The position numbers were made by a program, and so were the translations under genes. From NCBI RefSeq assembly GCF_004010195.1, contig NC_057719.1:31104957-31168956 (forward strand): a stretch of DNA of 64,000 nucleotides, in the 5' to 3' direction. Shown piece after piece: positions 1 through 64,000 of the stretch (the stretch's first letter is position 1; the number at the start of each line of letters is the position of its first letter). The notes beneath the pieces were generated by a model. The model was not told the DNA's origin and ran no database searches. It saw only the letters and a program-made list of their open reading frames with translations. The DNA is from Chiloscyllium plagiosum (lineage: Eukaryota).

Positions 1-285
1 AGGCAGTGCATTCCACGCCCCTACTACTCTCTGAGTAAAGAACCTACCTCTGACATCTCTCCTATATCTATCACCCCTCAATTTGAAGCTATGTCCCCTT
101 GTGCTAGCTATCACCATCTGAGGAAAAAGGCCCTCACTGTCCACCTGATATAACCCTCTGATTATCTTGTAAGTCTCAATTGAGTCACCTTTCAATCTTC
201 CTTTCTCTAAAGAAAACAGCCTCAAGTCCCTCAATCTGTCCTCGTAAGACTTTCCCTCCATACCAGGCAACATGCTAGTAAATAT
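1..285 (-). mobile_element. CR1 LINE 3' fragment
   Basis: Reverse complement of the CR1 ORF2 C-terminus; similar to 4281-4856. Confidence 0.8.
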
Positions 286-289
286 ATTG

Positions 290-1900
290 GTACCTCTCTG
301 GTTCAGCTGAAGACCATCCTGTTTGTAGAGGTCCCACCTACTGCAGAGGGAGCCCCAATTATCCAGGAATCCAAAATCTTCCCTCCTGCACCATCCCTGT
401 AGCCACGTGTTCAACTCCTCTCTCTCCCAATTCCTCGCCTCACTATCACATGGCACGGGTACAAACCAGAGGTAACAACTCTGTTTCTCCTGGCTCTAAG
501 CTTCTGTTGGAGAATTGAGCCCAATTAATTAGAGATCATAAACACATAGATTGGACTGAGAACTGACTGAGGATTTATTTAACTAACAGTGGTATCGCGG
601 TAGAGACTTGACTCCCACTGAAACAGTCACTGACAGGCTGTTCAGAAGGAACCACAGCTTCTTCCCCGAACAGAGAATACAGTGGAGATTTATACCCTTA
701 CAACACTGACGTGTGAGTTATGAGACAACGGTGTGAGTTGTACAACAAAGAGAAATAAAGATCATTTATTAAAAAGATTCGTGTCCAGTGTCTGACAATG
801 AGTTTCTTAATTGACTCGGGAGATTCTGATCCTTGGCTGGAGTAGATGTTAGTGGGTTTCATCCTGGTGTCATTGTGTTCGTATTGTTGAGGGGACAGGT
901 GAAGTACCCTTGGTGAGTCCTTGTCTGGGTACTCTTTGTAAAGGCTTGACTCCTAGTGAGAGCAGCTGTGCCCTAAGGACATCAGAGGTGCTGGGCTATT
1001 GTGGAGTGCGAGGCTAATCAGTTAATCTGAAGAAGTATGTTCTATTGGTCTGGGGCTGGATGAATCATGTCCAAAGGTATGTGTGTTGTCTGGGGCAGCT
1101 GGTTTGGCCAATTTGAGGCATTGTGGGTAGGCTTAGTGGCTAAGTGCAGATATTTTGTGTTATCTGTTTTGTGGCCATGTCATAGTGAGGCCGGGACCCG
1201 TATTTTCTCCCACAGCTTCAATCCTAGCTCCCTGAATTTCTCCCTTAAATCCCCATCTCTTTTCCTACCTATGTCATTGCTGCCTATGTTAATGACAGCG
1301 TGGGGCTACTTCCCCCTCCCCCACAAAGATCCCGAAAACACGATCAGAGACATGTTGAACCCTGGCACCTGGGAGGCAACACACCAACCATGAGTCTCTC
1401 TCGTTCCCACAAAACGTCATGTCTGTCCCCATAACTATGGAGTTCCCAATGATTAATGCTCTGCTTCTCTTCCCCCTTCCCTTCTAAGCAACAGGGATAG
1501 ACTCTGAGTCAGATACCTGTGCCCCATTGCTTACCCCTGGTAAGTACTCCCACCCAAACAGTATCCAAAACAGTATACTTGTTGTTGAGGGGAACGGCCA
1601 CAGAAGATCTCTGCATTGCCTGCTGGTTCCCTTTCCATCCGCTGACAGTAACACATCCACCTTCTTGTAGCTGAGGTGTGACTACCTCCCTGTAACTCCT
1701 CACAATAACCCCCTCTGCCTCACGAATGATCTGAAGTTCATCCAGCTCCAGCTCCAGTTCCCTAATGCAGTTATCGAGGAGCTGAAGTTGGGTGCATTTC
1801 CCACAGATGCAGTCAGCAGGGACACTGCTGGTGACCCTTACCTCCCCCATTCTGCAGGAGGAGCATTCAACTGCCCTAACCTCCATTGCCACTATTCTAA
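290..1900 (-). mobile_element. CR1 LINE ORF1 region (zinc finger, coiled coil, SGNH esterase), interrupted by a solo LTR
   Basis: ORF 1509..1892 (CSSC...CGKC, heptad leucines, VPLNNKYTVL) parallels ORF1 at 34890-35822. The esterase part continues on both sides of 505-1214. Confidence 0.85.
505..1214 (-). mobile_element. solo LTR, 710 bp
   Basis: TG...CA ends with imperfect terminal inverted repeats (tgttggagaa / ttctcccaca) and 5-bp TSD gcttc (500-504, 1215-1219). Minus strand has TATAAA near 690 and AATAAA near 575. Confidence 0.85.
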
Positions 1901-2019
1901 ATTCCCTACGAGTCTACTGAAAACTAAAAGAGATGCTGGCAAACCTGCTGAGATTTTCCAGCAACTTCTGGTTTTTGTTTACCTCTGATGGGGTGATCAA
2001 GTCCTGCAAATTGGCTAAA

Positions 2020-2830
2020 CTTCTGAGAAAGCTACAAGTGTTATCAATTGAAGAGAAAGGAACACAAAGCAAAACGTAGATATTACTCGGAAGGGATTCA
2101 TTCCACCGTAGAATCTGTCTACTATTTTGAGGCATAAGGTGAACATTCTTGAGCACTTCAACGGGGACAGGCATTCTCTTCAAGAAGGAGGAGGATGAGA
2201 ACAGTTGCTTATCACAACATTGAAAAAGCTCAACTAAAGTGTTTCAAGGCAGTTCAAACAGTAAATGCTCTCATCGCTGGGCCATAAGGTGTTAATCTGC
2301 AGCAAGAGATGACTGGACCAGTTCAAGATTCATCGTGACCTTGTCCTTTGCACAGTAAGCACTGAAGGTGGAGAAATTATGGCAACAGGACAGATGATTA
2401 TCTACAAAATGGTGTAACCTACATCCTGAATAGGGATGCTCTAAGAGACTTTTTTTAAACATTGATTAAACGGAACTCTTTCGATCACATTGTCCTTTCA
2501 TTTTTAAAAATCAAATGTGTAAAAAAGCGAAGTGTGGAAGTTGTTACTGATCTGGTCTGTGTCAGTGTGGATAGAACCTAAAAAACTGCTGCTTCTTGAG
2601 GTAAGAATGTCTAAGAAAACATGTTTCTTTTGTAAATGTCAGAATTCTACCCATGCAATATGAGGTCAACAAAGCTGCTTGAATGACCTAAGCATTTTTG
2701 AGGCATGGATCAGGAAAGCAGGCAAACAGCATCAAAGGAAGAAAAGGATGATTAGTATCATTATCTACAACAGCCACACATGCTCCAACTTTACTAGCCT
2801 AGAGCATCATGTTGATGTTCTTGCTTCCCA
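2020..2830 (+). pseudogene. decayed pogo/Tigger (CENP-B-like HTH plus DDE_1) transposase
   Basis: Frameshifted translation shows STILRHK, RMRTVAY, DQFK, RDFFxNID, VTxLVCVS, LPMQYEVNKAA*MT and SIFEAWIRK...IIIYN motifs typical of pogo transposases. Element ends not resolved. Confidence 0.7.
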
Positions 2831-4037
2831 TCATCCATGGCCAAGTGCAATCCCATGGAGTTGGGGTGAATAGGAGCCTGAAAACCCTTTGTCAGTAGCT
2901 TTACTTCATAGGTTATTGAGTCTGTAAATAAGAAGCAGGACAGCCCAATTGTTCTAGAGGCCAAATTTGTGGTGAAGGAAGCATGGAAGGTGCCGATGGA
3001 AGTTACAATCACCAACTGCTTCCACTATGCTATGTTGAAATAATCTATTACCATACAAGACACAAAGAAAAAGAAGGATCAGAGTGAGGCAAGCCAACGT
3101 GGTGATGAGGCTTTCTTTCCTCACTTACAAGAGATCGTCATAGAAATTCAAGTGCAGATAACCATGAAAACATACACCATGGTAGATGACATGCATGCAG
3201 CACAATAGTTGGCAGCTGAGGCAATCATAATGTCTAAAACCAAGGAGCTTGAGGAAGCTGATGACTCTGAAGAGTACAATAAATGCCTGCCCACTCAACC
3301 ACCTGTTTGTTTAACTGAAGCCATAATGGCCACAGACATACTCTGACATTTTGTGTTGCTACATGAAAACATGAAAAACACATTTGATTGCATTGATAGT
3401 ATGGAAAACTATATTGCATTTGTCCAAAGGCAGGACGTGACACACTGCTAAGTTTTTCCAGAGCTAACTCCCACACTTTTTGATACCTTTTACTGTATGA
3501 GATCAAGTCACTATAACATACGAACAAATTGAAAATAAATACATTTTTAAAATACTCACTGTTTTACTGTGTTTCAATTTTAATTTTCTGATGTAGAACA
3601 TTCGAATAGACAAATCAGGTCATATAGGGGCCTACGGGGATATCTAAAGTGCTACTTAATGGGATTTTGTGGGACGGCACCCTATAATTTAACTCAGCAT
3701 GTTTTCACTGCAATTATACATGACCAATTTAAACAGAATGTCACATGTTTTTAACACGAAGTACTTCAAAGTGCATAACAAATTATAATTAACTGTCATG
3801 CAAGACTGGAAAGTTAATCTCATGAAAAAAATACTCTATGTATTGAATAAAAGTTATGTACACTTTGTAATTTGGTTCTTTTGTAGAAATTAATTCTATG
3901 CTCTACTGCTTACTGATTAATTTCAGGAAGCAACAGAATACCTTGTCTGTTATAATTCGTGTTTAAATTATTGTTTTAGATCTATAATCATTTTGAATTT
4001 GAGTTGGAAATAGTAATTACACAAAGTTTAAAATATA

Positions 4038-4873
4038 CTGGTAGTTCTTCTATAACGTGCAGGTTGTGTTTTTGAGCATGCAGGTTGTGTTTTTAAGCAA
4101 TCCCCCCCCCCCCCCATCACCACCATTCTAGAAAAATCGTGCTTTAGAAACAGTGCTTAAAGTGTTGACGATGTAATTGCGTTGCAGCTAACATATGTTT
4201 TAAAAGTTCACACCTTAGAAACAGTGTCTCCAATTCGTCAATTGCGTTACAGCGAATTTGCATTAATGAAACGTGCGTCATAGAACACAGAACAATACAG
4301 CACAGAACAGGCCTTTCGGCCCTCAATGTTGTGCTGACCTGTGAACTAATCTAAGCCCATCCTCCTACACTATCCCATCATCATCCATGTGCTTATCTAA
4401 GGATTGTTTAAATCTCCCTAATGTGGCTGAGTTAATTACATTGGCAGGCAGGGCATTCCACAGCCTTATCACTCTCTGAGTAAAGAACCTGCCTCTGACA
4501 TCTGTCTTAAATCTATCACCCCTCAATTTGTAGCTATGCCCCCACGTACAAGCTGATGTCACCATCCTCAGGAAAAGAATTTCACTGTCTACCCTATCTA
4601 ATCCTCGTATGTTTCTGTAAAATCCCCTCTTAACCTTCTTCTTTCCAATGAGAACAGACCCAAGTATCTCAGCCTTTCCTCATAAGATCTTCCCTCCAGA
4701 CCAGGCAACATCCTGGTAGATCTCCTCTGCACCTTTTCCAATGCTTCCACATCCTTCCTGTAATAGGGCGACCAGAACTGTACAAGTGCAGCTGCACTAA
4801 CATGTTGTGTAGTTGCAACATGACATTACGTCTCCTGAACTCAATCCCTCTACCAATATAGCAGAACGACCTG
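4038..4873. mobile_element. Tc1/mariner-pogo-type MITE split by a CR1 insertion
   Basis: Imperfect TIRs ctggtagttcttctata (4038) and tatagcagaacgacctg (4857-4873), TA on both flanks. Confidence 0.7.
4281..4856 (-). mobile_element. 5'-truncated CR1 LINE nested in the MITE
   Basis: ORF 4365..4565 (RGDRFKTDVRGRFFTQRVIRLWNALP) is the CR1 ORF2 C-terminus; short-repeat tail near 4281. Confidence 0.88.
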
Positions 4874-5254
4874 TATACTCTAAGCTGTACTGATTTCTAA
4901 CCACTGTGCTTTGTACTTGCTGAGCCAAAGTAGCTGTCTCTTTCCTTTAGTTCTGGGCCTGTATCAAGTAATGAGTCAGTTTACAAACCAGAGGTCTGTT
5001 TAGTAGTAAATGTCACTGTCTTTATTTTTAAAGTAGTCTTTTCAAATAATTGATTTTGAGGATTTGAATTTTCAATGTTCAATTACAGTAGTCTGTAGAA
5101 CAGTATATGCTTTTATGTGGTATGCTTGTTCTTTTTGTGACATTTGTAAAAGAAAAGAAGAACTTGTACCTAATGACATCTTTCATACACTTGCCATCTT
5201 AAAGTGCTTTACAGCAAACTGAGTACTTTTTTGAAATGTTTTGAATATGATAGT

Positions 5255-5535
5255 TACATATGAAAGAAGTGAAACTATCATGGTCATTCTAACAGATGAG
5301 AGACTCAACAAACAATCAAGGTATTTTTCAATGTATAATTTCAGTTACATCACACTGTAAACTTTTGCTATAAATTCTGTGTCTTACAATTGTGTCCTCC
5401 ACAACCACCTGATGAAGGAGCGGCGCTCCGAAAGCTAGTGTTTCCAATTAAACCTGTTGGACTATAACCCTGGTGTTGTGTGATTTTTTTAACTCTGTAC
5501 ACCCCAGTCCGACACTGCCATCTCCAAATCATGAC
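5255..5535 (+). mobile_element. Penelope-like element terminal repeat (pLTR) fragment carrying a hammerhead motif
   Basis: Same family as 13841-15340 and 52667-53130; contains the motif at 5403-5442. Confidence 0.75.
5403..5442 (+). ncRNA. minimal type I hammerhead ribozyme motif, intact core
   Basis: CAC-CTGATGA-A-GGAGC(GGC)GCTCC-GAAA-GCTA-GTG: core, 5-bp stem II, palindromic AGCT stem III, CAC/GTG stem I. Confidence 0.75.
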
Positions 5536-5962
5536 TACCTTTAACAGTACAGCACTTCTTCAGTCTGCACTCTACTGTTAGCATTGACTTTATTGCTGAA
5601 GCCCAGGAACCTGTGACTCAGGTGGCAGTGCTACCACTGAGCCATGCATAACACAATACTATGGATTTTTTAACCACATACTTAAGTTCAGCAACAATTA
5701 CTGAAGAAACAAAGAAGGCCTGACAGCATTAGTGGAGAAGAAAGCAGAGTTAATGTTTTGAGTTCAGTGAGCCTTCTTCAGTTCTATATCATCTTCACCA
5801 TTTGCCATCCTGCCTATCTTTGTGTCATCTACAAACTTGGCTATTGTACATTCACTTTCCATATCCAAGTCATTTATATATCATGTAAATAATTGTGGCT
5901 GCAGCATTAATCTCTGTGGCACACCACTAGTACAAATTTCCATCTGAAAAATGTGTTTATTA

Positions 5963-6275
5963 TTTATTCAGCCATGGGATGTGGGCATTGTTCGCTGGGC
6001 CAGTATTTATTATCCATCCCTAGTTGCCCTTGAGAAGGTGGTGAGCTGCCTTCTTGAACTACTGCAGTCCACATTGCTGTAGGTAGACCCACAATGCTGT
6101 TAGAGAACATGTTCCAGGATTTTGATCCAGTGATGCTGAAGAATGGCAATATATTTCCAAGTCAGGATGGTGAGTGACTTGGAGGGAAACTTGCAGGTGA
6201 TGGTTTTGCCAGGTATCCACCACCCTTGTCCTTCTAGAAAGTCATGGTCATGGCTTTGGAAGTTCTGTCCAAAGT
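5963..6275 (-). mobile_element. LINE 3' fragment (second family; tail shared with SINEs at 49210 and 51352)
   Basis: The tail ttcagccatgggatgtgggcatt...catccctagttgcccttgagaagg recurs at about 30449, 49215 and 51355, and on the + strand near 58900. Confidence 0.65.
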
Positions 6276-6709
6276 GTCTGCTTCAGGGTCTTGATAGATT
6301 AAATGCTGAGAGGATGTTTCCCTTCATGGGGGAGTCTAGGACCAAAGGGCATAGTTTCATAATAAAGGGTAACAGAATAAGACTGAATTGTGAATCTTTG
6401 GAGCCTCCTTACCACAGAGAGCTGAGAGGGCAGTGTCCTTATGTATATTTAAGGTTGCCATAGATTCTTGATCAGTAGGGGAATCAAGCATTATGGGAAA
6501 GGCAGGAAAGTAGATGTGAGGATTATCAGATCAGCCATGATCTCATTGAATAGCAGAGCAGTCTTGAAGGGTCAAATGGCCTTCTCCTGTCCTTATTTTT
6601 TATGATCTTCAGTGTCTGCAATTCTTTGTTTTATTTTTGTTTTACTTAAGTGGAACATCCAGTTTCAATGCAATTCCTAGGAGAGTGAATTGCTGTTAAT
6701 GGACACTGT

Positions 6710-6990
6710 TAGTGGCTAACAATAGGTAGTGTGTAATGGCATATCATGTGATAACAAGGCCTGGTGTGTGGGGTTGGGGGCTAGGATGTGACAGAGTTTA
6801 GTCCCTAAAATTATTGAACTCGATATTGAGTCCAGAGGGCTTAAAGTCCCCAAGCAGAAAATGAGGTGTTGTTCTTCCAGCTTACATAGAGCTTCGCTGG
6901 AACACTGCAGTAAACTTGAGACAGGGATGTTGGCCAGGGAACAGGGTGGTGTGTTAAAGAGTGTTAAACTGGAAATAATTGGAAACTTAA
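6710..6990 (-). mobile_element. Penelope-like element GIY-YIG C-terminal fragment
   Basis: ORF 6716..7069 contains KLEEQHLIFCLGTL, matching LEEQHLIFRL at about 57150. Confidence 0.75.
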
Positions 6991-9394
6991 TATCAAGTTC
7001 AAATATTTTAGGGCCTGAACTCCATGTAGTGAGATGTTTTTTCTTATAGTGACTGGTACAAAATAACAAGTTAGGAGAATGTGAACTGTAAAGTTTTACT
7101 CTTATGTGGAACAGTAGTTGTCAGTTGTGGTTTGGTTCACATTGTCATGTATCACTTTTCAAGGTGGTTGCAAGAAATTAACACTGCGTCACTGCACTTT
7201 GCCTTTATACAACATCTTAAAACTCTGCATCAATTACATCCCCCCTCCCACTGTCAAAAGATGAGAAGGGCTTTCAAATTTTATAGATTGCATATGTGAG
7301 TTGGTTGCAGCACTGGTGATAAGAGGTGATTCTTTCATGGTCTGGAATCCCACTCTAACATTGCATTTGTACTATATGGCTATTTATAAAACTCATAGAA
7401 ATATAAATGTTCCAAAGTGCTTCATACCCAATGAAGTAATCTGTTGTAACATGGGCAAACAAAACAACCACTTTGCAGAGAAATTGAGATTAATTTCTAC
7501 AAGAATGTAGATTGATCAGCTAGTAAAAACAGGTTGTGGTACCTCATTAAAGAATTTTAAAGTCATAAAGTCGTCATCCTATAGATTTACTGGCATAATA
7601 CCAGGATAAGACTCTGGACTTAAGACAACTGTCTTCAGTAGAGCAGACAAGGTTGAGGAATTTCTTTAGAATATGAGAAGTTTTGAAATGAAATGTGGGA
7701 AGAATTTGTCCACTGGCTGATAATTCAGGGACAGTGAGGTCTATCAATTTAGCACTGGTTCAGATTGAAGACAAGTTTAGGAGAAATTTCTTTATATGAA
7801 GGGTTGTTGGAACATGGAATGCTTTGTCAGGGGGAATAGTTAAGGCAGAGACCCCTGAATTTTTAAGGGAAATTTAGATTATTATTTAGAAATCTAGAAA
7901 GTTTTCTGCGTAGAATAGACATCCACGTCCATTTGCTCCAAAAAGAGCTACTTTCCAGTTCTTAATCTGTAGTCCTTTAGATTGGAACATGTGAAACAAA
8001 GAAAGGTGAAAATTATACTTGAGATGAGAACAGTAGAATAATTTTAAGTTTGCTCTTATAAAAAACTGTTCTGGACATGATGTGTCAAATGGCTTCCTTC
8101 TGTTTTGTAAACTCATATGATCTATATTGGTCACTCCAATTTTTCATGTTTTCTCTCCACAGTTTATGACAGTAAAAGGGGTGACTTTTTTTATTATTCT
8201 ATGTTATTACCCTATTAACAGGTGACGATGCAGGCAATCTGTTCTCGATCTCTTTAAATCCATAGTTACATTTTTCTGAGATCAAAACAGAAAACATTCT
8301 CAAAAACAAAACGTTCAAGGTGATCATGGTTTTGACAATTAGGATAGTAACTTCTGGAAATTGAGTACTGAAAAAATATGCACAGAAACCATTCACAGAA
8401 AAACCCTCCTCTCCTTAAACTAGTCCTGTCCTGCAGCATTGCAAGCAAACAAGGTGTCTGCCATTTTTATCCAACTGGTTAATGAGGACTTTCCAGTACG
8501 CAGGACATAAGTATATTATTCAATCTATTAAGTCTCTTCTGTTATTTAGTGAGGTCATGATAGAAAAAGTGTGAGATGAGAAGTTTTCATCTATCTTATT
8601 CCAATAATATGTCACTACTATTCATAATACACTCTTACACCATTCTCAAACTTCCTTATTATATACAGCTCACTTCCATAGTTTGAACTGATAGCAAAAC
8701 ACGATTTTGAAAGGGAAAGCTATAACTCAACAAAATTGTTGGCAAAGTACTATCCTAATTATTTTTGTTGTAAAGGCTGTTTTCACCTACAAAAATTAGT
8801 GATGATTTAATAAAAAAAACACACCTTCTATACTGTCTAGTGTCAAATCAGTACTTTCTATGCCTTGCATAAGTCACTTAATTGTGGTCTGCTCATTTGG
8901 TTGGGAATACATCACAACAATCAGTAGATGTATGATTGCCTACCTTTGTAGCATGATTTGTGAGGTTTTGTTTTTGAAAGTTCTTGAAGATACTTAAGAA
9001 AAGATCAGGAAATGTACTGAAGCAGGAATGTCATGAAAGGCTAGTGGTGGAATAGTTAGAAGTAAGAGATGTCAGATGTTATTGACACGTAAATGAGAGC
9101 AGTTCCTAAAGGCATGATTTGTGGTGCTGCAGGACAAGTTTTTTTCCTAAACTTGAGGAATTTTTCAACCCTGTGTTGTCAGATTTCCCTGATGATCAGT
9201 TGATTGAAAGAGATAGGGAAAGACTGAATGCTGATGATCTGCAAATTCAAGTGAATAAGGCTACTAGAAGGTGTGCAGGGAATAAGTATTGTGGCTGATA
9301 ATAGTTAAGATTTGCTGTAATAGAAGAAAAATCAATATATAGCCTCTTAAAATGTTGTTATATTCGAAACAATATACAAATATCAGAAGTTATT

Positions 9395-11641
9395 AGGCAG
9401 GTAACTGAGGTGTCAGTGGGGGTGCACTTTGGGGCTAGCGACCATATTTCTATTTGATGTAAAATAGAGATGGAAAAGGATAGACTAGATCTAAAAGTTG
9501 AAGTTCTAAATTGGAGAAAGTCCAATTTTGACAGTATTAGGCAAGAATTTTCAAAAGCTGATTGGGGGCACATGTTTGCAGATAAATGGATGGCTGGAAA
9601 ATGGGAAGCCTTCGAAATGAGATAACGAGAATCCAGAGAAAGTATATTCCTGTTAGGGTGAAAGGAAAGGCTGGTAGGTATAGGAAATGCTGGATGACTC
9701 AAGAATTTGAGAGTTTGGTTAAGAACAAGAAGGAAGCATATGTCAGGTATAGACAGGATAGGTCGAGTGAATATAAAGGCAGTAGGAGTATACTTGAAAG
9801 GGAGATCAGGAGGCAAAAAGGGGACATGAGATAGCTTTGGCAAACAGAATTAAGGAGAATCCAAAGGGTTTTTACAAATATATTAAGGACAAAAGGATAA
9901 CTAGGGAGAGAATAGGGCCCGTCAAGGATCAGCAAGGCCGCCTTTGTGTAGAGCCGTAGAAAATGGGGGAAATACTAAACTAGTGTTTTGCATCAGTATT
10001 TACTGTGGAAAAGCACATGTAAGATATAGAATGTAGGGAAATGTCCATATTGCAGAGGAGGAAGTGCTGGATGTCTTGAAACACATAAAGGTGGATAAAT
10101 CCCCAGGACCTGATCATGTGTACCCGAGAACTCTGTGGGAAGCTAGAGGAGTGATTGCTGGACCTCTTGCTGAGATATTTGTATCATCAATAGTCACAGG
10201 TGAGGTGCCGGAAGACTGGAGGTTGGCTAATGCGGTGCCACTGTTTAGGAAGTGTGGTAAGGACAAGCCAGGGAACTATAGACCAGAGAGTCTGATGTTG
10301 GTGGTGGGCAAGTTGTTGGAGGGGATCCTGAGGGATAGGATGTACATGTATTTGGAAAGGCAAGGACTAATTAGGGATAGTCAACATGGCTTTGTGCTTG
10401 GGAAATCATGTCTCACAAACTTGATTGAGGTTTTTGAAGAAGTACCAAAGAGGATTGATGAGGGCAGAGCGGTAGATGTGATCTATATGGACTTCAATAA
10501 AGCGTTCGACAAGATTCCCCATGGGAGTCTGGTTAGCAAGGTTAGATCTCATGGAATACAGGGAGAAGTAGCTATTTGGATACAGAACTGGCTCAAAGAT
10601 AGAAGACAGAGGGTGGTGGTGGAGGATTGTTTTTCAGACTGGACGCCTGTGATCAGTGAAGTGCCTCAAGGATCGGTGCTGGGTCCTGTGCTTTTGTCAT
10701 TTATATATATGATTTGGATATGAGTGTAAGAGGTATAGTTAGTAAGTTTGCAGATGACACCACAATTGGAGCAAAGAAGGTTACCTCAGATTACAACAGG
10801 ATCTTGATCAGATGGGCCAATGGGCTGAGAGGTGGCAGATCGAGTTTAATTCAGATAAATGCGAGGTGCTGCATTTTGGGAAAGCAAATCTTAGCAGGAC
10901 TTATATACATAATGGTAAGGTCCTAGGGAGCATTGCTGAACAAAGAGACTTTGGATTACAGGTTCATAGCTCATTGAAAGTGGAATTGCAGGTAGATAGG
11001 ATAGTGAAGAAGGCGTTTGCTTTGCTTTCATTTATTGGTCAGAGCATTAAGTTTAGGAGTTGCAAGGTCATGTTGCGGCTGTACAGGACATTGGTTAGGC
11101 CACTGTTGGAATATTGTGTGCAATTCTGGTCTCCTTCTTATCAGAAAGATGTTGTGAAACTTGAAAGGGTTCAGAAAAGATTAACGAGGATGTTGCCAGG
11201 GTTGGAGGATTTAAGCTATAGGGAGAGGCTGAACCGGTTGGGGCTATTTTCCCTGGAGCGTCGGAGGCTGAGGGGTGACCTTATAGAGGTTTACAAAATT
11301 ATGAGGGGCATGGATGGGATCAATAGACAAAGTGGGTGGGGGAGTCCAGAACTAGAGGGCATAGGTTTAGGGTGAGAGGGGAAAGATATAAAAGAGACCT
11401 AAGGGGCAACGTTTTCACACAGAGGGTAATACATGTATAGAATAAGCTTCCAGAGGAAGTGTTGGAGGCTGGTACAATTGTAACATTTAAAAGGCATTTG
11501 GATGGGTATATGAACAGGAGGGGTTTAGAGGGATATGGGCTGGGTGCTGGCAGGTGGGACTAGATTGGGTCGGGATATCTAGTCAGCATGGACGAGTTGG
11601 ATCGAAGGGTCTATTTCCATGCTGTACATCTCTATGACTCT
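9395..11641 (+). mobile_element. CR1 (HER1-type) LINE, 5'-truncated: end of endonuclease, RT and 3' UTR, with stops and frameshifts
   Basis: KSPGPD, PGNYRP, QHGF, YMDFNKAFDK, VPQGSVLGP, KFADDT and RPLLEYCVQFWSP motifs; tail ctctatgactct. Confidence 0.95.
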
Positions 11642-12394
11642 GAGCGCAAGGTCTAAAATCCATTTTCCTTGAAAGGAATCTCAATGGAAAATACTGTATC
11701 CAGATTTGAGATGCACGGACAACTGAATTATTGTAGATTGTATTTTTCCTTGAATGCGAATGAACTGTTCTGATTTGCTAAAGTTAATTGCAAATGAAAT
11801 TAAAACCTTTCTTCGATTGGGCATTGTCCAATGAAAGTAGACTTGATATTTGTTACCGTAAGCATATCAAATCATCACTGTAGAAAAGAATTATATGCTC
11901 CATTGACAGTAACAGCATGGATATCTGGGCAAGACCTGGCTTGATTTTTGTGGCTGTATATTGTCTGAAGATGGATTTACCCTGTGACTAAATGGGTGAG
12001 GATCCATAGTAAGTTGAACTCCAGTAGTCATAGTTAGCTTTAACTTTAATATGCAGGATTAGCTAAAGTAGTTTGAAAGTACAATTATGTGGATTTTAAT
12101 TGTGCAATATAATTCTGAACAAGTGTCACCATGTTGTCAGTTGTTATCAGTATGTGTTTGTTGAAGCATGGATTAATTTTAAGGCATCACTAATTTATTA
12201 AAAAATATTTTCTGGAGTCCGTGTTAGGATTCAGTGGATGCAGTGCAAACAAATATTTATGTTTTGATTACATTATATGTTATACATAAGGTAGTAGAAA
12301 TGCAGAACATTTAATTTAGTCCATTTTAGACAAATGTCAAGTCCCTCAGACCTGAATTGTTTTTTAGTTAACTCATGCCTAATCTATCCATCTC

Positions 12395-13095
12395 TGCTGG
12401 ACATTGATGTCTCTCCCATGGAAATTATGAAGAGCACCAGATTTCTTGGCATACATCTCTCGTGGACCCTCAACACCAGCTCCATAGCCAAGAAAGCCCA
12501 GCAGCATCTCTACTTCCTGCGCAGGCTGAGGAAAGCCCAACTCCCACCTCTCATCCTCACCACATTCTATAGAGAGTTCATTGACAGTACCCTGAGCTGC
12601 CTGGTTTGGGAATTGCACCATCCCGTTTCATAAGACCCTACAATGGATAGTGTGGACAGCTGAGAAGATCATCAGGATCTCTCTTCTCTCCATTACAGAC
12701 ATTTACTCCACATGCTACATCCGAAAGGCTAAGAGCATTGTGGAAGACCCCACACACCCCTCACTCAAATGCTTCTCCTTCCTACCATCTGGCAGAAGTT
12801 ACCGGAGCATACAGTCTTTCATGGCTAGACTGTGCAACAGTTTCTTCCTCCAAGCCATCAGGCTCCTTAACACAGTATAATCGGACTCTTTGCCATCTGA
12901 AATTCTTTTGTTTTGCTGCTAGTTACACTGTAACTTGCATGTTTTGTACTATTTATGCACTTTATGCTGTGTACGATTGTGTAGTTTGTGCTGCCCATGT
13001 AGCACCCTCGGTACTGGAGGAACACTGTCTCGTTTTTACTGTATCAGTTGTACATGGTAGAAATGACAAATCAAAGCTACTATACTCTACTTCAG
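12395..13095 (+). mobile_element. Rex1/Babar-clade LINE 3' fragment
   Basis: RFLGIHLSW...KKAQQHLYFLRRLRK...LTTFYR and DPTHP...LPSGRSYRSI...RLCNSFFLQAIRLLN motifs; short (tactc)-like tail. Confidence 0.8.
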
Positions 13096-13840
13096 CTTAA
13101 TTTACGCACCTTTGACGGCTGTTCTTTGATACCCTTTCCAAAAGCAAATTTCAACAATCTTAGGCTTCAAAGTTTCAATTGATCCACTGCCCTACAGCCT
13201 TTTGAGGAAGCAATTCAATATCATTATTACTCTATGTGTGAAAAGGTTGTTTCTAATTGCAGTCATAAATAGCCTGCTGCTAATTTTAGGATGATGTTCC
13301 CTTGATTCCATTCTCTTTTTCCACCCCAGCCTTTAAAGGAAATAGTTTCGTCCACCCAATCATTTGAATGATTTAAGTCAATCTAAGCACCTTGATTAGA
13401 TCAATCCAAAACTGACAAAATCAAAGCAAGGAACTCATTCTCTCAGCTGAGCCTTGAGGCCCTGATGTTCTGATATATACACACCCAGAACCAGACACAG
13501 AATAATACAGGGTCTGATATCAACTTTTTGGTACTAAAGCATTGCTTTCTAATCTTTCAGTTTTAACTTCCTTGAGATGAAGGCCAACATAAGGTTGGTT
13601 ACGGAGATCATATTTTAAAATTTACTTCCAAAAGTTCTTTTTAAAAATTCATTTTTAAACAGAATTTGATTGTAGTTGGCCTTGCACAAATGAGGATTCT
13701 AGTTTTATATGTGAAAATCTTTCCTTTCTCAGATCCTGTAAGGTACAAGAGAAACTTAATTAATTTGTCATTAAAATAGTGACAGTTGAATAAAGTTTGC
13801 GTTGTTCAATGTTAGAGTTTAGAAACAAAATTATTAATTT

Positions 13841-15340
13841 CAGGATTTGGAGGTGCTGGTGTTAAACTGCGTGGACAGTTAAAAATCACACAGCACCAGA
13901 TTATAGTCCAACAGATTTATTTGGAAGCACTAGCCTTCAAAGCGCTGTTTCTTCATCAGGTGGTTGTGGAGCAGAATTATAAGACATAATTAATAGCAAC
14001 AGGATTGCAGTGTCATGGAATGTAATATTAAACAAATTTAGCTTGAGTCTTTCATCTTTTAGAATGATCATGTCAGTTTCAGTTCCTTCATGTGTAAATC
14101 CCAGAACTTTTTTAAAGTTACTTTCTCAAGATAGCTTTAACAATAGGTGCCATCTCAGCTCAGATAATGCATTGAAGGTGTGAGGTTAAAGTCTGTCTCC
14201 CAATGTTAGGTTAGACTGATTTTATTTCTAAAGTGGGATTTGCAGAATCTTACATGGATTTATGCAATTTTTGAGCAAAATAAAATTTAATTCTCCAAGT
14301 ACAAATTCACCCCACAAACTTATATGTGTGTGCGAGCAGGGGAGACCGAGTGAGTGTGTGCTTGTGGGGTGTGAGTATCTGTGAGAGAGTGTGTATATAT
14401 GTGTGTGTGAGTGTAATGGGGTAGACGTCTGTGAGAGGGTGCGTGTGTGGGTGGTGTGTATGTAGTGAATGTATGTGTGAGTATATGAGAGAGAGGGTCT
14501 GCATGAGTGTGTGGGTCTGTAGGGGTGTGTGTGTGTGGGTCTGTAGGAGTGTGTGTGTGTGTGTGTAAGAGAGAGTGTATAGTGTAGTGGGGTCACCTGT
14601 GACTTGACATGAACCCAACATCCCGGTTGAGGCCATTCCCAAGGGTATCAAACTTGACTATCAGCCTCTGCTCGGCTACTTTGCATGGTTGCCTGTCCTG
14701 AAGTCCGCCTTGGAGCATGGTTACCTGAAGTTCCAAGGCCGGCTGTCCCGGACTGCTGACACCGTGCAAGAATCCCAGTCGGGGAACACTTCAGTGGTCC
14801 AGGACATTCATCCTCGCGGATATTCACACCCCCAAATACACACCCACATTCACACACTCACTCGGTCTCCCCTGCACGCACACACACGCCTATAAGTTTG
14901 TGGGGTGAATTTGTGCTTTCAGAACTACATTTTACTTTGCGTGAAAACTGTATAAATTCATGTAAAATTCTGTAAATCCCACTTTAGAAACAGAATCAGT
15001 CTGACCTAACATTGGGACACAGACAGACTTTAACCTCGCACCTTCCATGCATTATCTGAGCTGAGATGGGGCCTATTGTTCAAGCTACCTCGAGAGTGTA
15101 ACTTTAAAAAAGTTCTGGGATTTACATATAAAGGAACCGAAACTGACATTATCATTCTAAACAATGAAAGACTTAAGCTAAATTTGTTTAATATTACATT
15201 CCATGACATTACAATCCTGTTGCTATAAATTGTGTGTCTTACGATGCTGCTCCACAACCACCTGATGAAGGTGCAGCACTTTGAAGGCTAGTGCTTCCAA
15301 ATAAACCTGTTGGACCATAACCTGGTGCTGTGTGATTACT
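13841..15340. mobile_element. Penelope-like element with inverted (tail-to-tail) arrangement
   Basis: About 13882-14370 is the reverse complement of about 14826-15337, with a (CA/TG)-rich interior. Approximate TSD ta(a/g)tttcagga; degenerate hammerheads near 13930-13960 (-) and 15262 (+). Confidence 0.85.
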
Positions 15341-15966
15341 AGTTTCAGGATGATTAGTTGGAAATCTGTTTGTTGAAATTTTTATTTCACTTATTTAGTT
15401 TGTGTGAGGTGGAAGCAATTGTTACAATGTTATCTTTCAGACTATGGTTTTTGGTATTTTCAAGATAGAGATTTATGTGAAAACGTATGGAATGGTGATC
15501 AAAACTTATGCTCACAGGGAATGTTTTTAAGTAATCCTGTCATACTTTTAGGCAAGGCTACCAACTAACTACCTGATTTGAAGAAAATGATATTCAAATA
15601 CCAACTGACCTCCTGGTTATCTACTGTTCATCTGATTAAAACGAATGATCTTTAAAAAATAACTTTTGGAAGTAAATTTTAAAACATTTTGTGCAGGAGC
15701 TTTTAAAATTACAGGGTCTTTTGCAAGCATGATTTCTTAGCCAGGGAATGATGCTTTATTTAGGGGTGCTTTTTCTTTAGGTACTTTAAAAAAAGGTTCA
15801 ATTTCAGAAAAAAACATTTCTGTTGAATTAGGGATCCTCATTTGTAATTGTGGCAAATACAATGATTTAATCCAAAAAATTACAATCTTGCATTGAAAAA
15901 AAACAGATGAATGTTAATGGTATTGATAAGCACAAAAAATCATATTACTTTCCTTTTTATTATTAG

Positions 15967-16104
15967 GATTTGGAGAACCACTTCATTCTCAACCTTTAAG
16001 CAGGAGAGTACCTTTTGCCTCCTCCAGATTGTTAAATACACAAAGTCATAGTGTGGATTCTGACCTGCAATTTTTAGGAAATGGAAAGTTATCACAAGAC
16101 AAAG
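15967..16104 (+). CDS. TOGARAM1: TOGARAM1 internal exon (linker), phase 1-1, 138 nt
   Basis: ttag|GA...AAAG|gtatga. Translates (G)FGEPLHSQPLSRRVPFASSRLLNTQSHSVDSDLQFLGNGKLSQDK; the SDLQFLG motif matches vertebrate TOGARAM1 as recalled. Not in the ORF track. Confidence 0.85.
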
Positions 16105-16584
16105 GTATGAACTATTTATTCAATACTAATTAGCTTAAATTCCTTTAAACAGTTGTGATGCTATTACACTACCTTTAGTGTCTGACAAGCCAGTATCATT
16201 ACCAGACGTTAATATGATGTTATAAACCACAACAACTAAGTTTTTACCGCCTGCTGGACTGGGTGTGTATAATGACTTTTGTCCATATTCTGGTTTCTTA
16301 TTCTTGATAAAAATTCATGATTTAAGAAGCAATTAAATTCTAGATTGATTTTACTGTCTAATACTGAGGTAGTACCAAACTCTTTAATGTATTTTATGTT
16401 ACACTAAGAAGTCTGAAGAAGTTTAGCAATAAAGCTCAGTGAGCTATCAAGGGATTATATAGTTTTCAGTGTATTGTTTTGTTCCATTTCAGGTATAGTT
16501 CTATTTGCAAATAAGTATGCAAATGCATCATGATAGAAAAGGAAAGTAGCTAGTTTAAATTTAATTAGTAAAGAAATTAATAAA

Positions 16585-16830
16585 AAGGAAACACGCATTT
16601 ATATAGTGTCTTTCACTACCCTAGGAAATTCTAAATGCTTTACAGTCAATGGTATATTTTTGAAATGAACTCACTTGTGGGAAAGGTGTCAAGCAATTCG
16701 CTCATTGCACATTGTCACAAATAGCAAAGTGGTAACGACCAGCTAACTTATTTTTGTAATGCTGCCTGTAGGAGAAATATTGGCTTGGAGATTGGGGATA
16801 ATTTCCCTCCGCTTTTTGAAGTAATGCAGG
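16585..16830 (-). mobile_element. ancient Deu-domain SINE (SacSINE1/AmnSINE1-like)
   Basis: Reverse complement of the recalled Deu core and the ...ctatataaatgc tail. Related decayed copies near 5155-5250, 7370-7520, 39050-39335, 48110-48300 and 53620-53930. Confidence 0.55.
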
Positions 16831-16913
16831 AAATGAGGGTTAGGAAAGGAGATGTTTGCAATGGTTGGGGGAGAAGGCAAAGTAAGCAAATGCACGTATG
16901 TGGAGAAGGAAAG

Positions 16914-16996
16914 GAGGAAAGAAAAGAGGCACTGAAAATTGAGAGGTGAGGTGAGGAAAGAAAAGAGGCACTGAAAATTGAGAGGTGAGGTGAGGA
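16914..16996. repeat. 39-bp purine-rich tandem duplication (2 copies)
   Basis: gaaaagaggcactgaaaattgagaggtgaggtgaggaaa begins at 16921 and again at 16960. Confidence 0.9.
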
Positions 16997-17448
16997 GGCC
17001 TCACTGGGGGGAAGGGGCAGGAAAGGAGAAACATGCAAAATTTGGAGAGAGGAAAGGATAAAACCATGAGGGGGATTGGAAGGAATGGAGGAGACTGCAA
17101 ATAAGAGAGTTTTATACCTATCAGCAAAGGAATACTCAACTAACTGGAGACAGGAAAACCTAAAATTACTGAGGTCACAAATTCCTTGAAAATGCAAGTG
17201 TACTCACTAGTTAAAGCTCGCATAAGTCCAAGAGCTGTGGTCGAAAATGTGATGGAGGCTACTGTAATGAACACTGCTAATTGTTAAATTTAGATTTGAC
17301 ATGAGATTTAAGATGCAGTGAATAGGATATTTGCTGCCTGATTTAAAATGTTCCACTTCTATGCAAATACACTCAAAATGCATTAGCTGTGACCTTACCA
17401 GTCTGTGGAAAGTCAATTTATATTTGCGTAGGTATGTCTGTCAGTTAT

Positions 17449-20400
17449 TTAGAATCTCATACAGCAAGAAGGAGGCCATTTGACCCATTGTTTTTGCAGC
17501 TCCCAAAAGAGCTTGTACCACTCTCTAGGCCTATCTCTGTAGTCCTCTAAATTCATCATTGTCAAATCAAAATCCAGCTCTCCTTTGAAACCTTGTATGG
17601 AATCTACCTCCACCACTCTCCCAGGCAGCACACTCCAAATTCTAACAACTCTCTGATTAAAGAAGTTTCTCCTAATCTCAATCCTAGCTCTCTTGCTGAC
17701 TGTCTTGAAATTGTAAAGTCTAGTTACTGACATACCAACTAATGGATATCCTTCTTTGCCCTGTCAAAATTTTTCATAATTTGACATCTCAATAAAGTCA
17801 TGTCCTTTCTTCTTTACTTCAAGGAGAACGCCCAATTTCTCTAATCTTTCTTTTTATTTAAAGTCACTCATTAATGGTATCATTCTAGTAAATCTCCTTT
17901 GCACTCTCTCCAGGGCTTTAACATCCTTTCTTCAATAAGATACCTGAAACCGAATACAGTACTGCAAATATGGTCTGACCAATGACTTGTAGAGGTATAG
18001 CATCACTTCCTTAGCTTTTAGACTCTCTGTCTCTATTTATAAGCTCAAGGATCCTATAAGGGCTTCTTAACAACTGTTTAACTTGTCTGGACAGAGAATC
18101 ATGCACATCAATCCCGAGGTCCCTCTGTTCCTGCATTCCCCTCAAAGTTGTACTATTGAGCCTGTATTGTCTCTCTTACTTCTACCAAAATCTTTCATTT
18201 CTTCGCACTGAAATTTACTTGCCTGGTGTCTGCTCATTTGGTCAACTTGTCAATGTCTTTTTGAACGTGCTCAGAGTCATCTTCACATTCACTATTCTCC
18301 CTAGCTTAGTATCATTTGCAAATTTGCATCACCCATCTTCAAATAAACCCCCAAAAAATCAATCAACTCTTTTCCAATCTGAGAAATTCCCACCTATACC
18401 TGCCCTGTGTTCCCCCTTTTTTAGCCAGCTTCTAATCCATGCTACCAAGGACCCTTCAGTCCCAAACATTTCTCTTTTGCGAACCAAACTGCCATGTGGC
18501 ATAGTTTCAATTGTTTCCTGAAAGTCCAAATACACAACATCCATTGAAACACCCTCATCCAGCCTATGTCACCTTGTCAAAGAACTCAAATTTGTCAGAC
18601 ATGATCTGCTATTAACAAGACCATGTTGACTGACTAGTATAACTTATTTTTCTCCACCTTATCCTGTATTATGGCCTCCATCAATTTTCCCACTATTGCT
18701 TCAAGCTGACAGACCTGTAGTTTCCTGGGTAATCCTTTGGTCCTTTCTGAAATAGTGTTGACCCATTTGCAACCTCCAGTTCTCTGGGACAAATCCTGTG
18801 TTCAGGGGGGCCTGGAAAATTTCCATCAACAGCTCTGCAACATGCTCCCTTACATTTTCAGCAATCTATGATGCATCCCATCCTGGTCTGGTAACTTTGC
18901 TATTTGGAGTTCTGTCAGCCTTTTTGTCACTTCTTTATCTATCACTGCTCAGTTGCTCAATACCCATGTTTTCAAACAGGCCATTGTCATCATTTTCTAC
19001 TTTGGCAGTAACAAAAGCATTCATTTAGTACCTCTGCCATACCCTTTGCTTCAGTGAGCAGCTTACCCTGCTTATTCCTTATGGACACCACTCTATCCTT
19101 CACCAATCTTTCATTTTTAGCATGTTTAAAGAGCATTTTACTCAATTTTTTGTGCAGCCTGCCATTCTTTCTGTATGCTTAGCCTTCCTTATTCTAGCTT
19201 TAGTCCCTCTCCTGCATATGAGATGCTCTTCCTGATTTCATTGCTATTTTTATTCCAGTATGCTTCATATACCTCCTTTTCCTTCCTTATTTTTCTCATC
19301 AGTATTTTTAATCATCCAGGGTACTCTGGATTTGGATACTCTGTATTTATTTCTCATGGGTATATACCTAGCTTGTACTCTACACATCTCTCATTTGAAA
19401 TTCTTCCATTTTTCATCCACTGTTTTATCCACCAAAATTTATTTCAAATCAAATTTGCCCTTTTCCAGTCAGGAATCTTAATCATTGACCAATTTTTATC
19501 CTTTTCTAACTTCATACTGAACCTTATTATACTATGATCTCTATTTCCCATATGTTCCCCCATTCTGACATTCTCCACTTGGCCTACCTTATTTCCTAGG
19601 ACCACACCAAGCACAGTCCTGATTGGACTGGAAATATACTGTAAGTGAAAGTTCTCTTATACACATTACAGGGATTTCTTCTTTTCCATGCCCTACCTTC
19701 TACCTTCTTCCCAGCCTACTCAAAGATAATTGAAATCATCAACAATCACAACCCTACTTTACTTTCCAATTTCCATAATCTACCTCCAAAGGATCTCTTC
19801 TGTTTCGTCCCCACTATATCATAAATACTCAGCAAGGTCACTGCTGCAGTCCTGTTTATTACCTCTAACCATACAGATTCTGATTCATGAGCTGTTCAAA
19901 GGCAATGATATTATCTTTGAACAAGACTTCCTCCCTTTTTACCCCCCTCCCCGTTTCTACAAAAAGCATTATATCTATTGACCATCATTCTCTGTTTCCT
20001 ATCACTCAGCCAATTTTGTACTCATCTAGCTACTGACCATTTTAGAGCACAACCTATAATTTTCCTCAATGTATTATAAAAGCATTATCCAGCCCTTTTC
20101 TGGCTTGAGCCATGTTTCTGTCAATAACTACTATGTCAGATTCCCAAGAGCAATCTCTTCTCCTAGTTCCCCATTTTTATTTCATGATAATCTGTGCTTT
20201 ACATACGTCCAATTTAACTCTTCCCTTATCTCTTTCTTTCCCATTGAAAGGTGACGATTTCTTTGGTCACTGTCAACATGCAAGTCTTATCTCACTTTGA
20301 TTTCCCCCTTCCCCATTTTCTATTGCATGCCCTGTCTGATACTTAACAGGACTTGGCCCATTCATCAAATACCACCCCCCTCCCACCCCTCCACCTTACA

Positions 20401-20640
20401 GGTTTAAATTCACCCTCATCCTCTTAGTAGCAGATTAGTTCCATTTCGGCTCAGATAAAGCCCATCTCTTCTGAGCAGCTTTCTCCTTTCCCAAAAGGAA
20501 TTTTAATGTCCCAAAAATCTAAACCCCTCCCTTCTACATCATCCTCCATGCCAAGTATTTACCTCCCTGATCTGCTATTGCCTAAGTGCTACAGGTAGTA
20601 TTTCTGAGATTACTACCCTTGAGGTCATGTGTTTCAACCT
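17449..20640 (-). mobile_element. old, long CR1 LINE (ORF2 through ORF1 remnants)
   Basis: RRNFFNQRVVRIWSVLP (17449..17733) and MDVVYLDFQ...WIRSWL (18359..18544); decayed endonuclease and ORF1 sequence beyond. Confidence 0.8.
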
Positions 20641-20762
20641 ACTCCATAATTTCTGAAACTGATCCTGCAAGTCCTTTATGCTCTCTGTCCTTCTGTCATT
20701 GGTTCCCACATAAACCACAATCACTAGTTCTTAACAACAAATTCTGGATTGCAAAACCGGTC

Positions 20763-21102
20763 AGATTAGATTAGATTAGATTAGATTAGATTAGATTAGA
20801 TTACTTACAGTGTGGAAACAGGCCCTTCGGCCCAACAAGTCCACACCGACCCGCCGAAGCGTAACCCACCCATACCCCTTACATTTACCCCTTACCTAAC
20901 ACTACGGGCAATTTAGCATGGCCAATTCACCTGACCTGCACATCTTTGGACTGTGGGAGGAAACCGGAGCACCCGGAGGAAACCCACGCAGACACGGGGA
21001 GAACGTGCAAACTCCACACAGTCAGTCGCCTGAGGCGGGAATTGAACCCGGGTCTCTGGCGCTGCGAGGCAGCAGTGCTAACCACTGTAACACTGTGCCG
21101 CC
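20763..21102 (-). mobile_element. HE1-type tRNA-derived V-SINE with (AATCT)n tail
   Basis: Minus strand shows A box tggttagc, B box gggttcaattcc, V-domain core, CR1-derived tail and (ATTAG)n at 20763-20803. Confidence 0.9.
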
Positions 21103-21114
21103 CATGAATATCAT

Positions 21115-21345
21115 GCATGGAGAGAGAACAAGCTAACGTTTTGAGTTTAGATGATTCTTCATCAGAGCTCATTTGAAGAGTCATCTAGACTCGAAATGTT
21201 AGCTTCTATTCAGATTCCTGAAGAAGGGCCAATATCCGAAACGTCGATTCTACTGCTCCTTGGATGCTGCCTGACCTGCTGCGCTTTTCCAGCAACACAT
21301 TTTTCAGCTCTGATCTCCAGCATCTGCAGTCCTCACTTTTTCCCT
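21115..21345. mobile_element. cluster of short Penelope-derived hammerhead elements (inverted pair plus a + strand copy)
   Basis: 21131-21204 is a near-palindrome of two hammerhead motifs. 21214-21343 begins attcCTGAAGAagggccaatatccGAAACGTC and matches 44858-44983. Confidence 0.8.
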
Positions 21346-21379
21346 CTGTGGTAACAAACCCTCCCTTTGCAGAAATTCA

Positions 21380-22850
21380 GCCATTTTGTTATGTCTCAAA
21401 CCCTTGCACCCAGGATAACAAAGTTTTTTTTCTGTTGGGAGGGAGGAAAAGGTGCCAGAAGACTGGAGAATTGCAAACATAATGGCCTTGTTCAAGAAAG
21501 GTTGGAAGGATAATCCCAGCAATTACAGACCTGTTAGTTTACGAAACTTTGGTGGTGGTGGGAAGCTTGTGGGAACAATTATTCAGGAAAGAATCAGTAA
21601 TCACATGAAAAGGCTGAGTTGATTTGGAAGAATCAGCCTGGACTTCTAAGGGGTAATCATGTTTAACTAACTTCTTGTGATTTTTTGAAGAGGTAACATA
21701 AAGGATTTATGAGGCTAATGCAGTTGATGTGGTAGACATGGCTTTTCAGAACATGTTTGATATCATGCCAAACAACAGACTTTGAGGAAAGTTATAGGTC
21801 ATGCTATAAAAGGGACAGTAGCTACATTGATTCAAAATTGGCTGAGTGATAGGCAACAGAGAATAATGTCCAATGGATATTTTTTGGGCTGGAGAAGGGT
21901 TTGTATTGGGTTCAGGGTTCAGTTTTGTGACCGTGCTTTTCATGATGTTTATTAATGATCTTATTGTTCAGGGAACAATTTCAAAGTTTGCAGATGACAC
22001 TGAACTTGGAAGAATTATAAACTGTGAGGAGGACAGTGTGAAACTCTGAAAGGACAGTAAAAAGTTGGTGAAGTGGGCAGTTCAATGTAGAGATGCATTT
22101 TGACCAAAAGAACGTTGAAAGACAGTAGAAACTAGTGGGTATAATTCCAAGGGGATGCAGGAAAAGAGGACCCAATGTATATTTATGCAGATTATTGAAG
22201 ATGGTTGGATGGGAAGAGAGAGCAGTTAACAAAGTATATTAACTTTCAGCTTTAGTATTAGAGGCATTGAATAAAAGAGCAGGGAGGTGATGTTAAACTT
22301 TTACAAGACACTTGTTAGAGTGACAGCTGGAATATTGTGTATGGTTGTACATGCCACATTATTGGAAAGATGCGAATGCATTGGACAGAGTGTAGAAGTG
22401 ATTTACAAGAATGGTTCCAGGAATGAGAAACTTCAGTTACAAGAATGGGTTGAAGTTGAGACTGTACTGCTTAGAGAGAAGAAGACCGAGAGAAGATTTG
22501 ATAGGCACCTTCAAAATCATCAATAAGTTGCAAGAGTAGATAGGAAGAAGTTGTTTCACCTTCTAAAATATAAAAAAACAAAAACGAGGACATAGATTTG
22601 AAGTGATGTGTAAATGAAGCTAGGGTGATGTAAGAGAGAACTTTTTCAAACAGCGAGCAGTTAGCATATGGAATACACTGCTTGGAAATTCAGTGGAAGT
22701 ATTCAAAGAGCAATCGATGAATCATTTGGATAGAAATGGTGTGCAGGAAATTGGGGAAAAAGCAGGATATTGACCATAGGTAATGGGGTGCAGACATGAT
22801 GGGGTGAATGGTCTCATTCTGTGCCATAACAATTCTATGATTCTATGAAT
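21380..22850 (+). mobile_element. old CR1 LINE RT and 3' region
   Basis: Decayed PSNYRPVSL, KFADDT and YKTLVR motifs; (attctatg)n tail near 22830. Confidence 0.8.
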
Positions 22851-24021
22851 ACTGAACAATTGTGTCCAAAAGCAAAAACATGAGAAATAAGAATCACTTT
22901 GGCACATGGAAAAAAAAATCAAAATGGGGTTCAGAGTTCATGGTTTGAAATTATTGAACTCAATGTTGAGTGCAGAGGGTTGTAAAGTGCCTAATCAGTA
23001 CTTATGTAAAGTCTAGATTGTTGTGTTCAAGTCCTGGAGCAAAACCTGAACCCACAAACTCTGATTCTGAAGCAAGGTTGCCACCAGTTAAAACGTAGCT
23101 GACTGACCACCTAATAGTAAGATTGTCTTATTACATTGTAGCTTTGTGGCTTTGCTCCCTTCTTGCTCCATGCACAAAAATAAATCCAGTCTTCAAGTTA
23201 ACTTATGGTATCATTTGAGTTATTCATTTATCATCGGTTTTAATACTGAAAATTATGTATCAACTATTATTTGGAAAAGAAAGCTGCTGATTTTTATCTT
23301 TTAGCAACCTAAGTTCCTTCTAATTTCCCTTTACTGTGTCTGATCTGTTTTTTGGGCAGCTGTGATACACACTCCTCAAAAGCACTGCTTCTTGGGCATG
23401 ATTTGCTTGTCCCCCTGCATAGTCTGTTCAGAACTTTAAAATGCCTGAGTATCTACAAACTTTCAATAACTAATTCCCCTGACAGTTGAAACACCACTTG
23501 CCCTGCATGTGGCAAAGTCTGCAATTGTGCATTGGGCTTTATCAACTGTCTCAAAATTCAATGAACTGAATTAAACACAAGCCTTCCTTAATTCTGAGGG
23601 GCTGCCTCAGAAAAAGAAGTGAAGGCTGCTTGCGAGTATGTGTATCTATATATCTTAGTGAAACAGTAGCAGCAGACCAAATATATTAGTGTTACAAATT
23701 TCCTGTATTTCAACATTTATGCCAGCAACATCACCATTAAAGAATAAATAAACCAGCACAGCTTAGGAAATTGAAGATTTTGTCTCCTTGCTTCATTTAC
23801 CTCATGGAGTAGAGAAGAAACAAACTTCCTTTTGATAAAAATAACAAAATTAAGTTTCAAAAGGCATAATGTAAACCAGAAATATGGTATACATTAGAAA
23901 TGTGTGCATTTTATAAAACATGCAAGATCGAGTCTTAAATCTACTACCTTTCATTTTTTTTGTTATATCCCTTTTTAAATACAGTGGATATCTAAAAAAT
24001 TAACTGTTTTTCTTTCTTTAG

Positions 24022-24321
24022 CTGTTCGTGCTAGTTTGGCTCTTTCCAGCAAGAATCATGCCTTCTATAATCCCATTACTATCGATTCTGCACCATTTCC
24101 AACTTCCAGCTGCAGCCAAGGGCCTCACTATCTCCCATCATTTCCATTGCCAACTGCAGCAAGGCCAGTCAATGTCTCTGGAATTGATGGATCATCGAAG
24201 AAATTTCATGAACAAACTGTTAATTTTTCTAACTCGTGGCCTACTGAGCATTTTGAAGGAGTACCTAAACCTAGTTCCCGGCGGCTGACCGATCAGTTGT
24301 CTGAAGATTTGCTCATCTTTG
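24022..24321 (+). CDS. TOGARAM1: TOGARAM1 internal exon, phase 1-1, 300 nt
   Basis: Polypyrimidine tract then tttag|CT...TTTG|gtaaga. Encodes VRASLALSSK...LPSFP...VNFSNSWP...FEGVPKPS. Confidence 0.92.
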
Positions 24322-24473
24322 GTAAGAGAGCATTGAATGTTGACAAACATTGTTCATTTTAGTGTTTGTAGGAAATGTTAAAACATTAGCAATTTAAATT
24401 CTTTACTTTTTTACAACATCCCCAATGCCTGTAGAATCACAAAATTTTATAACAACAGATATGTTTCTTAGAG

Positions 24474-25200
24474 TTATAGAGTCATAGAGATGTACAGCAC
24501 GGAAACAGACCGTTTGGTCCAACTTGTCCATGCCGGCCAGATATCCCAACCCAATCTAGTCCCACCTGCCAGCACCTGGCCCATATCCCTCCAACCTTTC
24601 CTATTCATATACCCATCCAGATACCTTTTAAATGTTGCAATTGTACCAGCCTCCATCACTTCCTCTGGCAGCTCATTCCATACACATACCACCCTCGGCA
24701 TGAAAAAGTTGCCCCTGAGGTTCCTTTTTAAATCTTCCCCTCTCACGTTACCCCTATGCCCTCAAGTTCTGGACTCCCTCACCCCAGGGAAGATACTTTG
24801 TGTATTTATTCTATCCATGCTCCTCATGATTTCATAAACCTCTATAAGGTCACCCCTAAGTTTCCAACGCTCCAGAGAAAACAGCCCTAGCCTATTCAGC
24901 CTCTCCCTCTAGCTTAAATCCTCCAGCGCTGGCAACATCCTTGTAAATCTTTTCTGAACCTTTTCAAGTTTCACAACATCTTTCTAATAGGAAGGAGACC
25001 AAAATTGTACGCAATATTCCGACAGTGGCCTAACCAATGTCCTGCAACATGACCTTCCAATTCCAGTACTCAATGCTCTGACCAATAAAGGAAAGCATAC
25101 CAAACGCCTTCTTCGCCACCCTATCTACCTGTAACTCCACTTTCAAGGAGTTATGAACCTGCACTCCAAGTTTGTTCCGCAACACTCTCTCGGACCCCAT
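24474..25200 (-). mobile_element. CR1 (HER1-type) 3' fragment
   Basis: ORF 24474..24746; high similarity to the reverse complement of about 10950-11641. Confidence 0.92.
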
Positions 25201-25717
25201 CTGAAATGACTATTCATTTACTTTTTACTTTGGGCACTTCTATTGTTTAAGTATTTATCTACTTACTTTTTTTCCTTTTAAAATTGTTATTGATAATAAT
25301 ACTGATTCTCTAATTCAAATAAATTTTCCTGATTTATTGCATCATGTTGCGAGTGAGATGATATTTTACGCCATTGTACTTTCATCTTGTGCATTCCACC
25401 ATCTCAGTAAGATTAACCAAGTTGGCTATTTTTGTAAAAGCAAGATGAGTGGTTCTAAACATACTTAAAGCCTCTAAATATCTCTGTTATGGATTAATAT
25501 TTTCCCTGGCTTACTTACTAGTGGTTTTAGTCTCACATGATGATTATTTCAAGTATAATCGCCGGATTGTTATTCTTTTTATACATTTTGAAAACATTAA
25601 TTTTGTTAAATAGTATTTTTTATAACAGTGAAATAAAAGTACAGGCAAAAGTGATTTGAAAATTCAGTGCACAAAGTATGGCAGGACACAAATCCATAAG
25701 AGTGATCCCTCACACTA

Positions 25718-26388
25718 AGAAAAAGTGAAGACTGCAGATCTGAGAGTTAAGAGTCGAAAAGTGTGGCACTGGAAAAGCACAGCAGGTCAGACAACATCTG
25801 AAGAGCAGGAGAATTGACATTACAAACACAACCCCTTCATCAGGAATGTGGTGGGGTGGGGGCGACAGAATCTGAGAGATTAATAGGAGGGTGGGGATAG
25901 ACCTGGGGGAGGTAGCTGGGAAGGCAATAGGTGGATGCAGATGGGAGATGATTGCGATAGGTTAGTGGGGAGGGTGGAGTGGATAGGTGGGAGAGAAGAT
26001 GGACAGGTGAGACTGGTCAACAAGGCGGTGCCGAGTTGGAGGGTTGGATCTGGGATGAGGTAGGGGGAGGGGAGATAAGGAAACTGGTAAAGACGACATT
26101 GATGCTGTATGGTTAGTCCCAAGGCAGAAGATCAGGCATTCTTCCTCCAGTCATTGGGTGGCTTGGATTTGGTAGTGAAAGAGGCTCAGGACTTGCCTGT
26201 TCTTGGTGGAGTGGGAGGGGGAGTTGAAGTGGTTGATCACCCTCACCCTCCTATTGATCACTCAGCCCCCTTCTCCCCATCAACATTCCTAATGAAAAGC
26301 TTATGCCTGAAATGTCAACTTTCCTAGTCCTCGAATGCTGCTGCCTGACCTGCTGTGCTTTTCAAGCACCACACTTTTCGACTGGTTA
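25718..26388. mobile_element. Penelope-like element 3' part with inverted pLTR
   Basis: Minus-strand pLTR and GIY-YIG end (25718-26235), then a plus-strand pLTR with a degenerate hammerhead near 26287. TSD ctcacacta (25709-25717, 26389-26397). Confidence 0.85.
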
Positions 26389-26781
26389 CTCACACTACCT
26401 AGTTTCTGATTTCATCTATTATCGTTAAGTATAAAACTTAAACAAGAACTGTTCCATAGAAGAGAGTTGGAGGTGAAGAGCAGGAAAGAAAAGAAAGCCT
26501 AATGTCTAATTGTATACTGCTTCATAATTGTTTAAGAGCAACACTGACAGAGGTCTTTCAGTTGATATATGCCTTGGAAGGGATCTGTAAGGGAAAAGTA
26601 ATTTCATTAAGAATGATTTCTATTGCTCCCAGTTTATATTGTAAATAGATTTGATAAGTGTCTTTCTGATATTAATGTATACCATCTAACCTTTTGAATT
26701 TTTTTGTTTCTGTTCAAACAATTTTACCAAAAAAGATATTCTGACATTTGATGGTGAAAATTGTTGCAGCATTGGTATCAA

Positions 26782-27222
26782 CAGAATTAGGTTTATTGTA
26801 ACGTGTACTCAAGTACAGAAATGCAGGAGTACAGTGAAAAGTTTACAATGTCGCCCCACACAGCACCATCTTTGGTACAAATTACCTAGGTACAAATCCC
26901 TTAGATACAAAATAGAGAAATTTTTTTAAAAAGTTATGTTATAGTTATTCATAATATAAGTTAGAAAAGCTGTCTCCAGTCCAACAACCGCCCTGCTCTG
27001 CTCAGGCCATGCTGGCTGTGCCGCTCTGCTTGGGCCTCCAGCCCGCTGGCTATCCCATTCGGGTTGTATGTGCACCTTGCTGGCCATCCCGCTCCACTCC
27101 AGCCCTCTGCCACTCCAGTGATATCACTGCCGTTCCAAGTAAGTATTTTTTAAAGGAACACTAAAAATAAATGAGGAAGAGCCCGGAAGCTGCTTACTCC
27201 GCCATCACCATCTTGGACACCC
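26782..27222 (-). mobile_element. short non-autonomous retroelement (LINE 5' end fused to 3' tail)
   Basis: Minus strand starts ggtgtccaagatgg and ends aataaacctaattc; GC-rich interior, no coding capacity. Family not identified. Confidence 0.45.
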
Positions 27223-28714
27223 TGGAACGCCTACACAATTCAGGGACATCCAATTACTCAAGAGATAAATACACCATAAAGTAACATCAATATATCCATA
27301 TCAGGAAGGTTCCAGATTTTATTTCAAACATAATGATTTAGTTTTGCTCAGCTACCTCAGCAACATGGACAGTAAAATTAGACTTGACCATTTGTGCTGA
27401 ATAGAAGTAGTGTAGCACAAAGGAAGAATCAGCTACAATTATTGTCCTGGATCAGTGTATGCTAAAAAAATGTACATTTCCAGGAATGAGTTAAAGACAA
27501 GATTAGTTTGCTGTGATTTGTCCTAGGACCATGCAGACAATCATTGCTCCCAATCCGAGCTCACAAATAGGGAATGGCTTTTGGAACAAAGAATTTGCTA
27601 CCCTAGGCCATAGCCGGAGTCACTACCTTTAGTCTGATATTGATTGGTGTCATCTTAGTGCAATGGTTTCCCAATCATTGTCACTTCACCGTTCGCAGCC
27701 GTGCTCTGTACTCCCAGGCTCTGTACTCCCCTCCCTATATCTTTCGACCCTCACTTTGCTCCTTAAAGATACTTCTTAATACTTAATTGACAAGCTTTCT
27801 GACCTAATTACCTGTATTTGGCTCAGTGCTTTATAATGCTATCATGAAGAACCTTAGGGTCTTCTCATTACATTAAAGAGGCTAAGGAAATTCAAGTTGT
27901 TGTTGGTAAAGCTGGATGTTCAGAGCACATGTTTGAAAGCTTGATCCCATGTTTGAGGATGATTTCACCAAAAGGCAATGCAGAATTAACGAAAGACTTA
28001 ATTTTGGGAGGACTTCTCATTTAACTGAAATAACAAGCAATTACTTCGGTTGTCCTGATTGGCTGGCTGGTTGCTCCATCAAACTAGTCAGTAGAGAGCA
28101 GGTATTACTGGTCAACCATGTCAAAAGTAGCAGAGAGATTAAAGAAGATTGGGAAATGTGGAAGTACTCAGTTATTTTGCCTGATAAACTCTATGCAATT
28201 GGATTTTTTTTAACATGACAATGTAATACTAAGCTGTTTTGTAAACATTTTCTTCGTAATAACTGCCTGCATATTATCTTCTTACTATCATTTAATGTCA
28301 CATGGTACTTCACTGGTGTGTTATAAAGCAGGATTTGACACTGATTTGACACTGAGCCACATATGACAATATTAAGGCAAGTGGCCAGAAACTTGGTCAA
28401 GCAGTTAGGTTTTAAGGAATGCCTTAAAGGAGGCAGTGTTGCATAGATTATTGTGTTGAATATTCCAGAGCTTCATCTTAATTTTCTAATGAAGGGACTC
28501 GAGTACTTAATGCTAGATTTTCTATTTGTTTAATTGTACAGGGGTAGGTTGCCATTGGATGTAAAATCAATCAGAAAATTAGGAATCTTTGGCTTTGAAG
28601 TTTCAACAAGACTTTTGCTTTTAGGCACTCTTTAAATTACGGTGTTCTACACTTCTACTCTTACATGTTCAATATAATTTCATCACCATAGCCAAATATG
28701 TTTCTGGAAAATGC

Positions 28715-29350
28715 AGAAAATAGATAAAGCAGGAGGCCATTTGGCCTTTTGTGCGTGCTCTACCATTCATTATGATGATGGCTGATTATCCCACTCAACA
28801 GTCTGTTTCTGTTTTTCCCCCAAATCCTTTGATCCCTTAACCCCACCGTGTGCTATATCCAATTTCTCCTTAAAAAGCATATAATATTTGGTCTCGACTG
28901 CATTCTGTGGTCATGGATTCCACAGGCTCACCACTCTCTGGGTGAAAGATTTCACCTCATGTAAATCCTAAATGATTAACCTTATCTCCTACTTTTCTGC
29001 ATTCTCCCACCATCAGGATCATCTTTCCTGCATCTACCCTGTCTAGTCATGTTAGATTTTATAGATTTCTGTGCGATCCCTCCCTCATTCTTCTGAACTC
29101 CAGCAAATATAATCCTAATTAATTCAACCTTTCCTCGTGCGACAGTCCTGCCAGTCACTCAACTTGTCCAAATTGCAGTGAAGTACCCTCCTCACGCTCA
29201 CCCTCCTACCCAGCTTAGTGTCATCTGCAAATTTGAAGATATTACATGTATTTCCCTATCTAATTTATCAATATATATTGTAGCTGGGGCCCCTAGCACT
29301 GATCCTTGCAATACTCCTCTAGTCACTGCCAGCTGTTCGGAAAAAGTGCC
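28715..29350 (-). mobile_element. CR1 fragments (3' end and RT part)
   Basis: VTRGVLQGSVLG in ORF 29198..29404; CR1 tail near 28715. Confidence 0.75.
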
Positions 29351-30074
29351 ATTGTAGTGTTTATCCCCCATATACTTTGAAGTGAACAAAACAATACATT
29401 GCATTTCCAGCTTTGCAGAACCTAAGTATCAGAATAGTGTTAAAGATAACTGTTTGGCATTGATGAGTTGAACTAAAGGGTCGGTTTCCATGCTGTATGA
29501 CTCTATGATTCTATTATGCTCTCTCGTTTGTAGTATTTCCCCCTTTGTGTCGAATTCAGTGAAAATAATGCAATGGCTGGTTTAAAACCTTTTTGAGATG
29601 CAATAACAGTTATTGAATTATAATACTCTTCAACTTCTCAAGTCTGGAATGCTTGGGACCAAGTCATTTCTAGGTTTGGAATTTTCTGGATTATAGAATG
29701 TTGTTAGAAGGCCTGTGTGAACAACTGTGAGAACTGGAAAAATCATTGCAGATGTAAATATTTGCTCTGTGTAAACTGTGATAAAACATTACAGAACAGT
29801 ATTAAAAGTTGTTTTCTTATCCAGGTATTTTATTTACTTATTCAAATCTTCAGTGATTCTGTTCTCAAAATACTGTACCAAATGGTGGCAAGTTGTTGAA
29901 TTCTAGTCAAAAGGTTTCTGATCAATTGGTGTTACGAAGCAAAAAAAAGCTGGATTGGAGAGATTACGGTGTATATTCAAAAAGAAATGAAGATTCCGTA
30001 ATTTATGCTTTTCAGCTGCTTCATTGTCCTGCATCTCATTGTGTGTCTATTTACTTAACTGTGTGATTATTTAG

Positions 30075-30355
30075 GAGACAGCTCACAAGAAAGTCATTCT
30101 CCCATATCATTGAAACCTGCACTGGTAAAGTTAGTATCATCTCGCAGAGATCTCAACACTACAAAACCTGTACCTCCAATTCCAAAAGGCTCAAGTCCAG
30201 TTGTTGAAGCAGAAGTAGCTGTAAATGGTAATAGAAAAGGAACAAATGGAGCAGAATCTGAGGAAGTTTGGAAGGAAGGGAAGAACGTTGACAAAAATCT
30301 AGAGTTGGATTTTTCCTCACTGAACAACAATGAAGATGAAACAGATCATGAAGAG
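30075..30355 (+). CDS. TOGARAM1: TOGARAM1 internal exon, phase 1-0, 281 nt
   Basis: ttag|GA...GAAGAG|gttagt. Encodes LKPALVKLVSSRRDLNTTKPVPPIPKG...DHEE. Confidence 0.93.
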
Positions 30356-30894
30356 GTTAGTGTGCACAAGCTTCATAAAGACTTGCCTTATTCTGTAAGC
30401 AGTTATATTAGAGTCATATATTAATAATATTAAACATTATTTTATTAATGGGATTTGTGTGTTCGTAGCTGCCAAACCCAGTTGCCCTTGAGAAGTGGTG
30501 GTGAGCTCTCCCTTGAACCGCTTTCCATGTCAAGGTGGTGAATGCTTTTGGGGGGGACCTAATTGGTGTGGTATTCCTTGTTTTTTCTAGATGGTAATGG
30601 GCATCTGTTTGGAATGTGCTGTCTGAAGACCCTGAATGCGCATCTTGTAGACAATGCAGACTGCTGCTACGAGTGTCAGTGGTTTCTGGATGTGACAATC
30701 AAGCAAATTACTTTGCTCTTCATTCCAGATTCCTTTGTGCCAGAAATGACTCCCAGTGGCAGAGAGCTTACCTCCAGACTCCTACTGACTTCAGTTTTGC
30801 TAAGGTTCCTTCACACTCTGACATTGAGGCTGCATTTTTCAAAGGTTGTAACTCTAACCTTACCTCTGGAATTCAACTCTTTTGGTCTTTTTCC

Positions 30895-32065
30895 AAGAAT
30901 AAACTGGTCTTTTTCCAAATGGAGGGCAGTGATTAGTGGCGTATTGCAGGAATCAGTGCTTAGGTCCCAGCTATTTCCATGAGAGAATTGATTGTAATAT
31001 CCCCAAGCTGGGGAGAGGGTGAACCCTGAGGAGGATGCGGAGGTGCTTCACTGTGATTTGGACAAGTTGAGCGAGTGGGCAACATGGCACATGAAGTAGA
31101 AAATGGATAAATGTGAGGTTATCCACTTTGGTAACAAAAACAGGAAGGTAGATTATTAACTGAATGGCAGTGGATTGGGAAAGGGGAAGGTACAAGACCT
31201 GAGTGTCCTTGTAAATCAGTCGCTGAAAGTGTACAAACAGGTAGAGCAGGTGGTGAAGAAGACAAAGGGTGTATTGGCCTTCATAGCAAGACGATGCAAG
31301 TACAGGAGCATGGCTATCTTGCTGCAATTGTACAGGACCTTGGTGAGATCACTCCTGGAGCTTTGGTGTGCTGTTTGGTCTCCTTATCTGCAGAAGGATG
31401 TTTTAGTACTGGAAGAAGTGTAACAAAGATTTGCCAAGTTAAAAAATCACACAATACCAGGCCACCTGATGAAGGAGCAGCCCCTGATGTTGTGTGATTT
31501 TTAATTTTGCGCACCCCAGTCCAACACCAGCATCTCCAAATAAAGATTTACCAGACTGATTCCTGGAATGGCAGTACTGAGGTATGAATAGAGACTGGAT
31601 CAGTTAGAATTATATTCACTGGAGTTCAGAATATTGAGAGGGATCTCATAGAAAACCATGAAATTCTAACTGGACTAAACAAGGTAAATGCAGGAAGGAT
31701 GTTCTTGATGAGCAGCAAGTCTAGAACCAGCATATAGGATAGACCTTATAAGATGGAGAAAGTAAGGACTGCAGATGCTGGAGATCAGAGCTGAAAAATG
31801 TGTTGCTGGAAAAGCGCAGCAGGTCTGGCAGCATCAAAGGAGCTGAAAAATGTGTTGCTGGATAAGATGTAAGGATAAATCTATTCACCGGAAAGTGGTG
31901 AGCTTGTGGAATTCACTGCTATAGAAAGTGGTTGAGGCCAAAACATTGAATATTTCTAAGAAGTACTTAGATATAGTTCTTCGGGCTAAAGGGATCAAAG
32001 GCTGTGGGATAAAGTAGCAACAGGGTATTAAGCTGGATGATCAGCCCTGATCATACTGAATGTCG
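30895..32065 (+). mobile_element. CR1 RT and 3' fragment carrying two nested short Penelope-derived inserts
   Basis: LQLYRTLVRSLLE...WSPY. Inserts at 31437-31541 (TSD aaagattt[g/a]cca) and 31756-31861 (TSD ataagatg). Confidence 0.85.
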
Positions 32066-32069
32066 GACT

Positions 32070-33955
32070 CATGAACATGGTTTGCCTGTGTATTGTAGTC
32101 CATTTTCAGAAACTATTCAAGATACTGAATAAACTAAAAATAGCGGTCATTGTGTCAGCAATGTTTGCACTTGTGTTGTTAAGTTCTTTAAACAATGGGA
32201 AATTTGAAGAAGTAGTCTACCACAGGAATGTAATTGTCCCTGTGCACTGTAAGTGGATCTGTTGCTACTTCCAAGGGGGTGGATAGAACATTATGTGAAC
32301 TAGCACCTCCCCTGCTGCTGGGGTTAGAATGTTTGGAATGCCTCACATGCATTCACAAGTCATTGAATATCTTAATTCAGCCCTAACCAGTAAATAGATT
32401 CAAATACTAGCTGTTTAGTGTTTTCAATATCCATGACATACAACGGTGTAACAATATGAATTAGTATTTAAGAATTGCCACATCAGCCTTGGCTAGAGAA
32501 CTTTTTGTGATAAGTTTATCTCTGTATGGTCAAAGTTAATACATTTTCTCAAGTACTTCCTTAGTAATTTCAAGGCTATCATTGGACAATTATATTTTGC
32601 AACTCTGGCTGCACACCTTTGCAGCTGCACAACTTTGAGAACATCTTCAACTTCATAGTTAAAAGCATCAATATGTAAATCAAGAGGAATATCTTGGTCT
32701 TTGGGTTGTGTAATCTGATCAACATGTCAGATGTAATCATCCTGATACCAGGCTTATATCTCATTTTGAAGTCCTATCATTGAATCTTGATAAGTAAACA
32801 TTGCAATAGTGGCAATGCATTCATTAGTGGTTTATGGCAGATCATTTCTCATGGCTTGTGATTTATTTCTACAGTGAATTTCTTGCCAAATAGGTGGGTG
32901 TAAAACTCCATGATATTAAATTCTAGACCTAATATCTTTTACTCTGTTGGAATTGTTTGTTGCACAGTTGACAGAATTTCCAAACAAAAGCAAAAAGTTT
33001 TCATCTTGCAAAACACTTGCCTCGGGCTTTTAACAATGCATCTCCTTAAAGAATCCTGTCTTTCTTGTGGTCGGAGTACTGTAGTAAGCAAGATTTTATT
33101 AATAACTTTTTTGAGAGAATTGGAGATGTCTGGCAGACATAGGAAACATCCTTCTTGAGCAAATCTTTCACCGGAGATATCTTGTCTGCGAAGTTCAGGT
33201 TAAAAGGCAACAGGATCCTTCAAAATTCAAGGTAATATCTCAAATCCTCTTCATTATGAAATGTTAGCATTTATTTAACATCCTCAATCTTACTTGGATT
33301 ACGATGGACTGCATGTGCAGATTTTTTTAATGGACACAAACAGAGTTTGTCTGGCCAAGGCTGATCTGGCACTTCATGTTGTTGAATACTAATTCATGTT
33401 TAACATTCTGAATCAGTAAGTGAAGGTTTTTTTCCCCTGGTCTGCTTTTGTCTTACCCACATCTGTAATATTATCAAATATGCAAACGCAGTCAGGTACA
33501 TTTTCAATAATCCTATTTATAGGTATTATGATAGCCCAAATGGTAACCATTGTAGACAGTACCATACAGATGACCTCCTTGGTTTTGAATTTTTGGGATT
33601 CTTCTGCTGAGTGGACATACCAGTAGCCAGGCTTCAAGTTTGGGAAAAAATCTGGTTTCAGAAACTTTAGGATTTAATTCTTCAAGCATCATATTCTATG
33701 TAGGCACCTTTTGAGTGAAGTTTTGAGATGCCTTGGATCTTCGCATATTCTTACGGTGATATCCGTTTTTAAGATACACATGAAGGTGATGCAGCAATCT
33801 GTGTGCTGGCCCATGTTCCAAATTATACTATTTACATCATCTCGTTGAGTTCTTTTCAAAACTTCTAACAACTATGCATGCTGCAAATACTTGAAGGATC
33901 AATAAAGGAAGTTGAATCATCCTTGAGATGTAATATTGCATGTCCTTAAAATTAC
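32070..33955 (-). pseudogene. decayed Gypsy/Ty3 pol (RT, RNase H, integrase)
   Basis: Minus-strand motifs in Gypsy order: VRICEDPRHLKTSLKR, GYWYVHSAEESQ, VCIFDNI (YxDD site), RYKPGIRMITSDMLIRL, ESIYWLGLN...VNACEAF, VVDYFFKFP, SENGLQYTG. Confidence 0.85.
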
Positions 33956-33959
33956 TGAT

Positions 33960-34285
33960 CATAGGGAGAGGCTGAATAGGCTGGAGCTGTTTCCCCTGGA
34001 GCATCAGAGGCTGAGGGTGACCTTATAGAGGTTTACAAAATCATGAGGGGCATGGATCGGGTGAATAGCCAAGGTCTTTTCCAAAGAAGGGGGAAGGGAG
34101 AGAGATGGGGGTTAATGGGTGAGAGAGGAAAGATTTATAAGGGACCTACGGGATTACATTTTCAAGCAGATGGTGGTGCATGTACAGAAAGAGAAAGTAA
34201 TGGAGACTGGTACAATTACAACATTTAAAAGGCATTTGGATGGGTGTATGCATAGGAAGAGAGATATGGGCCAAGTGCTGGCAAG
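33960..34285 (+). mobile_element. CR1 3' fragment, cut off by the following element
   Basis: RLRxDLIEVYKIMRGMDRVN; the tail stops at ccaagtgctggcaa. Confidence 0.85.
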
Positions 34286-34286
34286 A

Positions 34287-37200
34287 GGATTCTGGGTAAT
34301 CCAAGATGGAGGACAGGAAAAATTTCTGGCTGTAAGAGCTGCTCCTTTTTTGGGGGGTATTTTAGGTGTTGGAGGTGATTTCCTCGAATTCCAGAAGCAG
34401 CAATTACTGTTTTATATGCTGTTGCATTGTTTTGGAACTTTGGGAAAAAAAAGTCAAAACAACAGCAGTTTAAATGGGAGAAGAGCAGACAAAGGAAGCA
34501 CATGGTGAGGACAGTGCAGGAGAGAGAGAGAGAGAGAGAGAGAAAATCTGCACAGTTACCGCCTTTGCTGTTTGAATTTGTGTATCGCTGGACATCGGAG
34601 TGCATCTGGGAAAGTTAACAAACAGTGAAATTCACAACTAATCTTGGAGGAACTGTTGGGCGAAGTTCACAGCACAGAATCAGATAAGTTAATTGTTGTT
34701 TTAAGTCTGTCCAATAGAAAGGCTGCAGTAGTGGGTACAGTGGATTCTTTCTTGATTATACGTTTTTGGAGATAAGTTTCTTGATTAAACTTAAAATATA
34801 AGCCTATCTATTAATTTAACCTGGAGCAGTGTTTGTAGAGGAATAAGACGGTGTTATTTTCTGGGTCTGTAGATTGTGAAGGAGCAAAAATGGCCTTTGC
34901 AGTGATATGTACTTCTTGTCAAAGGGGGGAGTTTAAAGAGAGTTTAAGGGTTACTGCGGATTATATCTGCCATAAATGCTGTTGGATGCAAATCTTATCA
35001 GATCGAGTGGATCGGTTGGAGAGACAAATAGAAGTGATGAGGAATTTGCAACAGCTACAGCATGTGATGGATGGCAGTTATAGAAAGGGGGGAAAGTCTC
35101 AGATATAGTCACATAGATGGGTTAACTCCAGGAAGGGTAAGAGAGGTAGGCAGCTAGAGCAGGAGTCTTTTGTGGATCTACCCATTTCAAACAGGTATGC
35201 TGTTTTGAAAAATGTAGGGGGTGATGGATTTTCAGGGGAATGTAGCACAAACAGCCAAGTTTCTGGTATTGAGACTGGCTCTAATGCAACGAGGGGTACG
35301 TTGGCTTCCAAGAGATCAATTGTATTAGGGGATTCTGTAGTCCGAGGTACAGACAGACGTTTCTGTGGCCAGCAGAGAAAAATCAGAATGGTGTGTTGTT
35401 TCCCTGGTGCCAGGATCAAAGATGTCTCAGAGAGGGTGCAGAATGTTCTCACGGGGGAGAGGGGCCAGCAGAAGGTCATTGTCCACATTGGAACCAACGA
35501 CATTGGAAGGAAAAAGGCTGATACTCAGAAGGGAGATTACAGAGAGTTAGGTAGAATTTTAAAAAGGAGGTCCTCAAGGGTAGTAATATCTGGATTACTC
35601 CCAGTGCTACGAGCTAGTGAGGGCAGGAATAGGAGGATAGAGCAGATGAATGCATGGCTGAGGAGCTGGTATATGGGAGAAGGGTTCACATTTTTGGATC
35701 ATTGGAATCTCTTTTGGGGTAGAAGTGACCTGTACAAGAAGGACGGATTGCACCTAAATTGGAAGGGGACTAATATACTGGGAGGGAAATTTGCTAGAAC
35801 TGCTTGGGAGGATTTAAACTAGTAAGTTGGGCGGGTTGGGACCCAGGGAGATAGTGAGGAAAGAGATCAATCTGAGACGGGTACAGCTGAGAACCGAAGT
35901 GAGTCAAACAGTCAGGGAAGGCAGGGACAAGGTAGGACTAATAAATTAAACTGCATTTATTTCAATGCAAGGGGCTTAACAGGGAAGGCAGATGAACTCA
36001 GGGCAAGGTTAGGAACATCGGACTGGGATATCATAGCAATTACGGAAACATGGCTCAGGGATGGGCAGGACTGGCAGCTGAATGTTCCAGGATACAAATG
36101 CTACAGGAAGGATAGAAAGGGAGGCAAAAGAGGAGGGGGCGTGGCATTTTTGATAAGGGATAGCATTACAGCTGTGCGAAGGGAGGATATTCCCAGAAAT
36201 ACATCTAGGGAAGTTATTTGGGTGAAACTAAGAAATAAGAAAGGGATGATCACCTTATTGGGATTGTATCATAGACCCCCCAATAGTCAGAGGGAAATTG
36301 AGAAACAAACTTGTAAGGAGGTCTCAGCTCTCTGTAAGAATAATAGGGTGGTTATGGTAGGGGATTTTAACTTTCCAAACATCAACTGGGACTGCCATAG
36401 TGTTAAAGCTTTAGGTGGAGAGGAATTTGTTAAGTGTGTACAAGACAATTTTCTGATTCACTATGTGGATGTACCTACTAGAGAAGGTGCAAAACTTGAC
36501 CTACTCTTGGGAAATAAGGCAGGGCAGGTGACTGAGGTGTCAGTGGGGGAGCACTTTGGGGCCAGTGACCATNNNNNNNNNNNNNNNNNNNNNNNNNNNN
36601 NNNNNNNNNNNNNNNNNNNNNNNNNNNNNNNNNNNNNNNNNNNNNNNNNNNNNNNNNNNNNNNNNNNNNNNNNNNNNNNNNNNNNNNNNNNNNNNNNNNN
36701 NNNNNNNNNNNNNNNNNNNNNNNNNNNNNNNNNNNNNNNNNNNNNNNNNNNNNNNNNNNNNNNNNNNNNNNNNNNNNNNNNNNNNNNNNNNNNNNNNNNN
36801 NNNNNNNNNNNNNNNNNNNNNNNNNNNNNNNNNNNNNNNNNNNNNNNNNNNNNNNNNNNNNNNNNNNNNNNNNNNNNNNNNNNNNNNNNNNNNNNNNNNN
36901 NNNNNNNNNNNNNNNNNNNNNNNNNNNNNNNNNNNNNNNNNNNNNNNNNNNNNNNNNNNNNNNNNNNNNNNNNNNNNNNNNNNNNNNNNNNNNNNNNNNN
37001 NNNNNNNNNNNNNNNNNNNNNNNNNNNNNNNNNNNNNNNNNNNNNNNNNNNNNNNNNNNNNNNNNNNNNNNNNNNNNNNNNNNNNNNNNNNNNNNNNNNN
37101 NNNNNNNNNNNNNNNNNNNNNNNNNNNNNNNNNNNNNNNNNNNNNNNNNNNNNNNNNNNNNNNNNNNNNNNNNNNNNNNNNNNNNNNNNNNNNNNNNNNN

Positions 37201-37591
37201 NNNNNNNNNNNNNNNNNNNNNNNNNNNNNNNNNNNNNNNNNNNNNNNNNNNNNNNNNNNNNNNNNNNNNNNNNNNNNNNNNNNNNNNNNNNTTTGGAAAG
37301 GCAAGGACTGATTAGGGATAGTCAACATGGCTTTGTGTGTGCGAAATCATGTCTCACAAACTTGATTGAGTTTTTTGATGAAGTAACAAAGAAGATTGAT
37401 GAGGGCAGAGCAGTAGACGTGATCTATATGGACTTCAGTAAGGCGTTCGACAAGGTTCCCCATGGGAGACTGGTTAGCAAGGTTAGATCTCATGGAATAC
37501 AGGGAGAACTAGCCATTTGAATACAGAACTGGCTCTAAGGTAGAAGACAGAGGGTGGTGGTGGAGGGTTGATTTCAGACTGGAGGCCTGTG
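34287..37591 (+). mobile_element. 5'-complete CR1 LINE: 5' UTR, ORF1 (34890-35822, one in-frame stop), ORF2 endonuclease and partial RT; 3' end missing
   Basis: ORF1 has CTSC/CHKC and SGNH blocks GDS, PGA, GTND, DGLH. ORF2 has YFNARGL, ITETWL, GGGVA, YHRPP, GDFNFP, SDH, then QHGF and YMDFSKAFDKVPH after the gap. Confidence 0.93.
36573..37291. other. assembly gap, 719 N
   Basis: Run of n inside CR1 ORF2. Confidence 1.
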
Positions 37592-37736
37592 TCGTGGGAA
37601 GTGTTCACAGCTTCCGAAATGCCACACGACTGGCATTCCATTGACTGAACTATCTTGCTATGCCTTAACCTTAAACTTTTAAGTCACTTCATGTCTCATA
37701 ACTTACCTTAACCTTACTCTGGTACTATTAAGTAAA

Positions 37737-37940
37737 ATGACACCAGAGTCCTCCTGGACTATAGGGCTGCTCTTGCATTAAAGAGAGAAACGACTACTAG
37801 CATTTAACTTGACAGTCACTGCATCTCAAGCGAGGGGAGAAGTTGAGAAAGAAAATCCTACATGGTAACCTCAGTTGGTGCAGGAATTGAACCCAGCTTC
37901 TTGACATCACTCTGCATTGCAAACCAGCCATCCATTTGAC
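37737..37940 (-). mobile_element. tRNA-derived SINE (family not identified)
   Basis: Minus-strand B box gggttcaattcc near 37883-37894, followed by a non-tRNA body. Confidence 0.55.
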
Positions 37941-37993
37941 CTTCACTATTAAGTGTAAACTGGAGATGAGTAGAAAGTATCAATTCTTTGCCC

Positions 37994-38180
37994 TGAAAAT
38001 AAATTAGCTGCTTCTTGTGTGCCTCCAAATCCTTTCTTTTCTTTTAATAGTTTATAAGTTTCCAATATTTAAAATTACTGCAGTTGAAAATAAATTAGCT
38101 GCTTCTTGTGTGCCTACAAATCCTTTCTTTTCTTTTAATAGTTTATAAGTTTCCAATATTTAAAATTACTGCAGTTGAAA
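37994..38180. repeat. 91-bp tandem duplication (2 copies, 1 mismatch)
   Basis: gaaaataaattagctgc... begins at 37995 and 38086; tgaaa microhomology at the junctions. Confidence 0.95.
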
Positions 38181-38378
38181 GACAGACCCCAACAACCAAT
38201 CGACTCATGAGTTCCATCTGATGTCACCATTAGACATTATTCCAAACTGCGCTGCCCTGAAACACGGTCCTACACAGGTCCGGTTCCTCTCGCACCCAAT
38301 ACGTAAGTGAAAACCCCGAGCCTCAGCCTTGAAATTAAGTGGGAAATCGAAATTGAAATGGTGTTGAAATAACATCAG

Positions 38379-38939
38379 TGTTATGGACCAGGCCAGACCC
38401 CCTGAAAATATTTCAAGAAGGTCCAACCACTCAGTTTTAAACAAAACAGAATTTATTTACAGACTACTGAATGAAACAAGAATAAATGAGAACCAAATTT
38501 TGAATAATTTAACTTATTTGAAATCCTAATTGATTCTATCGCAACTTAATGATGCTGTTCCAAATACTTGCAACATCTGCATAAACACGCCTTGGCAAAA
38601 AGGTAAATTCAAACACAGCTTCTTACAGGAAGGACGTCAGCGAAAGAGAAAGAGAGAGGATCAGCATGGAATTGCTTCTTTGGGTCTCCAGCAGCTTCTC
38701 TCGGTTCCCAGCTAAAGCTTGACCAGCAGATGCAAAACAAAACAGCTTGCTAAAACCAAACCAAACCCTTAACTGGGAGAACTGACCACTGCCCTTTCAT
38801 TGTACAAGTGATTTAAAACAAATCACTTAAAAGCTTTCTCAAGTAGATATTTCCATACATATTGGAACCTCTGTCTTTACGACCCCTCTGAAAAGAAACC
38901 AAGGACAGAATACCTTATTAAAGGAGCATCATCATCACA
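38379..38939. mobile_element. solo LTR, 561 bp
   Basis: TG...CA ends with 4-bp TSD tcag; reverse-complement similarity to 51769-52297. Confidence 0.85.
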
Positions 38940-39668
38940 TCAGCCATGATCTTACTAAATAGCACAGATATTTTGAGAGGCTATGTATGACCTAATGTTT
39001 CTATTTCTTATTGTCATGGTGATGCAATACTCGGGGCATGCTGGGTTGCTTATAGTTGCAGTCGTTCAGCTATGACAATTAACCCGTAACTCTATCCACT
39101 CTTCCGCTTGAAGGTAAAATGTGCCGTTGAATTATTATAAAGAAGAGTAATAGAATTCTGCTAAATGTCCTGATCAATATTTTTTCTCAACCAGTATGAC
39201 TGAAACTAAATTACCTGGTTATTGTGGTGATATTGTTGTTTTTGTGTGAGTTTGCTGTGAAAAATAGACTGTCAGGAATGTACAGTTGAATCCTGACTTT
39301 ACAGAGGTACTATACAAATGCAAATCTGTCTTTGAGTCAAATGAAGAAAAACACAAAGCGAAAGAATGCTTTTAAGTTGTATCATAACATTTCATGGCTA
39401 AATGCAGAGAGGCATATTTCCAGTACTATCTGAGATATGAGATTTTGAGTATGAACAAAAACCAGAAGGGTAAAAGATTTCAGCTGCAGCTGTTTTCTAC
39501 TAGCTGTTTTGAGCTTAGGGACAGATTGCGTGTCTTCGTTATTTCTGCTTGACACTATACCTGAAAGGATGAAATTAAATATTTTACAACATTGATGAAA
39601 AAGAGGTCCCTTTTGATGTACAAACATGCTTCAGTTTCAGTCCCATCTGAACAATTGAATATTGAACT

Positions 39669-39830
39669 GAATAAAAATCGAAAGAACTCAAAAACAGAAG
39701 TAGAATTTGATGGAAAAGCAATTGCCTCAGCTCTGAGGAAGGGTCACATGACCTGAAATGTTAACCTGATTTCTCTCCACTGATGCTGCCAGACTTGCTG
39801 AGCTTTTCCAGCAATTTCTATTTTTATCAC
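39669..39830. mobile_element. short inverted Penelope-derived hammerhead element
   Basis: ctCTGAGGAagggtcacatgacctGAAAtgttaac near 39731; approximate TSD tgaata[t/c]tgaact. Confidence 0.75.
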
Positions 39831-40305
39831 TGAATACTGAACTACCTAGTTAGTAGGATTTCAAAAGGAAAACTAGTTTAATTTCCAATGCCAAATGAGT
39901 TGATATTAGCACATTCCCTGAAAACTGTACATTGTAATCTAAGTTGAGTACACAGAGTTAAGAACGAAAAAAATGCCTGTGGGTAGAAGTAATACCTTGT
40001 AGCACAGCTGTCCATTTCTTAAGATAGTTTAACTGAATAACAGTTTTAAAGGTGTTTTTGGATTTGGGCTACATGTCATGTTGCTGATTTAAGAAGATCA
40101 TCAAACAAGATTATAACTGGAGAATAAATAATTAAAAATTCCAAACTACAGCAATTTAAAAGTGCTTTTTGATGCTTGGTTGCAATGCCTTATTCTCAAA
40201 ATGAAGTTTTAAATCCCTCACAAAAATTAACCTGTAAGGGACGACTGTTGATCTCTCAAAGTAAGTTTGCAGCTACCAAAAGTGAGGTTCTGTTTTTTCT
40301 TACAG

Positions 40306-40538
40306 ATGATGAGTGCCCTAAAATCTTTAAGAAACAGTGCTGCAAAGAAAAGAGCTAAACTGAGTAACAGTGCATCTGATGTTGAGAGTCCAGACTCAGC
40401 CCTCAAATTGGAACATTGTGTGGATCCCACATCACGTACTTCATCGCCTTATGCAAGCACTTACAGTGAAAGTGATGTTTACAGCCAGGAGTCTTTGACA
40501 TCACCATTGCCTTACAGCCCTTGTGGCAAGAAAATAAT
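40306..40538 (+). CDS. TOGARAM1: TOGARAM1 internal exon, phase 0-2, 233 nt
   Basis: ttacag|ATG...ATAAT|gtaagt. Encodes SLRNSAAKKRAKLS...ESPDSALKL...YSESDVYSQESLTS, a highly conserved TOGARAM1 segment. Confidence 0.95.
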
Positions 40539-40855
40539 GTAAGTATTAACAATAGTTTTCAGTACTTCTGAGTTCTCAGTATCTGCACTGTGAATCTAAT
40601 GATACAGATACACTGAAATTCATCCATTTTTCCAAGGATATTTTTAGTGGTCAAAAGTTAATATCTAAAATGTTCCCATATACAATAAAAACATGATCAC
40701 TATTTTCTCGCACTTTATCTCTCTATCTAATTTCACCCTTCAAACATATCTTATTTTCTTTATTCATTTCTTTTCCTAGTTTCTAATTAAACTTAAATAA
40801 TTTAGTGAAAAGGTTTAAATTTTGTAATAGATCTTCTCTTGTATTAACAACAGCA

Positions 40856-41090
40856 ACAATAAAAACAGAAGTTACAGGAAAAGCTCAGCAGGTCTGGCAG
40901 CATTTGTGAAGAGAAATCGGAGTGAACATTTTGGGTCCGGTGACCGTTCCTCAGTTCTCAGGAGGAGTCACCAGACCTGAAATGTTAACTCTGATATTCT
41001 CTTCACAGATGCTGCCAGACCTGTTGAGCTTTTCCAGCAATTTCTCTTTTTATTTCTGATTTACAGCATCCGCAGTTCCTTTTGGTTTTT
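40856..41090. mobile_element. back-to-back inverted Penelope-derived hammerhead element
   Basis: About 40860-40953 is the reverse complement of about 40956-41053; both arms end in a degenerate hammerhead at the centre. Confidence 0.85.
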
Positions 41091-41590
41091 CTGTTGCATT
41101 TAACTGGATATCTCTCCTCCCAGTTTTCAGGAGCACTGAGGCACTTGTACTAATCATTACAGCTCTCCAGCTGAATTAAATTCATTGAATGAAACATGCA
41201 CTATCTTCCTGGTTTAATTTCAGATTCAATCCGACATAGTGGATACTCTGACATTACTTAAATGGGCCTTACTGCAGTCTGCTCTTCAAGTCTTTCTATT
41301 GGTCACTGCTTTATTTGTATTTTGCTTGATATCCTTGTTTTCCTTTTTTACTTTCTCTCCAGTTTCATTATTTTATCATGACCTGTCTCTAGTTTCGCAA
41401 AATTCTCTGACCAGTTTATCATGAAATACTGTGGCTACCATGGTAATGTAGTGATTTATAACCATGTTTAAATTGTTTTAAATTAGCACCAATCATTTTA
41501 TTTGTTGTGGGTTTGAGTATACCTATATATTTTTAATTTTTTGTGTTGATCTTTCAAACTCTTTGATGTGCTTGATTGTGATTTCAATAG

Positions 41591-41688
41591 GTCTGATGGT
41601 TGTTCCCAATTAGGATTTAAATTACGCCATGTTCAAATACCATCAGGAAAGGCAAGGCCTTCTCCAGCAGAACATAGCTCCGTCTCAG
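41591..41688 (+). CDS. TOGARAM1: TOGARAM1 internal exon, phase 2-1, 98 nt
   Basis: aatag|G...TCAG|gtatca. Encodes (M)SDGCSQLGFKLRHVQIPSGKARPSPAEHSSVS; phases fit both neighbouring exons. Confidence 0.85.
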
Positions 41689-42774
41689 GTATCACTTGTT
41701 AAAATTTGTTATGTATTTGCTTGATAAGCCGAAGATGTGATATTGGCTTTAAAATGTTTTTATTACACTACATGTTAAAGCATGCTCATTGGTGACTCAA
41801 AAAACTATTATTTTGTAATGTATATATTAATGACGTTCCTGTTTTTAGAAACTTAGTCCCTTGTTAAAATTACGCTTTTACGTTCTGTAGAAGTTTGTAG
41901 TCCACTGAAGCTGATGTAATGTACAATCAGGCCACGGTAAATCGGACCCAACTCAAACATCCCCTGCATCTGCTCAACAGCTTAGGTTACAATTAAGTTC
42001 CAATTCATTAGTCTTTTGGTGTGGATATGTGTCTTTACTAATCCCATTTCTAGTTTTCTTTTTTTTTTTGCCTCCTATAATGGGCAGGTAATGGCATAGT
42101 GGTAATGCCACTGGACCCCAAACTAATGATTCAGTGACATAAGTCTGATTTCTACCATAGATATTGGGGAAATTTGATTTGAATACTCTTAATATATCCT
42201 GTTCCACCATCGGGATAAATCCATCAGAAGTGGCAGCACAGTGATATACACTTGAGAGAGAGAGGGAGTTGCGCTTGGGGTCCTCAAGATTGACCCTGCA
42301 CCCATGAGGTCTCATAGCGTCAGGTGGAAGATGGGCAAGGAAATCTCTTGATTACCACTTACCATCACTGGAGTATTAAATATTAGTCTTTTATATGAAT
42401 TGTAGAATATAAATCTTCAGTCTAGAAAATATTAAGCAATTATAATGAAATACAGCCTTGGTGATAACACTAGCATTTTTCTTGGTATTCGAAAATAATT
42501 TGGTTACCAGAATGTTTCTTATAGGTTCTTACCTATAAAGTATTCTTAGGGTTAGCTTCTGGTTTATAATGTGTGTAAGCAAAATATGCTATAAGAATGG
42601 GTCATAATAGGCAACTATCTCATGATTCTGTGGGGCTTGTGAATATGTTGTACCATTTCCATGGAATGCTGCAAGATATTTGTAAGAAAGGAGAAAAGAA
42701 CCAAGTATTACAAAGAGGGAGCAAAAACCATTTTAAAATAATACTGCACAAATAGTACTTTTTTGTTTTGACAG

Positions 42775-42957
42775 GAATAACTTTCTGTGAAGGAGCAACT
42801 TCTGATGTGAGTATTGTTGGTCAACGCATGACTTATGGAAGTGGAGTCCCAGATTCTGAAGAGGGGAAACAAATTGAAGTGTCTCACTCCAGCTCTAACT
42901 CTAAATTTCAATCCAAGGAGCATCAAAAAAATACAACTAGTAATAAATCCACAAGAG
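42775..42957 (+). CDS. TOGARAM1: TOGARAM1 internal exon (candidate cassette), phase 1-1, 183 nt
   Basis: ttttgacag|GA...AGAG|gtcagt. Open frame GITFCEGATSDVSIVGQRMTYGSG...NKSTR in non-repetitive sequence. Confidence 0.78.
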
Positions 42958-43714
42958 GTCAGTGTAGTTATTTAAGCAGGATTATTTACATATTGGTTAA
43001 CAGATGCATAATTTGTAATTATTAATATTGATATGTCTCATAATTGGCCATTTTTGTACAAGCACTTTTTATTTAGTTGTCACTAATTAGATAATTAATC
43101 ATACTCTGCTTGAGTGTTATCATAATTAAATATAACAATCTTTCTTGAATAATAGCATTCTGACAATATTGTTAAATGTGTGCAATTCAAATTCAGGGAA
43201 CAGTGAAAAATCGTTTTAAAAACAATCTTAAATTGTAGTTATGTGATGAGGTATTTTGTAAAACAACCAAAGAGTGGCATCCTCAATTAAAATTTTTTAC
43301 CTAAGCAATTGTTGCTCATTTTGAAACTTGAAATTTGCTCATCAAAGTTTATTTGGATTTCCATTGAGATGAATTCCTCTGCAGTTATAGGCTGTTTTGT
43401 GATTTATCAAGTCAAATTTGCACAACCATGTGAATAATTTGTGGTCTGAATGTTGATATATTAGAATGATGCAAATCACAGGTGTAAGTGTAATGACGAT
43501 TAAGCTAAATGGAATGATAGATAAGATGTAATTCATGGATCAATTCAATTCAGAAAAGAATAAGCATTTCCTTTGGAAAATGAATTAGAGTTCTCCAGAA
43601 ACGTTGAAGAAATAGTATTTCCTTGAAAATAACTCATGCTAACGTTTTGTTCAGGAGAAATGGCAGCTACCTTTGTGAAATTAAAATTGCCAAGTTAAAA
43701 ATCATTTCAAAACA

Positions 43715-45020
43715 TCATAGAGTCATACAGCATGAAAAAAAGACCCCTCAGTCCAACTCATCCATGCTGACCAGGTATCCTAAATTCAGCTAGTCCCATT
43801 TGCCTGCATTTGGTTCAAATCCCTCTAAACCTTTCCAATTCGTGTATCTGTCCAAATGTCCTTTAAATGTAATTGTACCCGTCTCTACCACTTCCTCTGG
43901 CAGTTCATTCCATATCAGCACCACCCTCTGTTGAAAATATTGCCCCTCAGGTCCCTTTTAAAGCTTTCCCCTCTCACCTTAAATCTGTGCCCTCTAGTTT
44001 TGGACTCCTCTACCCTTGAAATAGGACTTTGGCTATTCATCCTCTTTATGCCTCTCATGAGTTAATAAGCCTCTATAAGGTCACCTGTCAGCATTGGACG
44101 TTCCAGAGAAAGAAGTCCAAGCCTAAGAACCTCTCCTTATAACTCAAACCTTCCATTCCTGGCAACACCCTTGTAAATGTTTCTCGTACCCTTTCTAGTT
44201 TAATAGCATCCTTCCTATAGCAGGGCGACCAGAATTGTACATGTTATTCTAAAAATGGCCTAACCAATACCTTGTACAGTCACAACATGATGTCCCAACT
44301 CCTATACTTGATGCTCTGACCAATGAAGGCATGCATGCCAAATGCCTTCTTCACTACCCTGTCCACCTGCAATGTCACTTTCAAGGAATTATGAACCCAC
44401 ACCCCTAAGTCCTTCTGTTCAACAACACTCTCCAGGGCCCTACTCTTAACTGTGTAAGTCCTACCCTGATTTACCTTACCAAAATTCAACACCTTGCACT
44501 TAACTAAATTAAACTCCATCTACCAACTTCTCGGCCCTTTGGCCCATCTGATCAAGATCTCATTGCACTCTTAGATAACCTTCTGCACTGTCCACTATAT
44601 CACCCATTTTGGTGTCATCTACAAGCTTACTAAACATTGCTCCTATACTCTCATCCAAACTGTTAATACAAATGATGAACAACAGTGGACCCAGAATCTA
44701 TCCCTACGGTATACCATTGGTCACAGGCCCCCAGTCCAAATAGCATCCATCTGCCACCACCCTCTGCCTTCTACTATCAAGTCAATTTTATATTCAATTG
44801 GCTATCTCTCTTTAGATCCCATGTGTTCTACCTTACTAACCAGTATCCCATATGGGATTCCTGAAGAAGGGCTTATGCCCGAAACGTCGATTCTCCTGTT
44901 CCCTGGATGCTGCCTGATCTGCTGCGCTTTTCCAGCAACACATTTTCAGCTCTGATCTCCAGCATCTGTAGACCTCACTTTCTTCCCATGTGGGAGGCCT
45001 TGCTAAAGTCCATGCAGACA
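43715..45020 (-). mobile_element. CR1 3' fragment with a nested hammerhead element
   Basis: ORF 44280..44519 (EFNLVKCKVLNFG...QKDLGV); tail at 43715. Confidence 0.9.
44858..44983 (+). mobile_element. 126-bp Penelope-derived insert that starts at an intact hammerhead motif
   Basis: CTGAAGA-A-GGGC(TTAT)GCCC-GAAACGTC at 44861-44888; TSD tcccat[a/g]tggga (44846-44857, 44984-44995). Confidence 0.88.
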
Positions 45021-45584
45021 AAAGGCGGATATAGTTTAGGAATCTAACTTATTTCAAAAGAAAACATCTCAATAAAAATACTCTGTCCGTTCCAAAAGCC
45101 AGAGGGCCTTTTCTGTGCTGTATAAATTTGGAAGTACAAGAAATTGGAAATGACACACCTTTTGTGGTCGCTATTGTTGCTGCAGACTCGAAGGGCCTAA
45201 TGGCCTTTTCAGTGCTGTATAAATCTATGAATACTGTTGCTTTGAAAGACGTATATCAATTTCTGCTTAATCTTGGCATTGATTTTATAAAGAATTTAAC
45301 ACTCCTGAAGGTTATCCCTACTCTTTCAAATTTGTAAGTTTGTCCCTTTTTGATCATTGCATTGTTAGAAATGTTGGGTACCCAAGTAATATTCTGTTGA
45401 GTTCAATATCACCATAGGAGTTGTCTAAAGCAGACTGAGAAAGTAGACTAAGGGGAAAGTCAATAGATGAGCAGTGGCAGACATTAAAGGGGATATTTCA
45501 TAACACAGCAAAAATTTATTCAGATCAAAAAATACAAATTGATGACGAACAAGGTGGTGAAGGAAGATATCCAATCCATAAGTA

Positions 45585-46490
45585 AAAGATATAGGCACAG
45601 GTGTCAACTTTTCAGCCCCTCAAGCCTGCTTAGGTATTCAATAAGATCACAGCTAATCCAACACTCCCAACATTCACTTTTCTTCCCTTTGCCCATAATC
45701 CTTGATTCCCCTACTAATCAAGCATCTATCTATCTCAGCCTTAAATATGCACAAGGACTGTGCCCCCATAGCTCCCTATGGCAAGGAGTCTCAAAGATTC
45801 ACAACCCTGTAAGAGAAGAAATTCCTCCTTATTTCACACTTAAATTTGTGCCCCTTAATATTTCAAGACTATGCCTTCTGGTCCTAGACTCCCATGGAGG
45901 GAAACATCTTCATGTATTTACCCTGTCAAACTCCTTAAAAATCCTACATGTCTCAATATGATCACCTCTTATTCTTCTGAGTTCCAAAGAGTAGAGTTCC
46001 AACCTGTTTAACAAAATCAGAAATTGCTGGAAAAGCTCAACAGGTCTGGCAGCATCAGTGAAGAGAAATCAAAGTTAATGTTTTGGGTCCGGTGATCCTT
46101 CCTCAGAACTTGTTGGAGAGGAGAGTAGAACTTCTTCAAAGTGGGCATGCTGAGAAGAGAAGTGGCAGTGAATTAAATACTAAATAAAAACTGAAAGAAC
46201 TGCGGATTCCGTCAATCAGAAGCAAAAGCAGCAATTGCTGGAAAAGCTCAGCAGGTCTGGCAGCATCTGTGAAGAAAAATCAGAGTTAACGTTTCAGAAT
46301 CTGTTTAACCTTTGCTCATAAGATATTCCCTCTATACCAGGGATCACCTTCTCTGAACTGACTCCAATAAAATAAGATATTTTCTTTAATCAGTGTTTCA
46401 GATTTGGTTTCACTGGCACCTTGTACAGTTGTAGCAAGACTTCCCTACTCTTATACTCGGGTGCCTTAAAATAAGGGCTAATAGTCCATT
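45585..46490 (-). mobile_element. CR1 3' fragment with a nested tandem hammerhead element
   Basis: CR1 tail sequence is continuous across the insert at 46013-46297. Confidence 0.75.
46013..46297 (-). mobile_element. partial tandem, 211-nt-unit hammerhead element (retrozyme-like)
   Basis: Direct repeat aattgctggaaaagctca at 46022 and 46233; minus-strand hammerhead at 46072-46111; TSD aa[c/t]ctgtttaac (46001-46012, 46298-46309). Confidence 0.75.
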
Positions 46491-46519
46491 AGTCAAAACA
46501 TTCCAGTAATCAAAATTTT

Positions 46520-47745
46520 AAGTTTTACAATGTGACCAAAACTAAGTGTAGTGTAGGCTAGAGCTTTGGGATTTCTTTTTAGGACCCAGCAGCAGGTGAC
46601 AAAAAAAGCTAATAAAGAGAGGAAACTGTTTATGAAAGTAAATTGGCCATACACATGAAAACAAATGGCAAGATTTTCTAAGGGTATATAAAAAGAAACA
46701 GTAGTTAAAGTGAGGTATGGGACTCTTGAAGGATGTGAACTGGAAAATTGATAGAAGGGAACAGGGAAATGGCAGATAATTTAAACATTAGTCTTCTCAT
46801 TGGAAGACACTGTAAACATCCCAAAGATATCAAATAAGCAAGGTGCAAATGGAGGACAGGTCTTGTAACAGTCTCTATCACAGTGGACAAAGTATTTGAC
46901 AAGCTAATGGCAATGAATGCAAATGAGTCATCAGTATCTCATTGAGGATTGGTTAACACACAGAAGATAGAGTAGGAATTAATGTGTGTATCAGGTTGGA
47001 AATATGCAACTAGAGGCGTGCCACAAGGATCAATCATCTGACCTTGATTATTTGCTATCTATAGTATTGGCTTGGAGGAGGAGACAGAGTGTAATGCATT
47101 CAAATATGCTAATAATTCGAAAATAAATGGGAGGGCACGTTGTGATGAGGACACAAGGAAGCTGCAAGAGAATATAGGTAGGTTGAGTGAGTAGGCAAAA
47201 AAAAAGTGTCAGATGGAGTTTAATGCTAGGAAAAATCAAAAGGCAGGCTTCTATATAAATGGAGAGAGACTGCAAAGAATTGCTGCACAGAGGGATCTGG
47301 TTGTTCTTCTGCATGAATCATAAGCATGCATGTGCAACAAGTAATTAAGAAGGCAATGGAAATTTGGCTTGTATTGCTAGGGTTTTGGAGTTTGAAAATA
47401 ATGACGTCTTGTTACAACTGTACAGGATGTTGCTGAAGTACTGTTACAGTTTTGGTGCCTAACGGGATTAGGCCTTTATCGATAGATTTAGAAAACTGGG
47501 GTTATGATCTTATTAAAACATACAGGATTCTTAGGGAACTTTGGCAGATATCGAGAAGATGTTTTGACTAGTGAAGAAATCTCAAACTAAAGGACCTAGC
47601 TACAGAATAAGGGGACATTCATTTTAAACAGACGTAAAGAAATTTCTTCTGTGAGGGTAGTGAACATCTGGAATTCTCTATTCCAGTGAGTTGAGGAGGC
47701 TAGATCACTGAAAGTATTTAAAGAGGAGATATATGGATTTTTGAA
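46520..47745 (+). mobile_element. old CR1 ORF2 with internal deletions
   Basis: Decayed GVPQGS, KYANNS (KFADD) and LQLYRMLL motifs, and the 3' end. Confidence 0.7.
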
Positions 47746-48336
47746 ATTTGTTTATGTTCACACTTGAAAGAAGATAGTGTAATTTATTTAAGGGGTTTTA
47801 TTGGCAAATAGGAAATGCAAAACTTGGACATTTTCACTGAGATCACTGATAGTTCTAGGAAAGTTTTTCCACACAGCTTATGGAGGAGCACTGAGTAACA
47901 GACTGCAGCTTCCAGACTGCCATGCTAATATCTGTAAATTATAGTCAATTTCAGAGGGGCAATGAAATGAGCCATTAGTCACCTTGCTTCCACAACCACT
48001 TTAAAATTGTGCCCCTTGGTTGGCTGAGCTACCAATCAAAGCAATCATGTTCATAAAGGAGTCTTTTCTTCTCCCCATTTTATACCCCTTCCACAGTCAC
48101 ATCCTCTAAATCTCAGTATGAGAGTCCGTGATCTATATTAAATTGGTTATCCGAAAACCCTGCTCTTAATGCTTACAGATCAGGAGCTGATTAAACTAAT
48201 AATTGCCGTATTTCTTTCCATTACAACACTGACTACATTTCATTGCTGTGAAACATTCTGAAACATCCTACAACTGTAAAAGATCTTGTGTATACAGGTT
48301 ATTGTTTTAAATTTAACCAACAAGTAACTGTTTTAG

Positions 48337-48429
48337 GACCGACAGGATCCACCTTTAGTATGCAGCAGGTGAACAACCATGATGCTGGAAATAGGTTCTC
48401 TGAGGACTCTGTCATCATTGTAGGAAAAG
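48337..48429 (+). CDS. TOGARAM1: TOGARAM1 internal exon, phase 1-1, 93 nt (alternative in-frame acceptor gives start 48346)
   Basis: ttttag|GA...AAAG|gtaggt. Encodes ...QQVNNHDAGNRFSEDSVIIVGK. Confidence 0.88.
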
Positions 48430-48716
48430 GTAGGTTTATTGATCATTTGTCCTTTTCCTTGTTCTCCATGTGTCGTGATGAAAAGCCTCTGAATTCTATT
48501 TAGTGAGAATCCTGCATTGCATAGAATGGCAGAGCTCTGCAGGATTCCCCACATTATTAATAAATAAACGTCTGTAATTCTATAAAATTCTTATGTTCAT
48601 TCTTTTAGTGGTACTGTAATATTTTTGTACTGCTATTTATAAAACAATAGAACTAGACATTGCATATTTGAAAACAAGGTAGCACTTTGCCATTTTTTTT
48701 GCTTTCTTCCTATAAG

Positions 48717-48895
48717 GAGTCTTTGGCAGTCCTCAGTCAGTTCCATTAGCAAACAGCCAAGCCATTATCTCATCTCTTGATAAGGATGAAATGGGTGACC
48801 GAAAACAAACAATGGATCCTCCTTCGGGAGTCTATGGAAGAGCTGTACCTCAGAGTTGTCAACCTGGATTTGATGGTTCAGAGAATGAGAAAGAG
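48717..48895 (+). CDS. TOGARAM1: TOGARAM1 internal exon, phase 1-0, 179 nt
   Basis: Polypyrimidine tract then taag|GA...GAG|gtaatg. Encodes GVFGSPQ...MDPPSGVYGRAVPQ...ENEKE. Not in the ORF track. Confidence 0.92.
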
Positions 48896-49209
48896 GTAAT
48901 GCTACAATAACACTTTCTCAACAGGAGGTGATCAGGTTTAAAACAAAAGAGCTGGTAAGCAAGTGAAGTCTTAGGATGTTAATCAGTTTCTTGATGGTAC
49001 AGGACTTGAGAATTGCTGAAGAAAGAAACATATTCAAGATTTTCATTTTGCACTCATAAAGGCAGAAGCACAAATGGAAACTTCAGAAGGAGCAATAGTA
49101 AAGGCTGCATGAGAAAGACTGCTTGTTTGGCAAGTTGAATGGTTTAAAGGTGTTGACAACACCTAAGCCAATCAAAGTTGACTTGGCAATCTTGCCATGA
49201 AATATAGTT

Positions 49210-49545
49210 TTTTTTAAAATTCATTCACAGGCTGAGGGCATCGCTGTCTGGATGCATATTTATTGCCCATCCCTAATTGCTGACAGCGCAGGTAAGAGAC
49301 AACCACACAGCTTTGGGTTTGGAGTCACATGTAGACCAGATCAGGTAAGGATGGCAGTTTCCTTCCCGAAAGGACATTAGTGAACTGCAGGTGTTTACAA
49401 CAATGAATTCATGGTCGTCTTTGACCATAGACTTTTGATTCCAGATTTTGTTTTTGTTGAATTCAAATTTCACCATTTGCCATGGTGGGATTTGAACTTG
49501 GGTCCCCAGGCTAACAGTCCAGTGATAACACCACTAGGCCAACGT
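49210..49545 (-). mobile_element. tRNA-derived SINE nested within an old inverted hammerhead-bearing element
   Basis: Minus-strand head ctagtggtgttatcactggact...gttcaaatccc; LINE-derived tail at 49210-49275. Confidence 0.75.
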
Positions 49546-50645
49546 TTCCCCTTTTGATTTGTTTGTTGCTTCCTTTGAAACTTGGCATATTTTTATCTGT
49601 CCTAATGAGTGCAAGATGAAAAATATCAAGAATCTGTTTTTGCAGACATATTACAGTATAAATTACAGTATTGTCAAGAGTGAACTCTTCTGATTTGTAC
49701 ATACAGAGTAATACACATTGCTGTTTTAAAATACCCATCCAGAGAAACTTTTATATGAGCTCTTGTCAAGCATTCTCATTTTAGCTTTGTTTCAGGGCTA
49801 AGTTAACTCAATTACTGTATTAATATGCCACAATCTTAGTTTCAGAAGTCATTATGTATAGATTACACTTGTTATTCAGTTGATTCAGTTTTATGTCGCA
49901 AAATTATGATCATAGTGAATTTATTTGAGACTAAAATATACTTATGATTACAATATTATGAGCAGAGTGACAGAACTTGCATTCAATCTGTGTCAAATAG
50001 ATTTAAATCAAGTAACTTGGGCAAATTGAAGAAGGTGGCACACCACCACTTTTTCAAGGGCAATCGGAGAAAGCAATAGATGCTTGCTGTGCCACAAATT
50101 TGCACATCCCAGGAATGTATCTTTAAAAAGAGTTAACGCATAATTGACAGAATTATACCACAAGATTTTAAATGAAAACAGACTTTGTTGTATTTTGGAA
50201 AAAAAAAGAAATAAGTGCAATTTACTTTCCACTAAACCTGGAAAGATCTCGGCTTATACTCAGTTCTACATTTTACTAACCGTAACCCCCAAATTTGAAT
50301 TGTTTTTAAGGTTATTACCAGTTTCTTTATCAGAATTTTTTATTACCTTACATTAATGCATTAATCTCCTAAATTTAAAGTCATATTCTAAAACCTATGG
50401 ATTATAATTTAGATATTCACAAAAGAATTCACAATACATGATACGTTTTCATGTGAAGCTAATATCACTTGTCTTTATTAATTAGCACATGCTAGAGCAA
50501 CTTAATTGAGAGACAGATGAACGATTAAACATGAATATCCAAGAGTTGCTTTTCAGGTTTCTTTATTAAAAAAGGCATCTCACAGTAGAAAACACCATTG
50601 AAGTATATTGAATGAGGTTAAATTGCTGTGTTTGCGCATATGGAC

Positions 50646-50850
50646 TAGAGTCATGGAGATGTACAGCACGGGAACAGACCCTTTGGTCCAAGTCGTCCAT
50701 GCCGACCAGATATCCCAACCCAATCTAGTCCCATCTGGTCGACATGGACGGGTTAGACCGAAGGGTCTGTTTCCATGCTGTACCTCTCTATGACTCTAAA
50801 TGTTGCAATCGTATTAGCCTCCACCACTTCCTCTGGCAGCTCATTCCATA
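50646..50850. repeat. CR1 tail foldback (66-nt inverted arms, 21-nt loop)
   Basis: 50646-50711 pairs with 50733-50798. Confidence 0.85.
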
Positions 50851-51351
50851 AACTACCGAAAAAAGATTTAGCCTTATTCTTTCAAGTCCAACTGTTCTTT
50901 TCATGCAGTTTTTCTTTACTTGTCTATTTTTCCCTCAATTCAGTTTTTTCTTTATTCTTCTGCATTTAGTTTTCGGATTTAACATTAAATCAGAGAGGGT
51001 GAGATCTCACTTCCTTCTCAGTGCTTGTACTATTTCATTATTCTTCAAGCTGAGTGATGAAGGAGATCATAACTGCTTGCACTGTCCACTCTGGTACCAG
51101 ATGCCATGTTTTTTTTAGTGCTGTTATTTGCTTACTCTTTTTCAACTTAAGACACCACGAAATAGAAATCCTAATCATGCAAAAGTAATGGTAGTTGCCA
51201 CTAGATGCTGTATTGCAACACTTTGAAATCTACTCTTCGTGGATTATTTACAACTTTATAGTTCTTGGATTACCTCAGAATTTAAATTTTATCATCTAAA
51301 CCTGCAGCCTTTTTTTATTATTTTAAAGTGCACAAATCTGTTGAAAATAGT

Positions 51352-51710
51352 TTTTTCATTCTTTCATGGGATATGGGCATAACTGGCAAGACCAGTAAAT
51401 GTTGCCCATCCTAATTTCCCTTGAATGGAGTGTTGGCAAAGTCATTGTAGAAGGCAATTAAATGTCAACAACACTGTTGTGAGTCTGGTGACATATGTAA
51501 GCCAGACAGGGAAAGAATGGCAGATTTCCTCCTCCCATAGGACATTCATAGTGCCACTACTACTGGTCACCACTACTGTCTCTACCTTTATATTGCAGAT
51601 TTATTAAATTAACTTAAATTCCACATACTGCCACAGTAGGATTTCAACCAATATGCCAACAGCATTTGCCTGGGCCTATGGATTATTACTCCAGTGACTT
51701 TGCCACTAAA
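51352..51710 (-). mobile_element. tRNA-derived SINE, same family as 49210-49545
   Basis: Collinear similarity along head, body and tail. Confidence 0.7.
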
Positions 51711-51768
51711 TCAATGCGTTATAACGATAATGCAAGATAAAAAAAACTACTAATTCAGTTGTAACACC

Positions 51769-52297
51769 TGTGACAAAGCTGCTCCTTTAACAAGGTTATG
51801 TTGTCCTTGGTGATTTTTCAGAGATGTCATAAAAGACGCAGACTAAAAGTCTAAATTGAAGAGTTTTAGGGCCAGTTTGATTATAGCTAACAGATACTGC
51901 CTCAGAAAACAGGCTTTCAAGTTTTTGAAAAAAACACTTGTACAATGAAAGGGGAGTGGTCATTTCTCCCAGCTCAGTTTTTATCTGGTCTGGTTTGGTT
52001 TTTAGCAGGAGTGTTTTGAAGCTGCTGGATCAAAGGAAGCAGGTCGAGGTTGGTACTCTCTCTCTCTGACTTCTCTCCTGCAAGACCCTGTGTTGATTTT
52101 TGTGCCAAGGGGTGTTTTTGGGGATTGTGTTTCATTTGGTAATCTTGTAAACAAACTCTGTTTTGTTTGAAACTAAGTGGTTTGATCAGTGGCATCTCTC
52201 CTGGAATATTCACTGTACACCTGCTTAAAACAACTCGCAAGTTAGAGTCTGGGCTACCTTCTTGAAATGTTTTGAGGTGTCTGGCTGGTCTATTACA
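51769..52297. mobile_element. solo LTR, same family as 38379-38939 but opposite orientation
   Basis: tgtgac...attaca ends; approximate TSD cacc/cact. Confidence 0.8.
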
Positions 52298-52666
52298 CAC
52301 TCTACTATGAATTTCAAATTTCCAAAAGAATGTAATCTTAGTTTTGGTTTTTTTATTTGACTTAAATATGTGTATATAAATAATCATAAATTGTCATTGG
52401 GTTGTAAAAAAAAATGAAGGTTCTGAAAGAATTCACATTTTGTCAAAACGTTTTGTCTTCCACTCATCAGTCAATTCACAAGATTATCAACTAAAGGGCA
52501 AAACCAACGTTTATTCTGTATGAAAGGAAGGTGCTAATTGGTTGGCAGGTAGACTCTGATTTGCAAAGTTGCGTCAAGGAGGTGGCACTAGTTAGTGATG
52601 ACTGACAGCTAACTTGCCATTCTTTGTTTAAATTTTAAACCAGGGAAGTTAACTCTGATTGTTCAA

Positions 52667-53130
52667 AGTTAAAAATCACACAACACCAGTTCATAGCACA
52701 AAAGGTTTATTTGAAAGTACAGGCTTTCAGAGTGCTGCTCCACGCCGGGCAGGATACATAGGACACAGAATTTATAAGCGAAAGATCGAACTGTTATACA
52801 AGTGATGCAATGTATTAGATAAAGCTAGATGGCTGTTAAGTCCTTAGTTGCTTAGAATGGGGATGCAGGTTTTGATTGATTGATTAATATATAAATCCCA
52901 GAATTTCTTTCAAGTCACTGCCCCAAGATAACTTAAGGTTTTATCAGTATATAAAAAAGTGACATCTCAGCTCAGACAATGCATTAAAGGTGTGAGGTTA
53001 GACACTGTCTGTATCCCAAATTGTAGTCAGACTGGTTTTATTTCCAAAGTAGGAATTTATAAAATGTCACTTTAACTGCCTACACATTGTATGCTTTTTG
53101 AACAAAATAGAACATATCTGCAAATGCAAG
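52667..53130 (-). mobile_element. Penelope-like pLTR fragment
   Basis: Collinear with 13877-14310; hammerhead partly deleted. Confidence 0.75.
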
Positions 53131-53949
53131 ATTATGGTTTGTTTGTTACGAGCAGCCGAAGATGTATGCTATTTAGTACAATCCACCAGTCTCCGTAATG
53201 TACAGCTTACATATATTGGTATTGAAATTTGTGTACCATGTTGCTTATTTGTGTGACAGGCAAAACATCTTTTTGACTTGATGACAATATCTTGCTCAAG
53301 GGTCTAGCGTGGAATTTGAACCCAAATTATTCTGACTTGGAGCTGACCACTCATATTGCAACTTTATAGTAGCAATTTGAAAGAGCTAGCTTCACCTGTA
53401 GCGCAAACCTTTGAGAAACATTACCCTAATCTGAGGTAGACTGAGCCTTTTTCAGACCAAGAGGATGGCTTTATGGCTTCATGAATTTACTCAAAATATT
53501 GCAAGAAAAGCTCCAGTCAAGGCAACCATTATCACACACTGCTCTTTCCCCAAAAACTCCAAACATGAGAATTTTAAATAGCATTTCTGTAATTGAAGAG
53601 AAATCTTCTGCAGAATATCAGCTTGATTGTGTTATAATTCTTACCTAAAAGTCAGAAGGTTGTGAACCAGGCTCCATGGCGCATACCTTTGGGATACGAA
53701 AAGATCGCTAAGTTGTCTGAGATACTTTACTTCACTTGAAATGATGACTTGGTACATTATCTAATTGGGATAGTGGATAGTAAAATAAGACAAAATTAGT
53801 AATCTAGTCAACATTTCTCTCAGTAAAACCAACCAAAAATTTGTTTTAAATCCTATTGCTTTTTGGGAAACTTATAATATACAAAATAGTTGCTGCATTT
53901 ACACAACAAACTATAACTGAACTTAATTGATTGAGACTTGATATGATAT

Positions 53950-55255
53950 GGCCTGGGTAGTGTTGTAGAACAGAGAGACCTATGGATTCAGGTACATGAT
54001 TCTTTGAAGTTTGCATCACAGGTATCTAGGGTGGTTGAGAATGCGATTAGCACTCCTTGCATTCATGAGTCTCAGACTTTTCTGTATTGTTCTGTATTGG
54101 AGTTGGTATGTCATGTTGAGGTTGTACAGGATATTGGTGAGACCTCTTCTGGAGTACTGTGTATAGTTCTGGTCACCCTGTTATAGGAAGGATATTATGA
54201 AATTGGAGAGGTTTCAGAAAAGAATTTACCATTATGTTGCTGAGAATGGAAGGTTTGAGTTATAAAAATAGGCCAGATAGGCTGTGACTTTTTTCACTGG
54301 AGCACAAGAGGTTAAGGAGTGATCTTATAGAGGTTTATAAAATCATGAGGGGCATAGATAAGATAAATAGGGAAGGTTCAAAACTTAGAGGACATATATT
54401 TTAAAGTGAGAGGACAAAGTTTTTAAAAATGGATATGAGGGGGAACATTTCTACACAGAGGGTGGTTCATTTGTGGAATGAACTCCCAGAGGAAGTGGTG
54501 GATGCAAGTACAGTTACAATATTTAAAAGACATTTACATAAGTAATGAATAGGAAAAATTTAGAGGAATACGGGCCAAACACAGACAAGTGGGACTAGTT
54601 CGGTTTAGGAACATGGTAGGTGGATAAGTTGGACTGAAGGGTCTGTTTCCATGCTCTATGACTGTAAATCGTTTGGGATGTCCTGAGGTACAAATTGCTG
54701 GTGAGACTACATCTGGAGTACTGTGCGCAGTTTTGGTTCCTTTATTTAAGAAACTATCTTATTTCATTGGAGTCAGTTCAGATGAGGTTTGCTCGAATGG
54801 TCCCTTTTATAGAGGAATTTCTTATGAGCGAAGGTTAATTAGATTGGGACTCTCCTCATTAGAATTTAGAAGAATGTAAGGTGGTCGTATTGAACCATAT
54901 AAGATTCTTAAGAGGCTTGATAGGTTAAATACTGAGATGATGTTTCCTCTCATGGGAGAGTCTAGGACCAGAGGGCATAATCTCAGATTAAAGGGGCAGC
55001 AATTTAACACTGAGCTGAGGAGGAATTTCTTCTCTCAGGGCTGAGTATCTTTGGAATTCTTTGCCACAGGGAGATATGGAGGCAGAGTCCTTGTTTATGT
55101 TTAAGGCTGATATAGATTCTTGATCAGGGAATCAAGATTTAGGGAAAGAGCATAAAAGTAATCATGAGAAATGTTGTATCAGCCGTGATTCTATTGAATA
55201 GTGAAGCATGTTCAAGGGTTGAATGGCATACTCTTGTTCCTATTTCTGTGGTCTT
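53950..55255 (+). mobile_element. two consecutive CR1 3' fragments (about 53950-54665 and 54680-55255)
   Basis: Each shows LVRxxLEYCVxFW through the 3' UTR; the second ends about 45 nt before the 55301 exon. Confidence 0.85.
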
Positions 55256-55300
55256 ATGGAGGTTGTGAAAATGTGTATAATTGAATATTTTTCTTTAAAG

Positions 55301-55472
55301 ATTTCCATGTCAAAATCAGCTTGGGATAAAATGAAGCAATGGAAACGCGAAGGAGTGCAACCATATGATTCAGAGGAACAAGGTGATCATAATTTCAAGG
55401 ATCATGTAAAGAAGGAAGAACGATCACATCAAAGACCAAGGAATATGGATATAAGCAAAACACAAAATGAAA
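55301..55472 (+). CDS. TOGARAM1: TOGARAM1 internal exon, phase 0-1, 172 nt
   Basis: tttaaag|ATT...GAAA|gtaagg. Encodes ISMSKSAWDKMKQWKRE..., similar to the recalled human VSISKSTYNKMRQKRKE. Confidence 0.9.
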
Positions 55473-56330
55473 GTAAGGTTACTGGATTGGTCAACTTCTG
55501 TTTTTTGTAATTTACAGCTTTTTTTTTCATTTTGTGAAAGAAAGGTCTACAACTTCTTGTTTAATCACTAGTTTACAAGTGCTTCAACTTCTGTGTTGCA
55601 ATCAATATAGCCTCTAATTTCATTGAAAATTTATAAACAATTTGTTCAAGTGCACAAATCATTTTTTTTTCTGTAAATCATTTTTTTAAAGTACTTAGAT
55701 AACTTAAAGTGACCGACGTATTTTACATCCTTTGCAATCTATATTTTCCTTCTACCCTCCCCAGCCAACCTCGTGTTCTATACCTCCACACTCTTCCCTT
55801 TAAATATCCTCACCAGCTTTTCTAACAGTGGCTTTTCTTCCAAACCCTGCAATACTGTTGCCAGTGTTCTTGAGGATCACCTCATCTATACGTATCCCCT
55901 TGATCATGATATGGTGGCAGCCTTCACATTGCACCAAAGATACCTCGTTCCATCCATTCACTATTTCTATCCTGTTGGACTGTTTATCTGATATCCAGTC
56001 TAACTTGCTCCAGATAAACATTGAGAATACCAAAAACATTTAGTTTCATTTCTGCTTTAAATTCCATGGCCTGACCACAGATTTCCTTCTATTACTAATT
56101 ACTGTGTTAGATTACATCAGGCTTCTCACAATTTCAGCACTTCATTGATTGCTGAGACAAGGCATCATGACCTTTCTGTCATGGTGGACCTAATGCTATC
56201 TCTAATATTAGTTGTATCGTTCATGTCAATCAATCTTACTGCTTAAAACCCATTCAAGACTTTGTCACCTTTACCTCATTTTGATAATATTGACATTGTT
56301 AGCAACCTTTTTTGCGTCATCTTCCCTCTG

Positions 56331-57534
56331 TCCCATCTCGGACAATTCCCTCTCCTTTCTTGACCTCTCCGTTTCCATTTCTGGCGACAGTCTGCATACA
56401 GATGTTTACTACAAACCCACAGACTCCCATAACTACCTAGACTACACCTTCCACCCAGTAGCCTGCAAGAACTCCATCCCTTTCTCCCAAATCTTCTGCC
56501 TCCACTGCATCTGCTCGGACGAGGAGACATTCCACTCCAAAGCATCCCAAGTGTCCATCTATTTCGAACAATATGCTTTTCCTTCCACTGTCATCCAGAC
56601 AGCCCTCCACTGCACCAGTTCCATTCCCCGTTCCACTGCTGTAAACATCCCCTCTCCTCCAAACGCAATAAAGACAGAGATCCCCTTGTCCTCACCTACC
56701 ACCCCACCTGTGTCCGCATTCAACATATCATCCTTAAACAATTCCGCCAACTCCAACTAGACCCCACCACAAAGAACACCTTCCCCTCCCCACCCCTCTC
56801 TGCCTTCCACAAGAACCATTCCCTTCGACATTACTTGGTTTGCGCCACTCTCCCCATCAACCCCCCCGAACCACCAATCGGAAAGGTGCAAAACCTGCCA
56901 GCATACCACCCCCTCACCTCCATCCAGGGCCCCAAACAGTCCTTCCAGGTGAGACAGAGGTTCACCTGCCTCTCCTCCAACCTAATTTACTGTATCCATG
57001 CTCCTGATGTGGTCTTCTCTAAATCAGGGAGCCCGTAGGGGCTGACCAGACCTCCCAGACACCACACATTTTAATTCCCCTTCCCACTCCCTTTCCGACA
57101 TGACCATCCTTGGCCTCCTCCATTGCCACAATGAAACAAACCACAATTTGGAGGAACAACACCTCATCTTCCGCCTGGCAGCATACAGCCCAGAGGACTC
57201 ACATTGCGTCCTCCAATTTCAAATAACCTCCCTTCCCAGCTCCTCCGCCCCGCCCCCCCACCCTTTCTTTCCTCCCTGCCACCAACTGGACTCATTCCTC
57301 CCATTGACCAACCAGATCATACCCTCTACCTGTCTTTACTAATCCCCACTTCACCCCCTGTCCCCCGCTACCCCCTTCTTTATCTGCAGCTCCCCCTGCA
57401 CCCACTCCCAGTCCTGAGGAAGGTTTACACCCGAAAAGTCGACTTCTCCACCTCCTGATGCTGCCTGGCTTGCTGCTTTTTTCCAGCATCCTGCCTGTCT
57501 ACTTTAGATTTCCAGCATCTGCAGTTTTTTTGTC
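56331..57534 (+). mobile_element. 5'-truncated Penelope-like retroelement (RT thumb, GIY-YIG remnant, pLTR with hammerhead)
   Basis: SLSFLDLSV...VYYKPTDSHNYLDY...KNSIPFSQ, FTCLSSNLIYCI and LEEQHLIFRL motifs; 14-bp TSD tcatcttccctctg (56317-56330, 57535-57548); hammerhead at 57410-57444. Confidence 0.93.
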
Positions 57535-58109
57535 TCATCTTCCCTCTGGCAATGGTAATGCAAGGATCGGAAGAAAGGCCACTCTCTGATTTTCCTAGTC
57601 GATACAAACTCCTCCTTTCACCAACCCTTCATTTTGCAGCCTTTTCCACTCCCTTAGCCACCCTCTTGCTACTCATTTCTCCCCCTCCTGAATCCTTACT
57701 GTGAAATGAGCAGTGAGAGTCTTGATTCAGAAATGATGCCTTGTCAGATCACGTGGCCTTATGTTAGACCAGCATGAATGTCTTTAAACACAAACCCAAG
57801 ATGCTAAACAAGTATATAGATGCCTTTAACTGCCTACTTCTATAAACCAGAACATTATTGAACTAAGGTGTATTATAGTGGAGATTCTAGCCATAATTAA
57901 GCTTTTTGGTTTTTAAATGGAGGGTTTTTTGATATGATTGTTACATTTACAAATTAATGAGCTTCACATTGTGCTCTTGTGCACTTTTAATTTTCTTTTC
58001 CTTGTAAAAAACAGAACCAAAATTATTGGAGGACTTAGAAATCATACTCCAAAGTTTAAAGTATTATTTTAAGTATTAACTTCTGAGAGTATTTGTCTTT
58101 TTAATTTAG

Positions 58110-58241
58110 GTTTGAGCACCAGCAATGATATGCTCCTTCAGTTGAAGTCTGATTCTTCATCAATAGAAATAGCAACTCTTGTTTCTTCGCAACATAAGCT
58201 TAGCACAAGGAAACATCGAACTTCCAACACATCAAACTCTG
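58110..58241 (+). CDS. TOGARAM1: TOGARAM1 internal exon (candidate cassette), phase 1-1, 132 nt
   Basis: atttag|GT...TCTG|gtaaga. Open frame SLSTSNDMLLQLKSDSSSIEIATLVSSQHKLSTRKHRTSNTSNS; strong splice sites and correct phase. Confidence 0.75.
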
Positions 58242-59302
58242 GTAAGAAAAGTATGTTCAATTTATAAGTTTACCAAAATTAATCACTTCTCATTTCTCGG
58301 CATTCAGTTCCATCTATTACTGTTTTTTCATTCCACCAACTGATGTTATTTTGAATTCTACTGTACTCACCTCACTAATTTTATAGAGAATATAAAAATA
58401 ATACTAGAACAACCAGTAAGGAGAGAACATAGATCTAAGGTGACCTAAAAGAACCAGAGGCTGAAAATATGAAAAAAACTTTTTTACCTGAGAAATTGTT
58501 GCAATTTAGAAGGTACTACTTAAAAGGGTGGGCAAATCAGATTAAGTGGCAGTAGTCAAAAGAGATTTTGATAAATACTTTTTAAAAAAAAAGAAAATCA
58601 CAGGCATATAAGGAATGAGCAGGAGTGTGTAATTAATTAGATTGTGTAACAAAGAGTCAATAGAGGAATGAAGGATCAAATTGCTCTTTCCATGCTATGA
58701 AAATAATTTCAGTGATATGAAAGCTTTCACCTTATCTCCACCACATAGAACGACATGGACAGCACAGGAGGACCACCACTAGTAAGATCCCTTCCCGTTC
58801 CAAGCAACACACTATTCTGACTTCATGCTGTATTGCCATTCCTTTACTGTCTTGGAATTCCCTCCATCACAGCACTATGCTACATGTACCACAGCAGTTC
58901 AAGAAGGCAGCTCAACTCCAGGACAATTAGGAATGGGTAATATGCTGGCTATAGAACAACATCCATATCTCAAGAAGGACTTGTTTTTAAAACAAACTCT
59001 CTTCAAAATCAGATGACTTCCACAGGGAAGTTTCTTTTTAAAAAAAAGCTGCAGAGGATCAAAGTATTTCTTTCAGAATGATTTCTTTTAGCCTTGCATC
59101 ACCTTTCTGAAAGCTTGAAGCAACAAGTCTATTTTAGTGTTTATTGCAAAGTAGAATCCTTCTTTCATTCTTAAGTTCTATCCAGGTTCTTGAGGTTTGA
59201 ATCATTTACAACTAGATCCAAAATTATTTCCATTTGTGGTGAACAAAATCAACGTGAATTTACAGAAGTATTGACAAAAGTTTCTTTTATTCCCTATAAT
59301 AG

Positions 59303-59459
59303 GAGGGGAGAATGCTCCATGTCCTAGATCATCACGCAGGGATCAAACACCTGCAGTTTTGCACAGTCCAGAAGTAGTAGATCTTTCTGAATTAAGACCT
59401 TTCTCCAAACCAGACCTTGCACTCTCAGAGGCTCTTAAACTTTTATCTGACGAAGACTG
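59303..59459 (+). CDS. TOGARAM1: TOGARAM1 exon, start of TOG3, phase 1-2, 157 nt
   Basis: aatag|GA...GACTG|gtatgg. Encodes LHSPEVVDLSELRPFSKPDLALSEALKLLSDED(W). Not in the ORF track. Confidence 0.95.
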
Positions 59460-59856
59460 GTATGGATTTCTTATTTTCTTTTGATTAACATCAGAATTCT
59501 CTGCATTGAGGTTATGTGGTTATCTAAATCATATAAACCAAATTTTCCTATTGAATGAAACAATGAGACAAAGGAGCTAGAGCCCATCGAGTCTGCTCTG
59601 TCATTCAGTGAAATCATGGCTGTGGTGATCATCTGTAACTCCTTTATTCTTATTCTGATAACCCTTCATTTCCTTACTGATTAAAAATCTTTCTAACTCA
59701 ACTTTGGTTGTTAAGCATATTCAAGGTTGAGATAGACAGATTTTTAATTAGAAGGGAATCAAGAGCTGTGGAGATAAGGCATTAAAGTGAAGTTGAGGCT
59801 TATCAGATCAACTATTATCTCAATGAATGGTTCAGCAGACTTGCGAGGTCAAATGG

Positions 59857-60049
59857 GAGAAAGTGAGGAGATCAGAGTCGAAAAGTGTGATGCTGGAAAA
59901 GCACAGCCGGTCAGGCAGCATCCGAGGAACAAGAGAGTTGATGTTTCGAGCATAAGCTCTTCATCAGGAATGGGAAAAGAGCTGATGAAGAGCTTATGCT
60001 CGAAACATTGACTCTCCTGCTCCTCGGATGCTGCCTGACCAACTATAAT
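59857..60049. mobile_element. back-to-back inverted hammerhead element nested in a CR1 tail
   Basis: Two CTGATGA-A-GAGC(TTAT)GCTC-GAAAC motifs diverge from about 59975; TSD aggtcaaatgg (59846-59856, 60050-60060). Confidence 0.88.
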
Positions 60050-60512
60050 AGGTCAAATGGTCTACTTCTGCTCCTACATATTATGGTCCATACTAAAGCT
60101 GATATGACAAACCTAAGTTTTAACATCTGTAACCAATAAAAGGTTTACAAGTGATCAGCTGAGTAAGACATCATCACCTTCATATATGATGTATGGCTTT
60201 ATTTAAAATCCATGCTATTCACTGATTTAAAGTGTATGTGATACAATATCTTTAATGTGCTTGTGACTACTTAAATGTTAATACTGATGAAATAATCTGG
60301 TAACACTTCAAAATTCTGAGAAAGGCATTATATTTTAAATAGAATGTGTGTAGTTCATACAAAACATACTAATTTCCCTGCTACCACCCCACATAGGTCT
60401 TCTTTGATTAAACATTGCATGACAAGTTACTGGATTGGATTGTGTGTAGAATATATCTGGGGTCCCTGTGGTGTTCATAGTTACTTCAAACTTTATTTTT
60501 ATGTTTTCACAG

Positions 60513-60618
60513 GGAGAAGAAAATTGAAGGTATCAATTGTATTCAGTGTCTGTCCACCTACCATTCAGATGTATTAATAGGAAGACTTCACGAGGTTGTC
60601 TTTGCTGTAGTTCAAGAG
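60513..60618 (+). CDS. TOGARAM1: TOGARAM1 exon, TOG3 HEAT repeats, phase 2-0, 106 nt
   Basis: ttcacag|G...CAAGAG|gttatt. Encodes (W)EKKIEGINCIQCLSTYHSDVLIGRLHEVVFAVVQE. Confidence 0.95.
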
Positions 60619-60940
60619 GTTATTATTTTAATGCATTTTATGAGAAGTTAATAAGCATACTGACTCTATTTAATAATGAGTGTTACCAGTATGTGTTCAA
60701 GTTAAGTTTAGAATTTAAAAACAGAAGACTGTGATGTGAATATGACCATTAAGTAATAAAAGGAAAATATCACAGTTGATAGTAGAGAGATAGCAGCAAT
60801 CATCAATAATTATTTCAGATAGATTGAATGATGAAACATGTCCTAAGATACGTGCATTTAAAATAAGAATGGGGATATATTGAACAAACAGAAAAGAGAA
60901 CAAAGCCCTAAAATTAAGTCTGTGTTCTTCCCACTTACAG

Positions 60941-61176
60941 GTGAAAAATCTACGCTCTAGTGTTTCACGAGTAGCAATTCTCTGCTTAGGAGACATGTTC
61001 ACAGTGTTCAAAAGGAATATGGATCAGGAGTTGGACAATACTGTTAAAATTCTTTTGCACAAAGCAAGTGAATCTAATGCCTTCATACGAGAAGATGTGG
61101 ACAAAGCATTACATGCAATGGTCATAAATGTAACTCCAGCACGAGCACTTTCATCCCTAATAAATGGTGGACTGAG
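60941..61176 (+). CDS. TOGARAM1: TOGARAM1 exon, TOG3 HEAT repeats, phase 0-2, 236 nt
   Basis: ttacag|GTG...CTGAG|gtaaat. Encodes VKNLRSSVSRVAILCLGDMF...MDQELDNTVKILLHKASESNAFIREDVDKAL...LINGGL. Confidence 0.97.
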
Positions 61177-61412
61177 GTAAATATAACACTTACTTTCCTG
61201 TTAAAATATACCTCTTGAAATATTATTATTTATATGTTTAAGGCAGTTCCTTTGATTCTTGATTATTTTAATTGATAATGTTTTCACAGAGCTCAAAAAG
61301 GATGATTATAAATATGAAATGGCTTTTCATTTTTTACATATTTTGATCTGTACAGTAGACCAACTTGATTGATTTAAAAGGAAAGGAAAATGAAATGGTA
61401 CATAATTCCCCC

Positions 61413-61705
61413 AGAGAGGGGATAGGTTTAGGGTGAGAGGGGAAAGATATAAAAGAGACCTAAATGGCAACTGTTTCACGCAGAGTGTGGTATGTGTATG
61501 GAATGAGCTGTCAGAGGATGTGGTGGAGGCTGGTACAATTGCAACATTTAAGAGGCATTTAGATGGGTATATGAAAGGAAGGGTTTGGAGGGATATGGGC
61601 CGGGTGCTGGCAGGTGGGACTAGATTGGGTTGGGATATCTGGTCGGCATGGTTGGACCGAAGGGTCTGTTTCCATGCTGTCCATCTCTATGACTATGACT
61701 CTATA
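61413..61705 (+). mobile_element. CR1 (HER1-type) 3' fragment
   Basis: ORF 61433..61747; similar to 11352-11641. Confidence 0.9.
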
Positions 61706-61894
61706 TGGAGTCTTTACAATTTCATTGTACATAAGAAATTTCCCTGACAAGGTGAACATAGAAACATAGAAAATAGGAGCAGGACTAGACCATTCAGCCC
61801 TTCAAGCCTGCTCCATCATTCATGATAATCATGGCTGATCATCCAACTCCCACTATTCCCCCATACCCTTTGGTTCCTTTAGCCCCAAATGCTA

Positions 61895-62867
61895 TGTCAC
61901 AACGTTAGTCCCTTTCTTTTCCTAAAAGCTGTACCTTGGCTCAAGGAGACTCTGTCCTTGATTTTTTTTTTCAGAGGGGCAATAAGCTGGGCTGAACTCC
62001 GATCAGTCTGGTTTGGTACAAAGATGAAAAGGATTTTGAGAGTCTTTTTGTTTATATGTAAATAGATCAGACTTCACGCCAAAGTGGTCATGCTTTATAA
62101 GTGACTTATGTAAAGAGGGTAGTGGTCAGCTCTTTAGCTAGCTGAGCTGAGCAGTTTTAGATTAGATTCCCTACAGTATTGAAACAGGCCCTTTGGCCCA
62201 ACAAGTCCACACTGACCCTCTGAAAAGTAACCCATTCCTCTACCCTATATTTACCCCTAACTAATGCATCTAACACTGTGGGCAATTTAGCATGGCCAAT
62301 TCACCTGACCTACGCATCTTTTGGATTGTGGGAGGAAACCAGAGTACCTGGAGGAAAACCCACACAAACACTGGGAGAATGTACAAACTCCACACAAACA
62401 GTAGCCCGAGGCAGGAATTGAACCCGGGTCCCTGGTGCTGTGAGGCAGCAGTGTTAACCACTGAGCCACCATGCCGCCCGTAGTTGAATCCTGAACTGGG
62501 AAATTCAACAGGGAGCTGTGTGAAAACTTTCTCTCTTTTCTGCCCTTCAACTTTGAACTGTAAGCATGTGTTCCATATATACTCCTTTTTAAAGGAAGTT
62601 TGTTTATTGGGACTGTTGTGTGTTTTCGGAACAGCATAATTAAGTCTAGCTGGATAGGTTGACTTCTGTAGGGGTTCTTCATTCTGCTCTTTGTCTTTCA
62701 TTGTGTAATTTTGTGAATACATTTTTGTCTGTTTTAAAATCTAGTAGTCAACCTAGCTGTCTTACTCTGGATAATTTTCACTGTACACTTACCGAAACAA
62801 ATTGCAAAGTTAGGTCTAGAGCTACCTGCTTAAGAATGTTTTGAGTGATCTGGCCTAGTCCATAACA
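61895..62867. mobile_element. solo LTR containing a nested HE1 SINE
   Basis: tgtcac...cataaca ends with 4-bp TSD gcta; the right end resembles 52150-52297. Confidence 0.85.
62159..62479 (-). mobile_element. HE1-type V-SINE
   Basis: Collinear with 20790-21102. Confidence 0.9.
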
Positions 62868-63028
62868 GCTATTTCCAACTCTTTCTTGAAATCACACAAT
62901 GTTTTGGTCTTGACTGCTTTCTGTGGTAACAAATTCTGTGGTAACAGACTCATCACTCGCTGGGCGAAGAAATTTCTCTTTACCTCGGTCCGGAATGGTT
63001 TACCACATATACTTAGACTGTAACTCCT

Positions 63029-63305
63029 GGTTCACAGTGATTCAATGGTTAGTACTGCTGCTTCACAGCACCAGGGACCCAGGTTTAATTCCACTCTCAG
63101 GCGATGGTCTGTGTGGAGTTTGCACATTCTCCCCGTGGGTTTGCTCCAAGTGCTGTGGTTTCCTCCCACAGTCCAAAGATGAGCAGGTGAGATGGATTTG
63201 GCAATGGGAAATGCAGGGTACAGGGATGGAGTAGGTCTGGGTGGGAAGCTCTTCAGAGGGCAGAATGGGCAGAATGACCTGCTTCAACATTGTAGGGATT
63301 CTATG
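63029..63305 (+). mobile_element. HE1-type V-SINE
   Basis: tggttagtactgctgcttcacagcaccagggacccaggtttaattcc head, V core and gattctatg tail. Confidence 0.85.
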
Positions 63306-64000
63306 GGGTTCCAAACTCCCCTGTCATCAGGAGCATCCACCCTTTCCAGTCTGTTAGAATTTCATAGGTTTGTATGAGATCCTTCCTCATTCTTCTGAAC
63401 TTCAGCAAATATAATCCTAACCCATTTAACTTCTTTTGATTCTTCAGTCCTGCCATTCCAGGAATCAGTCTGGTAAACCTTTGCTGTGCTTACTTTATGA
63501 GCATGTAGTCTTTTCCAATAAGCATTAGAATAGGTTTTCACCCTTAGTATTAGGTCATTAAAAGTTTTTAAATTAGTTTGAATTTTTAGTTATGCTTGAA
63601 TTAAGTCTTTTTTTAAAAACAAAATATGGTAATTTAATGAAGCAGTTTTTTTTTAAACAATCAAGATACCAGTATGGCTACCACGGTCATAAGCTGAGTT
63701 TTTCTTAAAAAAAAATCACTCAGAATTTTTATGCCACTATTAAGGCTAGCATTTCTTCACTGAAAACATTTGGTACAGCTGAGTGTATATGCTGCCAATT
63801 CAAAAGCCTGAAAAGATTAACAATGTTGGTGTGACCAACGCTTCATTGTAACTTTTAATGAACTCAGATTCTGCAACTGCCACAATATGGTTCGCAGTTG
63901 TGTTCTCTGCATTAACTTTTGTCCTTTTGAATTCTAGTCCGGTTACATGATAGCTACTATAATGTGTGTTAATAAACACAAATATTGTTTCAGGCAGGAA

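What the first reader, a model, noticed from the sequence alone, without database searches (positions are those of the whole stretch)
5403..60015. Dense set of minimal hammerhead motifs from several families with covarying stem II
Seen: more than 15 intact or degenerate CTGANGA-A-stem II-GAAA motifs, for example at 5409, 15262, 21131-21204 (two), 21218, 26287, 31466, 39733, 40920-40990 (two), 44861, 46072, 57414 and 59932-60015 (two). Stem II differs but stays paired: GGAGC/GCTCC, GGGC/GCCC, GAGC/GCTC, GAGTC/GACTC, and (allowing for decay) GGGTC/GACCC. Stem III is a 4-nt palindrome (ACGT or AGCT) in the intact copies. Established: Penelope-like elements carry such minimal hammerheads, which cleave best as dimers through the palindrome. 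Inference: about five separate ribozyme-bearing lineages colonised this one gene, implying a very large genome-wide ribozyme load.
Basis: partly seen in the sequence, partly recalled or inferred. Interest (0 to 1): 0.7.

Follow-up and report, generated by a model that had tools for sequence, protein, structure and literature searches.

The report
Retroelement ribozyme relics in shark introns
The introns of this shark gene hold about twenty leftover ends of Penelope-like jumping genes, each with the small self-cutting RNA motif already known for such elements, and most of them are decayed and probably do nothing here.

Summary
The motifs are real. The window lies within a bamboo-shark-like TOGARAM1 gene. 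It holds 20 minimal type I hammerhead copies (11 sense, 9 antisense) and 2 tail-only fragments, all intronic. They are 3' ends of Penelope-like elements (PLEs): three copies lie just downstream of RT/GIY-YIG-like remnants. Five head-to-head pairs are read as single inverted insertions (3 of 5 have target duplications), so there were about 15 events. There are two deep lineages and 5-6 families. Stem II and helix I change compensatorily between families, as described for PLEs in 2014. Only 7 of 20 keep the catalytic core, and 3 of those keep the palindrome. CpG decay hits both G12 and the palindrome, and arms of one insertion diverge as fast in the core as outside it. One intact copy is absent at the matching site of a related organism. 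Read depth suggests at least about 10^4 copies of that family. This is a new host example of a known class, inert at this locus; the scan found it before in other shark windows. One loose end: 11 of 20 copies start within 5 nt of the core, which may mark the element's RNA 5' end.

The parts
5200..5530 (+). A1: family A PLE end; intact minimal hammerhead (C3 5409, 5-bp stem II, AGCT palindrome, CUA site at 5437, 3-bp helix I) plus tail; homology extends at least 150 nt upstream of C3
5690..5785 (-). C6: decayed family C copy (C3 5781, G12 lost)
13846..14860 (-). A2: family A PLE end with GIY-YIG C-terminus-like remnant (14605-14787), hammerhead (C3 13959, A15.1 changed to G) and tail; primary arm of an inverted insertion with a 12-bp target duplication (1 mismatch)
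14856..15337 (+). A3: inverted, tail-less arm of the same insertion (C3 15262, broken stem II, shares A15.1G); arms 10% diverged
21105..21169 (-). F1: head-to-head arm (C3 21165, G12 lost, ACGT kept); its tail abuts a SINE-like repeat
21166..21205 (+). F2: partner arm (C3 21170, first core box broken, stem GAGTC/GACTC); the two arms share the 4-nt helix I strand AGCT
21214..21343 (+). B1: intact-core hammerhead (C3 21218, weak 3-bp stem II, ACGT, GUC site at 21245, helix I 2 bp then U.U) plus tail
25718..26240 (-). E3: PLE end with GIY-YIG C-terminus-like remnant (25993-26240), decayed hammerhead (C3 25843) and tail; primary arm, 9-bp target duplication
26230..26385 (+). E4: inverted tail-less arm (C3 26289, G5 lost)
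31437..31545 (+). A4: family A copy with internal deletion of stem II to the site (C3 31466), short inverted tail piece upstream, 12-bp target duplication (1 mismatch)
39724..39830 (+). C1: core intact, palindrome CpG decayed (C3 39733), 6-7-nt inverted remnant upstream
40858..40956 (-). C2: tail-less inverted arm (C3 40954, G12 lost)
40955..41092 (+). C3: primary arm with tail (C3 40957, G5 lost); the two cores are 2 nt apart
44857..44985 (+). B2: young intact copy (C3 44861, GGGC/GCCC, ACGT, GUC site at 44888), 12-bp target duplication (1 mismatch); empty site in a related organism
   Evidence: (table 8, record 9)
46008..46111 (-). C4: decayed family C copy (C3 46106, G12 lost)
46180..46319 (-). 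C5: family C copy with degenerate 5' core, ACGT kept, full tail
52655..53057 (-). A5: old family A end, first core box lost (about 52745)
56335..57537 (+). D1: 5'-truncated PLE: broken RT C-terminal and GIY-YIG region (56335-57261), 3' UTR, hammerhead (C3 57414, 4-bp helix I, palindrome broken) and tail
59857..59981 (-). E1: primary arm with tail (C3 59967, core and stem II intact, palindrome CpG decayed); 11-bp exact target duplication around E1/E2
59982..60042 (+). E2: shorter inverted arm starting at C3 59982, no helix I
31757..31852 (-). Tail-only B fragment without hammerhead
1931..1981 (+). Tail-only C-like fragment without hammerhead
15975..61174 (+). Host gene TOGARAM1: 13 coding exons between these coordinates; every hammerhead copy is outside them, 415-10566 nt from the nearest mapped exon

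Best explanation
The motifs are the type I minimal hammerheads of the terminal repeat (pLTR) of Penelope-like retrotransposons. They were left in TOGARAM1 introns by about 15 insertions from two deep PLE lineages (5-6 families). In the active element the motif has no stem III of its own; two copies (or one helped by the element's protein) pair through the ACGU/AGCU palindrome and cut after GUC/GUU/CUA. That step is taken from published work on other species, not shown here. Insertion is inferred to use uncleaved RNA, with reverse transcription starting about 100-135 nt downstream of the core and usually stopping early, often right at helix I. A fold-back or template switch there gives the head-to-head pairs, in which the second arm lacks the 30-40-nt tail. 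Selection for pairing acted on the master elements, hence the compensatory changes between families. After insertion the copies decay neutrally, fastest at two CpGs that fall on C11.1-G12 and on the palindrome, so they are inert passengers of the pre-mRNA.
For: SHOWN. Motif counts far above controls. PLE protein remnants lie directly upstream on the same strand of D1, E3 and A2 (tblastn; the query proteins carry weak, mostly sub-cutoff RVT_1 and GIY-YIG hits). Target duplications of 9-12 bp flank A2/A3, E3/E4, E1/E2, B2 and A4 (5 of 11 sites tested). The tail is on one arm only in A2/A3, E3/E4 and C2/C3. In the B-F alignment 76.9% of cells pair (0/500 shuffles reach this) and 4 of 7 pairs change on both sides. 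The palindrome CpG is intact in 3 of 14 scored B-F copies, TG/CA in 10, other in 1; the C11.1-G12 CpG is TG/CA in 8 of 14. Arm mismatches are 11/65 in the core vs 30/173 outside. No strand bias, 11:9. B2 is missing at the matching site in organism B. ESTABLISHED: PMC4209133 (families of min-HHRs, opposite-strand pairs, low dimer activity); PMC8557442 (inverted truncated copy, one-sided tail); PMC11167929 (internal RT start, protein-assisted cleavage, HHR dispensable for insertion in vitro).
Against: No full element with two pLTRs is in the window, so the link of families B, C and F to a PLE ORF rests on the tail they share with D and E. RNAalifold found no consensus structure on the B-F alignment. 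The shuffle control ignores relatedness, and 154/500 shuffles reached the count of pairs with two-sided change. Only 2 of 20 copies pass the published descriptor with helix I >=3 bp; the young B family has 2 bp then U.U. The modelled double hammerhead is 7-19 kcal/mol above the minimum-energy dimer. No target duplication was found for 6 of 11 sites tested. No cleavage was measured.
Confidence: 0.88

Rival explanations
1. The short copies (B, C, F) come from dedicated short non-autonomous masters, or from run-off at the RNA 5' end, that begin at helix I. They are then 5'-complete products of a PLE-dependent SINE- or retrozyme-like unit rather than random truncations. This is compatible with the best explanation and differs only in where the short copies come from.
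For: 11 of 20 copies begin within 5 nt upstream of C3 (B1, B2, C1-C4, C6, F1, F2, A4, E2); 2 begin 14-60 nt upstream, 6 extend more than 150 nt, 1 is unclear (read by eye). Loose contig ends before 44857 agree poorly (0.35-0.51), so many copies have unrelated DNA there. The family upstream letters read TCATTC (B) and TCAGTT (C) with A at -4, like the metazoan initiator consensus (recalled, not from a call).
Against: Small sample, boundaries called by eye, and arms of one insertion are not independent. Loose-end consensus shows that many B copies do run on upstream. No tandem array contains a hammerhead. In D. virilis the start site is at 371 and C3 at 496, not at helix I.
Confidence: 0.3
2. 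One or more sense-strand intact copies (5409, 21218, 44861) cut TOGARAM1 pre-mRNA as cis or trans dimers and affect its processing.
For: All three fully intact copies are on the sense strand. B2 and A1 fold into a hammerhead-like monomer shape. Family B RNA is present on both strands in one RNA run (3375 of 12.96 million reads laid on the stretch), so trans partners may exist.
Against: No intron holds two free, intact sense copies. Sense arms of head-to-head pairs are locked in long hairpins of -48 to -130 kcal/mol. B2 is absent in a relative. The core is not protected. Published min-HHR dimers cleave weakly (PMC4209133), and 8 of 9 Xenopus retrozyme dimers gave no product (bioRxiv 10.64898/2026.07.22.740005).
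Confidence: 0.04
3. The conserved motif serves the shark elements mainly as a protein-binding or promoter signal and no longer cleaves.
For: Family B helix I is only 2 bp before a mismatch. A2 and A3 share A15.1G, which suggests that a template with a damaged core was mobilised. HHR mutants did not impair insertion in vitro (PMC11167929).
Against: All families keep the catalytic boxes and an NUH site, and helix I, stem II and the palindrome change compensatorily between families. The shared A2/A3 change could also be gene conversion between the arms.
Confidence: 0.1

Closest known systems
Minimal hammerheads (min-HHR) of metazoan Penelope-like elements (Cervera & De la Pena 2014, PMC4209133)
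   Same: CUGANGA plus one extra base, G10.1-C11.1, GAAANNUH with palindromic 15.1-16.1, short helix I; several families per genome with compensatory changes; mostly solo copies from truncated PLEs; opposite-strand pairs.
   Different: Host is a shark; no chondrichthyan appears in its Table S1 or Fig. S3 text. Family B has 2 bp of helix I then U.U and fails the published >=3 bp rule. One family alone may match or exceed the 4,000 (coelacanth) and 9,000 (Xenopus) totals.
EN+ PLE insertion anatomy (Craig et al. 2021, PMC8557442; Frangieh et al. 2024, PMC11167929)
   Same: 5' truncation, inverted truncated copy, 30-40-bp tail on one end, hammerhead near the 3' end, RT then GIY-YIG.
   Different: Here 4 inversion joints (F1/F2, C2/C3, E1/E2, A4) lie at the hammerhead's 5' edge. 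No tandem pLTR pair is in the window. The clade (Neptune or Poseidon) was not resolved.
Non-LTR retrozymes (bioRxiv 10.64898/2026.07.22.740005; reported there in one chondrichthyan)
   Same: Short non-coding type I hammerhead units related to PLE pLTRs.
   Different: Retrozymes are tandem arrays with a hammerhead in each unit; these copies are solo or head-to-head.
Canonical and ultraconserved intronic type I hammerheads (Rfam hammerhead families; human RECK-type HH9/HH10, family names recalled)
   Same: Same catalytic core, intronic position.
   Different: No 6-bp helix I with loop-loop contacts, no stem III, no Rfam match, no conservation at the one site tested.

Membership tests
PLE min-HHR | Core boxes CUGANGA and GAAANNUH | tested here: met
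   Intact in 7 of 20 copies, one core change in most others
PLE min-HHR | Extra base between A9 and 10.1, and G10.1-C11.1 closing pair | tested here: met
   Extra base is A in 15 of 15 correctly framed copies but one (C3 has G); 10.1 is G in 13 of 15; C11.1 is often T by CpG decay (F1/F2 rows were misframed and left out)
PLE min-HHR | Stem II of 3-7 bp with compensatory changes between families | tested here: met
   Stems of 3-5 bp; 2 of 3 counted stem II pairs change on both sides, 86% of cells paired; relatedness not controlled
PLE min-HHR | Helix I of at least 3 bp (published descriptor) | tested here: inconclusive
   2 of 20 pass the whole descriptor (A1, D1); C3 and C4 have 4-5 bp but broken cores; B1 and B2 have 2 bp, U.U, then 2-3 bp
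PLE min-HHR | Palindromic 15.1-16.1 in place of stem III | tested here: met
   AGCT (A1) and ACGT (B1, B2, F1, C5); the others differ mostly by CpG transitions
PLE min-HHR | Located in the terminal repeat downstream of an RT/GIY-YIG ORF | tested here: met
   D1, E3 and A2; B, C and F only through the shared tail
PLE min-HHR | Self-cleavage as dimer or with protein help | not testable with these tools
   Needs an in vitro assay; folding energies are not decisive
EN+ Penelope-like element | Single ORF with RT then GIY-YIG | tested here: inconclusive
   Broken remnant 56335-57261 aligns to proteins with RVT_1 and GIY-YIG matches, most below Pfam cut-off; no full ORF in the window
EN+ Penelope-like element | Two direct pLTRs flanking the ORF | tested here: not met
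   Only truncated ends; no ORF is flanked by two same-strand copies of one family
EN+ Penelope-like element | Inverted 5'-truncated copy and one-sided 30-40-bp tail | tested here: met
   5 inverted pairs; tail on one arm in A2/A3, E3/E4, C2/C3; E2 is shorter still; F cannot be judged
EN+ Penelope-like element | Clade assignment (Neptune or Poseidon) by RT tree | not tested
   Only a CxxC-like remnant at about 56880; no tree was built
Non-LTR retrozyme | Tandem units each with a type I hammerhead | tested here: not met
   None of 10 Tandem Repeats Finder rows overlaps a motif
Canonical Rfam hammerhead families | Match to a curated covariance model | tested here: not met
   0 hammerhead families among 15 listed matches at E<=10

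The most novel reading that the evidence does not exclude
In shark PLEs of the B-F lineage, the first base of helix I is the RNA 5' end (an initiator-like TCA(K)TY overlapping the ribozyme). Internal reverse-transcription start plus run-off then mass-produces 130-140-nt hammerhead-plus-tail inserts, and snap-back at that end makes head-to-head pairs. This would give sharks 10^5 or more hammerhead relics, the largest vertebrate count reported, kept harmless by CpG decay at G12 and the palindrome. Cleavage in the element would then clip off a capped leader of about 32 nt.
Probability: 0.22. Interest if true: 0.55.

Novelty: new member of a known kind. Interest (0 to 1): 0.24.

Why it matters
It adds sharks to the hosts of PLE minimal hammerheads. 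One young family may have 10^4 or more copies, which would allow deep covariation analysis and a test of what the ribozyme does for the element, still an open question (PMC8557442, PMC11167929 passages). It also warns that motif counts are not counts of active ribozymes: 3 of 20 copies are fully intact. It says nothing specific about TOGARAM1.

Tried and rejected
No whole genome is held, so no genome-wide scan or R-scape test was possible. Rfam: no hammerhead match; the best hits were sub-threshold miRNA models on the 59902-60048 hairpin, which is the inverted insertion. A family pattern gave 0 matches in metagenome and in viral contigs. RNAalifold gave no consensus structure. Alignment A3 misplaced family A by one column, so pairs were not counted on it; the model built from it was sequence-only and added no convincing copy. 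Weak hits at 28484, 45659 and 58964 and the descriptor hit at 48400 were inspected and rejected. PDB search of the 60941 exon: 0 hits. No holder run was on record as RNA, which is no evidence on expression. RNA run X22 showed no pile-up of read starts or ends at the site, but that library type is unlikely to show one; X23 laid 0 reads. A tandem F2-B1 heterodimer (48 nt apart) was considered and rejected: F2's core is broken and it pairs with F1. Lunse et al. (PMC5785218) is not held; it is known to me only through PMC6765202. A search for PLE, hammerhead, transcription start, initiator and truncation found 0 papers. Supplements of the bioRxiv preprint were not seen and may give shark counts.
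Full report
Setting. The window is animal DNA (38.6% GC, one 719-nt gap), rich in CR1-type LINE pieces (RVT_1, endonuclease and GDSL-like matches). The exon at 60941-61174 is 99% identical to Chiloscyllium punctatum TOGARAM1, with other sharks next. tblastn with that protein maps 13 plus-strand exons from 15975 to 61174, residues 726-1493 of 1881. The whole window is therefore inferred to lie inside the gene. No whole genome is held.

Observation. Seeded nhmmer, profile HMMs and inspection give 20 hammerhead-bearing copies and 2 tail-only pieces; the decoy gave none. All are outside exons. With the descriptor from the supplement of PMC4209133, 2 copies pass as published, 4 with helix I relaxed to 2 bp and 7 with no helix I requirement. 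The means in 200 Markov controls were 0.02, 0.03 and 0.17. Seven copies keep the core (5409, 21218, 39733, 44861, 57414, 59967, 59982); three of them keep the palindrome. Rfam has no matching hammerhead model.

Families. Over the motif and 60 nt of tail, family A is 79-84% alike within and 45-61% to the rest, near background for this global alignment. B (90% within), E (75-81%), C (68-86%) and D share a tail beginning GATGCTGCC and are 57-81% alike between families (15 of 20 copies compared, F and A4, A5, E2 left out). F aligns with C. So there are two deep lineages and 5-6 families. B and E differ only at diagnostic sites.

Covariation. On the 17-row B-F alignment, 7 pairs (4 helix I, 3 stem II) were counted: 76.9% of 104 cells paired (0/500 shuffles), 11 cells with two-sided change (2/500), covariation score 4/500, but pairs with two-sided change 154/500. 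Slid controls paired 12-42%. The tool warns that relatedness alone can beat the shuffles, and RNAalifold found no consensus structure. The pattern is convincing by eye between families: G-C or A-U at stem II pair 2, C-G or U-A at the first helix I pair, AGCU or ACGU palindrome. It is not a formal significance test.

Link to Penelope-like elements. The frame at 56302-56757 hits five proteins, three from rays and sharks at 55-68% identity. These carry RVT_1 and GIY-YIG matches, mostly below the Pfam cut-offs. Used as tblastn queries they mark 56335-57261(+), 26240-25993(-), 14787-14605(-, E 5e-4) and 6958-6836(-). The first three lie 150-650 nt upstream of D1, E3 and A2 on the same strand. Five head-to-head pairs exist. 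Target duplications of 9-12 bp flank A2/A3, E3/E4 and E1/E2, and also B2 and A4; 6 of 11 sites tested gave none that was clear. In A2/A3, E3/E4 and C2/C3 one arm carries a further 35-40 nt. This matches the inverted truncated copy and one-sided tail in passages of PMC8557442. Counting pairs once gives about 15 insertions.

Decay. Arms of one insertion differ by 10-22%, with 11/65 mismatches at core positions and 30/173 elsewhere (Fisher p=1.0). Two CpGs sit on functional positions: the palindrome is CG in 3 of 14 scored copies and TG/CA in 10, and C11.1-G12 is TG/CA in 8 of 14. Sense and antisense copies are 11:9 (p=0.82). No intron has two free intact sense copies, and paired arms form long hairpins.

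Outside evidence (stretch 44600-46450, 85% likeness). In organism B, one contig joins 44600-44817 to 44989-45381 with 22 letters between, an empty site, so B2 is a young insertion. 104,410 and 135,411 contigs were laid from X1 and X13. Summed word depth over B2 was 5.0-5.3 million against 4.8 for single-copy DNA (X1), and 16-23 million against 41 (X13). The tool says this is no copy number. Dividing by the largest overlap inflation (31) gives about 1-4 x 10^4 as my rough lower bound; the undivided ratio is 4 x 10^5 to 10^6. The window's own density is one relic per 3.2 kb, from a window chosen for being dense. Among the 40 variant rows shown of 204, the family majority differs from B2 only in the tail. 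Opposite-strand joints near the motif recur in both DNA runs (15 of 1307 joints shown). RNA run X22 laid 3375 reads on both strands with no start or end pile-up; X23 laid none.

Mechanism. Shown: anatomy, PLE linkage, decay, youth of one copy. From papers: min-HHR monomers did not cleave and dimers cleaved weakly (PMC4209133, main text parts 1-2 of 4 and the supplement's text). In an anole PLE, reverse transcription starts internally at two sites, the hammerhead cleaves only with protein, is dispensable for insertion in vitro, and no RNA-seq ends were found at its site (PMC11167929, parts 1-2 of 4). Inferred: the shark copies came from uncleaved RNA, since 20 of 22 span the site, and fold-back at the 5' edge of the core made the pairs. 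The C2/C3 joint has the cores 2 nt apart, F1/F2 share one 4-nt helix I strand, and E1/E2 join at a TCAG/CTGA match.

Loose end. Eleven of 20 copies begin within 5 nt of C3. The family upstream letters resemble an initiator with +1 at the first base of helix I (consensus recalled; letters). D. virilis Penelope differs: start at 371, C3 at 496 (PMC2377424 passages and section 15). This is the novel case, at about 0.2.

Prior art. PMC4209133 reports 4,000 and 9,000 min-HHRs in 6 and 8 families in coelacanth and Xenopus, and opposite-strand pairs. The 2026 preprint (parts 1 and 3 of 5 and passages; supplements not seen) reports retrozymes in one chondrichthyan. Searches found no paper on shark PLE hammerheads; this library lacks most subscription papers. 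Also seen as passages only: PMC6155905, PMC6765202, PMC8455134 (nothing used). Earlier notes of this scan reached the same reading on other shark DNA. My reading was written before I saw them; their 'tens of thousands' prompted the depth test.

Verdict. Observation confirmed, interpretation partly supported, new member of a known kind, interest 0.24.

Noticed in passing
window 44908-44975 and the matching tails of B, C, D, E copies: The shared tail folds into a long hairpin closed by GAUGCUG/CAGCAUC in B2, C3 and D1; it may be the RT initiation or protein-binding stem-loop. The pairs are nearly invariant, so they give no covariation evidence.
   Followed up: partly
window 44914-44937 (and other B-E tails): The tail contains a branch-point-like CTGAC about 15-20 nt before a pyrimidine run and CAG, resembling a 3' splice site; sense copies could act as cryptic acceptors. 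Consensus recalled; not tested.
   Followed up: no
window 6600-7100 (-): PLE endonuclease C-terminus remnant with a 3' UTR but no hammerhead, a short internal inversion (6794-6831 vs 6985-7022) and a plus-strand tail-like piece at about 6600-6650.
   Followed up: partly
window 35109-37574 (+) and 10037-11641 (+): CR1-type LINE copies; the first has an open GDSL-esterase-like ORF1 and endonuclease domain and spans the 719-nt assembly gap.
   Followed up: no
window 20760-21103 (-): Young-looking SINE-like repeat with a perfect (AGATT)8 end abutting the F1 tail; related copies at about 62356-62479 and 63033-63137.
   Followed up: no
window 21200-21217: B1's upstream letters resemble a 10-letter linker seen between two hammerhead halves in organism B contigs (table 5c, depth 669 vs 41), so tandem or snap-back B units may recur in the genome.
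   Followed up: partly
window 13846-15337: The two arms share three motif changes including A15.1G, suggesting either mobilisation of a catalytically damaged template or conversion between arms.
   Followed up: partly
window 58106-58243 (+): This TOGARAM1 exon is only 72% identical to the C. punctatum protein, while the other 12 are 92-100%; possibly an alignment edge or an assembly error.
   Followed up: no
window 37994-38180: 91-bp unit duplicated in tandem at 98% identity.
   Followed up: no
window 12298-12633 (+): ALKBH8_N-type match typical of L2/Rex1-like retroelement ends (association recalled).
   Followed up: no
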